Shown in pieces: positions 1-64,000 of a stretch of DNA of 64,000 bases. Source of the DNA: a virus; the IMG/VR virus record IMGVR_UViG_3300043411_001639, positions 64,001 to 128,000 of that record; one strand, 5' to 3'. Below the pieces are notes generated by a model that worked only from the letters and a program-made list of their open reading frames with translations, ran no database searches and was not told the origin of the DNA. Numbering within the stretch: the first letter of the stretch is position 1; each line of letters starts with the position of its first letter. The position numbers and the translations under genes were made by a program.

Positions 1-1125
1 GTTCATTAAGACTGTTTTAACTTTTCTTAGAACTGTTTCTGTAATTGACTGATATTGTTTCAGTGTTAGAGTATCAGTTTCAGGGAACTTGAGAACTACA
101 GTTTTTGACAACAAAGTTTTTACCCTTTTATCTAATAAATTCTTTATATCAGCAAGTTGATGGTTATCACGTTTTTGTATTAGTTCATTAACTGTTTGAA
201 TAACATTATGTTCGGTTTTTTGATTAGTTATACAAACTTGTTTTGTTAATTTGTTAATCATGATACCATCAATCACTGGAAGTTCGGAATAGTCAGTCCA
301 GATGATTTGTTGACCTTTTAAACTTGAGACAACATCCCCTCCACAAACTGCTGCCACATCATTTAAAACATTTAATCCCTCAAGGGAAGGTTCTAATTTT
401 AATGGATAGATAAAAAATCTTTCTTGTTTGTTGTTAGCAAGAATAGTAGCTAAAACTTCTTCACTAAAACCTTGAGCAAATATAACCAGAGGTTGTTTCG
501 TTTGAGAACATTTAGTAAATATATTCTCTAGTTCACTAACTCTTTCAATGCTCCCATCTACAAGAAGAACTTTTAGTGGTTCTTTAGATTCCCAACCATC
601 AAAAAAAGGAAGTGGTTTCAAACTATCAAACCAGTAACCATTTTTAAGTTCAATAAAAAACTTGTTGGTTTTTGTTGTTTCAGGACTTATAACTATCTGA
701 TATTCTAATCCAGCTAAAGTTATTACCTGCTCTAAAACTTTAACAAGTTTTTTGTGTTCTTGACATTCTTGTTTGATAATGGTTTTAATGGTTTTATTAG
801 TTACAGGTTCAATCCAACGTTCAAGTTCTTTAGATACCTGTTCATAAGTTTTATTAGAAATAAATCCTAACAAGGTATAAAAACAACCTTCAGCTACTAA
901 ATTTTCAGCTTTTAAAAGTTCGTTGATTAGAACAGAATTTAAAACCAATTCTGTTCTTGTGGTTGGTTTTAGAAGTTTTAATATTGTTTGATAATTGTTT
1001 GTGGATAATATTCCAGAGTTTTCAGAAAGTAGGGTTGAACGAGTAATTATTGTTTCTTTTAAAATGGATAGATTTAACAAGAAATAATTTTGAATATCAT
1101 CATTGTCTACGAACATAGTTTTCAT
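1..1125 (-). CDS. Highly divergent GroEL/Cpn60-like protein (3'-truncated by window edge; not in ORF track)
   Basis: My translation from ATG at 1125 is open for 375 codons to base 1. EPLKVLLVDGSIERVSELENIFTKCSQTKQPLVIFAQGFSEEVLATILANN, LNDVAAVCGGDVVS and LDKRVKTLLSKTVVLK match GroEL apical-domain segments in order; GDGTTT is absent. Confidence 0.8.
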   Translation of the reverse strand, partial: MKTMFVDNDDIQNYFLLNLSILKETIITRSTLLSENSGILSTNNYQTILKLLKPTTRTELVLNSVLINELLKAENLVAEGCFYTLLGFISNKTYEQVSKELERWIEPVTNKTIKTIIKQECQEHKKLVKVLEQVITLAGLEYQIVISPETTKTNKFFIELKNGYWFDSLKPLPFFDGWESKEPLKVLLVDGSIERVSELENIFTKCSQTKQPLVIFAQGFSEEVLATILANNKQERFFIYPLKLEPSLEGLNVLNDVAAVCGGDVVSSLKGQQIIWTDYSELPVIDGIMINKLTKQVCITNQKTEHNVIQTVNELIQKRDNHQLADIKNLLDKRVKTLLSKTVVLKFPETDTLTLKQYQSITETVLRKVKTVLMN

Positions 1126-1130
1126 ATTTT

Positions 1131-1137
1131 ATACTTA
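1131..1137 (+). promoter_or_regulatory. Putative late promoter motif ATACTTA
   Basis: ATAnTTA-type heptamer 14 nt upstream of ATG 1152; the same motif recurs before other likely late genes. Confidence 0.4.
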
Positions 1138-1151
1138 GATTTATATTCTAT

Positions 1152-1730
1152 ATGGCAGAAACAGATTTGACAATCAAAGTTTTCTCTGAACTACAAGAGA
1201 TAAAATCAGCTATTAAAAAAGGTCCTGATGGAATGGAAAAATTTGCTGTCAATGTAGAGCATCTAACTAAAAAAGTTGATGAAGGAGTTGCTGTAACAAA
1301 AGGGTTAGAATCAAAACTTTATGAACCAACAACAGGTATTTATGCTCGTTTACAATCTCTTGAGATTGAACAAAAAAACCATGTTATAGATGATGCTGCT
1401 GATCACCAAAAACACTATGATTTTCTAAAAGAAAACAATGAAAGATCAAAAAGAGAGTCGGCGGAGTTTGAAAAAGATCTTATAACTCTTAAAACAGATA
1501 TAAATAAAATACAAAACTCTGTTAATAAAATTGAAGAGAACAACACCGAAGATACTAAAAAAATTATAGTAAAAATTAAAGAAATCGGTGGAGGCGAGGG
1601 CTTAGTTGAACTGGAAACTATTATCAAATTCAAAAAAAATTTTGACAAACTGTTTTGGTTGCTTTTAACCGGGGTTATAACCACTCTAGGAAAATTCATT
1701 TTTGATCTCATCAATTCACATAATCGTTAG
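1152..1730 (+). CDS. Coiled-coil protein with C-terminal transmembrane helix (possibly holin/XhlA-like)
   Basis: Charged heptad-like body followed by hydrophobic LFWLLLTGVITTLGKFIF. Confidence 0.5.
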   Translation: MAETDLTIKVFSELQEIKSAIKKGPDGMEKFAVNVEHLTKKVDEGVAVTKGLESKLYEPTTGIYARLQSLEIEQKNHVIDDAADHQKHYDFLKENNERSKRESAEFEKDLITLKTDINKIQNSVNKIEENNTEDTKKIIVKIKEIGGGEGLVELETIIKFKKNFDKLFWLLLTGVITTLGKFIFDLINSHNR

Positions 1731-1756
1731 ACATTTGTATCCAAACAGTATATAAA
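1728..1756 (+). promoter_or_regulatory. Sigma70-like promoter TAGACA-N17-TATAAA
   Basis: -35 at 1728-1733, 17-nt spacer, -10 at 1751-1756, upstream of ORF 1783. Confidence 0.5.
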
Positions 1757-1782
1757 TTAATACTAAAGGACACAAAAACACT

Positions 1783-2034
1783 ATGGAACCAAGATCAACA
1801 CAAGAACTTTACGAAGAACTAAAAGCAGCTTTTGCATCACTAGAAAAAGATGTTAAGAAAAACTCTGAAAAACATAACTGCTCCGCAGGAGTTAGAGTTA
1901 GGCTAGGACTTCTTCAACTAGAAAAAGCTTCAAAAGAATTACGTAGAGCCGCTTTAGCTGCTGACAAAGCAACAAAAGTTACCAGAACAGAAAAGAGAGC
2001 TGCAAAACCAGTACCTGCTCCTCCAGTAGTTTGA
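1783..2034 (+). CDS. Histone H1-like Hc1-family small basic DNA-binding protein
   Basis: NCSAGVRVRLGLLQLEKASKELRR resembles the Hc1 consensus NKAAGxRARKxxxELxKxxKExR; Lys/Ala/Pro tail. Confidence 0.6.
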   Translation: MEPRSTQELYEELKAAFASLEKDVKKNSEKHNCSAGVRVRLGLLQLEKASKELRRAALAADKATKVTRTEKRAAKPVPAPPVV

Positions 2035-2069
2035 TAGTTCACCTTCTAATTAAAAAGGTATGAAGATAT

Positions 2070-2107
2070 AAAAGGCAAGAGAATAAAAACTCTTGCCTTT
2101 TCTTTTT
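2070..2107 (+). terminator. Rho-independent terminator
   Basis: Perfect 12-bp stem AAAAGGCAAGAG / CTCTTGCCTTTT with 8-nt loop, followed by CTTTTT. Confidence 0.75.
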
Positions 2108-2133
2108 CAGAAAGAAATAGAGACCAAATAACA

Positions 2134-3501
2134 ATGCAAAAGAAGATGTATGTACTTGACACAAATGTTTTATTATCTGATGGAAACGCTATCACAAGTT
2201 TTCAAGAGAATGATATAGTAATTCCATTTATAGTAGTTGAAGAACTTGATAAACACAAATCAAGACAAGATGAAGCGGGAAAAGAAGCAAGAGAAACAGT
2301 AAGAAAACTAGATGGACTGATGAAAAAACATCCAGATAAAGATCCAAAAAATGGTATCCCAATCAATGATCTTGGAGCCAAACTTTATATCTTGTCTTTA
2401 AAAAATCTTTCTGTTGTTGAAGAAAATCTTTATTTTAAATCTGATGTTGATGTGTTAAAAAACAATGCTGATAATATCATCCTAGAATTTTGTATAGCAT
2501 TACAAAAGCAGTTTAATTCTGTTCTTTGTGTACTAGTCAGTCAAGATGTATTATTAAACATCAAAGCCAAACAGCTTGGAATAGCCTCAGAATCCTTCAA
2601 AAAAATAAAAGCTACAGATACTGCTGATCATATATTCTCGGGCTGTCTAAGCCTTGCAAATGAATATTTTGACATAGATAAAATATACAGCAACCCAATG
2701 TGTGTTCTTGACTATGTTGGAGATAACAAACTATATTCAAATCAATTTATAGTTGTTAAAAACTCTTTAACACATCAAAGTGCTATGTTAAGATGTGGTT
2801 TGAAACCTTATGAAAACATCAGACTAGCTGGTGATAATTTATCAGCAGGTAAACTAAAAGCAAGAAACAAAGAACAAAACTTTGCTCTTGAATTACTAAT
2901 GGATGACAGTGTTAAGTTAGTAACTCTAATTGGAACTGCTGGAACAGGTAAAACATTATGTGCTATTGCTGCTGGATATGAACAAGTGTTGGGAGGTTCA
3001 AGAGCCTTTAAATCTTTACTTGTTTCAAGACCAGTTCATCCAATGGGGAGAGATATTGGTTTCCTTCCAGGAATGATTTCAGAAAAAATGGAACCTTGGA
3101 TAGCCCCTATTAAAGATAACCTAAGATTTTTGATAGGAGATGGTACCAAATCAAAATCTACAGAAGAAACCCTGAACCATTTGATGGAAAAAGGACTGAT
3201 TGAAGTTGAAGTTATTGCTTACATCAGAGGAAGATCTATTCCAAAAGCTTTCATGATCATTGATGAAGCACAAAACTTGTCAGGTCATGAACTTAAAACT
3301 ATTATCACAAGATGTGGTGAAGGTACTAAAATAGTTTTAACAGGTGATATTGAACAAATTGACAACCTGTCCGTTGACGCTACTACAAATGCTCTTACTA
3401 TTGCTGTTGAGAAATTCAAAGATTCACCTCTAGCTGGTCACGTTACTTTAGTTAAAGGTGAAAGAAGCCAACTAGCTACTGAAGCTGCTAAAATACTCTG
3501 A
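2134..3501 (+). CDS. phoH: PIN-PhoH protein (PIN RNase domain plus PhoH ATPase)
   Basis: PIN motifs YVLDTNVLL, VVEELD, ADNIIL, VSQD; Walker A GTAGTGKT, IGFLPG, RGRS, IIDEAQN, GDIEQID. Confidence 0.93.
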   Translation: MQKKMYVLDTNVLLSDGNAITSFQENDIVIPFIVVEELDKHKSRQDEAGKEARETVRKLDGLMKKHPDKDPKNGIPINDLGAKLYILSLKNLSVVEENLYFKSDVDVLKNNADNIILEFCIALQKQFNSVLCVLVSQDVLLNIKAKQLGIASESFKKIKATDTADHIFSGCLSLANEYFDIDKIYSNPMCVLDYVGDNKLYSNQFIVVKNSLTHQSAMLRCGLKPYENIRLAGDNLSAGKLKARNKEQNFALELLMDDSVKLVTLIGTAGTGKTLCAIAAGYEQVLGGSRAFKSLLVSRPVHPMGRDIGFLPGMISEKMEPWIAPIKDNLRFLIGDGTKSKSTEETLNHLMEKGLIEVEVIAYIRGRSIPKAFMIIDEAQNLSGHELKTIITRCGEGTKIVLTGDIEQIDNLSVDATTNALTIAVEKFKDSPLAGHVTLVKGERSQLATEAAKIL

Positions 3502-3520
3502 CATGTTTTCTACTTAAGAT

Positions 3521-4198
3521 GTGTCACAACTAACCTCTCTTAATAAATCCCACTATAGAAAAACGTATTCAAAACTAGGACATCATAAACCTGTCATTTT
3601 AAATCTTGACAGACAGTATGATATTAATCACATGGTATTTGATAGAAACCATCTATCTTTACCTTGTGCGCCTAATCTTGGAGTAACTTCCAGTATTTAT
3701 TATGCTGAGTATGAAGAAGGTTATGTTTATTTTAATAATGAAACGGAAGTTCAGACTTTTTTCACAACAACTTTCACTGATGAACCTTTTACAATAATTG
3801 AAATACTTCCAGCTTCAGGATTAGAAAACATTAATTTTTCTATCTACCAAACAACACCTGTAAAATTTGTCATAAACACTTCTGCTAATTTTACAGGTTG
3901 GTTTAAGTATTATTCTGTTCATTCTGCGCTAGGATATCCAACAACAGTTTTATCAGGTGCTATTCCTAAAGAATGTACTGCTGGTTCATTAACTATAGTT
4001 AGTGCTGATACCGTTTCACAATCCTTAATTCCTTCATGCTCAGTTGTTCCAACCACCAGTAGCTTCTGTCTATATGAGACTGTATTAGATTTAGGTAGCA
4101 GCTTTTTCTCTGGTAGTATAAATTCTTCTGGTAGTTTCTTGACCGGGAGTTTTTCAGCCAATTATACAAACAAGATCAACTATATTAATTTGGTTTAA
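3521..4198 (+). CDS. Hypothetical virion-type beta-rich protein (GTG start)
   Basis: Ser/Thr-rich; C-terminal FSGSINSSGSFLTGSF; preceded by CTACTTA. Confidence 0.45.
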   Translation: MSQLTSLNKSHYRKTYSKLGHHKPVILNLDRQYDINHMVFDRNHLSLPCAPNLGVTSSIYYAEYEEGYVYFNNETEVQTFFTTTFTDEPFTIIEILPASGLENINFSIYQTTPVKFVINTSANFTGWFKYYSVHSALGYPTTVLSGAIPKECTAGSLTIVSADTVSQSLIPSCSVVPTTSSFCLYETVLDLGSSFFSGSINSSGSFLTGSFSANYTNKINYINLV

Positions 4199-4201
4199 CT
4201 C

Positions 4202-4208
4202 ATAGTTA
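4202..4208 (+). promoter_or_regulatory. Putative late promoter motif ATAGTTA
   Basis: Heptamer 12 nt upstream of ATG 4221. Confidence 0.35.
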
Positions 4209-4220
4209 TTTTAGGATAAT

Positions 4221-5324
4221 ATGGCATACGATTTTAGAGCTAATCAAATCAGAACCGAAAAACTTATTGTTTCTTCAGCCTTGGGACAACATAGGATACT
4301 TATATATCCTGTTGATGTTGCAACGGATTTGCAAGGAACAGTAGGTTTTAACACATCAGCAATTGGAACTGATATATTGTTTTTTGTCTCAGGTGCCAAG
4401 GGAGGAAGAGGAGGAGCAACAGCAAATGTAGGATTGTTTGGAGGTGATCTTGTTGTATCAGGCAACTTGATATTATTATCTGGATTGTCGGGTTCTTTGC
4501 AGAGACTTAGTTCCGGGATTCCTTATTTGCTAGCAGGACCAAATATCAATGTAGTTACAAACTCACTAGGACAGATAGAAATTAGTAGTTCGGCGGGTGC
4601 TTCTGATCCTAGCCCTTGGAAAGAATCAAATGGAATCAACATTCAAACAACTTCTTCAGTTGCCATAACAGGCAATCCTCTGTTTTTTGCTCCAGATGTT
4701 GGTTCTGATGTTTATTTTTATGTCTCAGGAAGTTCTACGAAAAAAGCTGTTTTTGGTGGAGATGTTGTTCTGTCGGGTTCTTTTCTTGTTGGAAACAACA
4801 ATTCTATTAACAAAATAAACGGGCAACTGTCTGGTTCAATCAGAAATACAGTTGATGGACTTGCATTTTTAACTGGTTCTGGTGCTACAATAAACATCAA
4901 CTATAACACAGTAGGACAATATGAAATTTCATGTTCTACACCTTTGTTTTATTCCCAAAGTCTTATTAAACGAATAGAGTTGTCTGGTTATCAAACAACT
5001 AGTTCTAGTATATCAACTAGAATTGGAGGCACATATTTTAGAGTTCAAGACTATACAAATCCAGGTTTTATAAGTTCTAGTATTTTTGAATCAGTTGGTT
5101 TTGTTACCGCAGGAACAGGATCTATAAGTTTATACAACATTACTGATTCTATTATTGTTTCTTCTTTGAATTTTTCTGAGACCTCTGACACTTATAAATC
5201 ACAAGCATTTGTTTTGAATTCAACTGCTTCTGTTATTTTAGAAGTAAGATGCAATTATGTTTCTGGTTCTAGTTTTGACTATGCTGGTTTTATGGGGACT
5301 AAAATATGCATTAATTACTCATAG
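4221..5324 (+). CDS. Putative tail fibre/appendage protein with internal duplication
   Basis: Gly/Ser-rich beta-repeat character; two copies of GxDxxFxVSG...FGGDxVxSG...LSGS...GQxEISxS. Confidence 0.55.
   Translation: MAYDFRANQIRTEKLIVSSALGQHRILIYPVDVATDLQGTVGFNTSAIGTDILFFVSGAKGGRGGATANVGLFGGDLVVSGNLILLSGLSGSLQRLSSGIPYLLAGPNINVVTNSLGQIEISSSAGASDPSPWKESNGINIQTTSSVAITGNPLFFAPDVGSDVYFYVSGSSTKKAVFGGDVVLSGSFLVGNNNSINKINGQLSGSIRNTVDGLAFLTGSGATININYNTVGQYEISCSTPLFYSQSLIKRIELSGYQTTSSSISTRIGGTYFRVQDYTNPGFISSSIFESVGFVTAGTGSISLYNITDSIIVSSLNFSETSDTYKSQAFVLNSTASVILEVRCNYVSGSSFDYAGFMGTKICINYS
4362..4938 (+). repeat. Diverged protein-level tandem duplication within ORF 4221
   Basis: IGTDILFFVSG..GLFGGDLVVSGNL..LSGSLQRLSSGIPYL..GQIEISSS vs VGSDVYFYVSG..AVFGGDVVLSGSF..LSGSIRNTVDGLAFL..GQYEISCS. 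Confidence 0.7.
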
Positions 5325-5338
5325 AACTAATTAGTTCT

Positions 5339-6280
5339 ATGACTGTTATAATTTCTGCCTCATTAATAACAACGGGAGATGAAGCTGTTTTTAGTTTAAA
5401 ATCACTATTAAAAGATGCTAGCTGGATTGTTTCTGGTAGTTCTGATAGTGTGACTTATAATGGTACTGGAGATCTACTCAGCGCAAGTGCAAACCTTTCA
5501 AATCCTGAAGCATGGTTTAGAATCATTGCCTCAGATAACAGTAGACAGTGGACATTCCAAAGGGGTTCAAGTGCACAAAACTGGACTATAAAAAGAAGTA
5601 AGACAGGTTTTACAGGCTCCTCTGATGCCACAAAACCTCCTTTTGATTCCGAGGCTCATACTTTAATCAGTGCATCAACTGTGTTTCCTGCTTCTGTTGA
5701 CAATTGGTTGGTTTCAGCAGTTAGTGGTTCTTCAGTAGGAGAATTCTCAGATCTTTCTTGGTTTGCTTTTAGTGTTGTAAACGGTGGTGGAAATATAAAA
5801 ACATTTTTATTTGACGAGGCTTTACTCTCAGGTTCTTATGTCGCAGAAGACCAAGATCCTTATATTTGGGGATTTTACTATGATGGAACAGGATTCAACA
5901 CTGTGAATTTTAGCATCTCAAGATTTAATGCAAGGAGTTGGAAAAGATTTAGACATAATCTTTCAACTCCTTCTTTTGAAGATGTTACTTTTTTTACCTA
6001 TACTTCTTCAGGTTTAACAATTACTCCTCCTGGTGATTGGAACTCAAATCTTGGATTAAATCCTTACAGTTCAACAGAAATACCTTTATTTATTCCGGTA
6101 GCTGTCCCAAATGATGGAAGTGTAACAAACAGAGGTTGGGTAGGATATCCTACTAACCTAAAATGGTCCTCTGTTTTAACAAGAGCAAACGGACAAACTC
6201 TCAACTGTAGTAACACCAATTATTATATTTATTGTGGAGGTATCTGGGTAATGTGGAACTCCACTGCTCCAGCTATTTGA
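5339..6280 (+). CDS. Hypothetical virion-type protein
   Basis: Ser/Trp-rich beta protein with several SGS/SAS motifs; adjacent to the fibre-like gene. Confidence 0.45.
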   Translation: MTVIISASLITTGDEAVFSLKSLLKDASWIVSGSSDSVTYNGTGDLLSASANLSNPEAWFRIIASDNSRQWTFQRGSSAQNWTIKRSKTGFTGSSDATKPPFDSEAHTLISASTVFPASVDNWLVSAVSGSSVGEFSDLSWFAFSVVNGGGNIKTFLFDEALLSGSYVAEDQDPYIWGFYYDGTGFNTVNFSISRFNARSWKRFRHNLSTPSFEDVTFFTYTSSGLTITPPGDWNSNLGLNPYSSTEIPLFIPVAVPNDGSVTNRGWVGYPTNLKWSSVLTRANGQTLNCSNTNYYIYCGGIWVMWNSTAPAI

Positions 6281-6286
6281 TAAAAA

Positions 6287-6514
6287 ATGTCTAATTACTC
6301 TGGCAACATACTGACAAACAATTTAGAATCACCTTCTGGTAGAATAGTTTATTCTAGATCTCGTGGATCAAAAATAAACTTATCTAATTCATCAGGTACA
6401 GATGAAAACATCATAAGATTCTTTTATAGAACTTCTGGTGGAATGTTTTTAAATACTGTGACTTATTCAGAAATTCCTCATGATGCAGTGTTACTAAAGA
6501 CATTATATGAGTAA
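6287..6514 (+). CDS. Hypothetical protein (75 aa)
   Basis: ATG ORF 6 nt after the previous stop, filling the gap. Confidence 0.5.
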   Translation: MSNYSGNILTNNLESPSGRIVYSRSRGSKINLSNSSGTDENIIRFFYRTSGGMFLNTVTYSEIPHDAVLLKTLYE

Positions 6515-6603
6515 CTGTTTAATAACAAGTTATGTAGGAATCTCATTTACACCTTATACAATAGGTTAGTGTAATCCTATTCATATAGGGAGAGGAAGAG
6601 GGC

Positions 6604-8793
6604 ATGTTCTTAGAGATCTTAAAGAAGCATATTACTGATCATGGATTATACTGTTTGCCATTGGAAGGTACATTAGAAGGTGCTTGTAGTTGTGGGTCTA
6701 AAACCTGTACAAGCAGAGGAAAGCATCCTACAAAGCGTTTTTTCTGGAGTTATTCATCAAGAAATGAAAAACAGAAAGTAACTGGATGGTTTGATAACTG
6801 TCCTAATCCACACAATATTGGGGTTTTAACAGGAAGGAAATCAAAGATCAATGGAAAATATCTAGTTGTAATTGACATTGATTATGCATGTCCAGAATTA
6901 GTAGAAAAACTACCGCCAACATTTTCTTATAAAACAGGGAAACCAGACGGTATACATCTTTGGTTCTGGAGTGATAAAAGAATTAGCAACTCAGTAGGAC
7001 TGTTAGCACCAAAAGTTGATATCAGAGGTGAAAATGGCTATGTTGTTGTTCCTCCAAGTAGGCATCAAACAGGAAACATCTACACAGTTTTAAATGACTT
7101 AGAAATAGCAGACTTGCCTGTTTGGGTATCTGAAATACTTGAAACTAATAGAAAATCTATCAAACGTGATTCCAAAGAACAGAAAACTGTTAAATCAAAG
7201 GCTAATAAATCAAAACTACCATATGAAAACTGGACAGTTCTTGATGTTGATCAGATTGAAGAAAAACTAGAACTAGGAGAATTAATCCCAGTTGGGCAAA
7301 GAAACAACATTGTTTTTAAGTTGTTGACTGCTAAAAAAATATCAGGTGTAGAAGACGAACAACTTATAGAATATGCAATAGGAATAGCTTCAAGAGTTGA
7401 AGATCCAGAATCATATTCAGAACAAGAACTTCATGCGTCCATAAGATCTGTTGGTAAAATAACGACATACAAAAAAGACATTACTAAATTCAATGAAAAC
7501 TATGTTAAGTTTATTAAAAATACTTTTTATACTCAGAAACAACTTGATGTAGAGTTATACACAAAAACTCTAGATGATTCAGACAATGAATTTTTTGGTC
7601 TACTAACCCCAGAACAAGATAAGAAGAAGTTTGTTCTGTTAAAAGATTTGATGGAACTAAGATTAAACTGGTTGAAACAAGTTAAAGGATTAGAGCATGT
7701 TTCAAAATATGGAACAAATAGTTTCGCAGAAAAACTAATATTACTTGAGTTTAACAAACACAGAACAAGTAAGAACTGTTTTTGGAATGTAAATTTTGAG
7801 AAAGTAACTGAACAATTAAACCACATCATGCAAACAACATCTCAAACCACTAACAATATGTTCAAAGGAACTCCAGTAGAAGTTTATGTTCTCCCTTCTG
7901 TGACAACTATTTTTGTTACAGATTTCTTTAAAGAAGAAGTATCAGGAGGAGCGGAATTAACAACACAAGCTATTATAGATGTTTGTCCAACGGAACAAAA
8001 AAACTCTATAGCTAAAATTCATTCAGTTTCACTAACACCAAAAATGTTAACTAACTTATCAAAAAGACTGATAAAACCAACTTTGGTTTTCTGCAACTTT
8101 AGTCAAGTAGATGGGGATGTACTAAAGCATCTTGCTGAAACAAAGTGTTTAAACTATGTTGTAGTTGAATATGATTTAAAATACTGCGCCTATAGATCAG
8201 AACAACTTCATTTTCTTCAAACAAACGGAGCAGGTTGTGACTGCAAAGAAACTCAACACGGTAAAACAATGGCTAAGTTTTATTCTTCAGCTTCACATGT
8301 TTTTTGGATGGCTGAGAAACAGATAGAACTGTATGAAACTAAACTAGGGATAAAATTAAAAAACAAATCAACAGTTCTTAGTAGTTGTTTTACTGATGAA
8401 CAACTAGATCTGTTACTAACCCTTGGTAAAACCTATCTTAAAGAAAACAAACTAGCAGTCCTTGGTTCTGGAAGTTGGATCAAGGGAATAAAAGAGTCTG
8501 AAGCATGGTGTAAGGTACACAACAAATCCTATGCAACAATCCCGGCACTTGATTATTTTAGTTTTATTAAAAAACTTGCAGGGTTTAAAGGATTGGTATT
8601 CAAACCTCTTGACTATGACACTTGTCCAAGGCTAGTAATTGAAGCAAAGATCTTAGGTCTTGACTTATATCTTAACAACAATGTACTCCATAAAAATGAA
8701 AGTTGGTTTCAAAAGACACCTGAAGAGATAGTATTATATCTAAAAAACAATAAAATTATGTTTTGGAATTACTTGTTGGACAAACAGTGCTAA
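6604..8793 (+). CDS. Fusion: bifunctional DNA primase/polymerase (AEP Prim-Pol + PriCT) and C-terminal GT-B glycosyltransferase-like domain
   Basis: N-term CSC...GKHP, NIGVLTG, VVIDID, GIHLWF, DIRGENGYVVVPPSRH, PriCT-like IPVGQRNN; C-term DFF..EVSGGAELTT and DTCPRLVIEAKILG. Confidence 0.75.
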   Translation: MFLEILKKHITDHGLYCLPLEGTLEGACSCGSKTCTSRGKHPTKRFFWSYSSRNEKQKVTGWFDNCPNPHNIGVLTGRKSKINGKYLVVIDIDYACPELVEKLPPTFSYKTGKPDGIHLWFWSDKRISNSVGLLAPKVDIRGENGYVVVPPSRHQTGNIYTVLNDLEIADLPVWVSEILETNRKSIKRDSKEQKTVKSKANKSKLPYENWTVLDVDQIEEKLELGELIPVGQRNNIVFKLLTAKKISGVEDEQLIEYAIGIASRVEDPESYSEQELHASIRSVGKITTYKKDITKFNENYVKFIKNTFYTQKQLDVELYTKTLDDSDNEFFGLLTPEQDKKKFVLLKDLMELRLNWLKQVKGLEHVSKYGTNSFAEKLILLEFNKHRTSKNCFWNVNFEKVTEQLNHIMQTTSQTTNNMFKGTPVEVYVLPSVTTIFVTDFFKEEVSGGAELTTQAIIDVCPTEQKNSIAKIHSVSLTPKMLTNLSKRLIKPTLVFCNFSQVDGDVLKHLAETKCLNYVVVEYDLKYCAYRSEQLHFLQTNGAGCDCKETQHGKTMAKFYSSASHVFWMAEKQIELYETKLGIKLKNKSTVLSSCFTDEQLDLLLTLGKTYLKENKLAVLGSGSWIKGIKESEAWCKVHNKSYATIPALDYFSFIKKLAGFKGLVFKPLDYDTCPRLVIEAKILGLDLYLNNNVLHKNESWFQKTPEEIVLYLKNNKIMFWNYLLDKQC

Positions 8794-8803
8794 ACTCACT
8801 GGT

Positions 8804-9667
8804 ATGAGTGAAATTGTAATCGTAGATACTAAAGTTCATCTACCTGTTCTTAGTTCAATTCCAGAAGAAGAAATGAAAAAACATGTTAGTTATTCAGAAC
8901 TGGCTGTTTGGGCAGGTTGTAACTTCAGACACAAGTTGAAATATGTTGACAAAATATCTCTTGATAAACCATCAGAACATACTTTGTTTGGACATGCAGG
9001 ACATGATATATTACAAGAGTATTTAAAAACTAGAGAGATTAAAGATCTAGATAAAGCAGTTGAAGCATTAACATTAAAATTTGCTGAAAACAACATAGTT
9101 GTAAAACAATCGGAATTCCAAGATACTCTTAAGCCTATCATGGAAGAAATACCTTCCTTCTTGGAAGAACATTTTAAAGACTGGACATTTGTTAGTTCAG
9201 AAGAACAGTTGTTTGAAACTATCAGTGGTACTACAAATGAAAGATCATTTAAAGGATTCGTTGACGGAATCATTCGTGTACCAAAATCATCTAGATTAAA
9301 AACAGGTAAATCAGATGAGTATGAGTATCATATTATTGACTGGAAATTTTGTGGATGGGGTTGGGATTTTAAAAAGAAAACAGATCCAATAAAAATCATG
9401 CAGTTGAGTTTATATAAACATTTTGTTGCACAAAAAATGAACATTGATCCAAAAGAAATAAGATGTGGTTTTGTTTTGCTAAAAAGACTACCAAAAAAAG
9501 GTGGTTCAAGATGTGAACTAGTTCCAATTAGTGTTGGTCCCAAAACAACCGAGTTTGCTTTAACTACACTTAAAACGATGTTGTTTTATGGTAAAAAAGG
9601 ACTATATCCAAAGAACAAAAACAACTGTTTGTATTGTGAATATAAAAACACTACTCACTGTCCTTGA
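8804..9667 (+). CDS. PD-(D/E)xK exonuclease, Cas4/RecB-like, probable Fe-S cluster
   Basis: SYSEL...C near N-term, GHAGHDILQ, GFVDG, IIDWK, QLSLY, C-terminal CLYC-x6-CP. Confidence 0.85.
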   Translation: MSEIVIVDTKVHLPVLSSIPEEEMKKHVSYSELAVWAGCNFRHKLKYVDKISLDKPSEHTLFGHAGHDILQEYLKTREIKDLDKAVEALTLKFAENNIVVKQSEFQDTLKPIMEEIPSFLEEHFKDWTFVSSEEQLFETISGTTNERSFKGFVDGIIRVPKSSRLKTGKSDEYEYHIIDWKFCGWGWDFKKKTDPIKIMQLSLYKHFVAQKMNIDPKEIRCGFVLLKRLPKKGGSRCELVPISVGPKTTEFALTTLKTMLFYGKKGLYPKNKNNCLYCEYKNTTHCP

Positions 9668-9679
9668 AAGAAAACTACT

Positions 9680-10696
9680 ATGTTGATATCTTCTTATACT
9701 ACTTCAAGAAATGCAATAGAACTAAACTATCCTATCAGAGAATCTGTTAAATCATTATTAGGATTTTCCGACGAGGTAATAGTGTTTGATACTTCAGGAA
9801 CAACTCATACAGTTGATGAATTAACCAAATGTTTTAAACTAGAACCCAAAGTTAAAATCGTACATGAACCTTGGGATTGGACAGTTAAAAATTTTGGTGT
9901 TTTAGACGGTCAATCAAAAGCACAAGCTAGAAATTTGTGTAAAGGTCATATTCTATGGCAGAATGATAGTGATGAAATTGTTCATGAACAACATCAAAGT
10001 TTTATCAGACCTTTAATTGAAAGTTATAAAAACTGGGATAGCTATAGTTTGATAGGATTACCTGTTGTTGAGTTTTGGGGTTCTAGTGGGAAAGCTAGAA
10101 TTGATATAAATCCTTGGAAATGGAGAATTTCAATAAATGACAAAAAAATTACTCACGGTATTCCCGGTAGATATAGATTTTATGACAAAGATGGCTTGTT
10201 ATTTGCCAAACCCGGAACAGATGGTTGTGATTATATATACTCTGACTCACTAGTTCCTGTTCCTTGTGACTTGTCTGTTATGCATTATACAGATAGAGTG
10301 TTTGGTTTACAACAAGCTGCTATAACAAATGAAAAAGCTGCACACTTGTATGAAGGTTGGTTTAATATTATGTTGGCTGATACTCCAGGTGTGTTCCATT
10401 ATAGTTGGTGGAATATTGAAAGAAAAATAAAACACTATAGAGAGTTTTGGACTAAGTTCTGGCCGTCACTTTATAATGAATCAGTTGACGAAAGACAAAA
10501 TCCATTTTTCCCTGGAATGTTGTGGTCAGAAGTTTCTGATCAACAAATAAAACAAAAAGCACAAGAGTTAGAACAAGGTACAGGTGGTTGGATATTTCAT
10601 AAACCTTGGGATGGTACCAAACATTGTTCTATTAAACAAGTTAATATGGAACATCCAAAGTTTATCAAAGACTGGATAAGAACTATCAATGCTTAA
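9680..10696 (+). CDS. Glycosyltransferase (GT2-like, GT-A fold)
   Basis: YPIRESVKSLLGFSDEVIVFD, ARNLCKGHILWQNDSDE (DxD), HYSW. Confidence 0.75.
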   Translation: MLISSYTTSRNAIELNYPIRESVKSLLGFSDEVIVFDTSGTTHTVDELTKCFKLEPKVKIVHEPWDWTVKNFGVLDGQSKAQARNLCKGHILWQNDSDEIVHEQHQSFIRPLIESYKNWDSYSLIGLPVVEFWGSSGKARIDINPWKWRISINDKKITHGIPGRYRFYDKDGLLFAKPGTDGCDYIYSDSLVPVPCDLSVMHYTDRVFGLQQAAITNEKAAHLYEGWFNIMLADTPGVFHYSWWNIERKIKHYREFWTKFWPSLYNESVDERQNPFFPGMLWSEVSDQQIKQKAQELEQGTGGWIFHKPWDGTKHCSIKQVNMEHPKFIKDWIRTINA

Positions 10697-11585
10697 TACT
10701 ATCATATTCTCAAAAGATAGAGCTTGTCAACTTGAAGCTTTGTTAAGAACTTGGACAAATAATGTAACAGGAGTAGGAAATCTTGGTAAAACTCACATTA
10801 TCTGGAAAGCTTCAACTCCTGATTTTGAATTGGGATATCAAAAACTAATAGATTTATATCCTTGTTCAAAGCAGTTTAATTTTCTTAAAGAAGAATCATT
10901 TTCAGAACAAGTTTGTGAGTTGTTAGAAACATGTAACACAGCAACAGATCTTGTTATGTTTCTTGTTGATGATATCATGTTTAAAGAACCTTGGTGGCTA
11001 GACAAAGAACTAGAAGATCTATTAGTGATGAGTAAAGAAATATTTTGTTTATCACTCAGACTATCAGAACATATCAATTACTGTTATCCTACTTCATCAA
11101 TAGTTACCAAACCCTCCAGTTATACAGTATTGATAAATGGTTATTCTTGTGGTAATTTAGCTGAATTTGAATGGAAACATGGAGAAGGTGATTGGGGCTA
11201 TCCAATGTCACTAGATGGTCATGTGTTCAGAGCTAGTTTCATTAGACCAATAGTTTTTAAACTAAGAAAGTATTTTAACAATCCAAACTCACTTGAAAGT
11301 GTTCTATCAGAAACCTGTAACAGAGGAGTCTTTGATTATCTTCCTAAAATGTTATGTTATCATTTCAACAGTAAAATCATAAATATCCCAGCTAATAGAG
11401 TTCAAACCACTTGTCTTAACAAACACAATGACAACCTAACTCCAGAAGAACTTAACAAGTTGTTTGTAGAACTAAATCAAGTTGTTGATACTGACAAATT
11501 TTTTAAAATTAAAAACAACAGTCCTCACATGAACCTACCACTGGTATTACATGATGATCCCAGATCGGATATTATGTACCAATGA
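10689..11585 (+). CDS. Putative glycosyltransferase (GT-A fold)
   Basis: IIFSKDRACQLEALL, MFLVDDIMF, YPMSLDGHVF; coupled within the glycan cluster. Confidence 0.6.
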   Translation: MLNTIIFSKDRACQLEALLRTWTNNVTGVGNLGKTHIIWKASTPDFELGYQKLIDLYPCSKQFNFLKEESFSEQVCELLETCNTATDLVMFLVDDIMFKEPWWLDKELEDLLVMSKEIFCLSLRLSEHINYCYPTSSIVTKPSSYTVLINGYSCGNLAEFEWKHGEGDWGYPMSLDGHVFRASFIRPIVFKLRKYFNNPNSLESVLSETCNRGVFDYLPKMLCYHFNSKIINIPANRVQTTCLNKHNDNLTPEELNKLFVELNQVVDTDKFFKIKNNSPHMNLPLVLHDDPRSDIMYQ

Positions 11586-12568
11586 ATGTTTTAGTGGTAG
11601 GAGGTGCAGGGTTTATAGGTTCTCACTTGGTTGAAGAGTTGTTGGAAACCCATTCAAACAGAGATCAACATCATGTATCAATAGTTGATGATCTTTCAAC
11701 AGGTTCTTTAAAGAATATTGAACATTTAAATTATTTTTCAAAATATAATATTGATCATAATAAAAACTATTCAAACTGTACTTTGCATAAAGAAAAAATC
11801 AATGATTATATTAAAGATCGTCCTAATGCTAAGTTTGACTATGTGTTTAGTCTGGCAGCCCAAACCAGTGTACCAGAAACAGTAGAAGATCCTGTAGGTT
11901 CAAACCATAAGAACGTTACAGAAACACTTGAGTTTGTTGATTGGGTTTTTACTAAATGTAAACCGAAGAAGTTTATCTGGTTTAGTTCAAGTGCTGTGTA
12001 TGGTAACAACATGTCTGTTAAAGAAAATCAACCATTCAAAAACAGCACTGTTAGTCCATATGCAATACAGAAAAAACTAATAGAGGATTACATAGAGTTT
12101 TATAGTAATAAACACAGAATACAATCCTTAGTTTTTAGACCTTTTAACGTGTTTGGAACAAGACAAAATCCTGATGGAAAATATCCAAACTTAATCTCTA
12201 GTTGGGGTAAAGCACTAGCAACTAATCAACCATTAATCATTTATGGGTCTGGAGAACAAAAAAGAGATTTTGTTTCTGTCAAACAACTAGTAAAAAAGGT
12301 TTTATCAGATGTTTCAGTCACTGATTATCCAACTTTTATTGTCAAAGATATTGGAACAGGATTTAATTTTAGTGTAAATGAGATTTTATCTTTAGTAAGA
12401 AGTGAAATTGATTCTTGCCTTTTAGTAAAGTTTTTTCCTGAAAGACTTGGAGAAGTTAAAGAAACTTTGTCTGCAACAAAACTAGATCATTCTTCAAACA
12501 AACTTAAAATATGTAAAGAGATAGTTGATACTCTAGAATGGTATATGGTAAACTATGCAGTTTCATGA
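11582..12568 (+). CDS. NAD-dependent nucleotide-sugar epimerase (GalE/WbpP-like extended SDR)
   Basis: GGAGFIGS, DDLSTG, SSSAVYG, catalytic YAIQK, FNVFG, GSGEQKRDFV. Confidence 0.88.
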   Translation: MNVLVVGGAGFIGSHLVEELLETHSNRDQHHVSIVDDLSTGSLKNIEHLNYFSKYNIDHNKNYSNCTLHKEKINDYIKDRPNAKFDYVFSLAAQTSVPETVEDPVGSNHKNVTETLEFVDWVFTKCKPKKFIWFSSSAVYGNNMSVKENQPFKNSTVSPYAIQKKLIEDYIEFYSNKHRIQSLVFRPFNVFGTRQNPDGKYPNLISSWGKALATNQPLIIYGSGEQKRDFVSVKQLVKKVLSDVSVTDYPTFIVKDIGTGFNFSVNEILSLVRSEIDSCLLVKFFPERLGEVKETLSATKLDHSSNKLKICKEIVDTLEWYMVNYAVS

Positions 12569-13307
12569 AAAATTAGGGGTTTTAATTCCCGTACATAACG
12601 CAGAAGAAACAATAGTAAGAAGTCTTCGCTCCGTAGTTGATGCTTGTAAATTATCAAAGGTTGAAACCAAGATAGTAGTTGTTTTAAACGGCTGTACAGA
12701 TAACACTCTTATAGAGGTAATGAATTTTAGTGAATCTCAAACAAAAGATTCAAACATTGTTATTGAAGAAACATTTTCTGAAAAAGGTCTTGTTCCTGCT
12801 TTAAACAAGGGATTACAATCTCTAATTAACAAGGGTTGTTCATTAATAGCAAGACAAGACGCAGATGATAGTTGGCATAAAAACAAAATAGTTAAACAAC
12901 TAGCTTATCTTCAAGAACATAAAACTGTAGATATTTTAGGTACACAGATCAACTTAGTAACACCTGGAACATGGGAAACATTGGAAAGAACTCATAACCC
13001 AACAACTCATGTAAACATAAAAGAATGGTTACTAAGAGGACATAATCCTATAGCTCATCCTTCTGTTGTGTTTAGAACATCAATTTTGAATAAACTTGGT
13101 GGTTATCAAGACTTGTTTCCAATGGCAGAAGATCTATGGTTATGGAGCAGTGCTGTTATAGCAGGATATAATCTTGCTAATCTTCCAGATGTTCTTGTTG
13201 ATTATACCAGTGTTCACAATCCAAACTATAATCCAAAGTCACCAAAGGTATTGGCAAATTGTTTGGGGAATATATTAGGAGCTCATTTGAATGAATCACA
13301 ACAATAA
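12555..13307 (+). CDS. Glycosyltransferase family 2
   Basis: VLIPVHN, GCTDNT, ALNKG, ARQDADD, HPSVVFR, AEDLWLW. Confidence 0.9.
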   Translation: MQFHEKLGVLIPVHNAEETIVRSLRSVVDACKLSKVETKIVVVLNGCTDNTLIEVMNFSESQTKDSNIVIEETFSEKGLVPALNKGLQSLINKGCSLIARQDADDSWHKNKIVKQLAYLQEHKTVDILGTQINLVTPGTWETLERTHNPTTHVNIKEWLLRGHNPIAHPSVVFRTSILNKLGGYQDLFPMAEDLWLWSSAVIAGYNLANLPDVLVDYTSVHNPNYNPKSPKVLANCLGNILGAHLNESQQ

Positions 13308-14040
13308 ACGAATTGCCTTGATGTTGATTGCTACGAACAAATATACCGACTTTGTTAAACCATTACTAAAATCAGTTGATAAATGGTTTTTAACAGATCA
13401 TAAAGTTGATGTGTATTTGTTTACAAACTTAGTTGATGAAAAAAGAGTGATTGACCTATTAGAAGAATATAGACCTATCAACAGAGTATCATTAGCGGTT
13501 AGAGAAATAGAGCATCAACCTTGGCCTATGATGACTTTATTGAGATACAACATGTTTAAGTCAATAGAACAAGAACTAGAAGGAAACTATGACTATATTT
13601 TCTACTCAGACGTAGATATGTTATTTGTTGATAAAGTTGGTGATGAGGTACTAGGTACAGGATTAACTGCTACTGTTCATCCTGGGTTTTACAACAAACC
13701 AAGAGAACAGTTTACCTATGAAACTAATCCTCTCAGTTACGCCTATATCCAACCAGACCAAGGAAGATTTTATTTTGCTGGAGGGTTTCAAGGTGGAACT
13801 ACTGAGTCATTTTTAACAGCTATCAGAGAATGTTCTAGTGGTGTTACTGCTGATCTTTCAAATAGAATCATAGCTGTTTGGCAAGATGAGTCACACTGGA
13901 ACAGATACCTTAGTGACTATAAAGGAAAATTAACTAAGTTGTCTCCTAGCTACTGTTTTCCTGAATCTTGGAATCATCTACCATTCCAAAGAAAACTGCT
14001 AGCACTAGACAAAGACCATAAAGAATTTAGGAAAGAATAA
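13291..14040 (+). CDS. Glycosyltransferase family 6 (ABO/alpha-1,3-Gal(NAc)T-like)
   Basis: IATNKY, WPMMTLLRY, DVD, FYFAGGFQGG, WQDESHWNRY, LSPSYC: the GT6 conserved motif series. Confidence 0.9.
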   Translation: MNHNNKRIALMLIATNKYTDFVKPLLKSVDKWFLTDHKVDVYLFTNLVDEKRVIDLLEEYRPINRVSLAVREIEHQPWPMMTLLRYNMFKSIEQELEGNYDYIFYSDVDMLFVDKVGDEVLGTGLTATVHPGFYNKPREQFTYETNPLSYAYIQPDQGRFYFAGGFQGGTTESFLTAIRECSSGVTADLSNRIIAVWQDESHWNRYLSDYKGKLTKLSPSYCFPESWNHLPFQRKLLALDKDHKEFRKE

Positions 14041-14044
14041 TACA

Positions 14045-14668
14045 ATGGGATTTTACGATCAAACAGTTGAGTTAAAACAACTTAACACAGACAGAGTTGA
14101 ATGGTTTATAAGTTTGTGTAAAGATAAAAAAGTATTACATGTGGGCTGTGTAGATTGGCCTGTGTTTAATCCTGAGAGTAATTTACACATGACTCTTAGT
14201 AAACACACAAAGGAACTTGTAGGAGTTGATACAAACGTAGAAGGATTACAAGATTTACATGCATTTTGTGGTGGGAGATATCTAACAGAGTTAACGACTC
14301 TAGGTAAAGAGCAATTTGATGTTGTTCTAGTTCCAGAAACCATAGAACATGTTTTGAATGCTGGAGATTTCATGAAACAACTTATGTTGTTCTGTAAGTT
14401 TAAAACACTTGTCATCACAGCACCAAATGCTATGATGACTGAACCTTCTAAAGTATGGAACGATAGCAAGTATGACAAACTAGCTTCGGGTAAATGTCTG
14501 TTTACTGAGGTTGTACATCCAGATCATAAGTGTTGGTATAGTCCTTATACACTAATGAATCTCGTAAAAACTTGTTGTGGTGAACACTGGGAAATAGAAG
14601 AAGTAGGAACTCTCTGTAATACTTCAATGGTTTATGTAAAGGTAAAACAACGTGATGAAGAGTGGTAA
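14045..14668 (+). CDS. Class I SAM-dependent methyltransferase
   Basis: KKVLHVGC, LVGVD, FDVVLVPETIEHV.N.G, VITAPNA. Confidence 0.8.
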   Translation: MGFYDQTVELKQLNTDRVEWFISLCKDKKVLHVGCVDWPVFNPESNLHMTLSKHTKELVGVDTNVEGLQDLHAFCGGRYLTELTTLGKEQFDVVLVPETIEHVLNAGDFMKQLMLFCKFKTLVITAPNAMMTEPSKVWNDSKYDKLASGKCLFTEVVHPDHKCWYSPYTLMNLVKTCCGEHWEIEEVGTLCNTSMVYVKVKQRDEEW

Positions 14669-15545
14669 CAGACCAATAAAAATACTTGTTCTTGGATCAA
14701 CGGGTATGGCAGGACATACTGTGTTCAAATATCTTAGTGAAAATCCATTGTTTGAAGTCTATGGTTATAAAAGATTTAATATTGCGGGTTATGTTGCTAT
14801 GGGTGATGGTATTCAAAAAACAATAGAAAATGTTACCTTCAATTTATACCAAATAGAACCTGATTATGTTATCAACTGTATAGGACTTATTAAACAACGT
14901 GAAGGAACTAAGCTAGTAGATCATTTAGAAACTAATGGTATGTTTCCTGTTTGGTTATCATCAACATTCCCAAGAGTCAAGATCATACACTTAAGTTCTG
15001 ATTGTGTGTTCTCAGGAACCTTACCAGTTGGTTCAGCCTATAAGACACATGATTTTACTGATGCTTGTGACAACTATGGAATATCAAAAGCAATGGGTGA
15101 GAACTGTTGGAAACTAGGAGCTATGGTTCTTAGAACTTCAATCATAGGAATTGAGGAACAGAACAACAAAGGATTGGTTGAGTGGGTATTGAGAGAAAAT
15201 AAAGAAGTTCTTGATGGGTATACCAATCATTTATGGAATGGAGTATTAACAACTGAGTTAGCAAGAAAAATAGAACAGATTATAACTGAGGATAGGTTTG
15301 TTCCAGAACTATATCAACTAGGTTCACCAGAACTTGTATCAAAATATCGGTTAGTTGAAATGATAACAGCAATGTTATCTGATTTTGAAAAAACACAGTT
15401 CAAAAAAACCGTTAAACCAGTTTCAAAGCATTTTCCTATAAACAGAGTTCTGAAATCTGATTTCTCTGATGTAAAACCATTGTTTGAACAGTTTCTAGAT
15501 CACAAAAACTTCATGTTAAAACACAATATGGACAAGAGACCATGA
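14652..15545 (+). CDS. RmlD-like NDP-4-keto-6-deoxysugar reductase (QnlA/WbvR type)
   Basis: LGSTGMAG, VINCIGLIKQ, IHLSSDCVFSG, YGISK, LRTSIIG, GYTNHLWNGV. Confidence 0.85.
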   Translation: MMKSGNRPIKILVLGSTGMAGHTVFKYLSENPLFEVYGYKRFNIAGYVAMGDGIQKTIENVTFNLYQIEPDYVINCIGLIKQREGTKLVDHLETNGMFPVWLSSTFPRVKIIHLSSDCVFSGTLPVGSAYKTHDFTDACDNYGISKAMGENCWKLGAMVLRTSIIGIEEQNNKGLVEWVLRENKEVLDGYTNHLWNGVLTTELARKIEQIITEDRFVPELYQLGSPELVSKYRLVEMITAMLSDFEKTQFKKTVKPVSKHFPINRVLKSDFSDVKPLFEQFLDHKNFMLKHNMDKRP

Positions 15546-16384
15546 CAATAAAACTATATAGTATTTGTTTTAACAGACCTGATTTAATGCAGATGCAGGT
15601 TGAATCATTCAAGTTCTTTCTTAAGGACAAGCACGAAATAATATTTGTTAACAATGCACCAACAGACAACGTAGCTACTGAGATAAAAAAAGTAGCTGAC
15701 AGTCTGGAGTGCAGATCAATCAGAGTTCAGACAAATTTAGGTAACAATTGGCTTCCAGGTAAAAATCATGCTGATGCCATGAATCTAGTATTGAGAACAG
15801 AGTTTACCAAAGACCAAGGTACTGACTTAGTAGGATTCATGGATAATGATTTCTTTATGGTACTTCCTTTCTCTATTGAAGAACATATGAAAAATGGAGT
15901 AACAATGTCAGGTGTAAAACAAAGAAGAGAGAACTTCTACTATCTTACACCAAATTTATTATTCATGAATAAATCATTGTTACCTAATATTCAAAACATA
16001 GATCTTGAAGGAGTTCATATCAATGGAGTAGCTCTTGATACAGGTGGTGGACTGTATAACTACTTTGAAAAATATCCTCAAGTTAAAGCTGGAGTAAAAG
16101 GAATAGCACATACATGGGTTATGACTTCTGACAGACACAACACTCATAACATTCCAGATGAATTAATAGCAGAGTATAAAGATGACTATGTGTTAGAACT
16201 ATATCAAAACTCTTTCTTGCATTACTGTAGATCATCAAACTGGGATCAACAGAGTTATGATTTTCATAAAGAAAAGACAGGGTTTGTAAGGAAATTTGTG
16301 TATGGTTCAATGAGTGGTTTAATCCACCCAAAGAAACTAGATTTCCAGATTGTTGATTCAATATTTGGATGGGATGGACTATGA
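15542..16384 (+). CDS. Putative glycosyltransferase (GT-A fold)
   Basis: FNRPDLMQMQ, IFVNNA, GFMDNDFF (DxD), DTGGG; cluster context. Confidence 0.55.
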   Translation: MTIKLYSICFNRPDLMQMQVESFKFFLKDKHEIIFVNNAPTDNVATEIKKVADSLECRSIRVQTNLGNNWLPGKNHADAMNLVLRTEFTKDQGTDLVGFMDNDFFMVLPFSIEEHMKNGVTMSGVKQRRENFYYLTPNLLFMNKSLLPNIQNIDLEGVHINGVALDTGGGLYNYFEKYPQVKAGVKGIAHTWVMTSDRHNTHNIPDELIAEYKDDYVLELYQNSFLHYCRSSNWDQQSYDFHKEKTGFVRKFVYGSMSGLIHPKKLDFQIVDSIFGWDGL

Positions 16385-17418
16385 CATTTATACCAGAACT
16401 AGTAGGTGAAAAAATATTGATTTTTGGAGGAGCAGGTTCACTAGGAACTAAACTCTGTCAGACATTTCTCTCAAAAAGAAAAAATCAAGTTTATTCTTGT
16501 TCAAGAGATGAAGCTAAACAATGGCAACTAAAACAATTGTTCAGTCAACAAGACAGAGAGTTATTAACTACTGGAATCTGTGACATCAGAGATATCAGAC
16601 AGGTTGAGTCAATTATATTTGCTATTAAACCAAGCATTATTATAATAGCTTCCGCTATGAAACAGGTTGACACTTGTGAAGCATTTCCGTATGAATCTGT
16701 TAAAACTAACGTTGATGGAATAAATAATATACTAGAAATAGTAAGGAAATATTCAGACCTAGCAGATCAACAATATACCAAACGACTTACCGTTTGTTTT
16801 ATATCAACAGACAAAGCTTGTAGTCCAGTAAACACCTACGGAATGTGTAAGAGTATTGCTGAAAGACTAGTACAAAACCAAGCTGTTGAAAACAAAAAAG
16901 TGAAGTATCTCACAGTAAGATATGGTAACGTAGTAAACAGTAAAGGAAGTATAGTTCCACTGTTACAAGAACAACTTAAGAATCCTGGTTTTAATCTTAC
17001 TCTAACAGATCCAAGAATGACTAGGTTTATGATGACAATGGAAGAATCTGTTGAGTTAATCATTCAATCAATCTACTCAGGTTCATCAGGTGATATCTGG
17101 ATTCCTAAACTTGACTCAATGTCAATGTCAGATCTATTCCAGTGGTTTAGTAATAAACATACTAGGAAAGTTGAAATAACAGGCATTAGACCCGGCGAGA
17201 AAATTCATGAAGTATTATATAACCAAGATGAGTCAAGATATATTCAAGAGTTTTCTAGAGGCTCCAGGGCACCTTACTACGTCATCAATAAAAATAAACT
17301 GAGTGATACAAAAGGTTTTAAACTCCATGAGTTTTCTTCTGAACACAACGTGATATCACCAGAGGTTCTAGCTAACAGACTTGAAGAGTTTTTTAAATCT
17401 GGAAGTTATCAACGATGA
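16381..17418 (+). CDS. UDP-GlcNAc 4,6-dehydratase (FnlA/WbvB/PseB family)
   Basis: GGAGSLG, SRDEAKQ, AMKQV, STDKA, YGMCK, VRYGNV, MTRF, GIRPGEKIHE. Start moved to ATG 16381 (ATGA overlap with previous stop). Confidence 0.9.
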   Translation: MTFIPELVGEKILIFGGAGSLGTKLCQTFLSKRKNQVYSCSRDEAKQWQLKQLFSQQDRELLTTGICDIRDIRQVESIIFAIKPSIIIIASAMKQVDTCEAFPYESVKTNVDGINNILEIVRKYSDLADQQYTKRLTVCFISTDKACSPVNTYGMCKSIAERLVQNQAVENKKVKYLTVRYGNVVNSKGSIVPLLQEQLKNPGFNLTLTDPRMTRFMMTMEESVELIIQSIYSGSSGDIWIPKLDSMSMSDLFQWFSNKHTRKVEITGIRPGEKIHEVLYNQDESRYIQEFSRGSRAPYYVINKNKLSDTKGFKLHEFSSEHNVISPEVLANRLEEFFKSGSYQR

Positions 17419-17425
17419 GAAAAGT

Positions 17426-18187
17426 TCAATCTCTATCAGCAAACCCACCAGCCCAACCAAGATCAAGTATTTTTGGTCCTTTGGCCCAATGCTCAATTCT
17501 TTGAAGATCTCCCATTCCTAGATCATAGGTTGCTATCAAATCAAGGAACTCAGTTAAAGCTCTGTTCTTAGTATAGGGAGTAACATCAACTTCAGAACAG
17601 TCTTTTTCACTAATTTCATAATGATATTCTTCTTCAGTTTCTTCATATTCTTTCTGAAGTTCTTCTTCTGTTTTCTGTCTACCAAACAAGTTACAGATAA
17701 CTTGTTCAAGACTAGCTTCTCTGTCTCTTCTTGATTCTTCAACTATCTCAAAGAACGTATAAAAATCTATTCCTGTTTCTTGTTCAAATTCTTCCTCTGA
17801 TTCAAGAGGTATTAGTTTTTGAACAACTATCCACAGGTCATCTTCATGTGACACAGGATTGCTAGCAGCAAAATATCTGGTATCTATGTTGTGATATATC
17901 TGAGATTCTTTTTCATTCTGTCTAATTCCAGACCTACTCTTTGCTACTTTTAATACCCAGTATTCATCAATCTCATATACTGTTCTTGAACTACCTTGGT
18001 TGATGTATTTAAATCCATTAGCATCAAGCCATTGAGTTATCTCTTGAACTGTCTTCATCTTACTGATTCCATCAACAACAGTTTTAACTTTTGAATCATT
18101 TTCTTCCATGTAGTCTTCTGGATCATCAAACCAGTTAACAAAAGTTTGATAGTAAGCCTCAAGGAAAATAAACTTGTTGAATTTCAT
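17426..18187 (-). CDS. Protein kinase-like fold protein
   Basis: Gly-loop NQGSSRTVY, VLKVAK, QNEKE (helix C Glu), GDL...HW and ILDLG. Confidence 0.65.
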   Translation of the reverse strand: MKFNKFIFLEAYYQTFVNWFDDPEDYMEENDSKVKTVVDGISKMKTVQEITQWLDANGFKYINQGSSRTVYEIDEYWVLKVAKSRSGIRQNEKESQIYHNIDTRYFAASNPVSHEDDLWIVVQKLIPLESEEEFEQETGIDFYTFFEIVEESRRDREASLEQVICNLFGRQKTEEELQKEYEETEEEYHYEISEKDCSEVDVTPYTKNRALTEFLDLIATYDLGMGDLQRIEHWAKGPKILDLGWAGGFADRD

Positions 18188-18210
18188 GTTATGTAAATAT
18201 TGTATACACT
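18182..18210 (+). promoter_or_regulatory. Possible sigma70-like promoter TTTCAT-N17-TACACT
   Basis: 17-nt spacing; would restart plus-strand transcription after the antisense kinase gene. Confidence 0.3.
18194..18200 (-). promoter_or_regulatory. Putative late promoter motif ATATTTA
   Basis: 6 nt upstream of the kinase-like ATG at 18187. Confidence 0.4.
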
Positions 18211-18221
18211 AAGTTGATAGC

Positions 18222-19151
18222 ATGACAAAACCTAAAGTAATCATATGGGGACACCAGTTATCCGAAGGACACACCCATAGTTTTATACACAATGCTTTTT
18301 ATAGAGCATTTAGCCATCTTGGTTATCAAACTAGTTGGCTTGATAACAACAACTATCAACAGTATAACTTCTCAGACAATGAAAACTATCTGTTCTTAAC
18401 AGAAGGACAGACAGATCAAAACATTCCTATTCTAAAGAATGCTAAGTATGTTTTACACAACTGCAACCTCAACAAGTACCAATCCATATTCCCCAACACC
18501 CTTAATATCCAAGTTTATACAAAACGTGCAAGAGATAATCAAGAACAAAGAAAACTAGTCTATCTTGATAAACCTTGCCACTGGTATCAACCAAATCCTG
18601 TTTTAGATGATCCTCAACATGGGATAGATAATAGAACTTTGTATTTTATTTGGGGAACTAATTTATTACCAAATGAGTTTCCTGAACCTATGTTAGATTT
18701 TACTGGTGTGTCTGATACTGTTTATTGGGTTGGTAGTATCTGTGGTGGTTATCATGGAAATGATGTTGAATTAAATAAATTCATACAAGGTTGTACTGAG
18801 CATAATATTAAATTTCAACACCTTAAGATTCCAGAGGGTAAACCAACTATCAAAGCTATCAGAACTTCTTATGTAGCTCCTGCGTTGCAAGGTAACTGGC
18901 AAGTTGAGAATGAATACATTCCCTGTCGCGTGTTCAAAAACATATCCTATGGTAGAATTCCAGCTACTAACAACCTAGCAGTTGCAAAACTGTTCAGTGA
19001 CCAGATTCCCTATGTTAAAGACTGTGAAAACATCTGTGAAGTAAACTGGAACCAGGAGAGGAAACTAAACAACATCAAAGATCTACAAGAACAAGTAAGA
19101 CAAAACCACACTTATATCAACAGAATTAACTCAATCATGGAAGTGCTATGA
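18222..19151 (+). CDS. Putative glycosyltransferase (GT-B, CgeB-like C-terminus)
   Basis: HTHSFIH, WVGSI, YIPCRVFKNISYG, VRQNHTYINRI. Confidence 0.6.
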   Translation: MTKPKVIIWGHQLSEGHTHSFIHNAFYRAFSHLGYQTSWLDNNNYQQYNFSDNENYLFLTEGQTDQNIPILKNAKYVLHNCNLNKYQSIFPNTLNIQVYTKRARDNQEQRKLVYLDKPCHWYQPNPVLDDPQHGIDNRTLYFIWGTNLLPNEFPEPMLDFTGVSDTVYWVGSICGGYHGNDVELNKFIQGCTEHNIKFQHLKIPEGKPTIKAIRTSYVAPALQGNWQVENEYIPCRVFKNISYGRIPATNNLAVAKLFSDQIPYVKDCENICEVNWNQERKLNNIKDLQEQVRQNHTYINRINSIMEVL

Positions 19152-19408
19152 ACAGTAATAAAATCATATCCAATAAAAAACTAACCAATAAAATTCTAAA
19201 ACCACTATATCAACCTGGTAAAGGAATTAATTCCGGTTGTTTGATTGACAGTTTTCTTAACATTGAAACAGGTGAAGAATATAAATCAACTAATAACAAC
19301 AGTAAAACAGGTGTAAAATACAAAAAAGTCCCAAAAGAAAATAGTGCTGACTACACCTATGATATTAAAACTAGAACATTTACCTACTGGAAGGAACAAG
19401 AGAAATGA
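19148..19408 (+). CDS. Small basic hypothetical protein (TGxKF/YK family)
   Basis: ATGA-coupled; KTGVKYKK motif. Confidence 0.6.
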   Translation: MNSNKIISNKKLTNKILKPLYQPGKGINSGCLIDSFLNIETGEEYKSTNNNSKTGVKYKKVPKENSADYTYDIKTRTFTYWKEQEK

Positions 19409-19719
19409 AACCAAACTACGCAAAAGAAGCAGTAGCATCAACCCCTCAATTTATACTCAGCAAACCTAAACCAATAATAATTGGAAAACACAAATATTCC
19501 GGTGTTTGGTTTGATCACATCACTAAAAAAGAATTTGGTATAAAGATTGGATCAAACGTACAAACAGAGACAGGAAGAAAGTTTAAATGTGTTGAAACTA
19601 GAATGGTTTCACAACATGAACTTGTTGATTGTTCTAAATATAAAAACAAAAAAATCTATGTCAGTTATCCTGACAGTACCGAGAAGTGTAAAGCAGAAAT
19701 CTGGATGTTAGTAGAGTGA
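19405..19719 (+). CDS. Small basic hypothetical protein (TGxKF/YK family)
   Basis: ATGA-coupled; ETGRKFKC motif. Confidence 0.6.
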   Translation: MKPNYAKEAVASTPQFILSKPKPIIIGKHKYSGVWFDHITKKEFGIKIGSNVQTETGRKFKCVETRMVSQHELVDCSKYKNKKIYVSYPDSTEKCKAEIWMLVE

Positions 19720-19985
19720 CTATGAACCAGGAAACAAAAAAATATCTTGGAGAGAAACTCAGTCAAGCTAAGATAACATGTGATATCGTTACATTAACTA
19801 TTAAAATAAACGGTAAAACAACTATTTTAGATCAAGATGGTACAGCCTATGAAGTGTTCTTCTGTACACACCAAAAATTATCTAATTTTTCTGGGTTGTT
19901 AATAAAACTTGGGATTCTAATTCCTTTTGAATCTAAAACAAAAGGCAAAGGCCACGCAATATTAAGGAAAATTAATGAACAGTAA
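19716..19985 (+). CDS. Small basic hypothetical protein, paralogue of 19975
   Basis: MNQETKKYL...DQDGTAYEV; overlaps both neighbours. Confidence 0.6.
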   Translation: MTMNQETKKYLGEKLSQAKITCDIVTLTIKINGKTTILDQDGTAYEVFFCTHQKLSNFSGLLIKLGILIPFESKTKGKGHAILRKINEQ

Positions 19986-20244
19986 AACCAAAGAGTATCT
20001 AATAGACAAATTTAAACAAGGTACAGTAACCTGGGATAACGGAATTTTTAAGTTAAATAAAAAAGACAAGGTTGCTGATGAACAAGGAAAACTCTATCAG
20101 ATTATGTGTTCTTACAGATATCAAGAACCTTATAAACAGTTTGGAACAACAATATCAAAGTTTGAAAAACTTGATTACAACCACATAAAATATAGAATAA
20201 ACAAACTTTGTTGCTCAGTGTTTCTAAGAGAAATTAAACCATGA
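19975..20244 (+). CDS. Small basic hypothetical protein, paralogue of 19716
   Basis: MNSKTKEYL...DEQGKLYQI. Confidence 0.6.
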   Translation: MNSKTKEYLIDKFKQGTVTWDNGIFKLNKKDKVADEQGKLYQIMCSYRYQEPYKQFGTTISKFEKLDYNHIKYRINKLCCSVFLREIKP

Positions 20245-20564
20245 AAACTGCTATCAACTTAGAAAATTACTATCTTACAATAGTAACAAACCTTGAAAAA
20301 CATAACAAAAAGAGAGAACTACAACTAGGAGGATTACCATTCTATAACTGTCTTGATAAACAAGGATATGAATGGGAAGTTGTTATGACCGCAACAGGTG
20401 CTATTACTAGAGTGTTTAAAACAGGTAAGAAGTTTAAGAGACAACAAGTTATAGAAAGATTTAGTTGGAAGAAGATGAAAAATCAATATGTGACAGGTGA
20501 AAACACTGGTGGTGAAACAGGTTTAATTAAAAAATTTATCATATGGAAAGAGGTTAAATCATGA
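20241..20564 (+). CDS. Small basic hypothetical protein (TGxKF/YK family)
   Basis: DKQGYEWEV and KTGKKFKR motifs; ATGA-coupled. Confidence 0.6.
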   Translation: MKTAINLENYYLTIVTNLEKHNKKRELQLGGLPFYNCLDKQGYEWEVVMTATGAITRVFKTGKKFKRQQVIERFSWKKMKNQYVTGENTGGETGLIKKFIIWKEVKS

Positions 20565-21286
20565 AAGAACAGTTTCAACAACTCAAACTAAATCTAGAAC
20601 CATTTGGTTATTTCAAACCAACAGATCCTGTTTTAAATGGATTAAGAAGGGGTAACTGGGGAAGTAGGGAATTTGAATACATGTGGGCATCCAAGATAGT
20701 TTCTGTTAAAGACAAGGATGTTTTAGATCTTGGTACTGGAATGCCTAGTGATCATAACTGGCATCAGTTTGTCAGAGAGTATCTTGAACCAACCTCATAT
20801 GTTGGAATTGATATCAATGAACGTATGAAACAAGAAGAGATCAATGAACCAAGCCATAAGATGTTGTGGATGGACATGACGGATCTTAAGTTTCCAGATC
20901 AAACATTTGATGTTGTTTATTCATTGTCAACCTATGAACATATTCCAGTAGCAGAACAGTTCTTCAAAGCTATGGAAGAAACACACAGGGTTATGAAACC
21001 AGGAGGAATCTTAGTGGTAACTCTTGATGAAATATGGAACACTCTACTAAAACCAGAACAGTGTATTTGTTCAACCTGGAATGATCTTGAAAGAGATTTA
21101 GTAAAGAAAAATTGTGTTGATACTATTAAAGGTGTTAGTTTTGGAATAGAAGACTTTACAGACCTAGTAAAACAATGGTTTAAACCTGTCACAGAACCAC
21201 CTGTTAAACAAAACGCGCAACAAGGACTCTTGTATTCCAGAGAGTATAACAGTGTTGTATCACACGGAGTATATCAAAAAATATGA
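20561..21286 (+). CDS. Class I SAM-dependent methyltransferase
   Basis: REFEYMW, VLDLGTG, VGID, DMTDLKFPDQTFDVV, EH, RVMKPGG. Confidence 0.88.
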   Translation: MKEQFQQLKLNLEPFGYFKPTDPVLNGLRRGNWGSREFEYMWASKIVSVKDKDVLDLGTGMPSDHNWHQFVREYLEPTSYVGIDINERMKQEEINEPSHKMLWMDMTDLKFPDQTFDVVYSLSTYEHIPVAEQFFKAMEETHRVMKPGGILVVTLDEIWNTLLKPEQCICSTWNDLERDLVKKNCVDTIKGVSFGIEDFTDLVKQWFKPVTEPPVKQNAQQGLLYSREYNSVVSHGVYQKI

Positions 21287-21606
21287 AAACACAAACTAAT
21301 TTAACTCATTATTATTGTTATGAAAAATTTAATTTCAATTCTAAAAAAGATTGTTTAGTATTAGATCTTAGTGCAATTAAAACAAATCCGAAAATTGGTT
21401 TTATTGTTAGGGAAAAAACAAATAATTTAGGTAAAACTAACAGCTATACTGGAAGGAAATTTAAATTGATTAAAATACAAAAACAACGATTTGAAGTTCA
21501 AGATTTTGTTAAATATAAAAATTGTTATGTTAGATGCTACTGTTGTTATAGCAGCGAAATTGTTCATAGAGAATTATGGGTATTGGTAAATGAAGATAAT
21601 AAATGA
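21283..21606 (+). CDS. Small basic hypothetical protein (TGxKF/YK family)
   Basis: YTGRKFKL motif; KYKN and LWVLV shared with ORF 19405 (KYKN, IWMLV). Confidence 0.6.
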   Translation: MKTQTNLTHYYCYEKFNFNSKKDCLVLDLSAIKTNPKIGFIVREKTNNLGKTNSYTGRKFKLIKIQKQRFEVQDFVKYKNCYVRCYCCYSSEIVHRELWVLVNEDNK

Positions 21607-21763
21607 ATTAATTGTTGAAGATACGTTTGAAGAAACATTAAAGTTAATAGTTGAAAACCATTCAAGTAAAGAATTTATTTACTTAACTCTTAATGGTAAA
21701 ACAGTTATAGTAAATGCTCAGTTATTAACTAAGGCAATTGAGAATGCGGTAAATCATGCCTGA
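21590..21763 (+). CDS. Hypothetical protein (57 aa; not in ORF track)
   Basis: MKIINELIVEDTFEETLKLIVENHSSKEFIYLTLNGKTVIVNAQLLTKAIENAVNHA; overlaps both neighbours and fills the gap. Confidence 0.6.
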   Translation: MKIINELIVEDTFEETLKLIVENHSSKEFIYLTLNGKTVIVNAQLLTKAIENAVNHA

Positions 21764-22523
21764 TGAAAACCTATTAGATTATAGAAACACTGTGTTTAGT
21801 TCAAAACTAGGTGAAGATGGTATCATTGAAAACATATTCTCTAGGTTTGATATTCATCAGTGTCTTACGAGAATGAATGTTTTAGATTCAAAACTTTCTC
21901 CTAGAACTCTTATTGATATAGGAGCACATGATGGAGTATTTATATCAAATGTAAGAAACCTGATTATTAATCATAGCTGGACAGGTATATTAGTTGAAGG
22001 TGATCCAACAAAAGCAGATAAATGTAGACAATCATTTGAAGGTTACCTTGGTGTTGAAACTAGATGTTGTTACGTTGGTTTCAGAGAAAGAGAAAACAAC
22101 TATGAACAACTGTTTGGAAACTATTCACCAGTAAGTTTCTTGTCAATTGATGTTGATGGTATTGACTATGAGATATTTGAATCAATTCCAGACCACCTAA
22201 AACCTTCTGTTGTCTGTGTTGAAGTATCAGCAGGTATAAATCCTTCTGATCACACAAGACTTCCTTATAGTATTTCAAAAGATAATCTTGGACAAGGTTT
22301 AGGAGTTATGACTGACTTAGCTAATGCTAAGGGCTATGAACTTCTTTGTTATACAGGTAATGCCTTTTATGTTCTACGTGAGCACATGCATATGTTTAAC
22401 ATCAGAGACAACTCACCTGAAACCATGTATTCAAACTTCTGGAAGATTCAAACTATGTCAGACAAACAATATCTTATGGGTTGGTGTAAACAAAACGGTT
22501 ATTACAACCCATTAATGATATGA
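21756..22523 (+). CDS. FkbM-family methyltransferase
   Basis: GEDGII, IDIGAHDG..SN, GILVEGD, LSIDVDGIDY. Confidence 0.8.
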   Translation: MPDENLLDYRNTVFSSKLGEDGIIENIFSRFDIHQCLTRMNVLDSKLSPRTLIDIGAHDGVFISNVRNLIINHSWTGILVEGDPTKADKCRQSFEGYLGVETRCCYVGFRERENNYEQLFGNYSPVSFLSIDVDGIDYEIFESIPDHLKPSVVCVEVSAGINPSDHTRLPYSISKDNLGQGLGVMTDLANAKGYELLCYTGNAFYVLREHMHMFNIRDNSPETMYSNFWKIQTMSDKQYLMGWCKQNGYYNPLMI

Positions 22524-22526
22524 TAT

Positions 22527-23903
22527 ATGCTCAAGAAGAAAATTTTAATGTTGTGCGATCATCCCTTGCATCCAAGTGGAGTAGGGATTCAATCAAAACT
22601 ATTAATTGACGGTTTAATAGCTACAGGTAAATATAGTTTCAGAGTTCTTGGTGGTGCCATCAAGCATGGAGACTATAACACAATCAAAGTAAATGAAGAC
22701 TTCTATGTAAAACCAGTTGATGGTTTTGGTAACAAACAGATGATTCATCAACTTCTCCTAACAGAACAACCAGATGCTATTCTAATCTTTACAGATCCAA
22801 GACAGTTTGTTTGGTTATGGGAGATGGAAGATGAAATAAAACAAATCTGTCCAATCCTATACTGGCACGTATGGGACAATGATCCATATCCAGCTTTTAA
22901 TACAGTGTGGTATGACAGTACAGAACTAATCAACTGTTTGTCTTATAAAACTTATAGTCTACTAAAACAGAACTACAAAGGCTCTGAAAAAGTAAATTAT
23001 GTTCCACATGCTTTCCCAAAAACTATGTTTTTCCCAATAGCGGAAACAACAGTCAACCAATATAAACGTAATCATTTTCAAGAAAAACATGACTGGTTTA
23101 AAGTTCTATGGGTAGCACGTAATGCTACAAGAAAATGTCCTTCAGATGTTATGTTAGCATGGAAGATATTCCTTGATCAACTTCAACAGCAACACGGTCA
23201 TAAAAATGCTGTGTTAGTTATGCATACAGATCCAACCGATATGGAAGGACCAAATCTGTTTGAAGTATCAGAACTACTAGGCTTAAAAGACAATGTTTGG
23301 TTTAGTCCAGCAAGAGTAGGGCATGAAGAAATGAACATTCTCTACAACATGTGTGATGTTGTAGTATCTTTAGCTAGAGAAGAAGGTTTTGGACTTCCTT
23401 TATTACAGGCTCTACAAGTAGGAAAACTAGTTGTTGCTCTTAAAACTGGAGGAATGACAAGACAAGTAGTAGATCATAGAACAGGGGTTGAATATGGGGT
23501 TGCCCTAGAACCTGTTGAAAGAAACTTGATAGGTAGTCAAGCTGTTCCATATATCTTCAGTGATATTGGATCAAAACAACAAACCGCTGATGGTTTATTA
23601 AAAATCTATAACATGCCAGTTAGTGAGAGACAACAACTAGGACAACTTGCGAGAGAGTATGTTGATGTTGAATTCAACTATGATAACATGATATCAACTT
23701 GGGATAAAACTATAGAATCAACTCTAGACAATTGGGCATATAACAAACCTGTTCAGTGGGAACTACAAGAAATAGGAATAGTAAATCATATTTTAGATGT
23801 ACAACATCAACTTCCACCTCAACAACAAGCTGCTACTTCAACACCTATTACTTCAAACACAGTTCAGAAACTAAAAATTAATCAACCAAGAGGTATCAAA
23901 TGA
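22527..23903 (+). CDS. Glycosyltransferase family 4 (GT-B)
   Basis: DHPLHPSGVG, VARNATRK, YNMCDVVV, EEGFGL. Confidence 0.88.
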   Translation: MLKKKILMLCDHPLHPSGVGIQSKLLIDGLIATGKYSFRVLGGAIKHGDYNTIKVNEDFYVKPVDGFGNKQMIHQLLLTEQPDAILIFTDPRQFVWLWEMEDEIKQICPILYWHVWDNDPYPAFNTVWYDSTELINCLSYKTYSLLKQNYKGSEKVNYVPHAFPKTMFFPIAETTVNQYKRNHFQEKHDWFKVLWVARNATRKCPSDVMLAWKIFLDQLQQQHGHKNAVLVMHTDPTDMEGPNLFEVSELLGLKDNVWFSPARVGHEEMNILYNMCDVVVSLAREEGFGLPLLQALQVGKLVVALKTGGMTRQVVDHRTGVEYGVALEPVERNLIGSQAVPYIFSDIGSKQQTADGLLKIYNMPVSERQQLGQLAREYVDVEFNYDNMISTWDKTIESTLDNWAYNKPVQWELQEIGIVNHILDVQHQLPPQQQAATSTPITSNTVQKLKINQPRGIK

Positions 23904-25120
23904 CAACCAAGAAAACAGTTTTATTAAAAGGTCCATTGTTAACAAAGAGTGGATACGGAGTTCATGCAAGACAGATAGCTAGTTGGTTGCTTGGTCATCA
24001 AGATAGTTTTGATATTACAACTCAGATACTTCCTTGGGGAACAACTCCTTGGATTCTTGATCCCAATGAACAAATAGGACTCACAGGTTTTTGTGTTGGT
24101 CAACTAATTCAAGCAGCAAATAACAAGAAACAGTTCTATGATATTTCAATCCAGATACAACTCCCTAATGAATGGGAACCATTCGCTGCTGGATATAATG
24201 TTGGAGTAACTGCTGGAGTTGAAACAACAACCTGTAACCCTGCCTGGATTACTAAAATTAACCAAATGGATCTTGTTATAGTTCCTTCGGAATTTACCAA
24301 ACAAACATTTCTTGATACAGGGAAAGTAACAACTCCTATCCACGTAATAGGAGAATCCTATCCAGATTGTTTTGACGTTGAATGTTATAAAACAAAACTT
24401 GGATATAAACTAGATGAACTTGAAACAGATTTTAATTTTCTAGCAGTAGGGCTACTAACTGGAAACAATCCTGAAAATGATAGAAAAAACATTCAATATC
24501 TTTTGAAATGGTTCTCAGAAACATTTAAAGGAGTGAGTTCCAAGGTGGGATTAATAGTTAAAACTTCTGCTGGAAGACTAACTCACCTTGATAGAACCAT
24601 GGTACATAATGTCTTGAATAAAACTCTGATTGAAAACAAGCTGGTAGAACCAGGAGTAGTTGGACCTAAGTTTTACTTTCTTCACGGAGATCTAACTGAT
24701 CTAGAGATGAAAGAACTTTATTCTCATTATAAAGTAAAAGCACTTATCAACTGTTCAAAAGGTGAAGGTTTTGGTTTGCCTGTTCTTGAAGCAGCAGCTT
24801 CAAGACTTCCAGTATTAGCAACAAACTGGAGTGGTTATCTTGATTTTCTTAACAAAGGAAAGTTTATTAAGTTTGATTATAAACTTGATGGTATTCATCC
24901 TTCAAGAATTGATGGTGAGATATTTGTTGAAGGAGCTAAGTGGGCCAATCCAATTGATGAAGATGTAAAGAAAAAACTTTTGAAGTTCTATAATCAACCT
25001 GAGATTCCTCAACAATGGGCTAAAGAACTTCAAAAAACTATTCAATCCGAATACTCATCAAAAGCTGTTAGAAAACTCTATGACAATCTTTTATTAGACT
25101 TGTTTAACGGAGTAAATTAA
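23900..25120 (+). CDS. Glycosyltransferase family 4 (GT-B)
   Basis: SGYGVHAR, VPSEF, DRKN, GEGFGLPVLEAAASRLPVLATNWSG. Confidence 0.88.
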   Translation: MTTKKTVLLKGPLLTKSGYGVHARQIASWLLGHQDSFDITTQILPWGTTPWILDPNEQIGLTGFCVGQLIQAANNKKQFYDISIQIQLPNEWEPFAAGYNVGVTAGVETTTCNPAWITKINQMDLVIVPSEFTKQTFLDTGKVTTPIHVIGESYPDCFDVECYKTKLGYKLDELETDFNFLAVGLLTGNNPENDRKNIQYLLKWFSETFKGVSSKVGLIVKTSAGRLTHLDRTMVHNVLNKTLIENKLVEPGVVGPKFYFLHGDLTDLEMKELYSHYKVKALINCSKGEGFGLPVLEAAASRLPVLATNWSGYLDFLNKGKFIKFDYKLDGIHPSRIDGEIFVEGAKWANPIDEDVKKKLLKFYNQPEIPQQWAKELQKTIQSEYSSKAVRKLYDNLLLDLFNGVN

Positions 25121-25122
25121 CC

Positions 25123-25449
25123 ATGTTAGGTTGGTCATTGTTTGTAGTTGTTCTTGGTTTGTTGATTGCTTCACTCATCTATCTCTATAGATTTTCTATG
25201 ATTATTCTTGAACAAGAGAGGATCTATGAGAGCGCAATAAAAGCTTTGGATGAACTAGAAAATAAATTCAGTGAGTTTGAATCAATGCCTGTCTATTTTG
25301 ATAATCCTAGTTCAAGAGAGATGTTCCTTGAATTTAAAAACAACATATTATTATCAAGGAATAAAATCTTAGAATTGATAGACCGTCTATTACTTTTCAG
25401 TAAGAAAAAATATATCATAATAGAAGAGACAGAAGAAAACGAAACATGA
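25123..25449 (+). CDS. Hypothetical membrane-anchored protein
   Basis: N-terminal hydrophobic helix followed by an acidic helical region. Confidence 0.55.
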   Translation: MLGWSLFVVVLGLLIASLIYLYRFSMIILEQERIYESAIKALDELENKFSEFESMPVYFDNPSSREMFLEFKNNILLSRNKILELIDRLLLFSKKKYIIIEETEENET

Positions 25450-26243
25450 AAAAAGATTTTGATGAATCAGAAATTAACCCTAACAACATAGAAGAAACTA
25501 TTCTAAGTTTCACAGGCAAAAAAAGAATGGTTCCAAGAAAGAAGATTGTTAGGAGAAATCCATCAGATACTTCCCCTAAGAAAAACTATTTTGATGAAAC
25601 CACACAGGACGCAATTGTAAGATTCCAGAAAGAATCTTCAATCCCTATCAAAAATCTCATCTATGAAAAAGAGATATCTCCAGCTTTTAATACACTTGTT
25701 GAAAATCTGATCAATGTTTACAAGTTTCAAGTAACCCAAGAAGATAAAACAGAACTAAGAAAAGAAGTAGTACATTTTTTATTTACTGTTTTACAAAAAT
25801 TTGATGCTGACAAAGGCTCAAAAGCTTTTTCGTATTTTAACGTTGTTGCTATGAACAAACTTACAATTCTATCAAAACAGAGTTCTAAGAACAATCAAAC
25901 ATTTGTTTCAATTGACAATAGAGAAGCTCTTAATTTGCATGAACAAGAAATGATTGAGATGCCCCCGGAAAACCTGTTTACTCCAGAAGAGTATAGAGAG
26001 AACATCCTGAAAATCTTAACAGAGTTGAAAACCAGAACTAAAAACGCTAATGAAACTGTATGTATTGAAGCTATATTTACTCTGATTGAAAACATTGAAA
26101 AAGTTGAGATTGTAAACAAAAGAGCAGTTCTTGCTTATCTCAGAGACATTACAGGATTTAAACCCAAACAACTTTCAGTCTATATGAGTCAATTAAAAAA
26201 GAACTACAAACTTGTTAGAAAAGAAGGTCTATTTTTTCTATGA
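25446..26243 (+). CDS. Phage sigma factor, T4 gp55-like (late transcription)
   Basis: KNYF, LVENLI..YKF, LQKFDADKGSKAFSYF (sigma region 2-like). Confidence 0.65.
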   Translation: MKKDFDESEINPNNIEETILSFTGKKRMVPRKKIVRRNPSDTSPKKNYFDETTQDAIVRFQKESSIPIKNLIYEKEISPAFNTLVENLINVYKFQVTQEDKTELRKEVVHFLFTVLQKFDADKGSKAFSYFNVVAMNKLTILSKQSSKNNQTFVSIDNREALNLHEQEMIEMPPENLFTPEEYRENILKILTELKTRTKNANETVCIEAIFTLIENIEKVEIVNKRAVLAYLRDITGFKPKQLSVYMSQLKKNYKLVRKEGLFFL

Positions 26244-26695
26244 ACAATCTTGGTGACCTTGAACAACTAGATAAATTCCAACCTTTAACAAAACTAGCTC
26301 TTGAAACAGAAGTTGAAAAACAAACCAGAGAGTTTCAAGAACTTCTAGTTGAACTTTCAAACGTAGATATTAAACTAAAAGTTATCTGGACTCAAATATA
26401 TAACAATGCTCTGTTTGATAGAAAAAATGCTTATTTAGCATTCATAGACCTATATGCTAAGGTTCATGGTATTGAAGAAAAACATGCACTTCACGCTCAG
26501 AACGTTGTTAAATACCTAGAAAGAATGGAAAAATCTAACGAGCAACTAGTCAAGGTAGCAAAACTAATTCAAGAAGCTATTAGAGATAAACCCGAAGAAC
26601 CAGAAGAAAGCGAAAGTGGTTTTAAAGCCAACAAACCTTCTAATAATCCAAGAAATATATTTCAACAACTAAAACAAAAACAAAACAATGAGTAG
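26240..26695 (+). CDS. Hypothetical helical phage protein
   Basis: ATGA-coupled; KYLERMEKSNEQLVK; function not recognised. Confidence 0.5.
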   Translation: MNNLGDLEQLDKFQPLTKLALETEVEKQTREFQELLVELSNVDIKLKVIWTQIYNNALFDRKNAYLAFIDLYAKVHGIEEKHALHAQNVVKYLERMEKSNEQLVKVAKLIQEAIRDKPEEPEESESGFKANKPSNNPRNIFQQLKQKQNNE

Positions 26696-28253
26696 TAATG
26701 TTTCAAGAAGAATAATAGGGGGAGTAGGTTCAAACCATGTTGATACTCAACAAGGAATTAGAGATGGTAATGCTCCTAGTTTACACAATGTAGTTGTAGT
26801 AGATGTTATTTGTGATCCAGAAACTTACACAGAAGCAGAAAAAACAGACCTAAAACAAAAACTTAACAATCCAGAGTTTGTTGATCTAATGCCAGAAAAC
26901 AGCATAGTTGGGAGGGTGATCAACGATGGACATGACCTTACAAATTCAAAACCAAGTTTGTTCTATCCTTTTTTTAGTTCTCATTTTGCTTTACCTGTTA
27001 GACCTGGAGAACAAGTATCTGTAATCTATGATGATTTTCAACAACATGGTTTAAATCTTGGTAGATGGCTAACAAGAGTAAGAGAGAATGAGTTTGTTGA
27101 AGATCCAAACTATACTCATGGGGATAGAAAATATGATCCAGAGTTGTTAGCTCCTGGTCAAAGAACTAGTCAACAAGCAGCGGGACCTCCCTCTTCTCCT
27201 AATCCTCCAGGTTTTCCAAACGGAACAGGTGTTCAGGGAGGTTATACTCTTAGTCAAGAAGGAAATCAGAATCCCTATAATAAAATACTGGAGAGTTCTA
27301 GAATAAGAAATCTTGTTACTTTTGAGCCTGTTCCACGTTGGGTTAAAAGACCACAAGAGTTTGTTTTACAAGGCACGAATAACACTCTTCTGGTTTTAGG
27401 AGAAGATCGTACAGGACCAGCTATAAGAGTTTCAGGAAGTGAACAACAAGACAGAAATAGTTTTGCAGGAACTATAGATGTTGTTTGTGGAAGAGGAAGA
27501 AACAACTTGCCTTATTCAGAATCAACAGTTCCTTCTGGTAATGACACTGCCCCTGTTGTAGTAACAAACACTAGAAGAAAACTTGAAACAGACAAAACTC
27601 CTAGAAAGAGAAATAGATCAAGAAATCCCAAAGAAGGCCAACCGGATTTTACTAAAGATGCTGCCCGTATCTATGTTTCTATGAACACACTAGGAGACAG
27701 AAACTTTGGTTTAGTTAGAGATTTCTACCCGACCAACGTTCTAAAACCCGACCAACTTCCAGCTAACAACACTGGTATTGGAAATTCATATGTTATACAA
27801 AAAGCTGATAATATTAGGATAATAGGAAGAAAAGAAACTACTCCCACTATCAACGGTTCAATTTTGATTCTTAAAGAAGGAACTAAAGATGAAGACCTTA
27901 GTTATATTTTTCTTGACAGAACAGGCAAGATTCAATTAGAAGGATCAGAGATATTTCTTGGTCAGAGTACCGAAAAAACAGATCCTTATATTAAATTTTC
28001 TGTCTATAAAGAACATATCAGAGAGTTGAAAACTCAGATTAAAACATTGGCAGATCAAGTGCAAGCTATAACAATCGCTTATAATGCTGCTTTTCAACTT
28101 TCTATTGCTATTCCTTTAATTCCTATAGCTACACTTGTTGCAGTAGGTCCTACTGTTCAAACCCAAACAACAACAGTTGTAACAGCAGTCAAAACAGCGG
28201 TTGATACAATTAATGCTGATGATGCTAAAAGTGAAAAGATTTTTGGAGAATAA
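26688..28253 (+). CDS. Baseplate hub/central spike protein (gp5/VgrG-like OB-fold)
   Basis: LPVRPGEQVSVI, VLQGTNNTLLVLG, beta-repeat region; upstream of gp25/gp6-like genes. Confidence 0.55.
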   Translation: MSSNVSRRIIGGVGSNHVDTQQGIRDGNAPSLHNVVVVDVICDPETYTEAEKTDLKQKLNNPEFVDLMPENSIVGRVINDGHDLTNSKPSLFYPFFSSHFALPVRPGEQVSVIYDDFQQHGLNLGRWLTRVRENEFVEDPNYTHGDRKYDPELLAPGQRTSQQAAGPPSSPNPPGFPNGTGVQGGYTLSQEGNQNPYNKILESSRIRNLVTFEPVPRWVKRPQEFVLQGTNNTLLVLGEDRTGPAIRVSGSEQQDRNSFAGTIDVVCGRGRNNLPYSESTVPSGNDTAPVVVTNTRRKLETDKTPRKRNRSRNPKEGQPDFTKDAARIYVSMNTLGDRNFGLVRDFYPTNVLKPDQLPANNTGIGNSYVIQKADNIRIIGRKETTPTINGSILILKEGTKDEDLSYIFLDRTGKIQLEGSEIFLGQSTEKTDPYIKFSVYKEHIRELKTQIKTLADQVQAITIAYNAAFQLSIAIPLIPIATLVAVGPTVQTQTTTVVTAVKTAVDTINADDAKSEKIFGE

Positions 28254-28262
28254 TAAATACAA

Positions 28263-28508
28263 ATGCTAGAAGAACAACTTAAAAGAAACATAGAGAGTGC
28301 GTTAGAACTTCAAGGAGCTACAACAGCGGAAGGTGGTCAAACAGCTAAACAACAAATTGTAAATAACCTAGCTAGGGCTATTGAAGTTTATACAAAAGCA
28401 AAACTACAAGAAATGAAAGTTGCTCTTGTAACTCCTGGTGCTTTTCAAGGAGTTGGTACTGGAACTGTTATTATTACAGCAGTTAGTTTGAATACTTATA
28501 ACCCATGA
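28263..28508 (+). CDS. Small baseplate-associated protein (possible spike tip)
   Basis: LARAIEVY...GVGTGTV; lies between spike-like and gp25-like genes. Confidence 0.4.
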   Translation: MLEEQLKRNIESALELQGATTAEGGQTAKQQIVNNLARAIEVYTKAKLQEMKVALVTPGAFQGVGTGTVIITAVSLNTYNP

Positions 28509-28987
28509 CCACAGAGAGTTTTATATCATTTAAAAACGTAGGATTTCGTCAGTTTGAACAACGTTACCTCTCTCCAGTTTCTCAGAGTGTTACTCCAATA
28601 GGAATTAAAACTCCTGTTTCTTTTGGAAACAGTTCAGAGGGTTTATTTTCTATGAACTATACTCTTGAAGATCAGATAAATGATAACCTAAAATCTCTGA
28701 TTAAAACAAATCATGGTGAACGAGTTGTGTTATACGACTACGGTGCTAACTTACAACCTTTAGCAACTGAATATTCAAACAAAGAAAACTACACAACAGA
28801 TGCTATGGAAAGAATTAATACTTGTGTTACCAAATATATGCCTTTTGTTCAACTTGAAGGATTTAGAGCAGAACCAAGATATAATGACAATCAATATGTT
28901 GGAGTAATTGACAACTACTTAGTTTATTCTGTTTCCAGAGTGAATATTAACTCAAAAACTCTAGTTGTTAGAATTTTTGCTATTTAA
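28505..28987 (+). CDS. Baseplate wedge/sheath initiator, gp25/GpW-like
   Basis: IGIKTP, QINDNLKSLIKTNHGER..YDYGANL, KYMPFV. Confidence 0.85.
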   Translation: MTTESFISFKNVGFRQFEQRYLSPVSQSVTPIGIKTPVSFGNSSEGLFSMNYTLEDQINDNLKSLIKTNHGERVVLYDYGANLQPLATEYSNKENYTTDAMERINTCVTKYMPFVQLEGFRAEPRYNDNQYVGVIDNYLVYSVSRVNINSKTLVVRIFAI

Positions 28988-29004
28988 AGTTTATACTCAA
29001 AGAT

Positions 29005-29103
29005 ATGGCTAGAAGAAAAAAAAGAAGTCACTACAAAACAGGTGTTCATATCAGTAGCAAGTGTACTTCTGGTAAGATAAAATATAGAAGCGGGTGGGAA
29101 TAA
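29005..29103 (+). pseudogene. Truncated 5' copy of gp4/TnsA-like nuclease (32 aa)
   Basis: MARRKKRSHYKTGVHISSKCTSGKIKYRSGWE*; duplicates the N-terminus of the gene at 29249. Confidence 0.7.
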
Positions 29104-29276
29104 CGGATCTGGTTGGGAAAATTTTTATAGATCATAATCATTTCAATAATCAACGAAGAGGTTTGTTGTGCAGGCAGTGTAATACTGCACTTGGAATGCT
29201 AAAAGAAAATGTTAACACAATAGAAAAAATGAAAGAATATATTTTAAAATGGCAAAAAGAAGAAAACATTACATAA
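29094..29276 (+). pseudogene. Endonuclease VII-type (His-Me) homing endonuclease remnant, C-terminal part only
   Basis: IDHNH..NQRRGLLCRQCNTALG matches DHDH...RGLLCxxCNxxLG; the N-terminal CxxC is missing. Confidence 0.75.
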
Positions 29277-29657
29277 CTGGTACTCATGTTTCTAGCAAAT
29301 GTACCTCTGGTAAGATAAAATACCGTAGCGGTTGGGAGAGACAGGTAATTTTTTTTTTTAGATAATAATCCCCTAGTAGCTTCATATGGTTATGAATGTT
29401 TAAAAATTCCTTATGTAGCAAACTATAAAACAGGCAAAATTAGAATCTATTTTCCTGATTTTTTAATCACTTATACTAATGGAGAAAGAAAACTTGTTGA
29501 AGTTAAAAGAATGGACAAGATAGGAACAGCTTCTGTTATCAAGAAAAGTGCTGCCGCTAGAACTTGGTGTGATGGAAATAACGTTGTGTTTGAAATATGG
29601 TCAAATACAATTATAGAAGGAATCAGAAAGATTAATGAATCAAAGGGATTGAAATGA
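29249..29657 (+). pseudogene. T4 gp4 head-completion/TnsA-like PD-(D/E)xK endonuclease, frameshifted at T11
   Basis: Removing one T from 29349-29359 gives a 135-aa ORF with YRSGWE, YE..KIPY, YFPDF, VEVK, WC..N...FEIW, ending in an ATGA overlap with RuvC. Confidence 0.75.
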
Positions 29658-30298
29658 CAACAAGTAAACACCAATGTTTAGGATTAGACATCTCAACTAG
29701 TGTAGTAGGTTTTTGTACTCTTGCAGGAGAAGACATTTGGGAGATAGAAGAAGATGGTGAGTTGATAGTTGAACAAGGAAGATTAGAAACTCTTGACGCT
29801 ATCAAACTTACTGGTACTAAACTAGAAAATCTCTGGCAAAAAGCTGATTATGTTAGTGACTGGTTTTTCAACTGGAGATCAAAAAATCCAGATATAGTCA
29901 TAACGAAGATATTTGTTGAAGAGAACGCTAAGAGATTTGCAGAGGGTTTTACAAGTGCTGATGTTATTTTAACTTTAGCTAAATTTAATGGTATCGTTAG
30001 TTACCTGGCACATAAAACCTTTGATGCAGAAGTTTTTAATATCAACGTAACCAAGGCAAGATCTGCTATTGGTTTTAAAAATAAACTTGATGGTGCAATA
30101 GATCCTTTAACAAAGAAAAAAATGACTGTTAAAGAAAAAGTATTTAATCATGTTATAGCACTTCATCCTGAGTTTCCTTGGAAAAAACATATAGCAAAAT
30201 CAGGTAGTCATAAAGGAAATGAAGTTTTTGATGACTGTTCAAGGGATATGTGTGATGCCTATGTTGTTTGTAAAGGTGGAATGTCTATAATTACATAA
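29654..30298 (+). CDS. RuvC-like Holliday junction resolvase
   Basis: LGLDISTSVVG, IFVEE, LAKFNG, DMCDA: RNase H-fold acidic residues. Confidence 0.8.
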   Translation: MTTSKHQCLGLDISTSVVGFCTLAGEDIWEIEEDGELIVEQGRLETLDAIKLTGTKLENLWQKADYVSDWFFNWRSKNPDIVITKIFVEENAKRFAEGFTSADVILTLAKFNGIVSYLAHKTFDAEVFNINVTKARSAIGFKNKLDGAIDPLTKKKMTVKEKVFNHVIALHPEFPWKKHIAKSGSHKGNEVFDDCSRDMCDAYVVCKGGMSIIT

Positions 30299-30299
30299 C

Positions 30300-32150
30300 A
30301 TGCCTATCAATGATTCTAGAAGACAGCAAATCAGAGAAAGAAAATATCTAAACAAAGATTTTGAAGGATTCTACAACGATCTTCAAGAATATTCAAGAAC
30401 TTATTTTAATCAAGTAAATAAAGATTTGAGTGAAAACAGTGTAGGTGGAATGATGGTAGAGCTAGGAGCTTTCATAGGAGATAACCTTTCTTATTACCTT
30501 GATCATCAGTTTCAGGAACTTGACTATGAGACCATGGTTGAACCAAAGAACATTGAGAGAGAACTAAAAAACTCAGGTGTTAAAATAGTAGGTTCAAGTC
30601 CTTCTGTACTTGACATAACTTTTTATTTTAAAATTCCAAGCCTATCTGGAACAACTCCAACAACTTATGATCCAGCAGGTTTGCCTTGTGTACACATGGG
30701 AACTAAGTTTATTTCAGAATCAGGGGTTAGTTTTGAACTGATAGAAGATTTAGATTTTACAGAACTAGATTTTGCTGGAAACTATAAGTTTGATATTCTG
30801 ATAGGAGAACAAGATCCTTCAACAAACAGACCTCTAAATTGGTTGATTTCAAGAACAGGAATAGCGGTATCAGGCCAGAGAGAAACAGAAAGTTTCTCTC
30901 TTGGTAGTTTTGAAGCTTTTAAACGAATAACTCTTTCTAAAGAAAATATAACAGAGGTTGTTTCGGTGTTTGATTCTGAAGGAAATGAATATTATCAGGT
31001 AGAAAACCTGACACATGCAAGTGTCTTTAAAAAGATAAGAAATATTAAACAAGACCAAGATGTGGTACCACACCATCTTGAAATAATTCCAGCACCTTAT
31101 AGATTCACAGAAGAAACAAGTCTTAATACAAGACTTACAACTTTGGTTTTTGGAGGAGGGAGTGCGGATAGGTATGAAACAGAAGATGATGATATCATTC
31201 CAGATCCAAGTGAATATGCTCTTCCACTTTATGGTAAAAATACTGTTTCAAGATTTAGTATTAATCCTTCAAATCTATTAACAACTACAACTTTAGGGAT
31301 ATTAACTCCTAACACCACATTAACCATTGATTATAGATATGGTGGTGGTTTATCTCATAATATTGAGAAAGAAACTATAAAATCAATTACTGATCTAAGA
31401 ATAACATTTCCAAACAACCCTAGTCCTACTATTTCAGCTCTGGTAGTGCAATCAGCAGATGCTAACAACCTAAAAAGAGCTTCAGGCGGAGAAGATCCTT
31501 TAACTTTAGAAGAACTGAAACAGAAGATTCCTTCTGAAAGAGCAGCACAATCTAGAATAGTAGAACAAAGAGATCTTCTAGCAAGGATCTATAAAATGCC
31601 CACTACTTTTGGGCGTGTATTTTCAGCTAGTGCTTGGCCCAACTTAAATAATCCTCTTGCTACAAGTTTGTTTGTAATTTGTAGAGATAGTAATAAAAAC
31701 TATATTCAAGCGCCAGATACTCTGAAGAAAAATCTTGCTTTATATCTTAATGAATATAGATTAACAAATGATTCAATTGATATTTTAGATGCTCAGGTAA
31801 TAAACTTACAACTAAGATTTATAGTTAATTTAAGTCAAGGGTCAAACAAACAGTTAGTTTTGCAAACTATCATTCAAAAACTAAAGAAATATTTCTCTTC
31901 TGGAAACTTCAAGATTGATTATCCAATCTCTATGGATGATGTAAGAAACCTTATTTATAACACTCAACATGTTGAATCAGTTGAGCAAATCATGTTTACT
32001 AACATAACAGGAATTAATGGAGAACTAGAATATAGTTCAAATTATTTTGATCCTTCTGCCAATACCAAAAGAGGTTTGTTATATCCCCCTCAAGGTGGAG
32101 TGTTTGAAATAAAATATAAAGATATAGATATCATAGGAACACCTGTATGA
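30300..32150 (+). CDS. Baseplate wedge subunit, T4 gp6/baseplate J-like
   Basis: YLNKDF, MMVELGAFIGDNLSYYLD, LVFGGG, IDYRYGGG, ASGGED, RIV...D. Confidence 0.85.
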   Translation: MPINDSRRQQIRERKYLNKDFEGFYNDLQEYSRTYFNQVNKDLSENSVGGMMVELGAFIGDNLSYYLDHQFQELDYETMVEPKNIERELKNSGVKIVGSSPSVLDITFYFKIPSLSGTTPTTYDPAGLPCVHMGTKFISESGVSFELIEDLDFTELDFAGNYKFDILIGEQDPSTNRPLNWLISRTGIAVSGQRETESFSLGSFEAFKRITLSKENITEVVSVFDSEGNEYYQVENLTHASVFKKIRNIKQDQDVVPHHLEIIPAPYRFTEETSLNTRLTTLVFGGGSADRYETEDDDIIPDPSEYALPLYGKNTVSRFSINPSNLLTTTTLGILTPNTTLTIDYRYGGGLSHNIEKETIKSITDLRITFPNNPSPTISALVVQSADANNLKRASGGEDPLTLEELKQKIPSERAAQSRIVEQRDLLARIYKMPTTFGRVFSASAWPNLNNPLATSLFVICRDSNKNYIQAPDTLKKNLALYLNEYRLTNDSIDILDAQVINLQLRFIVNLSQGSNKQLVLQTIIQKLKKYFSSGNFKIDYPISMDDVRNLIYNTQHVESVEQIMFTNITGINGELEYSSNYFDPSANTKRGLLYPPQGGVFEIKYKDIDIIGTPV

Positions 32151-33697
32151 CTGTTAGAATATTTGACTGTATAGCTGACACGTATATTACAAACAAATAT
32201 ATTAACAACACTATGGTATCTCAGTCAAACACAGGAATGGCTGGAACAATAGACTTATTTAAACTTTATGACGAGACTTCAGTTCCTGGTTTGACAGGTT
32301 CGGTTATAGTGGAACAATCAAGAGCATTGTTAAAGTTTGATCTTACGAGTTTAATATCTAGTTCTTTTGTTCCAACAAACGGTTTTAGATGTTTTTTAAA
32401 ACTATCTGACATATATTCTGGTCAACCTGTACCTTCTAATTTTAGTTTACAGTTGTTTCCTCTAGCAAAAGAGTTTGTTGAAGGGAGAGGAATGGATGTT
32501 GTTAGTTTTAGAGATAAAGATTTTACTAACTGGACAACTGCTTCTTCGGGAATAATCTGGACTGTTTCTGGTGCTGGTAGTTCAGGAAGTTTAACAAGTT
32601 CAAATATTGATTATTTTTACACTCCTAGTGCCACTCAGTATTTTTCAAGAGGTGATGAACAACTTTTGATGGATGTTACCAGTTTAGTATCTGGAGTTGT
32701 TGACGGAACTATTCCAAACTATGGTTTTAGACTAGGTTTCACCCAGGCCAATGAACAAGATGCTTACACTTATTTTGTTAAACGTTTTTATTCTAGACAT
32801 GCACTGGACAAATCAAAAAAACCAAAGATTTTGTTTTATGATGATAATTCAAAACAAGACGGGTTTTTATCTACTTGGTTTGGTGTGTCTAGCTCTGTTT
32901 ATCTTTATAACAATAAGATTGATAATACATACAGAAATTTTAAATCAGGAGCCCTTGATTTAACTGGTAGCAACTGTATGAAATTGTTGTTGCTAAGTTC
33001 TAAAAGCATTAATATAACTACAAGTAGTTGGAGTGATAGTTTCAGTTCTAGTATTACTTACGTGACTAGTTCTGTTAGTTACTTTTCCAGTTCTTTCAAT
33101 GTTTCTCAAGTATCAACAGGAATATATTCCAGTTCTCTAATTCTTGATCCACAGGCCGATAGTTCCCTTCAAATATTTATTACTGGTTTGGGGTCACAGA
33201 TATTTTTCAAGCCTATCTGGACCTCTTCTGATGAGACTGTTGTGTATAGAACGGGTAGTTATTATCTTCCAGTATTAAAAAATGAAGGTAGTTCTACTGA
33301 AGCAGAAACAGATGAGGGTTATATAGTTTCTTTGCCTAATCTTAAAGAGACATATACTTCAAGAACAGAAACCCGTGTCCGAGTGTTGTTAAATAAATTT
33401 GGTGGGTTGCCTATATCAAACTATTTCAAAGTACAAAACATTAATCAACCAAAATCAATAGTTGTTTCTTCAATGCATTGGAGACTTAAAAAGGCTTTTA
33501 CAAACGAAGTTTTGTTTGATTTTGATACAACCCACAATGGAACAAAGCTATCCTCTGATAATGAAGGAATGTGGTTTGTTTTATATTGCCAAGACTTGTT
33601 GGTAGGTCAAGTATACGAGATAGAGTTCCTAATAGATCAACCTATTAACAAAACATTTATACTCAACCAAGGTTTTAGATTCAAAATAATTGAATAG
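32147..33697 (+). CDS. Virion protein with DNRLRE-like N-terminal domain
   Basis: ADTYI, SRALLKFDL, MDVTSLV, NYGF, FYSR...PKI. Confidence 0.5.
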   Translation: MTVRIFDCIADTYITNKYINNTMVSQSNTGMAGTIDLFKLYDETSVPGLTGSVIVEQSRALLKFDLTSLISSSFVPTNGFRCFLKLSDIYSGQPVPSNFSLQLFPLAKEFVEGRGMDVVSFRDKDFTNWTTASSGIIWTVSGAGSSGSLTSSNIDYFYTPSATQYFSRGDEQLLMDVTSLVSGVVDGTIPNYGFRLGFTQANEQDAYTYFVKRFYSRHALDKSKKPKILFYDDNSKQDGFLSTWFGVSSSVYLYNNKIDNTYRNFKSGALDLTGSNCMKLLLLSSKSINITTSSWSDSFSSSITYVTSSVSYFSSSFNVSQVSTGIYSSSLILDPQADSSLQIFITGLGSQIFFKPIWTSSDETVVYRTGSYYLPVLKNEGSSTEAETDEGYIVSLPNLKETYTSRTETRVRVLLNKFGGLPISNYFKVQNINQPKSIVVSSMHWRLKKAFTNEVLFDFDTTHNGTKLSSDNEGMWFVLYCQDLLVGQVYEIEFLIDQPINKTFILNQGFRFKIIE

Positions 33698-33721
33698 TGT
33701 ATTTAACAATACATAAATTCT

Positions 33722-36700
33722 ATGCCTGAACTAAACAGATCATTTTCAACCCCTGTTGTAACCAGGAGACAAAACAATATTAATAATAGAACAGGTATTT
33801 TAGAGAATGTTAGTTATTCTCAGATATCAGGTTCAAGTTTTGGTAGTTCGGGTAGTTTTAGATATGATATTCCCGGTTCTGGTTTGAAATCAACTCAAGA
33901 GCTCAATGTTAATTGGTCTGAATTTAAAAACCATGTTTTTTTTAACTCTGCACAAATAAAAACAAATGCTGCTATTCAAAAAATATTTGATGGATTTCCT
34001 TTTGATGGTTCAAAACAAGAATATGAACTGTTTTTTGATGGGATGACAGGATATGAAAAATGGATCTACGATCAGTTTCCAAAGAATGTTGGTTATATGT
34101 TTTTCTCAGGTACTAACGGTACGGAGCTAACAGAAGGAACTTACATAACAGTTAAAGATCAGGCGGGGTTACTGAACTCTGGAAGCTCAACAAATATATC
34201 AGGCAGACAGTTTTTAAATCCTGGTATAAGTTCAGATCTAATGATTGAATTCCAGTTGTTTATACCGCCAGTATCAAACTCAAATCAAATCATTTTACAA
34301 AAACTAAACAACATACAAAATTGTGGTTATCAAATTTGTCTACATGAAACAGGTTCTATAAATGAAACTTCAATAAGTTTTACTGTTGTTTCAAGTTCAC
34401 AAACCTTAACCACTGAATCAAATAAATTAATAGTAAACAAGAACCAGTTCAATCATCTTTGTTTCTTTTGGCAAAGAGCCTCAAATAGTTTGTTTTGTTA
34501 TAACAACCATCAGCTTTTGTCAACAAGTTCAATGCCTGTTCTGATATCCAGTCTTGATTTTAACAGTTATGATTTATTGATTGGATCAGGAACAACAAAC
34601 AGAAACACGGGATTTACTCCAAAAAATACTTTGTCCGGTGCTATGGATGAATTAAGAATTTGGCACAAATTTGTTTCTTCTGATCTTAGACAGAAGAATG
34701 AAAAAAGAAATGTTTATGCTCAACCCAATTTAAATCTTTATTTTAAATTTAATGAACCTTCTGGCAGTAATTCCAAACTAATTCTTGACTATTCGGGCAA
34801 CAGTCTTCATGGAGAGTTATCACAACATGGATTTGGTTTAGGGGTAGGAAACGTTGCAACAGGAAGCATAGCAGGAAGTTCACCTTTAGTAGCTGAAAAA
34901 CCAGAACTAAACCCCAACTTGTTTTCCGTAACAACAGAGTTTGCAACACTAACTTCTAGTTTATTAACTACTGCCAAAACCTACGATAATAACAATCCTA
35001 GCTGGATCTTAAATCTTGTTCCTTCACATTTTTTTCTTGATGGAGATTACGAAGAAGCATTAGCTACGACAGATGGTGAACTCCTAGAAGGAATAAACTT
35101 CTTTGGTTTCAATAAAGCAACCATGAAACAAAGCCAAGTGTTATTATTAGTGTTGTATCTTTGGGCTAAATTCTTTGATGAACTAAAGTTAATGATTGAT
35201 AGTTTTGCTTATCTCAACTATGTTGATTTTATAGAAGAAGACACAATTCCAGATAAATTTCTTCAGTTTTTTGCTAAGAGACAGGGATTTGACCTTCCAA
35301 CTTTGTTTAATAACAGTTCTCTTACGCAGTTCATAGATGGAGAAGACCTTTTGAACAGCGATTTTGGGTTTGGCACCTCTCTTAAAACTATCCAGTATAA
35401 AATCTGGAGAAGAATACTATCCAATATTCAAGACATTAAAAAATCAAAAGGAACTATTCATTCAATCAAATCTTTTATCAGATCAGTTGGAATTGAACCT
35501 GACAATAACTTTAGGATTAGAGAACGTGGTGGTCCTTTAAAAACAAATCTTTCATTCTCAAAACAAAACAAGAGTGAAGTCATGAAACAGATAAATTTTA
35601 TATCAGGAGGTTTATTGACCTCTCCTTATCTGTCAAGCTCAAGAACTTCTACAGAACTAGGATTTCCTGGTATTGCTAACATTCCAAGTGATGGATTGTT
35701 AACTTCTGGTAGTTGGTCTTTTGAACTAATGTTTCAAGTGCCACGAAATGGTGCAAACACATATTCAAGTCAATCATTAGCAAGGTGGTTTACAACAGGA
35801 AGTTTGGGTAAATGTTTAATAGCAGATATTCAAATAGTATCAAGCTCAGGTCTTACAGTTTTCTTTAATCCTTTGGTTGATACAACCCCTGTTTCAATGT
35901 CAGTCAGTTTTGATCCTATGGATAATAATATTTGGAATCTTTGTTTTTCAAAACAAAGAGCTGACCAGTTAGGATTTAACAGTTCCAGCTATCAACTAAG
36001 AGTTGCAAGAAATTCATTTGGAAAAATTGAAACTTGTTATTCTTCTAGTTTGTTTATCAATGATTCCAATAATAATGTCTTTAGTTTTTTATCTAGTTCA
36101 ACAAATGCTTCTGGCAGTTGGTTTGAAATTGGAAGTTCTTCTATAACAAACATTAATACCGGAAGTTTTATGTCAAGTCTCAGTTTTACCGATAGAGTTT
36201 TCAATGGAAAACTATCGCAGATAAGATTTTGGTCTAAGTATCTAACAGATGTTGAGTGGTTTGAACATGTTACTAATCCTAAATCTATTGGAACTTTAAA
36301 CCCAATAGTAAACTATGGGTTTAACACAAAAATAACAGGCAGTTTTGAACGTTTAAGAATTCATGCTCATGTAGATCAACCTGTTACTTCTTCAAATACT
36401 TCTGGTGAGATATTATTAACTGATTTCTCACAAAACAATCTGACTCTTTCTGGTACTAGTTTTCCTATAAATTCCGTTGTAGTACAGCCAAAATTATTTT
36501 ATTACTCATATGTTAACCCTTACTATGATGATCTTTCAACAACAAACAAGGTAAGAATCAGAAGTTTTATCAGTGGTTCCTCTTTTGAAAACAATCAAGA
36601 ACAACACTATGCTCAACAAGGAAAAGTTTATGAACTAAATCCTAATGAGTTAGTACAAGACAACGCAGTGCTATCAATTGACTACTCCGCAGTTGATGCT

Positions 36701-37084
36701 CTAAATCAGGACATAGCAAATATGTTTGGAACACTAGAACTCATTAATAATTCAATTGGAGCCCCTGAATTGATGTTTTCCCCTGATTATCCAGATCTTG
36801 AGTTTTTACAAAAGATTTATTTTAACAACCTAGTTGATCCAATAAATCTTAAAAACTGTTTTGATTTTTATAAATGGTTTGATATTAGTTTTGGTGATTT
36901 TATTAAACAACTGATACCAAGAAAAACAAAGTATTTTGGAATCAACTTTGTCTTAGAATCTCATATGTTAGAACGTCCAAAATTTGAATATAGTTTTGGT
37001 GATAGCTATGTTGGTGAATCAAACAGAGATCCAAGTTCAACTCTTACACTACAGTTCTTTAGAGGAAAAATAAATAGATCATGA
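33722..37084 (+). CDS. Baseplate wedge protein (gp7/P2 gpI-like) with LamG/ConA-like domains
   Basis: LamG motifs FNHLCF, GAMDELRIW, GKLSQIRFW; wedge motif IWRRILSNI..IKKSKGT..SIKSFIRSVG. Confidence 0.65.
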   Translation: MPELNRSFSTPVVTRRQNNINNRTGILENVSYSQISGSSFGSSGSFRYDIPGSGLKSTQELNVNWSEFKNHVFFNSAQIKTNAAIQKIFDGFPFDGSKQEYELFFDGMTGYEKWIYDQFPKNVGYMFFSGTNGTELTEGTYITVKDQAGLLNSGSSTNISGRQFLNPGISSDLMIEFQLFIPPVSNSNQIILQKLNNIQNCGYQICLHETGSINETSISFTVVSSSQTLTTESNKLIVNKNQFNHLCFFWQRASNSLFCYNNHQLLSTSSMPVLISSLDFNSYDLLIGSGTTNRNTGFTPKNTLSGAMDELRIWHKFVSSDLRQKNEKRNVYAQPNLNLYFKFNEPSGSNSKLILDYSGNSLHGELSQHGFGLGVGNVATGSIAGSSPLVAEKPELNPNLFSVTTEFATLTSSLLTTAKTYDNNNPSWILNLVPSHFFLDGDYEEALATTDGELLEGINFFGFNKATMKQSQVLLLVLYLWAKFFDELKLMIDSFAYLNYVDFIEEDTIPDKFLQFFAKRQGFDLPTLFNNSSLTQFIDGEDLLNSDFGFGTSLKTIQYKIWRRILSNIQDIKKSKGTIHSIKSFIRSVGIEPDNNFRIRERGGPLKTNLSFSKQNKSEVMKQINFISGGLLTSPYLSSSRTSTELGFPGIANIPSDGLLTSGSWSFELMFQVPRNGANTYSSQSLARWFTTGSLGKCLIADIQIVSSSGLTVFFNPLVDTTPVSMSVSFDPMDNNIWNLCFSKQRADQLGFNSSSYQLRVARNSFGKIETCYSSSLFINDSNNNVFSFLSSSTNASGSWFEIGSSSITNINTGSFMSSLSFTDRVFNGKLSQIRFWSKYLTDVEWFEHVTNPKSIGTLNPIVNYGFNTKITGSFERLRIHAHVDQPVTSSNTSGEILLTDFSQNNLTLSGTSFPINSVVVQPKLFYYSYVNPYYDDLSTTNKVRIRSFISGSSFENNQEQHYAQQGKVYELNPNELVQDNAVLSIDYSAVDALNQDIANMFGTLELINNSIGAPELMFSPDYPDLEFLQKIYFNNLVDPINLKNCFDFYKWFDISFGDFIKQLIPRKTKYFGINFVLESHMLERPKFEYSFGDSYVGESNRDPSSTLTLQFFRGKINRS

Positions 37085-37863
37085 GTGTTTTCTTAAGTCA
37101 CCATACATCCTATTCAATTAAACCATTTGATGATCTTGAATCAAGTCAGTTAAATAGAAAAAACGGAACTGTTACTAATAACTTTAATGGAGTTTACGAT
37201 AGATCAAGACAAGGAACTGAAATAAGAACTGTTGAAGATATATTAAAAACCAACCAACCAAAACTAAGATCAAGGGGTTTATTTAACACAATTGATAGTT
37301 TTGGCAAAGTAACTCATGAACAAAAACTAAACAACATAGGATCAGTACAAAGTTTTGTTGAATATACAAATCAAAAGTTTTATAATGATCTCCAAGAAGA
37401 ACTTCTTCCTGAAAAGTTTATTGAAAACAATCAGAATGTCTATTACCCATTCTATATGAACTCTGGATTGTATAAAATTGAAAGATGCACAGTAGAAATA
37501 CTACAATCTTATCCTAGTAGATTCCCAGAGTCATCTATAGGGTTTGGAACAACCAGAGGAAAAAATTATGAGCAATTTTCCATTAACACAACCTGTTTTC
37601 TTGATGAGGGAGAAGAGTTTTTAGGGGATACATTGTCTGGATCTATTGTGTTTGAAGGTTGGTTAGCTCCTGTTAGCAACAGTATACAATGTTATTTTGA
37701 ACAAGATCCTACTACAACTTGGGTAGAAAACTTGACTATTACTGACCAACAAATGAAGAATAGTTTAAACTCATTAACAGCTTCATGTCTTGAAACAAAT
37801 TTAGTAATAAACCTTAACAAGAGAACAAGTGTTGTTTTTGATGGCTGGAGGAAAGGAAGTTAA
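37081..37863 (+). CDS. Hypothetical tail-module protein
   Basis: ATGA-coupled within the structural operon. Confidence 0.5.
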   Translation: MSVFLSHHTSYSIKPFDDLESSQLNRKNGTVTNNFNGVYDRSRQGTEIRTVEDILKTNQPKLRSRGLFNTIDSFGKVTHEQKLNNIGSVQSFVEYTNQKFYNDLQEELLPEKFIENNQNVYYPFYMNSGLYKIERCTVEILQSYPSRFPESSIGFGTTRGKNYEQFSINTTCFLDEGEEFLGDTLSGSIVFEGWLAPVSNSIQCYFEQDPTTTWVENLTITDQQMKNSLNSLTASCLETNLVINLNKRTSVVFDGWRKGS

Positions 37864-37868
37864 AATTA

Positions 37869-39443
37869 ATGAGAACAGAAAAAGGTACTAGATTAAAGTT
37901 TCTACCTCCAAAACATCAATTACAACAGCAAAGAATAAAACCCAAAAGAACTAGATTTAGTTTTATTGATGATGAAGTAGTTGATTTTAATGTTTCTGGA
38001 ACTATTAATGCTGGAAATGGTTTGATATCAGGGAGTCAGTTTTTGATAGGACTAGACGTTCATACAACCCTTAATATCCCAGATGGAGTTGTAAGACAAG
38101 ATTCAGTTGAATCAATTATTAAAATTCCATTGAATATTTCTGGTGCAGTCCTACCATTTAAAGACAATGAAATTCCCGAAATTGATAACTCAGCCAATAG
38201 TTTTTATACCACTGGCAGTAGAGTTATAGATATGGGGGATGGATTTCTGTCTCCTTTGTATAACAAGGTTAAATTTGAGATTGATTTAACTCCTAGTTCT
38301 AATACTAGTTTTGGTATGCAAAACTATCTTAGTGGTTCCAATAATTTTGTAATGAGTTATTGGAACCATTTTTTAAACAGATATGAAGGCATAGGATCAG
38401 GAACAGAGTTTAATGCTTATACTAGCAGTTCTGCTAGTTTGTTGGATTTTCTTACAGGCAGTGCAATAAGTTTTGGAGGTTCTACGGGTGGTAGTCCTTT
38501 GTTGGGGGATCTTTCAGGTTCTCAGATACTTGCCAATCCAATAAACACTTTTGGTTTCCCAGGTTGGTCTACTTATGAAGCTTCAAGTTCACAACTATAT
38601 TCTCTTTCAACTAAAATTAAAGAACCATTCCTACTTGAGAAAGTTGTTTTGTATTTTAGTGGTAGTTTAAATGGCCACAACTATGCTTGGGCAGGAGAAG
38701 CTTGTATTACAACTTTTTTTATATTAAATCAAAGAAAAACATTTATTAACAAACTTGAAAACACTGTTTATTATATTTCTTCTGGTTCTACAAGTGTTGG
38801 TTCCATGGTTTTATCTCAAAGTAGTTTAACCACAACAAGAGATTTGATAACTTGGTTACAGTTGTCAAGGCAATCTTCAATCTTAGACCCAGTTGGATTA
38901 CAAAGAGAATACTATTATCCAGATCCAGGAGTAAGAAATAGTTTACAAGGTGAATTCAGTCAACAGTTTATAGTTTCGGGAAATGTTAAATCACCTTTCT
39001 CTTATGCTCCTTCTATTAGTTTTCTTGTGGATTCAAGCAGAAAAACACAGGGTATTCTTGAAAACTATAATGTATCTGGCAGAAATATGATAAATGACTT
39101 GGGGCGTAGTTGGAAAAATCCTTGGTTAAGTTCACAAAATTATATAAATGGTTTGTTTGTTGATCATTATCTCACAGAAAGAACAGCAAACATATCAAAA
39201 GAATATTCACAAAATATACCTTATCTGTTATTACCAACAGATAAGTTAATATTTGGGTGGTGTTTGCCAACAGAATTATATTATTGGAGTCATGACAATG
39301 CTGATCCAATTTTTATAGGGGCCGGGCCAGCATTAACAGGTAGTAATCAGGGGGTTAATAAAATAGTTTTCTATGGTTCTTACCTTTCAGCCAACAAAGA
39401 ACGTCTAACCGAAACACAAGAGGTTATAAAATATGGAATTTGA
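37869..39443 (+). CDS. Hypothetical virion protein (SGS/TGS-rich)
   Basis: Structural operon context; about 8 [ST]GS motifs. Confidence 0.5.
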   Translation: MRTEKGTRLKFLPPKHQLQQQRIKPKRTRFSFIDDEVVDFNVSGTINAGNGLISGSQFLIGLDVHTTLNIPDGVVRQDSVESIIKIPLNISGAVLPFKDNEIPEIDNSANSFYTTGSRVIDMGDGFLSPLYNKVKFEIDLTPSSNTSFGMQNYLSGSNNFVMSYWNHFLNRYEGIGSGTEFNAYTSSSASLLDFLTGSAISFGGSTGGSPLLGDLSGSQILANPINTFGFPGWSTYEASSSQLYSLSTKIKEPFLLEKVVLYFSGSLNGHNYAWAGEACITTFFILNQRKTFINKLENTVYYISSGSTSVGSMVLSQSSLTTTRDLITWLQLSRQSSILDPVGLQREYYYPDPGVRNSLQGEFSQQFIVSGNVKSPFSYAPSISFLVDSSRKTQGILENYNVSGRNMINDLGRSWKNPWLSSQNYINGLFVDHYLTERTANISKEYSQNIPYLLLPTDKLIFGWCLPTELYYWSHDNADPIFIGAGPALTGSNQGVNKIVFYGSYLSANKERLTETQEVIKYGI

Positions 39444-40593
39444 TATAGAACCAACTAAAAATTTATATCTTTCATCAATAGATAAAATTATCACAGGTTC
39501 AATACTTGCAGGAACCAGAGGGGTGGTTGGAAGTAAAATATCTGGTTCTCTTGAATATAGAGGTGATCAAGTTTATTCTAGTTACTATTATAACAAGTTT
39601 AAAAAAACTAGTCTTGGTTCAAATAGACATGTAAATTTTGTTTCACAAGATAAAATTATTTGGGATTCCGTTGTTCCTTCTCCAATAGAGATTTATTTGA
39701 TGAATGGGGCCAAGGTTGTTTCTGCTGAGTATGATACTGATATTTGGAACAACATTTTCGGGCCTCCTCCACTTCCTGATAAAGTTCGTTTGAGAGAGTT
39801 TTTAGTAAAAATTTTTATCGCTAAAGGTTCAAATAGTTTTCTAACTGCAAGTAATGGTGCAACTATAACAGACAACTATTGGTATAGTAGTTTTCCTTTT
39901 CAAAATACATATAAAAATATTACTAGACTGTTCCAGCCTTCAACTACACTGCATTTTACCAAAGGTTACAAAGAGAAATTAAACGGTACTGATTTTCTTG
40001 TTTACCAAAAAGGAGTAACGAACGATGTGTCTGCTTCTTATAAATTTGGAATATCTATTGTAAGCGGAAACAATGGTTTAAGTTCAAGTTTTATACAAGA
40101 AGTTTTATATGAATATGTTGTAACTCCTAGTGTATTTAGTGTTTTAGAGATTGGAAATGCCTCTAGTTTAGAATCAATTCTAAACTTGTCTTCAAAAACA
40201 TTTTATGATTGTTTTTTTGGTATTAGACCAAGGATGGTACAAACAGATCTATCTTATGTAAACACAAGTTCTTTTCCGCAATGTCATTATTCTCAAAGTT
40301 TTGTTGTTGAGAGAGAAGGCTGGAAGTTTGGCTTGTATAATGCTTTCCCAACTAACTATAATGTTGTTTTCAAACGTAATAGTTATGGTCAGATCAGAGA
40401 TTTGTTGGAACCCAGAAAAAGAACTAAAACTTATGAGTTATCAACAGGAACTTTTTTGACTCCTATACAAATTACTTTTGTTTCTGGAACTCAAGCCTAT
40501 TTGACTTCTTCTGAAGCAGATACTCTAGATACTAGAGAAACAGGTATTTATAACTTTGAATATCAATGTGGAAAACCATATGTTGATAATTAA
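39433..40593 (+). CDS. Hypothetical virion protein
   Basis: Overlaps the upstream gene; Ser/aromatic-rich. Confidence 0.5.
   Translation: MEFDIEPTKNLYLSSIDKIITGSILAGTRGVVGSKISGSLEYRGDQVYSSYYYNKFKKTSLGSNRHVNFVSQDKIIWDSVVPSPIEIYLMNGAKVVSAEYDTDIWNNIFGPPPLPDKVRLREFLVKIFIAKGSNSFLTASNGATITDNYWYSSFPFQNTYKNITRLFQPSTTLHFTKGYKEKLNGTDFLVYQKGVTNDVSASYKFGISIVSGNNGLSSSFIQEVLYEYVVTPSVFSVLEIGNASSLESILNLSSKTFYDCFFGIRPRMVQTDLSYVNTSSFPQCHYSQSFVVEREGWKFGLYNAFPTNYNVVFKRNSYGQIRDLLEPRKRTKTYELSTGTFLTPIQITFVSGTQAYLTSSEADTLDTRETGIYNFEYQCGKPYVDN
40586..40592 (+). promoter_or_regulatory. Putative late promoter motif ATAATTA
   Basis: 15 nt upstream of ATG 40608. Confidence 0.3.
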
Positions 40594-40607
40594 TCAATAC
40601 TAGTTGC

Positions 40608-41567
40608 ATGTCAGGAATATTAAATTCAAAAGAAAGAATCTTGGATACTATTATAACACAACAAGGTAGAAAACAAATTTCTACTGGCAAGTTAAAACCT
40701 GTATTTTATTCTTTTTCTGATACTGGTACTTTCTATGATAAACAAGATCTTGACAACCTGGATATTCCTTTTGAACTAGAAGGAAGATTGATGTTTGAAG
40801 CAGCTAGTTTGCCTCAAGACCTAATCTGTCTTGAAAAAGATGATTCTGGTAAACTTATAGTAAAAGAATTTCAAAGAACTTCAGGGAGTTTTGTATTGAT
40901 AAATGGTCAGACTTATGATACTGAAAACCAACTGTTTGTTTCTGAGTCTGCTTCACAACAAAACAGTTTTTTGAGTGGTTCACTAAGAAATTTTATTAAT
41001 TTAAACCTGTTATCCGAAGCAAAAGAACTAGATATTAATACTAATAGTTCTGAGTTTGTGGTTTCTCCTAATTCAGTAACTTTTAATATTACCAGAACTG
41101 TTCCTATGTCTGGAAGTGCTAGGGTGGGGAGCATAGATCAAATAGAAAGCTTGTTTGAAGACAAGAAACTGAGCCATTTATCAAATTTTGATTTCCTACC
41201 CCCGGTTAATATTCCAAGAACAGGAACTACCATCAAACAACCTCTCGGAAACTTTGTTGATCTAAAACAATCTTCTATCCTAACTTTGGCAGATCTTTAT
41301 CAAGAAATAACAAGATTTTCAGACTATATGGTTTCTTTAAATTTTTTATCAACAAGTAAAAACAACCGTATTTTTAGTCAGTTTTATGAAAAATCAGAAT
41401 CTTCAGGTATAAGAAAACTAGATATCATAGATTTTGGTGAATTTGAGGAAAGAAACATAAGAAAACATGTTTTTTTTGCTGGTAAACTTTATAGGGACAG
41501 TACAGGAAGTGACACCTTTGTCAACATGTTTACATTAATCTGGAAGAAAGAGTTGCAAAATGCCTAG
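40608..41567 (+). CDS. Tail/baseplate protein, N-terminal paralogue of 48314
   Basis: MSGILN...ILDTIITQQGRKQI...FYSFSD. Confidence 0.55.
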   Translation: MSGILNSKERILDTIITQQGRKQISTGKLKPVFYSFSDTGTFYDKQDLDNLDIPFELEGRLMFEAASLPQDLICLEKDDSGKLIVKEFQRTSGSFVLINGQTYDTENQLFVSESASQQNSFLSGSLRNFINLNLLSEAKELDINTNSSEFVVSPNSVTFNITRTVPMSGSARVGSIDQIESLFEDKKLSHLSNFDFLPPVNIPRTGTTIKQPLGNFVDLKQSSILTLADLYQEITRFSDYMVSLNFLSTSKNNRIFSQFYEKSESSGIRKLDIIDFGEFEERNIRKHVFFAGKLYRDSTGSDTFVNMFTLIWKKELQNA

Positions 41568-43533
41568 TTTTAGAACTCTGAGTAATCTACCTGTTGGTCT
41601 TGAAGAAAAACCTGCGATTATTTCAGACATAGAAGTTTATTTGTTAAAAACTACTAGTACAAAAACAATCTATGTTCTTGAATATAAATTCTATCCTTCA
41701 AGAGCCATTTTAAATAACCAACAAGCTTTTAAAGTTGTTTGTCAGGTAAGAGACAAAGAAAAACCTAGAGTTCTAGGTACTTTTGGTGGGGATAACATGT
41801 CAATAAGTGAATTAATCGTACAAAGTAACTTCCTTACAGTTAGAGCTTTGAATGAACAAGCCAGACATGTTTTGAGTGAATTTCAATCAGATCCTACAAG
41901 GTCTATTCCGAACAACAGACTTAATAATTTAGCAAGTTATAGAAAAGAATCTATTAAAATAACTGAACAATTTACTATTACTCAGGATATAACAGATTTA
42001 TTTATCTATGTATCTGTTAAAAATTCACAAGATTTAGTTGTTCAAGAGGAAAAGCTAATGATTCCTCATTTGAAATATAAAAATCTGTTTGAGAACACTA
42101 TCACCAAACCCTTGACTTGTTTGCCTGCTCAAAACAACATCCTTGGAAGAAATATATTTTATGTTCAACAATCTGAGGGAAAAGGTTTTAGTTTGTTCAG
42201 AAAAAATAAACTTACAAAGAAATATGAATTCATAAAAAATTATTATGCTTCTGGTACAGGTAGTGAAGTTTATAAGGTAGTTGACGAAACAACGGTTTTA
42301 TATCATAACATTCAATACAGAGTTGTTCCTTTTGTGTTAGATGGTAGTTTGGTTTCTGATTTTACTGATGTAGTGATTTCTTCCAATAGAAAACAACCTG
42401 AACTTAAACCATTCATCCACCTGATTATCTCAGATGAAAACAAGGTAAGAGTTGATTTTTTTAATATTACAACTAGAATAAAATCTATTGTTCTGTACAG
42501 AAACGACCAGATAATAAAACTGTTCAATCCCCAAAATAATTTTAGTTTCATTGATGATTTGGTTCAACAAGGGAAGATTTATAAATATCGTTTTGAATAC
42601 TATGATAGTTTTGGCAATAAATTTAGTTCCGTTTCTGAAACTAATATTAGAGTACCAATTTCAACAGCCCCAGAGAAAGTAAATTTAACAACAAAAATTT
42701 CTGAGATTTCACAACAAGAAAACAATATTACGTTTGTTTTAACAAGTGAATTTCTTGAATCTATTCAAACAAAACTTAAAACATTTATTGGAGAAAGAGG
42801 ATTTGGATTGTTTGAAGAATCAATAAACCTAAATGATCTTCAAGGAATTGTTTCTTATCAAATTATCAGACAAAACATTACAACAGGTGAACAAGAAGAT
42901 CTGGGAGTTTTGACTAACACAAACAGATTTGACGATAAAAGAAACTCGGATTTAATGGGGGCCAAATTATTAGTTCCAAAAAATCAATATAGATATATTA
43001 TTAATACATTTGTTAGGAACATTATCACCCTGCTACCAAACTATGTTGTTACAGATAATTCAGTTACTGGAGTTGAGTATAATTACAGCCCTTATAAATG
43101 GTTAAATCCAGTGGTACTAAATCAAGGAACTATTGTGTTCTCAAATGAACAACAAAGAAATTTTTCCTACTCTCCTTTTACAATATCTGAATTATCCAGA
43201 ACTCAAATAACAGAAGTTTTCACCATAGGGGACAGAACTACTACTGCCAACATCCAATCAGTAAATCCGATTAAACTATCCAAAGACAAAGTATTAGTCC
43301 AATGGAACATTAGTGATCTTTCTTTTGTTGATAGTTTTGAGATTTATAAATCTGTTAAACTTTCTTCTATAAAAAGGATAGCAGGTTTTCACCATGCTTT
43401 AAACAATATCTTTGAATTTATTGACACGGTAAACCCAGACGAGAAAGATTTACTATATTCTGTTGTTGTAAGATATATTGATGGTACTTCTAGTGAAGTA
43501 TTTGCGCAAAACAAAATATTTTATACATCATAG
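41560..43533 (+). CDS. Virion protein with FN3/Ig-like repeats
   Basis: Repeated FxD...YxYxV strands (FIDDLVQQGKIYKYRF; FIDTV...LYSVVV; VLVQWN...FEIYK). Confidence 0.55.
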   Translation: MPSFRTLSNLPVGLEEKPAIISDIEVYLLKTTSTKTIYVLEYKFYPSRAILNNQQAFKVVCQVRDKEKPRVLGTFGGDNMSISELIVQSNFLTVRALNEQARHVLSEFQSDPTRSIPNNRLNNLASYRKESIKITEQFTITQDITDLFIYVSVKNSQDLVVQEEKLMIPHLKYKNLFENTITKPLTCLPAQNNILGRNIFYVQQSEGKGFSLFRKNKLTKKYEFIKNYYASGTGSEVYKVVDETTVLYHNIQYRVVPFVLDGSLVSDFTDVVISSNRKQPELKPFIHLIISDENKVRVDFFNITTRIKSIVLYRNDQIIKLFNPQNNFSFIDDLVQQGKIYKYRFEYYDSFGNKFSSVSETNIRVPISTAPEKVNLTTKISEISQQENNITFVLTSEFLESIQTKLKTFIGERGFGLFEESINLNDLQGIVSYQIIRQNITTGEQEDLGVLTNTNRFDDKRNSDLMGAKLLVPKNQYRYIINTFVRNIITLLPNYVVTDNSVTGVEYNYSPYKWLNPVVLNQGTIVFSNEQQRNFSYSPFTISELSRTQITEVFTIGDRTTTANIQSVNPIKLSKDKVLVQWNISDLSFVDSFEIYKSVKLSSIKRIAGFHHALNNIFEFIDTVNPDEKDLLYSVVVRYIDGTSSEVFAQNKIFYTS

Positions 43534-43542
43534 ATATAACAT

Positions 43543-46500
43543 ATGGGAAATAACTTTGGAATACCTGTTAGAAACAATACTTCGGCAGCTTATGGTGGTT
43601 TAACTACACAGCCTTCTTCTGCTCCTCTTCCAACAGCTACAGCACCTATTCCCACTACAACTAATACTTTTTTAGTTCCTGAAGCATCTGTTCCACAGTC
43701 TCCTGTAGCTAGTGGGTTTCAAATGTCTACTACTATTGTACCAGGAGTTAGTGTTCAACGAACTGGAACAGCAACAGTTTTTATTGATAGAACAATACCA
43801 CCTACTGTTTATCAAACAGAAAATCTTACAGTTCAGTTTGGTGGTGCTAACAACCCAGAAACTAGAAATATTATTAACGAAGGTTTATCAGCTTTGAGAC
43901 CAGAAGTTTTATTACAATTTTCACCAAGAAATTTAATAGATACAAACAATCAACTAACGGATCTTGGTAAACTAGCAGATTTTAACTATAAACTCAGAAA
44001 ACTTAAACTAGATGTTTCATTGGTTACTTCAAGATCACTATCTGAATCTGAAACAGTTAAATTTGAACAACTAGATTTATCTTATAGACAACAGTACGAA
44101 ACTTGTTTTAACAATATCCAAAGTAAAAAAATCAAATCACAAAAGAAAAAAACCATCAAAGCATTGTTTGATATAAAGTCAATACCAGACAGTTATTTTG
44201 GTGATGGCTTTTTAAGTTTTAAACAAATATTTTCAAACTATCTTGGATATTCAAATCAAAGTTATAATAGTTTTACAGATACAAAAATTCTTGGTCAACT
44301 TATTCTTGATTTAAGAAATGCTCTTGAAAACTATTCTAGTAACTTATTAAGCATCAGAGATCTAGATAGAACAAATGATCTCAACCCTTACACATATGAT
44401 AAAACTTTTAACGTTAACGGTTTAAAAATAGAACAATTAAGATCTAATTCAAGAATTAAAAATCTCTTCAATGAAGGAGTGTTCAGAAACTTAGTAACAA
44501 GATTACCTCCTCAACCTCTTGATAAGATAAAACTAATGATTCATTTGCTTTCAAAAGAATTGTTAGTTTCAAAAAATCTTTCTAATAGTCAAACCAGAAC
44601 AAAACTTGTTCAAATGTTTGGAGCATCAGCTAATCCTGATGGAAATCCTTTTGATAATATATTTGGGGATACTGGAGTTTCAATATTTGATCCTGTTGTA
44701 TCTGCCACTAACAACTCAATAGTTTCTTTGTTGAATTATGTGAATCAAAAAGTTCTACCATTTGAAAACAGATATCTTCAAGAACAAACTACAAACTCTG
44801 TGTTCATACCAGGACACGAATATTTTCTTGATACTACTGATCGTATAAATCTTGATGTTTTCACAATAGGATTGTCACGAAACATAACAGAACTAACAGA
44901 TATCCTCACTAAATTATTATCTCTGGATGTTAACCCACAAACTTCTAATGTTGTGTTTAGTAGTCTTGCCATCCAGTTTGGACAAACTTTAGCTGGAAGA
45001 AATACAAATAACATATCACATGCATTGTTTAAACTGGCATCAGAAGATATTCAACTGCAATATTTATTGTTTAACTATTTGTTTTTAGCGGGATTAATCA
45101 TAACTCTTGGTGAAGAAGATAATGTTTTTATACGTTCTTATAAAAAAGATACTCAAAGAACAGAAATTGATGTTGATACTCTTTATGAAGAAATAGGATT
45201 AGTAATTACAAGAATAGTTGAAAGAGTGGTTGGTTTACTTTCTTCAAACTCAAACAATGAGCTTAATATAGTAAACAGTTCATTTACTAGTTTAATAACA
45301 ACTCTTGGTTTAACAAGAGTTTATACCCAAGATCTGACACAAACTTTGAGAGGCTTTGTAAACGCAGATCCGATTAATTCAAAAAATTCATTATTTAAGA
45401 TGTTCATTGATTTCATTCTTGAGTTAGAGAACATCAACTCATCAAATGGAACAAAAATTTTTCTTTTACAGGATGACAGTGGAAGAACAAGATTTAATTT
45501 TCTCAGTTCTTCTACAATGTTGTTTTTGTTTTATCAAACTATGATAGGATTATCTGCTATGTTTATTCCTTATGAATTTGCAGGTCCTGTAATAAACAAC
45601 AGTTTTAACATTGAATTTGATACTTCTGAGTTTGAAAGACTACACAACCTATTGACCAATCGTACAAATCCAGTTCCAGAATATACAGCAATTTTCAATG
45701 TACTGGAAAAAGAAACAACTTTTGTCAAACAAGGACTAAATTGTTTCAACAAACTTAATTCAAGGTTTTCAAACATTCAACAACTGGCAGAGCCCTATTT
45801 TCTTCAGTCTAGTTTTGTAACAGAATATCAGACAAAACTAGCTTTATCCGTTATTAATTCAGGTAGATTTAAAAATAAGTTTGACGGAAGTTATGGAATA
45901 TTACCCGTGACATTAGCTGAAAAACAAACAGTAATAGATTTTTCAAAAAACTTTGGAGAAAATAATTTTAAAGTATTTGGTATAGGTTTACCTAATGGGT
46001 TTGTAGAAAACTTAAACAAAAACATTATTATTACCGAAGATGCTGGTTCGGACCAAGAAACTTCTGTGATAAAAATCAATGTTTTCTGTAAACTTTTACA
46101 ATACCCAAACATTGTGTTAAAACCACAATCTTATCTCTTTGATCTTAATATTTTCAACCTGAAACAAATATCAACTGGTTTTTACAACTCAGTTGATCAG
46201 GTAATAAACAATAATTTTGGTACCACCTATGTTGATGGAAATTTCTCTATAATTGAAGGATATAATGATATTCTAATTCAAAAGGAAGAACTAAGAAATC
46301 ATAAAACAAGTGAGTTGTTAAAAACATACATGTGTTTAGTTTCTGGGATCAAGATGTATGAAGAAGAATTTTTTATCACACCAAAACTTTTTACAAACAA
46401 AACTAAAGATAATTTATTTAATAGCCTTGACGTAAGAAATTTAACCTCTGTGTTGACAGGGCAGAAATTGTTTGATAGAATTTTGTTTTTGTTGGTTGAT

Positions 46501-46650
46501 TTAAACCAGTTTGAAATTGATTACAGTAAAACAAATAAAAATAGTCTCGGAGCTCAAACATTAGAAAAAATAAAAATTGTTAATGACAGAACTAGTTTTG
46601 ATAAAAACGATCTTGTTTTAGTTGATATATTCTTCACTGTTGGAAAATAA
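43543..46650 (+). CDS. Large hypothetical virion protein with Pro/Thr-rich N-terminus
   Basis: 1035 aa in the structural operon; TTQPSSAPLPTATAPIPTTT start. Confidence 0.5.
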   Translation: MGNNFGIPVRNNTSAAYGGLTTQPSSAPLPTATAPIPTTTNTFLVPEASVPQSPVASGFQMSTTIVPGVSVQRTGTATVFIDRTIPPTVYQTENLTVQFGGANNPETRNIINEGLSALRPEVLLQFSPRNLIDTNNQLTDLGKLADFNYKLRKLKLDVSLVTSRSLSESETVKFEQLDLSYRQQYETCFNNIQSKKIKSQKKKTIKALFDIKSIPDSYFGDGFLSFKQIFSNYLGYSNQSYNSFTDTKILGQLILDLRNALENYSSNLLSIRDLDRTNDLNPYTYDKTFNVNGLKIEQLRSNSRIKNLFNEGVFRNLVTRLPPQPLDKIKLMIHLLSKELLVSKNLSNSQTRTKLVQMFGASANPDGNPFDNIFGDTGVSIFDPVVSATNNSIVSLLNYVNQKVLPFENRYLQEQTTNSVFIPGHEYFLDTTDRINLDVFTIGLSRNITELTDILTKLLSLDVNPQTSNVVFSSLAIQFGQTLAGRNTNNISHALFKLASEDIQLQYLLFNYLFLAGLIITLGEEDNVFIRSYKKDTQRTEIDVDTLYEEIGLVITRIVERVVGLLSSNSNNELNIVNSSFTSLITTLGLTRVYTQDLTQTLRGFVNADPINSKNSLFKMFIDFILELENINSSNGTKIFLLQDDSGRTRFNFLSSSTMLFLFYQTMIGLSAMFIPYEFAGPVINNSFNIEFDTSEFERLHNLLTNRTNPVPEYTAIFNVLEKETTFVKQGLNCFNKLNSRFSNIQQLAEPYFLQSSFVTEYQTKLALSVINSGRFKNKFDGSYGILPVTLAEKQTVIDFSKNFGENNFKVFGIGLPNGFVENLNKNIIITEDAGSDQETSVIKINVFCKLLQYPNIVLKPQSYLFDLNIFNLKQISTGFYNSVDQVINNNFGTTYVDGNFSIIEGYNDILIQKEELRNHKTSELLKTYMCLVSGIKMYEEEFFITPKLFTNKTKDNLFNSLDVRNLTSVLTGQKLFDRILFLLVDLNQFEIDYSKTNKNSLGAQTLEKIKIVNDRTSFDKNDLVLVDIFFTVGK

Positions 46651-46655
46651 ATACT

Positions 46656-48308
46656 ATGGTAATTGCAAAGAAAATACAAATTCTACCCACTAAACAATCA
46701 ACCACAATTGACATTTCAGAAATTGAAGATCTTAGAGGAAAGTTTGTATACAACTATTTTGAAAGAGATGAAAAAACAAACAACCCAAGTTTAGTTGATT
46801 CAAGAAAAATAAGTTTGACTTGGACTCCTAATGTCATATGGAATAGAAGGGACTTGGTTGATTCAATAATCATAGGAGATCATTATGATCTTATTATTCA
46901 AGAAGATGAGTTTAACAATCACAATCTAAAAACAATTGATTTAAATCAAACAACTGGGATTAATCAGGATGTTTTCCGACTTCTTGAAACTAGTTTTACA
47001 GGTTTGTCTTCAGGAAGTTTATTAGATCGTACCAAATCTCTTTATGAACAAACTGACGAAGAACTAGATCAACAGTTTATAGGAGGATTAGTTCATTCTC
47101 AAAAACAAGGTCTTGGAGTTTATTTTGATACCGATAGCACAAACATCAAAAATGAAAACCTAATATTTCCTGTTGGAATAACTCCTAAGTTTATGGATAA
47201 AATCATTGAAACAATAGATGAAAACAATATTGGTTTTAACGGTTTTTTGACTGCTGAAGAGCGAGAACAAATCATTGTTATGGCTAATGAATCCAAAGAA
47301 AAAAGAAATACAAATGTATTCTCAATGGAAGATTATGACCACCAGTTAGACAAAATTTTTTCACTAAGAAACATAAAAACAGATTCAAACTATCAGCCTG
47401 TGTTTCAGCCTGTTGGTTATGTTGTTGAAAAATTTAACAAGTCAACAAACATGTTTGAACAACCATTGTTTATTGAAAATATTACTATAAGTAAAACAGA
47501 AGATATCAATGTAAAATATAATCAGACTTATTGTTATAGGATTAGAACAGTAGCTTATGTTGAATTTACTGGTCTAAACAGTGAAACAAATGAATATTTG
47601 GTTTTTTCTTTTCTCGTTGGATCAAAACTAAGTAACTTGTTAGAAGTTGAATGCGTTGAAACAACCCCTCCTCCAGTAGTTACAGATTTTGATGTCACCT
47701 GGGATTTTGTTAAAAATCTTCCTAAGATAAGCTGGAGTTTTCCTCCCAACAAACAACGAGATATTAAAAAGTTTCAAGTGTTTAGGCGTAGAACCATCAC
47801 AGAACCTTTTGAATTGATTAAAATGTATGATTTTGATAACAGTACAGTGAAAACACTATCACAAGAACAACCCAATCCAGAGATAGTAGAACTAATAGAT
47901 AATCCTCCATTGTTTTATTGGGATAATAGATTTATCAAAACAAATACAATGATTTATTCTGTTTGTTCAATAGATGCTCATGGTTATAGTTCTGGATATT
48001 CAATGCAGTTAGAAATATCCTGGATTTCTAATAAATTTAAGAAGAGACTAATATCGGTTTCAGGAGCACCTAAAGCTTATCCAAACTTGTTTTTGAACCA
48101 AGATGCTTTTGTAGACTCAATAAAAACAGAAGAGTTTACAGGTTTAGATCTATATTTTAATCCTGAGTTTATTGAGTTGACAGACAAGAATTCAAGAAGT
48201 TTAGAGTTTTTAAAAACTGGTGCAAACGATACATATTCATTAGTAATGATAAACATTGACAATCAAAAACAAGCAACTTTTGATATTAGCTTAAGGAACA
48301 GAGAGTAA
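46656..48308 (+). CDS. Virion protein with FN3-like domains
   Basis: VKYNQTYCYRIRTV, PPPVVTDF, ISWSFP, FQVFRR, YSVCSIDAHG..S.YS. Confidence 0.6.
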   Translation: MVIAKKIQILPTKQSTTIDISEIEDLRGKFVYNYFERDEKTNNPSLVDSRKISLTWTPNVIWNRRDLVDSIIIGDHYDLIIQEDEFNNHNLKTIDLNQTTGINQDVFRLLETSFTGLSSGSLLDRTKSLYEQTDEELDQQFIGGLVHSQKQGLGVYFDTDSTNIKNENLIFPVGITPKFMDKIIETIDENNIGFNGFLTAEEREQIIVMANESKEKRNTNVFSMEDYDHQLDKIFSLRNIKTDSNYQPVFQPVGYVVEKFNKSTNMFEQPLFIENITISKTEDINVKYNQTYCYRIRTVAYVEFTGLNSETNEYLVFSFLVGSKLSNLLEVECVETTPPPVVTDFDVTWDFVKNLPKISWSFPPNKQRDIKKFQVFRRRTITEPFELIKMYDFDNSTVKTLSQEQPNPEIVELIDNPPLFYWDNRFIKTNTMIYSVCSIDAHGYSSGYSMQLEISWISNKFKKRLISVSGAPKAYPNLFLNQDAFVDSIKTEEFTGLDLYFNPEFIELTDKNSRSLEFLKTGANDTYSLVMINIDNQKQATFDISLRNRE

Positions 48309-48313
48309 TAATA

Positions 48314-49027
48314 ATGGGAATTATACAAAATGATACCAACAACATCATTGTTGATGCGGTTATAACAGATGCAGGGAGACAAGCTATTGCAAGAAACGAT
48401 GGTAGTTTTTCTGTTGTTAAATGGGCTGCTTCTGATGAGGAAGTAGACTATTCAATCATTCAACAGTTTGGTAAAACAAATGGAGAAGCTAAAATAGTAG
48501 TTAACACTCCTGTTTTTGAAGCTTTAACTTCTCAACAGTTCTCTCAGAAATATAAACTGATGAGTATTAGTAATCCAGCTTTAATACGTCTTCCTACCCT
48601 TAAAATTACTGGAGAGGGTGTTGATGCTAGTATAAATGCAATTGCTATTGGAAATACAACCATTAAAAGGAGAACTGTAACAATCTATCAAGATATTTTG
48701 AATGAAACAACAATAGATCTTGAACTGAGAGACCAATCTTTTATGATTACTATGCCAAGTAGATTTCTACAGGTTAGAAGTATCCCACCAGATGACATAG
48801 ACAGTGTTTATAATGCTCTTTATTTTCTTACAAGAGATTCAGGAGAAACAACCCTTGGTGGCAGTAGACTAAGTTTTACACTTGAAACTAAATCAATTTC
48901 CGAAACAGATTTCCAGATTTACGGAACAAGAACCAACAAAAACATCATTAAATGTTACATTAAAATTGCAGGGATACAAAGTGGTGCTGTTCTTGATATA
49001 GAAGTATCAATAACCAAAACATCATAA
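48314..49027 (+). CDS. Tail/baseplate protein (tail-collar-fibre-like N-terminus)
   Basis: IVDAVITDAGRQAIA...VVKWAASDEEVDY, TPVFEA. Confidence 0.55.
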   Translation: MGIIQNDTNNIIVDAVITDAGRQAIARNDGSFSVVKWAASDEEVDYSIIQQFGKTNGEAKIVVNTPVFEALTSQQFSQKYKLMSISNPALIRLPTLKITGEGVDASINAIAIGNTTIKRRTVTIYQDILNETTIDLELRDQSFMITMPSRFLQVRSIPPDDIDSVYNALYFLTRDSGETTLGGSRLSFTLETKSISETDFQIYGTRTNKNIIKCYIKIAGIQSGAVLDIEVSITKTS

Positions 49028-49048
49028 CTGGAAGAATAACAAACAACT

Positions 49049-50188
49049 ATGAGTACCTTTAAAGAATTCGGTCCCAATGATATTAAAACAACCCAAGACT
49101 ATTTTGAAGTCATAACGGATGTGTTGCAAACAGATATTTCTTCAAGTGCTACAAGAAGAAAATCTGAAACCTTTGTTTCAGGAGGGATTGGTCCCGGTGT
49201 TACTTCTTCTCTTTGGCATACTGTGTTTGACCAAGACTATAGTCTTCAAACAGCTAACCCAATCATGAATATCACTTTTGGATTAAGTCCTAGAAGTAGT
49301 TTGGTTTCTGGATCTGTTACTTATACAGATTCTAGAACAGGGAAACAATATTTTCCTTCACAAAGTTTGATGATGAGAGAAAAAACTTTTATCTATAGAG
49401 AGTTTGCGCAAACTCTTCTTGGAAACAGTAATCTTGATTTCCAACTTATCTCAGGTTCTACAACCTCTTATATACGAGAACCTTTGTTTCTTACCTTTAC
49501 TAGACTTGTAGCAAGAGATGGATTAAAAAGAGAAAGTTTTGCCATTAAAGCATTTGTTTCTTCTGCTATTGTTACTGGTCCTCCAACAAGTTCAAAGATC
49601 TATACAGATGTAGGTTCAACTTCAAACATTGAAACAGGTGTTGGTGGTCAGGTATCAGTATTAGTGGATTCTAGTAATACAAACTATCCAGTAGGATTAT
49701 TGTACCTTGATAGAGGAATAGCTATTCTTGATACTCAGAGAATATTCTATGTCTCTCAGTCAATGACAGGTTCAATCAGAGCTGTTAACAGTGCTGGAAC
49801 TCAGTTGTTTTCAGGTAGTTGTAATCAATTCTTTGTTTCTGCTTGTTTGGATGACATTCTTGATCATGTATGTACTGTAAGATTTAGTTCGTCAAATGAA
49901 ACAGCAATAGCATTCAAAAACCTAACAACCATCAATAGTACAATCTATTACTGTAGATTTGATGCAGATGAATTCAACTACTCATCTAACCCAACATATA
50001 CAGATTCAAACAACAGGATAGTTGTAATTGAACCAGGGCAAGAAGCTAGACAAAAATCATTCACTTTTGTTACCAGTATTGGCGGATATGACGCTCTTGG
50101 TAGATGTTTATGGAATGGGAAACTTTCAAGACCTGTGATGAAAGATAGTCAAAGATCCTTTGTGATAGAGGTTGCAAATGATTTCTGA
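49049..50188 (+). CDS. Tail/baseplate protein, C-terminal paralogue of 50188
   Basis: EFNYSSNPTY...FVTSIGGYD...KLSRPVMKD. Confidence 0.55.
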   Translation: MSTFKEFGPNDIKTTQDYFEVITDVLQTDISSSATRRKSETFVSGGIGPGVTSSLWHTVFDQDYSLQTANPIMNITFGLSPRSSLVSGSVTYTDSRTGKQYFPSQSLMMREKTFIYREFAQTLLGNSNLDFQLISGSTTSYIREPLFLTFTRLVARDGLKRESFAIKAFVSSAIVTGPPTSSKIYTDVGSTSNIETGVGGQVSVLVDSSNTNYPVGLLYLDRGIAILDTQRIFYVSQSMTGSIRAVNSAGTQLFSGSCNQFFVSACLDDILDHVCTVRFSSSNETAIAFKNLTTINSTIYYCRFDADEFNYSSNPTYTDSNNRIVVIEPGQEARQKSFTFVTSIGGYDALGRCLWNGKLSRPVMKDSQRSFVIEVANDF

Positions 50189-52530
50189 TGACTCTACAAA
50201 AAATCTACCCAGAATTCATTGAAACAATCAGCCTCAATACTAACCCAAAAAGGAACTATATTAGTAGTTCCTCTGGAATTACAGGAGACCTATATGTTTT
50301 CCCACGTAGAATTCTAAGGGAAAAACAAATAAAACTAACTTCTAGTAGTTCTGTATTTACAGAACAAACGGATTTAAACGACTATTTAGACAGTGCTAAG
50401 AATTCAGCTAGGGTATCTAACTCAAACAACTTTGCTCTGAACAGTTTTCTAACGGCTGTTAATACTCAGCCAACTAACCAGAACAAACAACAGAAAGTAT
50501 TAATTTACAGAGAAGTTCCAGGTTTTGATACTGACAAAGCCCAACAACTAAAGAAAAACCTACAAAAAGTATTAATACCTTTTTACAAACCGGAATCAAC
50601 TACTTTTGATTTTAGTTATAACAATTTTAACAGTTTAAACTTCTTTCGTAGTTCGGATACTCCTACAAGTTCTGTACTGTTATATCCGAACTTAATAACT
50701 GTTGGTTCAGATAGTACAATAACAGGAAGATACATCCCTTCAACTGGATTTAGTTTTGATCTTTGGGTTAAACCTGGATATACCAACACTAAAGCTGCTA
50801 CTATATTTCACCTTAGTTCTGTGTTTGCACTGTCTGTATTAACTGGTTCACTGAAGAATGAAAGAGATGAACCACTAGGATACAGACTGTTGTTACAAAC
50901 AAGTGCTAGTTGTGACACCTCACCATCAACCATCAATCTTAATTCTCTCCCAACAGGTAGTTTTTTATCAGATAACAACTGTTTGTTAAAAAATCACTGG
51001 CATCATGTTTCTGTTAGATGGGGAGGTTTAGCAGTTAACAATGGTACTGGTAGTTTCTATGTTGATGGAAACAACAAAGGTAACTTTGTTATCAGTAGTT
51101 CTACAATAGTTCCTCTAAGTTTCTCTCCTGGTAGAGATAACCCAAATGTTCTTTGTGTTGGTAATTTCTATGAAGGAACCAACTCTGGAAGTGCATCAAC
51201 AGGTAAATTCTTTACTTCAACCATTGCTACAAGAGAAGGATTGGAACAGTTAACTGTTGATACAGGGTTTGCACCCTCCAGTTATTTCTTTGATCATACA
51301 TTTAGCGGAGAACTATCAGAACTAAAAATCTATAACAGATATATAACAGACTCAGAGATAAGATTCTTACAAACAAATAGTCCATTACCATCAACACAAG
51401 GGTTGATATTCTATCTACCTCCATTCTTTACCTATGAATCTCCAACCAGGACATTCCATGCAGCTAACGGAGGAGTTTTAATATCACCTTTCCAAACAGA
51501 GGATGGAACTACTAATACTCCATTCAACAAAGACCTAGCATACGGTCTAGGAGGTCATTATATCAACCTGGAAAATAATACTAGGGAAATGGTCAACGGA
51601 ATATATCCGCGCCTCTGGGAGCTCACTGGTAGCCTTCTGTTGAATAGTCTAAATACTCCGATGACTGCTAATGAAATACTCTACTCAACAGGTTCTGTTA
51701 AAAAAGCTTCTCTTACTGTTCTACCTTCTGACAATGGAAACTATTTTCCCAACTATGATTGGTTTGGTAGTTTAAATAAAACTAGGTTTGTTAATGATTT
51801 TGGTAGTCAAGATCTATCAAGGATAACCTTGAACGATATACTTCCTTCAAGAACAGAAGCCTATAACAATTTGTCTGGGAGTTTAGCTTCAGATCTAGTT
51901 GGTTCAAGACCTGAAAACATCAGCGCAAGTATAACAAACAACCAAGCTTATACCCTACAACAAAGAACAGGTGATAGTTCTTCCAGACAAGTTGTTATGT
52001 TTAACATCAGTAACTTGTTCTATGGTGACAAGATAAAACCCAACAGTTTAACTATTGTTGATACAGACCTATCAGGATCAGATGGAATTGTAAGAATAAC
52101 TCTCAAAGATGATGGCTGTGGTAATTTATATAGAGCAGATAGTTCTGGAAGTTTAGGACATGCAACCTGGAACTCAGTAGGAAACGTGTTTTACAACGAA
52201 GGAATAGTTTTAATCAAACATCCTTCCCTATATTTTTTTGGTAAGAATGAATTTAGAATGACATTTCAAGGGGAGAGAAACGTTCATGTTCTTAGTTTAA
52301 ATCTGTTCCTAGCACCTTATCAATTTACTTCTTCTTCTAATCCTAGTTTTGTTGAACTATCCAGTTCAATATCAACTAACATCAATGAAGAAGATAGGAA
52401 GTTTGTTTATGTTACTAACGTAAACATCCATGATGACAACTTGAATGTTATAGCTAAAACTTCATTTGCTCAACCTTACAGATTAAAACACTCAGACAAA
52501 GCACTTGTTAAAGTAAAACTAGACTTCTAA
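50188..52530 (+). CDS. Tail/baseplate protein with LamG/ConA-like domain
   Basis: FSFDLWVKP, WHHVSVRW, FYVDG, GELSELKIYNR; C-term SSNPSF...YVTNVNIHDDNLNVIAK...KLDF. Confidence 0.65.
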   Translation: MTLQKIYPEFIETISLNTNPKRNYISSSSGITGDLYVFPRRILREKQIKLTSSSSVFTEQTDLNDYLDSAKNSARVSNSNNFALNSFLTAVNTQPTNQNKQQKVLIYREVPGFDTDKAQQLKKNLQKVLIPFYKPESTTFDFSYNNFNSLNFFRSSDTPTSSVLLYPNLITVGSDSTITGRYIPSTGFSFDLWVKPGYTNTKAATIFHLSSVFALSVLTGSLKNERDEPLGYRLLLQTSASCDTSPSTINLNSLPTGSFLSDNNCLLKNHWHHVSVRWGGLAVNNGTGSFYVDGNNKGNFVISSSTIVPLSFSPGRDNPNVLCVGNFYEGTNSGSASTGKFFTSTIATREGLEQLTVDTGFAPSSYFFDHTFSGELSELKIYNRYITDSEIRFLQTNSPLPSTQGLIFYLPPFFTYESPTRTFHAANGGVLISPFQTEDGTTNTPFNKDLAYGLGGHYINLENNTREMVNGIYPRLWELTGSLLLNSLNTPMTANEILYSTGSVKKASLTVLPSDNGNYFPNYDWFGSLNKTRFVNDFGSQDLSRITLNDILPSRTEAYNNLSGSLASDLVGSRPENISASITNNQAYTLQQRTGDSSSRQVVMFNISNLFYGDKIKPNSLTIVDTDLSGSDGIVRITLKDDGCGNLYRADSSGSLGHATWNSVGNVFYNEGIVLIKHPSLYFFGKNEFRMTFQGERNVHVLSLNLFLAPYQFTSSSNPSFVELSSSISTNINEEDRKFVYVTNVNIHDDNLNVIAKTSFAQPYRLKHSDKALVKVKLDF

Positions 52531-52531
52531 C

Positions 52532-53371
52532 CTACATCAACAGGATTTTACCAATATAATAACCAATTAAATTCTCTATATGACCCACAATGTTTTCTTC
52601 ATATGAGGGTAAATCTTGTTTATACATTTCAAGAGCATGTCGGTTGCTAGGATTAATATCCCCATAGAATTTTATAGTTTTTGGTAGTTGAAGTTTAACT
52701 GTTCCCGTTAATAAATACTGTGCTATCAATTCATAAACAAATTCATATCCTCTATTAAGTTTCTTGTCTCTGGCGGACTTCATTGTTCCTATTTGTTGAA
52801 ATACTTCTCCCAAGCCTGGTTCAAATAACTTAGTGAAATAAATACCATAAACTTCACCCAGAATATTTCTTAGGATTGAAGTTAATTCTCTTTCAAAATA
52901 TTGAAACTCTTCAGGGTTCCCTTTCCCATTCATCATATCCCTATTCATTACATGTCCAAATCTATGAGCAATTGTCCAACCTGTCATTGGAACTTTTTGA
53001 TCACCAAAATTACCGTTAAAAATTATAGTAATACTATCAGGGTTTGGGTCTGGAATTTCATTGGGTGATATTTTTAGTTCTGTTCTCAGAAAATTTAAAT
53101 CTATTGGACCTATCTCTTGGTAATCTTCACTGTTTGTGTAAGATTTATTAAGCATATAAACATCAAAGTTAAATTTTGTTCTTTCCCACTGTTTTGTTAT
53201 TTTTTCAATAGCTTTTGGATTTGTTAATAATTTTCTGTCAGTGTCATCAAATCCACCTTCTTCAGCTTCTCTACCTGTAAAATTTCCTACAAGTTTTGTC
53301 TTGATTGGCATTTCATTCAAGATTACTGACTCAACAATCATAATGAACTTTTGTTTTTCAAACTGATCCAT
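52532..53371 (-). CDS. Hypothetical protein with zincin-like HRxxH motif (probable start 53371)
   Basis: WTIAHRFGH...EFVYELIAQY; ATG 53371 (MDQFEK) avoids overlap with the divergent gene. Confidence 0.55.
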   Translation of the reverse strand: MDQFEKQKFIMIVESVILNEMPIKTKLVGNFTGREAEEGGFDDTDRKLLTNPKAIEKITKQWERTKFNFDVYMLNKSYTNSEDYQEIGPIDLNFLRTELKISPNEIPDPNPDSITIIFNGNFGDQKVPMTGWTIAHRFGHVMNRDMMNGKGNPEEFQYFERELTSILRNILGEVYGIYFTKLFEPGLGEVFQQIGTMKSARDKKLNRGYEFVYELIAQYLLTGTVKLQLPKTIKFYGDINPSNRHALEMYKQDLPSYEENIVGHIENLIGYYIGKILLM

Positions 53372-53389
53372 GTTCTCTAGAATATATGT

Positions 53390-53647
53390 ATGATGAACAA
53401 CTCTAAACAAGAACAGTTGGGTTTGATCCTAGCTCTACAGTATCAGAAAGAAACAGATACTATACTATGGGATTTATTAAACACAAAAAAGTATCATGGT
53501 TTAGTAGACATCTGGTATGAGTTTAACAATGACAGGTTAGATATTAAATTCCAGCAGATAAAAACACCTGATGTTCAGAAACATAATAATGAAACAATGA
53601 GATGGTTTGTTAGTCAAGAAAAACAAGCTGTAAAACACGTTGTTTAA
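53390..53647 (+). CDS. Hypothetical protein
   Basis: 85-aa ORF upstream of primase. Confidence 0.45.
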   Translation: MMNNSKQEQLGLILALQYQKETDTILWDLLNTKKYHGLVDIWYEFNNDRLDIKFQQIKTPDVQKHNNETMRWFVSQEKQAVKHVV

Positions 53648-53671
53648 AGCCATAACCAACTATGGTAACAT
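53643..53671 (+). promoter_or_regulatory. Possible sigma70-like promoter TTTAAA-N17-TAACAT with TGn extension
   Basis: TGG directly before the -10 hexamer; upstream of primase. Confidence 0.35.
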
Positions 53672-53685
53672 GGGTATGAACAGAA

Positions 53686-54693
53686 ATGAGTTTTACTCTA
53701 GGAGAATCACAAGAGTTTTTAACCAAAGTATTTGGTTCTGGAAAGTTAACAGGTAACGGTCTTAATTTTGCTATCTCTTGTCCGTTCTGTCAAGACACTA
53801 ACCACAAGAAGAAACTTGAAATTAGACTTGACTATTTTGTTTGTCATTGTTGGATCTGTGGTTTCAAGAGTAAAAACCTTGTTAAACTTTTAAAAGAAAC
53901 TAACAACCAACACCATGTTAGAGAATATCTTGATAAGTTTGGCAAGAGTTTACTGTTAAAAGAACAAGCAGAGGAAGAACTGTTCTCAGATAAACTTAAC
54001 AGACTTCTTGATAAAACTACTAGTAATAATAAACAACCAGAGACACAACAGGTAGATCTTCCTAAAGATTTTAAGTTACTAGCAGTAAACCTTGATTCAA
54101 AAACCGCTAAACCTTATTTAGACTATCTTATAAAACAAAGAGGTTTGGAATTAAGAGATCTGTGGTACTATAAGATTGGTATAGCTCCAGGTACATATCC
54201 GAACAGAGTTATTATCCCTTCACACAGACCTGATGGTAGTTTAAACTACTTTATTACTAGAACAATCAACAGTTGGGAAAAACCTAAATATTACTCTCCT
54301 GTTAAACAAAGAACAGATCTAATATTCAACGAGATTAACATAGACTGGACATTGAACAGAATAGTCCTTGTTGAAGGAGTGTTTGACCTGATGAAAGTAG
54401 CATATGAAAACACAGTACCACTACTAGGAAGTGAGTTAGACGAGAAAACAAGACTATTTCAAACCATAATAAACAATGCAGATACTATGGAAGTTATACT
54501 GGGACTTGATAATGACGCTAAAACAAAGACAGTAAAACTTGTCAAACAGTTTCAAAACTACGGAATCAACCCTAAAATAGCAATCCCAAACAACAATGAC
54601 TTTGGTCAGATGATGAATAAACAGAATGTTGAACAACAAATAAACAACGCTAGAGAGTTTACTTTTCAACAACTGTTACAATGGAACATATAA
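53686..54693 (+). CDS. DnaG-type DNA primase
   Basis: Zn finger CPFC...CHCWIC, NRVIIP, TOPRIM LVEGVFD and LGLDND. Confidence 0.88.
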   Translation: MSFTLGESQEFLTKVFGSGKLTGNGLNFAISCPFCQDTNHKKKLEIRLDYFVCHCWICGFKSKNLVKLLKETNNQHHVREYLDKFGKSLLLKEQAEEELFSDKLNRLLDKTTSNNKQPETQQVDLPKDFKLLAVNLDSKTAKPYLDYLIKQRGLELRDLWYYKIGIAPGTYPNRVIIPSHRPDGSLNYFITRTINSWEKPKYYSPVKQRTDLIFNEINIDWTLNRIVLVEGVFDLMKVAYENTVPLLGSELDEKTRLFQTIINNADTMEVILGLDNDAKTKTVKLVKQFQNYGINPKIAIPNNNDFGQMMNKQNVEQQINNAREFTFQQLLQWNI

Positions 54694-54699
54694 ACAACA

Positions 54700-57600
54700 A
54701 TGAAAATAGCACACATATCAGACATTCATGTTCGTGGTTTAACAAGACATGAAGAATACAAAGCAGTATTCAACAATCTTTATCAGAAACTAAAAGAGGA
54801 AATAAAACCTGATCTAATAGTTTGTACTGGAGATATCTGGCATACCAAAACCCAAGGAATAACTCCAGAGGCTATTGAGTTACTCACCAACTTCTTTGAT
54901 GAACTAGCAGGAATAGCTCCTTTACACATGATCTTAGGTAACCATGACGGCAACCTAGCTAACAACAACAGACAAGATGCTATAACTCCTATACTCAAAG
55001 CAATGAACTATAAGAGTAAGAAAAACACTAAATTTTATAACAACATAGGTGATTTACAACCAGGAATAAAACTTTATAAACAAAGTGGTGTTTATCCTGT
55101 TTATTGTTCAGACTTTATGATTTTTGGTGATTCAACAGTATTAACTTCAAACAGTCATCAATTAAAAGAATCAGATTTTTCCTTCTGTGTTTTATCACCT
55201 TTTGATAAAGAAGGATGGGAACAAGTTAAACCAAAACCTGACAAGATAAACATCTGTTTGTTTCACGGTTCTGTTCTAGGTTGTGTTACAGACCTAGAGC
55301 ATATGTTAGAGCACACAGAAGAAGAACTAAGACTGTTTGATGGTTATGATTTTGTTATGCTGGGGGATATTCATCAACAACAGTTCATGGGACACAGACC
55401 TGATAAAACTGGAAACATAAAACCTTGGATTGGATATCCAGGTTCACTAGTACAACAGAACTTTGGTGAAGGTGTTCACAAAGGTTTCTTTGTCTGGGAT
55501 ATCAGAGCAAAGGATGATTGGGATGTTGATTTTATCATACTTCCTAATGACATGCCATTTCTTAACATCAGGTGGATGGGTGATGTTGATCTAACCCTAG
55601 AACAACTAGAAGATATTAAACCAGGAACAAGAGTCAGAGTTATATCTGATGAACAAATAACCCAAATAGACAGGAGACACTTATATCATGAACTAAGAGA
55701 AGTTAAATCATGTTCTGAACTAGCCTATAAAATTACTAACAACAAAGACAACCTAAAAAACATTTCTACTTCTGGATTAACAATTCATAAGGCTAGTTTA
55801 AGAAATGATCATGGAACCATGTTGCAGTTCTATAGAAAATACATAACTGATCATCTTCAATCTATGAATCTTCAAGAAGAAGAACTAAAAGGGGCAGAAG
55901 AACTGATTGTCCAGTACATGAATAAATTCAATGAATCTTTCCAAGAAGAAGCAAGAGACGTTCACTGGACGGTTAAAGAACTAGTTTTTAATAACCTGTT
56001 CAAATATGGGGAAGGAAACAAGATCAATTTTGATAAACTAAAAGGTATAGTTGGTATCTTTGGTCCTAACAGAGCAGGTAAATCTTCAATTGTTAGTAGT
56101 TTAATGTACGGGTTGTTTAATACAACAGAAAGAGAAGTAGGCAGAGGAGTAGGACACTACATCAACAAAGGGAAGAAACAGGCTAACTGTTCTATCAGAT
56201 TTGAATCAGGTGGTTCTGAGTATTTGATAGAAAGAGCAGTAGCTTTAAAAGAAAACCCTAAAGAACCTATGGCCTCAACTACCACACTACAACTCTACCA
56301 AATACAAAAAGACGGCAGTAAGAGTATTGTAGAAAATGATGTATCAAGAACTGACACTGATAAAGTTTTAAGAAAACTAATAGGTACACCAGTTGATTTT
56401 AGACTAACTGCTTATTCAGCCCAAGGTGACATAGCTAGGTTCATTGAACAAGGTGCTACTCAAAGAAAAGCTAACCTTAACAGGTTCCTTGACCTTGATA
56501 TATTTGAGAAACTTTATAAAACAGTAAATGATGACTACAATGCTATAACTGCGAGAATATCTGTCTATCAAACAGATGAAACAAGAGAGTCAAACATACA
56601 AGTGTTATCTGATAAAATAACACAGTTAGAACAAGAACTACAAGTTGTTCAAGGAAACATTGAAACCAGAAAAACAAACATTGAGTTTATCCAGAATACT
56701 TTAAACAACCAAACCAACATAAAAAACATCAAGTTAAAACTAGTAAACCTAAGACAAGAAACAGAAAAACTAAGTTATAAACTACAGGAATTTAGTTCTG
56801 TTTCTGTAAAATCTTTAGATTTAAGAGAACAATACCAAACAAAACTATCTCAAGTTGAGCAACAACTAGAAGAGTTGTCTGGAAAACTGGAAACCTGGAG
56901 AGAAGTTGAGTTGTTGTTAACAACAAAAGCTAAAGAACAACAAGAAATAAAAATAACTCTTGACAAAGAAACAATAGTTTTAACACAGCAAGAAAAATCT
57001 GTTAGAAAACTTGATTTAGTTCCTTGTGGTGATCAGTTTCCTAACTGCCACTTTATTAAAGACAGTTATGAAGATAAACAAAAACTTCCTGTACAACAAG
57101 CTGTTGTGTTGGGTTTAAAAAACAAACATCGTTCATTAGAATTAGAACTTGAAGACCTGATTAAAACAGAAGCTACTAAGTCAATTAAACAGTTTGAACA
57201 ACTAGAGTTAACAAAAACTAAATTAATCAAAGAACTTGAAGATATTAAATCTCAAGATTTAATATTAGAAGATAGAGCTACTCTTGTTAAGGAACAACTA
57301 CAAGAGAAACTTCAAGAAGTACAACAGCTTGAGAAAGAAGCTTCTGGTTATGACCTTGATAGTTTTGATACCAAACAACGTGAGTTATTACAAGAACAAA
57401 AAGAAATAACAGCTCTTGAACAAGAAAAATCTAACAAGATCAAAACTGTTGGAATGTTAGAAAACAAAAAACAAACAGTGATAAAACAAGTTGAAGAATT
57501 AAAGAAAGGACAAAAACAACAACGAATCTTATCAACAATTCTTGAAACATTCTCAAAGAATGGTATTCCAGCTTTAATTCTTTCAAGTCAGTTACCTGCT

Positions 57601-58005
57601 ATTAATGAAGAGATAAACAAGGTACTTCAAACAACAGTAGATTTTAAAGTAGTTCTTGAAACAGAAGTATCTTCTAACACACTTGATATCTGGATTGAAG
57701 ACTCAGGTTCAAAAAGAATAATTGAGTTAGCTTCTGGAATGGAGAAAATGATTGCAGCACTTGCTATTAGAATTGCTTTGTTAAATCTTTCCAGTTTACC
57801 AAGACCTGATTTTTTTATCATAGATGAGGGGTTTGGTTCTCTAGATGATGACTCAATCATGAAATGTCTACAGTTTATACAAACATTCAAGTCAGTATTT
57901 AAAACAATTATTGTCATAAGTCACATCTCTCAAGTAAAAGAGATAGCAGAGAAAATCATTGAAATCACAACCTATGAAAACGAATCAAAAGTACAACATA
58001 TCTGA
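54700..58005 (+). CDS. Fused Mre11/SbcD nuclease - Rad50/SbcC ATPase (gp47-gp46-like)
   Basis: DIH, GDIWH, GNHD, FHG, LGDIH, YPGS; Walker A GPNRAGKSS, Q-loop, coiled coil, ASGMEK, IIDEGFGSLD, ISH. Confidence 0.92.
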   Translation: MKIAHISDIHVRGLTRHEEYKAVFNNLYQKLKEEIKPDLIVCTGDIWHTKTQGITPEAIELLTNFFDELAGIAPLHMILGNHDGNLANNNRQDAITPILKAMNYKSKKNTKFYNNIGDLQPGIKLYKQSGVYPVYCSDFMIFGDSTVLTSNSHQLKESDFSFCVLSPFDKEGWEQVKPKPDKINICLFHGSVLGCVTDLEHMLEHTEEELRLFDGYDFVMLGDIHQQQFMGHRPDKTGNIKPWIGYPGSLVQQNFGEGVHKGFFVWDIRAKDDWDVDFIILPNDMPFLNIRWMGDVDLTLEQLEDIKPGTRVRVISDEQITQIDRRHLYHELREVKSCSELAYKITNNKDNLKNISTSGLTIHKASLRNDHGTMLQFYRKYITDHLQSMNLQEEELKGAEELIVQYMNKFNESFQEEARDVHWTVKELVFNNLFKYGEGNKINFDKLKGIVGIFGPNRAGKSSIVSSLMYGLFNTTEREVGRGVGHYINKGKKQANCSIRFESGGSEYLIERAVALKENPKEPMASTTTLQLYQIQKDGSKSIVENDVSRTDTDKVLRKLIGTPVDFRLTAYSAQGDIARFIEQGATQRKANLNRFLDLDIFEKLYKTVNDDYNAITARISVYQTDETRESNIQVLSDKITQLEQELQVVQGNIETRKTNIEFIQNTLNNQTNIKNIKLKLVNLRQETEKLSYKLQEFSSVSVKSLDLREQYQTKLSQVEQQLEELSGKLETWREVELLLTTKAKEQQEIKITLDKETIVLTQQEKSVRKLDLVPCGDQFPNCHFIKDSYEDKQKLPVQQAVVLGLKNKHRSLELELEDLIKTEATKSIKQFEQLELTKTKLIKELEDIKSQDLILEDRATLVKEQLQEKLQEVQQLEKEASGYDLDSFDTKQRELLQEQKEITALEQEKSNKIKTVGMLENKKQTVIKQVEELKKGQKQQRILSTILETFSKNGIPALILSSQLPAINEEINKVLQTTVDFKVVLETEVSSNTLDIWIEDSGSKRIIELASGMEKMIAALAIRIALLNLSSLPRPDFFIIDEGFGSLDDDSIMKCLQFIQTFKSVFKTIIVISHISQVKEIAEKIIEITTYENESKVQHI

Positions 58006-58234
58006 TGACCTAATAGTCATCAATCCTAACAACATACAAACAGTACCTTTGTTCTGTCCTGTTTGTGGTTTTCCACTTGAACACTCAGATGATGTTAAAC
58101 ACTACAAAGAATATAACAAGTGCTTCATGTGCGTCTGTAAGAACATAGATATTAATACTCTCCCAGAAAAACTAGAACAATATTTAGCTTCTAGAGTTAA
58201 AACCCTCCAAACCAAACAATTAATCATAAACTAA
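57974..58234 (+). CDS. Small zinc-finger protein
   Basis: CPVCG...CFMCVC; first in-frame ATG is at 57974. Confidence 0.6.
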   Translation: MKTNQKYNISDDLIVINPNNIQTVPLFCPVCGFPLEHSDDVKHYKEYNKCFMCVCKNIDINTLPEKLEQYLASRVKTLQTKQLIIN

Positions 58235-58242
58235 TCTTGTTG

Positions 58243-58249
58243 ATATTTA
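58243..58249 (+). promoter_or_regulatory. Putative late promoter motif ATATTTA
   Basis: 17 nt upstream of the terminase ATG. Confidence 0.4.
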
Positions 58250-58266
58250 AATCTATAATACAATAG

Positions 58267-60399
58267 ATGTCAACAAGAAAATTAGCAAAACAAGAACAGA
58301 TTGATGAACTAATGAAATGTGGTTCAGATCCAATCTATTTTATCAAAAACTACCTATTCATTCAACATCCAGAAAAAGGAAGAATACCTTTTGAACTCTT
58401 TGAATTCCAAGAAGACTGCATCAGAGACTTTTTAAAATACAAATTTAATGTAGTGGTCAAGTCAAGACAGTTGGGATTATCCACCACCGCCGCCGCTTAT
58501 TGCCTATGGATGGCAATGTTCCATGAAGATAGAAACATATTAATTCTTGCTACTAAACTTGATGTAGCTAAAAAGATCATCAATAAGATTCGTGTAACTT
58601 TTAAGATGTTACCTGGATGGATGGTAGGTTTGCTTGGTTTAACAGAACCAGAAGCAAGCTCTGTCAAGTACATGAAACTATCAAACGGTTCTACCATTAC
58701 TGCTGAACCCACAACAGAAAACTCAGGACGTTCAGATGCTCTGTCTTTATTGGTAATAGATGAATGCGTAACAGGAGATACCACTATTCAAATAAGAAAT
58801 AAAACAACAGGTGAAATAAAAACCGTTGAAATACAAGACTTATTAAGTTCAGAATATAGGGGATCTATTAATCAAGATTTAAAATTAATAGACGAACTAG
58901 AGGTTTTAACTCCTAGTGGTTGGAGTAGTTTTACTGGAGTTAAAAAAACTACCAAACAAGAGAAGTATGAGGTATTAACTGAACACTCAAAACTAGAATG
59001 TTCAAAAGGACACAGACTTAAACTGGAAGATGGTAGTTTTGTTGAGGTAAAAGATCTAAATCCAGGGAACAAACTTGACAATCAAAATATTGTTGTTTCA
59101 ATTAAACAAACCCAAGAAACAACAGATTTTTTTGATTTAATTAATGTTGAAAAACATAGTGAATATTATACCAACAATATAACAAGCCACAATTGTGCTC
59201 ACATTGAAGGTTTAGAAGATATTTGGGTGGCTTTAAAACCTGCTCTAACAGTAGCTAAAAACGCTAAAGTTATTGCATTTAGTTCACCTAAAGGAAAAGC
59301 AAACTTCTTCTATAAACTCTATAAAGAAGCAGAAACAGGGGTTTGGGAAGAAGACAAAAAAGGCTTCCATGCTAAAGGACTAGGCAAGAACAGTTTTCAC
59401 GCTATTAAACTTCCTTGGACAGTACATCCTGATAGAGATGAAAAATGGTTTGAAGAAGAATCAAAATCAATGGATGCCAAAGCTATTGCTCAAGAGTTCA
59501 TGGCGTCATTTGAACAATCAGGTGACACTTATTTTAACATTGAAACAATGAACAACATTGAACAAGAACTTGAAGAACCACTATACCATGATGGTCCTAA
59601 TGAAAAAAACATAGATGCACTCTGGATCTGGAAAGAAGTTTTCTTAGATCACAAATACCTGTTGTGTGGTGATGTATCAAGAGGAGATGCTCAGGATTTT
59701 AGTGCATTCCATATAATCAATACTACTACTTGGGAACAAGATGCTGAGTTTATGGGCAAGATACCACCGGACAAATATGCTGATTACATGGTTGAGATAG
59801 CCAAAAGATATGGGGAAGCTTTTATTATACAAGAGAAAAACTCTGTAGGTATAGCTACAGCTATCAGACTAAGAGACTTAAAATATCCTCATGTTTACTG
59901 GCAGGATAAATCACAAGATGAACAACTATACATGTCTGATGAAGAAAAGACAATGTTGTTTCCAGGATTTACTATGAAACCAGGAAATAAACCAGGAAAT
60001 AGAGATGAGCTTTTAATAAATCTTGAAGGAATATTAAGAAACAAACAATTATTAATCAGATCAAGAAGATTCTATTCTCAGATGCAAGACTTCATTTGGA
60101 ATGGCAAGAAGGGACAAGCAGCCAAGGGGAGAAATGACGATCTTATCACTTCTCTGGCTATTGGTTGTCACATAGTAAAACCAGAAAGAAACAACGTTAA
60201 TAAAACAGACAAAGAAGCTCCTGGCTCAATTCCAGATTTTCAAAACATGTTTCTCAAAGTCATGAGAAGACAGAATATTAATACAAATATTAACCTTGGA
60301 CAACAAACATTTAATGGAGTTAAACTCAAACCAGGAGTTAGATCTGAAGCTGTTGCTCAGCAACAACAAGTAAAAGATATGTTTGGTTGGATGTTTTAA
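58267..60399 (+). CDS. terL: Terminase large subunit (T4 gp17-like) containing an intein
   Basis: DPIYFIKNY, FQ, KSRQLGLST, GRS, Walker B LLVIDE, SSPKG, QEF, GDVSRGDAQDFSA, EKN, NDDL. Confidence 0.93.
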   Translation: MSTRKLAKQEQIDELMKCGSDPIYFIKNYLFIQHPEKGRIPFELFEFQEDCIRDFLKYKFNVVVKSRQLGLSTTAAAYCLWMAMFHEDRNILILATKLDVAKKIINKIRVTFKMLPGWMVGLLGLTEPEASSVKYMKLSNGSTITAEPTTENSGRSDALSLLVIDECVTGDTTIQIRNKTTGEIKTVEIQDLLSSEYRGSINQDLKLIDELEVLTPSGWSSFTGVKKTTKQEKYEVLTEHSKLECSKGHRLKLEDGSFVEVKDLNPGNKLDNQNIVVSIKQTQETTDFFDLINVEKHSEYYTNNITSHNCAHIEGLEDIWVALKPALTVAKNAKVIAFSSPKGKANFFYKLYKEAETGVWEEDKKGFHAKGLGKNSFHAIKLPWTVHPDRDEKWFEEESKSMDAKAIAQEFMASFEQSGDTYFNIETMNNIEQELEEPLYHDGPNEKNIDALWIWKEVFLDHKYLLCGDVSRGDAQDFSAFHIINTTTWEQDAEFMGKIPPDKYADYMVEIAKRYGEAFIIQEKNSVGIATAIRLRDLKYPHVYWQDKSQDEQLYMSDEEKTMLFPGFTMKPGNKPGNRDELLINLEGILRNKQLLIRSRRFYSQMQDFIWNGKKGQAAKGRNDDLITSLAIGCHIVKPERNNVNKTDKEAPGSIPDFQNMFLKVMRRQNINTNINLGQQTFNGVKLKPGVRSEAVAQQQQVKDMFGWMF
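58765..59193 (+). mobile_element. Mini-intein (143 aa, no homing endonuclease) in terminase
   Basis: Starts CVTGDT right after IDE; block B CSKGH; ends YYTNNITSHN followed by Cys+1 (CAH). Confidence 0.92.
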
Positions 60400-60408
60400 T
60401 GAATTATA

Positions 60409-60437
60409 TTGCAACTGTCTATGAAACGTGGTAGTGT
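60409..60437 (+). promoter_or_regulatory. Sigma70-like promoter TTGCAA-N17-TAGTGT with TGn extension
   Basis: 17-nt spacer and extended -10, upstream of ATG 60447. Confidence 0.45.
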
Positions 60438-60446
60438 CAGTCCACT

Positions 60447-60902
60447 ATGACAGTTGAACTTCTAGTCTCTCAAATTACAAAAGACAATTTTGAAAACATC
60501 CAACAGAGATTCATTCTGTTGAAATACTTCTGTGAAGTAGGAGGAAATATTCTTCTTCAACAACTCAAATCTCCTGTGTCAAGGAACTTCCTCCCAAATA
60601 ATTTCATGCGTTTTCCTAGAGACATCAAAGTAACTATTGAACGTCTTGAGCCAGCGGCAGAAAACCAAACAGTTGAAAATTGGTTTGAACAGGTTACTCA
60701 TCTAGCCAAAGATCTTCTTGAAGTTATAGTTCATAACATTGGTGATCTAAACAACAAGAAACTTCTCCAAGAAATTAAAGAAACGGCAATTCTGTTGATG
60801 GAAAAATCAGGATATGAACAGTTTGAGGCAGTGTTATTTCCTAGTGAGGGAAACAATGATGATAGTGATCCGACTAGCGATGATCAACAACAGGTAGCTT
60901 GA
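60447..60902 (+). CDS. Hypothetical helical protein with acidic tail
   Basis: 151-aa ORF with an upstream promoter-like sequence. Confidence 0.55.
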   Translation: MTVELLVSQITKDNFENIQQRFILLKYFCEVGGNILLQQLKSPVSRNFLPNNFMRFPRDIKVTIERLEPAAENQTVENWFEQVTHLAKDLLEVIVHNIGDLNNKKLLQEIKETAILLMEKSGYEQFEAVLFPSEGNNDDSDPTSDDQQQVA

Positions 60903-60907
60903 TGAAA

Positions 60908-61312
60908 TCAACCTAAACCGTTATACCCTACAACGTTAATACTACTTGTTAGAGCAGCAGAACCAGAAAGAAAAGGCATGTCATCTCTTGATATGCTGGT
61001 TAAACCTGCAACGGCTTCAAAAGTTGAAGTTCCATTAGCGCTAAGTAAGAACAAGTCTTTTATTCTCCATTCTCCAGAATAAGAACCACTTGGAGGCAGA
61101 CTAAAACAATTACCACCATTGAGAACACCGTTGTTTGTAAAACCTACCTTTAGATAGTTAGTTCCGGTATTTTTAACTGTTAGGAACTTTGTTACAAAAG
61201 GAAACTGAATTCTGGTTGTTGTGGAAGTACCAGCTATTGAATTTGTAACAAAAGGCAAAGCAGAAACTTGATATTCTGCAACATAACCAAAACCACTTTT
61301 AGGAGTATACAT
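60908..61312 (-). CDS. Hypothetical small beta-sandwich virion-type protein
   Basis: YQVSALPFVT, FPFVTK...VKN, LKVGF, AGLTSI; two SGS motifs; late motif upstream. Confidence 0.55.
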   Translation of the reverse strand: MYTPKSGFGYVAEYQVSALPFVTNSIAGTSTTTRIQFPFVTKFLTVKNTGTNYLKVGFTNNGVLNGGNCFSLPPSGSYSGEWRIKDLFLLSANGTSTFEAVAGLTSISRDDMPFLSGSAALTSSINVVGYNGLG

Positions 61313-61317
61313 ACGTT

Positions 61318-61324
61318 TAACTAT
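61318..61324 (-). promoter_or_regulatory. Putative late promoter motif ATAGTTA
   Basis: 5 nt upstream of ATG 61312. Confidence 0.45.
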
Positions 61325-61336
61325 CAGAGAGTTAGT

Positions 61337-61343
61337 ATATTTA
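61337..61343 (+). promoter_or_regulatory. Putative late promoter motif ATATTTA
   Basis: 5 nt upstream of ATG 61349, back-to-back with the minus-strand copy. Confidence 0.45.
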
Positions 61344-61348
61344 ATTCC

Positions 61349-61858
61349 ATGCTAAATGAAATGGTAATTGACGTTATAAACCAAGCTCAACAAGAGTTGT
61401 TTCAACAAACTGATGATTATTCAGAACTTGCTATACTACTAGCTTTATTAAGATCATTAAATATATTACACCAATCTCATCACTGGCAATCAGAAGGTAA
61501 TCAGTTTTATTCTGATCACTTGTTATTCCAACGATTATATGAAAAAATTCAAGATGAAATTGATATAGTTGGGGAAAAAACAGTAGGTTTAGGTAAACCA
61601 TATCTAACAAACTACTTTAAACAATTAAAGATGATTAAACTGTTCTTAAAAACTTTAACAGATTCAAATGTGTCGTATACTTTAAACTCTTATAGAGCAG
61701 AACTGTTTGTTGTTGAATTTATTGAAGAAATAATTCAAAGATTAAAACTTAAAGAGTTTCTAAGTTCGGGACTTGAACAAACACTAGGTACTATCCAAGA
61801 AACACACGAACAGTTCTGTTATCTTCTCAAACAACAAACAAGAGAAACATCATATTGA
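61349..61858 (+). CDS. Dps/ferritin-like protein (probable start 61349)
   Basis: HQSHHWQSEGNQFYSDHLLFQRLYEKIQDEIDIVGEK matches the Dps ferroxidase signature. Confidence 0.8.
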   Translation: MLNEMVIDVINQAQQELFQQTDDYSELAILLALLRSLNILHQSHHWQSEGNQFYSDHLLFQRLYEKIQDEIDIVGEKTVGLGKPYLTNYFKQLKMIKLFLKTLTDSNVSYTLNSYRAELFVVEFIEEIIQRLKLKEFLSSGLEQTLGTIQETHEQFCYLLKQQTRETSY

Positions 61859-62676
61859 AACCTGTAATATATACTAGAAAAGGTTTTAAACCTTGGGAAC
61901 AAGAAGAACTGCCAAGTGCTTCACAACACTTCCCTGTTTATAATCAAAGAACTCTAATTCCTGAAGGTAGTTTAGTAATTCCAAGGTACTCAGCTTTACC
62001 GTTCTATAAAGAACTGGAGAATGATGTAAAAATCTTAGGTAGTAGATTACTAAATACTTATAACCAACACAACTATGTTGCTGATATCATTAACTGGTAT
62101 GGTGATCTTGAAAACCTAACTTTTCCTACTTGGACACTAGACAGTTATTTTCCAGACAATGTTAACGGACCTTTTGTCCTTAAAGGAAGAACTAATAGCA
62201 AAAAAGACAAGTGGAATACCCACATGTTTGCTAAGAATAAAAAAGAAGCTATCAAGGTACTAGGCAATCTAAGAGATGATGATTTTATTGAACCGCAAGG
62301 TATTGTATTAAGACAATATATTCCTCTTGTTAAACTACTGGAAGATCCAATCAATAAAATGCCAGTTACTATGGAATACAGATTCTTTTGTTTAGATGGG
62401 AAAATCCTGTCATCGGGTTTTTATTGGATTAATTTTGCTGATGAAGTTAAGGATCTAATTTCAACTAAAACTCCCGACGGGGCTACAAAACTAGTTGAAC
62501 AGGTATTAAGAATAATTGAAGACAAAATTAGATTTGTTGTAGTGGATGTTGCTTTGAAAGCAGATGGTAATGAATGGATTGTAGTAGAATTAAATGATGG
62601 TCAGCAGAGTGGTATTTCTATGAATGATCCTGAAATTCTTTATAAAAATTTATATCAGAGGTTAATATCAGGTTGA
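61855..62676 (+). CDS. ATP-grasp protein (R2K clade-like), TTG start
   Basis: FVLKG..NSKK, EYRFF, VVDVA, WIVVELNDGQQSG. Confidence 0.75.
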   Translation: MKPVIYTRKGFKPWEQEELPSASQHFPVYNQRTLIPEGSLVIPRYSALPFYKELENDVKILGSRLLNTYNQHNYVADIINWYGDLENLTFPTWTLDSYFPDNVNGPFVLKGRTNSKKDKWNTHMFAKNKKEAIKVLGNLRDDDFIEPQGIVLRQYIPLVKLLEDPINKMPVTMEYRFFCLDGKILSSGFYWINFADEVKDLISTKTPDGATKLVEQVLRIIEDKIRFVVVDVALKADGNEWIVVELNDGQQSGISMNDPEILYKNLYQRLISG

Positions 62677-63005
62677 GGGAAAGCTTCAATGACAATATCA
62701 TGTCCTGCTATCCAAGCTACTTGTTTGTAGTGTTCAAAAAATACTGGATAAAGTAGTACGTCATCATCGCCATATGTGTTTTGTTCTTTGTGTTCTTTTA
62801 GATAACTTCTCTTTGTTTTTGCAGGTCTTCCATCTATCTTACCTAAACTTCCTTGTTTAACCCCTCCTACAAATTTTGGATTAATATATCCTCTGTCATC
62901 AAAAATATACTGTCCATTTATATTTGGAACTGTATAAACAGAAGCAGGAATATCTCTTACATCTGTTGAGTGAGATCTTGAAACTTTAACTAAATCACCT
63001 ATCAT
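62655..63005 (-). CDS. Hypothetical protein (possible SH3-like barrel)
   Basis: IGDLVKV...LYPVFF...VAWI; ATGA-coupled to groEL. Confidence 0.45.
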   Translation of the reverse strand: MIGDLVKVSRSHSTDVRDIPASVYTVPNINGQYIFDDRGYINPKFVGGVKQGSLGKIDGRPAKTKRSYLKEHKEQNTYGDDDVLLYPVFFEHYKQVAWIAGHDIVIEAFPQPDINL

Positions 63006-64000
63006 TGTTGTTCACCTTTACTTGTTAATTCTGATTCATTTTCATTCATAATTACACCGCCTGAAGTTAGAACCGTTCCAACAACACTTGAAGCATGTTG
63101 TAAAGCATGTTTTGCTACTTTTACTGGATCTATTATTCCAAGTTGTATTAAATCTCCAAACTGTTCTGTTGAAGCATCATATCCATATGAAAAACTTTGA
63201 TCTGTTGCTTGTTCAAGTTTCTCACAAACAATCTCTGAACTTTTACCAGTATTTTCAACTATGGTTCTAAGAGGTTCTTTACAAGCATGAAGAACCGTTA
63301 AATAACCTGTTCTTTTGTCACCTTTTAATACTTGATGCCTTTCTAGTTGTTTCTCAAGAGTTCCAGCAATTTTAAACAACGCTGTTCCTCCTCCTGGTAT
63401 AATTCCTTCTTGAACTGCTGCTATTGTAGCATTCAAAGCATCTTCAACCCTGTCTTTTTTTTCAAAAATTTCAGGTTCAGAACTTCCTCCTACTCTAATA
63501 ACTGCTATTCCACCAGCTAGTTTAGCTAGTCTTTTTCTCTGACTAACTCTTTGATTATCTGTTAGATGTTCATTAAGAGAACCCTTGATATCTTCAATTC
63601 TCTTCTGTAGTTTTTGTTTTACTTCAACTGTTGCTTCTTCACATAAAAAAGTAGCAGTAGTTCTTGAAACTATAATTTTTTTACATGTTCCAAGATCTTT
63701 GGTTGTTAGTTTTTTCAGAGAGTTTTCATTCCCAGCGTCCAACACAGTACCTTGAGTTAATAAACCCATGTCATGCAACAGATCTATTCTATAATCTCCA
63801 AACCCAGGTGCTTTAATAGCACAACATTTTAATACTTCTTTCATCTTATTAACAATAAGACTGTGTAAAGCTTCTCCTTCTATCTCGTCTCCTATTACTA
63901 GAAGAGATCTATTTTCATTAGCTACTGCTTCTAGTACAGGAATTAAATCTTGCAGGTTTGATATTTTCCTGTTTGTTATTAAAACATATGGGTTTTCTAA
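63002..64000 (-). CDS. groEL: Chaperonin GroEL (5' part outside window)
   Basis: Frame is open to the window edge: LENPYVLITNRKISNLQDLIPVLEAVA, IEGEAL, KAPGFGD, RLAKLAGGIAVIRVG, EKKDRVEDALNAT, PGGG, GIIDPVKV. Confidence 0.95.
   Translation of the reverse strand, partial: LENPYVLITNRKISNLQDLIPVLEAVANENRSLLVIGDEIEGEALHSLIVNKMKEVLKCCAIKAPGFGDYRIDLLHDMGLLTQGTVLDAGNENSLKKLTTKDLGTCKKIIVSRTTATFLCEEATVEVKQKLQKRIEDIKGSLNEHLTDNQRVSQRKRLAKLAGGIAVIRVGGSSEPEIFEKKDRVEDALNATIAAVQEGIIPGGGTALFKIAGTLEKQLERHQVLKGDKRTGYLTVLHACKEPLRTIVENTGKSSEIVCEKLEQATDQSFSYGYDASTEQFGDLIQLGIIDPVKVAKHALQHASSVVGTVLTSGGVIMNENESELTSKGEQQ

What the first reader, a model, noticed from the sequence alone, without database searches (positions are those of the whole stretch)
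3521..52530. Candidate phage virion O-glycosylation system: glycan cluster plus an [S/T]-G-S motif in selected structural proteins
Seen: about 60 [ST]GS tripeptides (hand count) in ~5,300 aa of twelve virion-type ORFs (e.g. 33722: ~12; 50188: ~9; 37869: ~8; 4221: ~7), plus many SAS/SSS/TSS variants. PhoH, primase, Mre11-Rad50 and terminase have about 1 in ~2,600 aa, and I found none in the gp6-like wedge or the 1035-aa ORF 43543. The same window encodes ~9 glycosyltransferases, nucleotide-sugar enzymes and methyltransferases just upstream of the late sigma and baseplate operon, with no flippase, polymerase or lipid-carrier enzymes visible. Established: some mycobacteriophages and giant viruses glycosylate their virions. 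Inference: [S/T]-x(small)-S is an acceptor sequon on exposed tail/baseplate proteins for a cytoplasmic, phage-encoded glycosylation pathway.
Basis: partly seen in the sequence, partly recalled or inferred. Interest (0 to 1): 0.85.

Follow-up and report, generated by a model that had tools for sequence, protein, structure and literature searches.

The report
Ser/Thr-Gly-Ser tag on phage tail proteins
The outer tail, baseplate and fibre proteins of this large uncultured phage and its relatives carry the short motif Ser/Thr-Gly-Ser about six times too often; the excess occurs only in phages that also have a conserved pair of sugar-transferase genes, so it is probably, though not chemically shown to be, an attachment code for a phage-made sugar coat.

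Summary
In 14 non-paralogous virion proteins, [ST]GS occurs 72 times against 14-16 expected, even when shuffling within 10-residue blocks. The rest of the proteome is at expectation (22 vs 19). SGS and TGS are the two most enriched tripeptides; NGS, DGS, AGS, GGS, SGT and TGT are not enriched. Thirty-seven codon spellings exclude a DNA-level cause. Hydrophobic residues flank the motif, and in two models it sits in loops next to beta-strands.

Three protein families replicate the excess (121/27, 818/191, 1343/205). So do the cultured relatives immuto, Mel-JY01 and RM378, and 69 viral contigs (2290/655). T4 and cyanophage S-RIM8 show none.

The conserved correlate is an overlapping GT4 gene pair (22527, 23900), not the whole sugar island, which is variable. 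LR756508 belongs to the same clade, keeps the first GT, lacks the second, and has no enrichment.

No membrane glycan machinery is encoded. Published mass spectrometry of immuto DNA shows no glycosylated bases.

The sequon reading is the best explanation (about 0.45) but has no chemical proof. A structural strand-capping motif remains a serious rival.

This scan flagged the same motif on other genomes (e1-5644667, e1-5764702).

The parts
3521..4198 (+). Motif-rich ORF (225 aa): 3 [ST]GS vs 0.4 expected, clustered near the C-terminus in a fibre-like SGS...SGSF.TGSF string
   Evidence: no PHROG match
4221..5324 (+). Tail-fibre-like protein (367 aa): 7 motifs vs 1.5 expected. It has a duplicated unit DVxF[FY]VSG...FGGDxxVSGxL that is shared with 106 homologues
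   Evidence: the family total is 818 observed vs 191 expected; some homologues carry PF13884 or PF12219
5339..6280 (+). Motif-rich ORF (313 aa): 4 vs 0.9 expected
8804..9667 (+). PD-(D/E)XK nuclease. It is conserved beside the GT pair or sugar island across the clade
   Evidence: Pfam PF12705; orthologues in L018, L009 and L020; same layout in immuto
9680..22523 (+). Variable sugar island: GT2-type genes (9680, 12555, 15542 weak), GT6 (13291), SDR epimerase/dehydratase/reductase genes (11582, 14652, and the PseB/FnlA-like 16369), methyltransferases (20561, FkbM-like 21756, 14045 weak), plus unknown ORFs. It is shared only with the 76% relative
   Evidence: no polytopic membrane protein
22527..23903 (+). 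First gene of the conserved GT4 pair (458 aa). It is a core gene of the clade. Its stop overlaps the start of the next gene by 4 nt. Here the catalytic signature reads E-x7-Q; most orthologues have E-x7-E
   Evidence: Pfam PF00534; orthologues in 18 of 20 long clade contigs at 630-710 bits and in immuto, Mel-JY01, RM378 and LR756508; best PDB match is chlorovirus B736L, 3oy2; motif alignment
23900..25120 (+). Second gene of the conserved GT4 pair (406 aa), with E-x7-E intact. Its presence tracks the motif excess
   Evidence: Pfam PF00534 and PF20706; found in immuto (4e-73), Mel-JY01 (4e-75) and, divergent, in RM378, but absent from the whole LR756508 record
30300..32150 (+). gp6-like baseplate wedge (616 aa): 0 motifs vs 0.5 expected. 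Inner baseplate marker
   Evidence: PHROG 219 and 6; also 0 in the orthologues
32147..33697 (+). Motif-rich baseplate-module ORF (516 aa): 4 vs 1.0 expected. One TGS is invariant in 5 orthologues at about 35% identity
33722..37084 (+). LamG-domain baseplate protein (1120 aa): 12 motifs vs 1.8 expected, all in loops, turns or disordered segments of the model
   Evidence: the family of 120 has 1343 observed vs 205 expected
37081..37863 (+). Module ORF (260 aa): 1 motif vs 0.3 expected, not significant
37869..39443 (+). Motif-rich ORF (524 aa, novel fold): 8 vs 1.1 expected. Two sites are near-universal in 28 homologues; the others turn over
   Evidence: no PDB fold match
39433..41567 (+). Two module ORFs (386 aa: 2 vs 0.6 expected; 319 aa: 4 vs 0.4 expected)
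41560..49027 (+). Four motif-poor ORFs inside the same module (657, 1035, 550 and 237 aa): 2 motifs in 2,479 aa. They have no family match and may be buried parts
   Evidence: the L001 orthologues also have 0
49049..52530 (+). Two motif-rich distal ORFs (379 aa: 4 vs 0.8 expected; 780 aa with a LamG domain: 9 vs 1.3 expected)

Best explanation
The motif hydrophobic-[Ser/Thr]-Gly-Ser-hydrophobic, with Ala or Ser tolerated in the middle, is a clade-specific linear tag. It sits on loops next to beta-strands in the outer virion proteins: peripheral baseplate, fibres, sheath insertion domains and the neck adaptor. It is most likely the acceptor signal for O-glycosylation in the cytoplasm. In this model the conserved, overlapping GT4 gene pair (22527 and 23900) adds the first sugar(s) to the motif on newly made virion proteins. 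The variable island (9680-22523) supplies unusual donors (6-deoxy-HexNAc-type sugars from the PseB/FnlA-like dehydratase and the reductases) and extends and O-methylates the chain, so the coat differs between lineages. What is shown: the motif, its specificity, its distribution, and its co-occurrence with the GT pair. What is inferred: that the motif is modified, which enzyme does it, and which residue is the acceptor.
For: (1) The excess is 5-6-fold and survives local shuffling. It is confined to 14 non-paralogous virion proteins.

(2) The specificity is that of a recognition motif and not a generic glycine turn. S/T is required at position 0 and Ser is preferred at +2. NGS, DGS, AGS and GGS are at or below 1x. 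The motif's S/T positions are more conserved than other serines (about 0.80 vs 0.60), while its Gly is no more conserved than other glycines (0.66 vs 0.65) and is often replaced by Ala or Ser.

(3) Secondary-structure contexts are heterogeneous but are mostly loops, turns or disordered segments, or the ends of strands and helices. All 11 sheath motifs lie in the insertion domains, and inner parts lack the motif.

(4) The excess replicates in three families (121/27, 818/191, 1343/205), with many lineage-specific sites: 85 of 93 motif columns are occupied in under half of the sequences.

(5) Motif and GT pair are both present in this phage, L001, L002/L005, immuto, Mel-JY01 and RM378. Eighteen of 20 long clade contigs have the GT. 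Both are absent in T4 and S-RIM8. LR756508 is inside the clade by the terminase tree (100/100), keeps the first GT, lacks the second and has no excess: 102/72 overall and 41/34 in Ser-rich ORFs.

(6) The pair is conserved across phages of three host phyla, which argues for an acceptor carried by the phage itself.

(7) DNA is an unlikely acceptor. Immuto DNA contains canonical dA, dC and dT plus non-glycosylated fdPreQ1 (bioRxiv 10.1101/2023.04.13.536721). The contig has no ThyA homologue, TET or C5-methyltransferase.

(8) No flippase, polymerase, priming transferase or oligosaccharyltransferase candidate is present, since there are no polytopic membrane proteins.
Against: No chemistry exists: nothing shows that any virion protein is modified.

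In the LamG family, 56% of motif copies fall in 8 conserved columns at strand boundaries. In the fibres, the motif is embedded in longer conserved repeats: DVxFYVSGS...FGGDxxVSGxL here and F[ST]GSF[ST]GSFxGDGSxL in immuto. A structural role explains both patterns equally well.

The per-protein count is not held steadier than independent site turnover predicts (variance 5.9 vs 4.9).

The association is nearly a single phylogenetic event. A basal position for LR756508 is not rejected (p-AU 0.12).

Two incomplete contigs without the GT still show the motif (G007 at 35% and G016 at 65% complete).

RM378's second GT has a degenerate catalytic motif, yet RM378 shows the excess. This phage's first GT reads E-x7-Q.

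Neither GT matches any characterised protein glycosyltransferase family.

Hydrophobic flanks are unusual for an exposed acceptor site.
Confidence: 0.45

Rival explanations
1. Structural motif. [ST]GS is a strand-capping or turn element (an ST-turn followed by a small residue) used by the beta-sandwich, LamG and fibre-shaft folds particular to this clade's outer virion proteins. The GT pair is an unrelated core gene that acts on something else.
For: The motifs sit at strand-loop boundaries with hydrophobic residues on the strand side. Eight conserved columns hold 56% of copies in the LamG family, and some sites are invariant at 35% identity. Fibre copies are part of longer conserved repeat units. 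There is no count homeostasis.
Against: The carriers are not paralogous and include at least one novel fold, and contexts vary among loop, helix end, strand end and disordered segments. Gly is not preferentially conserved and is exchanged for Ala or Ser, whereas the hydroxyl residues are conserved. Other Gly turns (NGS, DGS, GGS) are not enriched. T4, S-RIM8 and the in-clade LR756508, which has a homologous wedge protein, lack the excess. Eighty-five of 93 motif columns are lineage-specific.
Confidence: 0.3
2. The motif is a recognition tag for a different clade-specific factor: another serine modification (for example phosphorylation or acylation), a fibre or baseplate assembly chaperone, or a protease.
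For: The motif looks like a linear recognition signal confined to virion proteins. Nothing ties it chemically to sugars. Earlier notes propose kinase-like genes elsewhere in this genome.
Against: No candidate writer is known to be clade-wide. The putative kinase ORFs have no homologue in the complete RM378 genome or in the stretches of other relatives that I fetched, and the Pfam Pkinase model finds nothing in any of four genomes. The only enzyme pair found to co-vary with the motif is the GT4 pair.
Confidence: 0.15
3. The glycan genes modify phage DNA (as T4 glucosylates 5hmC) or the host surface, and the motif excess is an unrelated feature.
For: Phage GT clusters that hypermodify DNA are common and can lie beside structural genes (bioRxiv 10.1101/2023.12.21.572611 and PMC13326640). 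The contig is only 43% complete by CheckV, so hallmark genes could lie elsewhere.
Against: Immuto carries the same GT pair and a sugar island, and its DNA shows only dA, dC, dT and fdPreQ1 by LC-UV-MS/MS. No ThyA homologue, TET/JBP or C5-methyltransferase was found. No membrane export or ligation machinery is encoded. The pair is conserved across hosts from three phyla whose envelopes differ.
Confidence: 0.07
4. Chance or Ser/Gly-rich composition.
For: The carrier proteins are Ser-rich (10-15%), and other Ser-rich tripeptides are about 2.5x enriched.
Against: 0 of 2000 global shuffles and 0 of 1000 block shuffles at any block size reach the observed count. Permuted motifs are 3-4 times rarer. 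Similarly Ser/Gly-rich proteins of T4, S-RIM8 and LR756508 show no excess.
Confidence: 0.01

Closest known systems
Mycobacteriophage virion glycosylation (Che8, Rita; Freeman et al. 2023, Cell Host Microbe 31:1216, cited through PMC11256854)
   Same: Phage-encoded glycosyltransferases, with glycans attached covalently to virion proteins to form a glycan shield. No eukaryote-style secretory pathway is involved.
   Different: There the modification is demonstrated; here it is inferred. According to the source read, the glycans there are on major capsid proteins. Here the candidates are baseplate, fibre, sheath-insertion and neck proteins, marked by a dispersed tripeptide. The hosts are not Actinobacteria. 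Homology between the GTs was not tested.
Chlorovirus capsid glycosylation by virus-encoded cytoplasmic GTs, and the GT-B enzyme B736L/A546L (PDB 3OY2/3OY7; PMC9614988)
   Same: The virus makes its own glycans with soluble GTs and uses atypical virus-specific sequons (NTXT on Vp54). B736L is the best solved-structure match by sequence for both GTs of the pair.
   Different: Chlorovirus glycans are N-linked. The acceptor of B736L is unknown. The match is modest (E 3e-9 and 3e-3) and amounts to general GT4/GT-B similarity.
Bacterial autotransporter heptosyltransferases (Aah/TibC) acting on AIDA-I/TibA (from my own knowledge)
   Same: Cytoplasmic O-glycosylation of many serines located in short loops between beta-strands of a folded, beta-rich surface protein.
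   Different: Those enzymes are GT9-type heptosyltransferases. None of the GTs here hits that family.
GtfA-GtfB O-GlcNAc transferase of streptococcal serine-rich repeat adhesins
   Same: Two adjacent GT-B-type genes working in the cytoplasm on Ser-x-Ser-type acceptor sequences.
   Different: The GtfA equivalog TIGR02918 scores 15 bits against a cut-off of 575. Both partners here generally keep E-x7-E. The acceptors are scattered loops and not long disordered repeats.

Membership tests
Phage/virus-encoded virion glycosylation system | The virus encodes its own glycosyltransferases and nucleotide-sugar enzymes | tested here: met
   GT2, GT4, GT6, SDR dehydratase/epimerase/reductase and FkbM-like methyltransferase genes
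Phage/virus-encoded virion glycosylation system | Glycans covalently attached to virion proteins (mass spectrometry or glycan stain) | not testable with these tools
   No proteomic or staining data for this phage or its cultured relatives were found in the literature held
Phage/virus-encoded virion glycosylation system | Modification depends on the viral GTs | tested here: inconclusive
   Only comparative evidence: the motif excess is present with the GT pair in 6 genomes or contigs plus 18 of 20 long contigs, and absent in T4, S-RIM8 and LR756508. The tree does not resolve whether these are independent events
GtfA/GtfB accessory-Sec glycosyltransferase pair | Match to the GtfA equivalog TIGR02918 above its cut-off | tested here: not met
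   15.4 bits vs a cut-off of 574.6, for ORF 23900 only
GtfA/GtfB accessory-Sec glycosyltransferase pair | Heterodimer of a catalytic and a non-catalytic GT-B protein | not testable with these tools
Both genes mostly retain E-x7-E, which does not fit a dead partner
Phage DNA glycosylation (T4-type, or 5hmC/5hoC hypermodification) | An enzyme that makes a hydroxylated base (ThyA homologue, or C5-methyltransferase plus TET/5mYOX) | tested here: not met
   No PF00303, PF12851 or PF00145 match in the 157-kb contig. Caveats: the contig is about 43% complete, and the PF12851 control did not ring anywhere
Phage DNA glycosylation (T4-type, or 5hmC/5hoC hypermodification) | Glycosylated nucleosides in virion DNA | not testable with these tools
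   For the cultured relative immuto, published LC-UV-MS/MS shows dA, dC, dT and fdPreQ1 only
Lipid-linked envelope glycan pathway (Wzx/Wzy, ABC exporter, or oligosaccharyltransferase) | Polytopic membrane proteins: priming transferase, flippase, polymerase, ligase or OTase | tested here: not met
   A hydropathy scan finds no ORF with 3 or more TM segments in the window, and only one 115-aa ORF in the whole contig
Maf flagellin glycosyltransferases / BAHT heptosyltransferases | Match to PF01973 (Maf) or to the GT9 heptosyltransferase family | tested here: not met
   None of the cluster proteins scanned matches these families

The most novel reading that the evidence does not exclude
A large clade of T4-related phages, many around 300 kb and with cultured members on Flavobacterium, Microcystis and Rhodothermus, writes a glycan coat onto the exposed loops of its tail, baseplate, fibre and neck proteins. 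It uses a previously undescribed O-glycosylation code (hydrophobic-[S/T]-G-S-hydrophobic) read by a conserved GT4 pair. A swappable sugar island diversifies the glycan between lineages, much like O-antigen serotypes.
Probability: 0.4. Interest if true: 0.85.

Novelty: new variant of a known kind. Interest (0 to 1): 0.68.

Why it matters
Protein glycosylation of phage particles has been demonstrated only in a few actinobacteriophages. No phage O-glycosylation sequon has been defined, to my knowledge and in the literature I searched. If this motif is an acceptor code, then glycan-coated tails would be a general property of an abundant environmental phage clade. That would bear on host recognition, resistance to proteases and grazers, and virion stability. 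It would also allow glycosites to be predicted from sequence. The hypothesis can be tested directly because three clade members are in culture (immuto, Mel-JY01, RM378). If the motif proves purely structural, it is still an unusually sharp, lineage-specific sequence signature of outer virion proteins and would be useful for annotating ORFs that otherwise have no assignable function.

Tried and rejected
- PHROG and Pfam searches of the motif-rich ORFs gave no matches, except LamG in ORF 50188 and, from precomputed annotation of its homologues, ORF 33722.
- Foldseek of the ORF 37869 model against the PDB gave no meaningful hit.
- Model coordinates are not exposed, so solvent accessibility could not be computed.
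- DNA-level cause: rejected, because the motif has 37 codon spellings.
- Paralogy among the carriers: rejected, apart from the two sheath genes.
- Count homeostasis (selection on number and not position): not supported; variance 5.9 vs 4.9 expected.
- Kinases as an alternative writer: the Pfam Pkinase model finds nothing in four genomes, and the putative kinase ORFs have no homologue in RM378 or in the fetched stretches of other relatives.
- A GtfB-like inactive partner: not supported, since E-x7-E is mostly retained in both genes.
- Tetrasphaera phage TJE1, with a single remote GT homologue, shows no excess (6 vs 4.9), so a weak GT4 relative alone predicts nothing.
- The fibre family was meant to supply GT-negative controls, but it proved almost confined to the GT-bearing clade.
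- The search for related loci with the broad alignment A4 failed for lack of a conserved stretch.
- Complex prediction for the GT pair was unavailable and nothing was folded.
- Megablast and tblastn of motif-rich ORFs against cultured phages gave no match.

Full report
**What the window is.** The window is bases 64,001-128,000 of a 156,732-bp viral contig with 35% GC. CheckV rates the contig about 43% complete. Verified genes:
- PhoH (2134), a Prim-Pol (6604) and a PD-(D/E)XK nuclease (8804)
- a sugar island (9680-22523) and two GT4 genes (22527, 23900)
- a gp6-like baseplate wedge (30300), followed by about 20 kb of large ORFs with no family match
- a primase (53686), a fused Mre11/SbcC-Rad50 (54700) and a large terminase (58267)

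Outside the window lie the portal, the major capsid protein, a gp13-like adaptor and two paralogous tail sheath genes of about 1,000 aa. The label 'late sigma' for 25446-26243 could not be verified.

- Twelve ORFs carry 60 [ST]GS against 10.3 +/- 3.2 in per-protein shuffles; 0 of 2000 shuffles reach that count. SGS and TGS are the two most over-represented of all tripeptides.
- Across the whole contig, 14 proteins carry 72 copies. Shuffling residues only within blocks of 10 to 50 residues gives 14-16 (maximum 32), so Ser/Gly-rich patches are not the cause.
- The other 38,627 aa carry 22 against 19.1 expected.
- Permuted motifs are three to four times rarer.
- The 61 instances counted use 37 codon spellings, so the signal is at the protein level.

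**Specificity.**
- In the xGy matrix only SGS (42/7.7) and TGS (30/5.1) stand out. SGT, TGT, NGS, DGS, AGS and GGS are near expectation.
- In [ST]xS the middle residue is Gly (5.7x), then Ser or Ala (about 2.5x). Lys and Arg are excluded.
- Hydrophobic residues fill positions -2, -1 and +3 in 50-60% of cases, against a 35% background.
- The carriers are not paralogues of each other, except the two sheath genes.

**Where the motif sits.**
- In the ORF 37869 model (pLDDT 68), the eight copies lie in the disordered N-terminus, loops, a helix end, strand ends and a hairpin tip.
- In the ORF 33722 model (two well-modelled LamG-type sandwiches), all twelve copies are in loops, turns or low-confidence segments, usually directly after or before a beta-strand. 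Only one of the twelve motif glycines lies in a regular element, against about 40% of all residues.
- All 11 copies in the two sheath proteins fall in residues 115-578, outside the conserved C-terminal sheath core. Those in the adaptor lie in its N-terminal extension.
- The gp6-like wedge and four large ORFs inside the same module (41560-49027) are motif-poor, here and in the 76% relative.

**Replication in families.**

| Family | Sequences | Observed | Expected |
|---|---|---|---|
| ORF 37869 | 28 (27-85% identity) | 121 | 27 |
| ORF 4221 (fibre) | 106 | 818 | 191 |
| ORF 33722 (LamG) | 120 of 1,316 homologues | 1,343 | 205 |

- In the LamG family there are 11.2 +/- 2.4 copies per protein. 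Eight alignment columns are occupied in at least half of the sequences and hold 56% of the copies. Eighty-five further columns carry the motif only in some lineages, exchanging with SGT, SAS, SSS and TSS.
- One-step neighbours of the motif are 2-3x enriched, while N/D/A/G at position 0 are at or below 1x.
- The S/T positions of the motif are more conserved than other serines (about 0.80 vs 0.60). The Gly is not more conserved than other glycines (0.66 vs 0.65).
- The per-protein count is not steadier than independent turnover predicts.

**Replication in other phages, and controls.**

| Phage or set | GT pair | [ST]GS observed/expected |
|---|---|---|
| Flavobacterium phage immuto (closest cultured relative; wedge ~30% identical) | both | SGS 33/7.3, TGS 28/6.0 |
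| Microcystis phage Mel-JY01 (wedge ~28% identical) | both | SGS 29/3.7, TGS 16/2.4 |
| Rhodothermus phage RM378 (42% GC) | first, plus a divergent second | 21/3.8 in its 64.8-76 kb block |
| 69 viral contigs with the fibre family, Ser-rich ORFs | 18 of the 20 longest have the first GT | 2,290/655 |
| T4, 20 structural proteins | none | 8/12.3 |
| Cyanophage S-RIM8, ~15,500 aa of structural protein | none | 17/16.1 |

In immuto and Mel-JY01 the same hydrophobic flanks appear and other xGy tripeptides are flat, apart from DGS in immuto (13/2.8), which belongs to its GDGS fibre repeat. The excess is therefore clade-specific and not a general property of T4-like tail proteins.

**What co-varies with it.**
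- All motif-positive genomes carry two adjacent GT4 genes of about 450 and 400 aa. Here they overlap by four bases.
- Only these two genes and the neighbouring PD-(D/E)XK nuclease are conserved across the clade. The other dozen sugar genes are shared only with the 76% relative, and immuto has a different set with aminotransferases and an acetyltransferase.
- The first GT is found in 18 of 20 long clade contigs at 630-710 bits. These include a complete 297,894-bp genome with terminal repeats. The two contigs without it are 35% and 65% complete and still show the motif.
- The informative case is LR756508 (484 kb, the whole record scanned). It groups with this clade on the terminase tree (100/100). 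It has the first GT (E 7.5e-65) and lacks the second. It shows no real excess: 102/72 overall, 41/34 in Ser-rich ORFs, and 2/1.5, 1/1.8, 1/1.9 and 2/2.2 in large Ser-rich proteins.
- The best tree nests LR756508 among motif-positive phages, which would imply a joint loss. However, a basal position is not rejected (delta lnL 8.9, p-AU 0.12).

**Rival acceptors.**
- DNA glycosylation needs a hydroxylated base. The contig has no ThyA homologue, TET or C5-methyltransferase.
- Published LC-UV-MS/MS of immuto DNA shows canonical dA, dC and dT, with fdPreQ1 replacing dG and no glycosylated nucleoside reported.
- No polytopic membrane protein is encoded, so an envelope-glycan pathway would have to borrow all host export machinery.
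- The pair is conserved in phages of Bacteroidota, Cyanobacteria and Rhodothermus, which favours an acceptor carried by the phage itself.

**The enzymes.**
- Neither GT reaches any curated equivalog. GtfA scores 15 bits against a cut-off of 575.
- The best solved-structure relative of both is chlorovirus B736L, a GT-B enzyme that binds GDP-mannose and has no known acceptor.
- Both genes mostly keep E-x7-E. This phage's first GT reads E-x7-Q, and RM378's second GT is degenerate there.
- ORF 16369 is PseB/FnlA-like (224 bits, below the cut-off), which suggests 6-deoxy-HexNAc-type donors.

**Verdict.** The motif is real, sharply defined, clade-wide and limited to outer virion proteins. The most economical reading is an acceptor tag for cytoplasmic O-glycosylation started by the GT4 pair (about 0.45). 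The main rival is a structural strand-capping motif (about 0.30). That rival is supported by the conserved half of the sites and by the longer fibre repeats in which some copies are embedded. Nothing here shows a sugar on a protein.

The same motif and GT-pair link were noted earlier in this scan on other genomes (e1-5644667, e1-5764702). I treated those notes as leads, and every figure above comes from tests on this genome and its relatives.

Noticed in passing
window 58267-60399: The large terminase is 710 aa, whereas relatives have about 470-555 aa. Matches to relatives cover residues 2-168 and 311-640, leaving an insert of about 140 aa that could be an intein or a homing-endonuclease-type insertion.
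   Followed up: partly
L012:652-3738 and L012:3766-6771 (genome 147652-153771, outside the window): Two tandem paralogous tail sheath genes (27% identical, about 1,000 aa each) with insertion domains of 500-600 aa. A duplicated sheath gene is unusual.
   Followed up: partly
window 13291-14040: A clear GT6-family glycosyltransferase (PF03414, E 6e-47), the family of the ABO blood-group transferases. It is rare in phages.
   Followed up: no
L011:12619-14373 (genome 140619-142373): A 584-aa homing/HNH endonuclease-like ORF lies immediately after the major capsid gene. The capsid protein itself has an N-terminal extension of about 340 aa.
   Followed up: no
whole contig; G014 (IMGVR_UViG_3300009181_000033): The contig is probably about half a genome. 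A complete clade member has 297,894 bp with direct terminal repeats, and homologues of ORF 33722 lie on contigs of 300-500 kb. The ORF 33722 family has over 1,300 members, so the clade is very abundant in metagenomes.
   Followed up: partly
window 25123-25449: A 108-aa ORF with one N-terminal hydrophobic segment directly follows the GT pair and is conserved in the 76% relative. An earlier scan note (e1-5642650) describes a small membrane protein in the same position on another genome.
   Followed up: no
L006 35299-38460 (immuto 'tail spike'): The unit F[ST]GSF[ST]GSFxGDGSxL recurs several times, and this protein also has strongly enriched SHAEG-type strings (HAE 10 vs 0.2 expected). It appears to be a repeat architecture particular to this fibre.
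   Followed up: no
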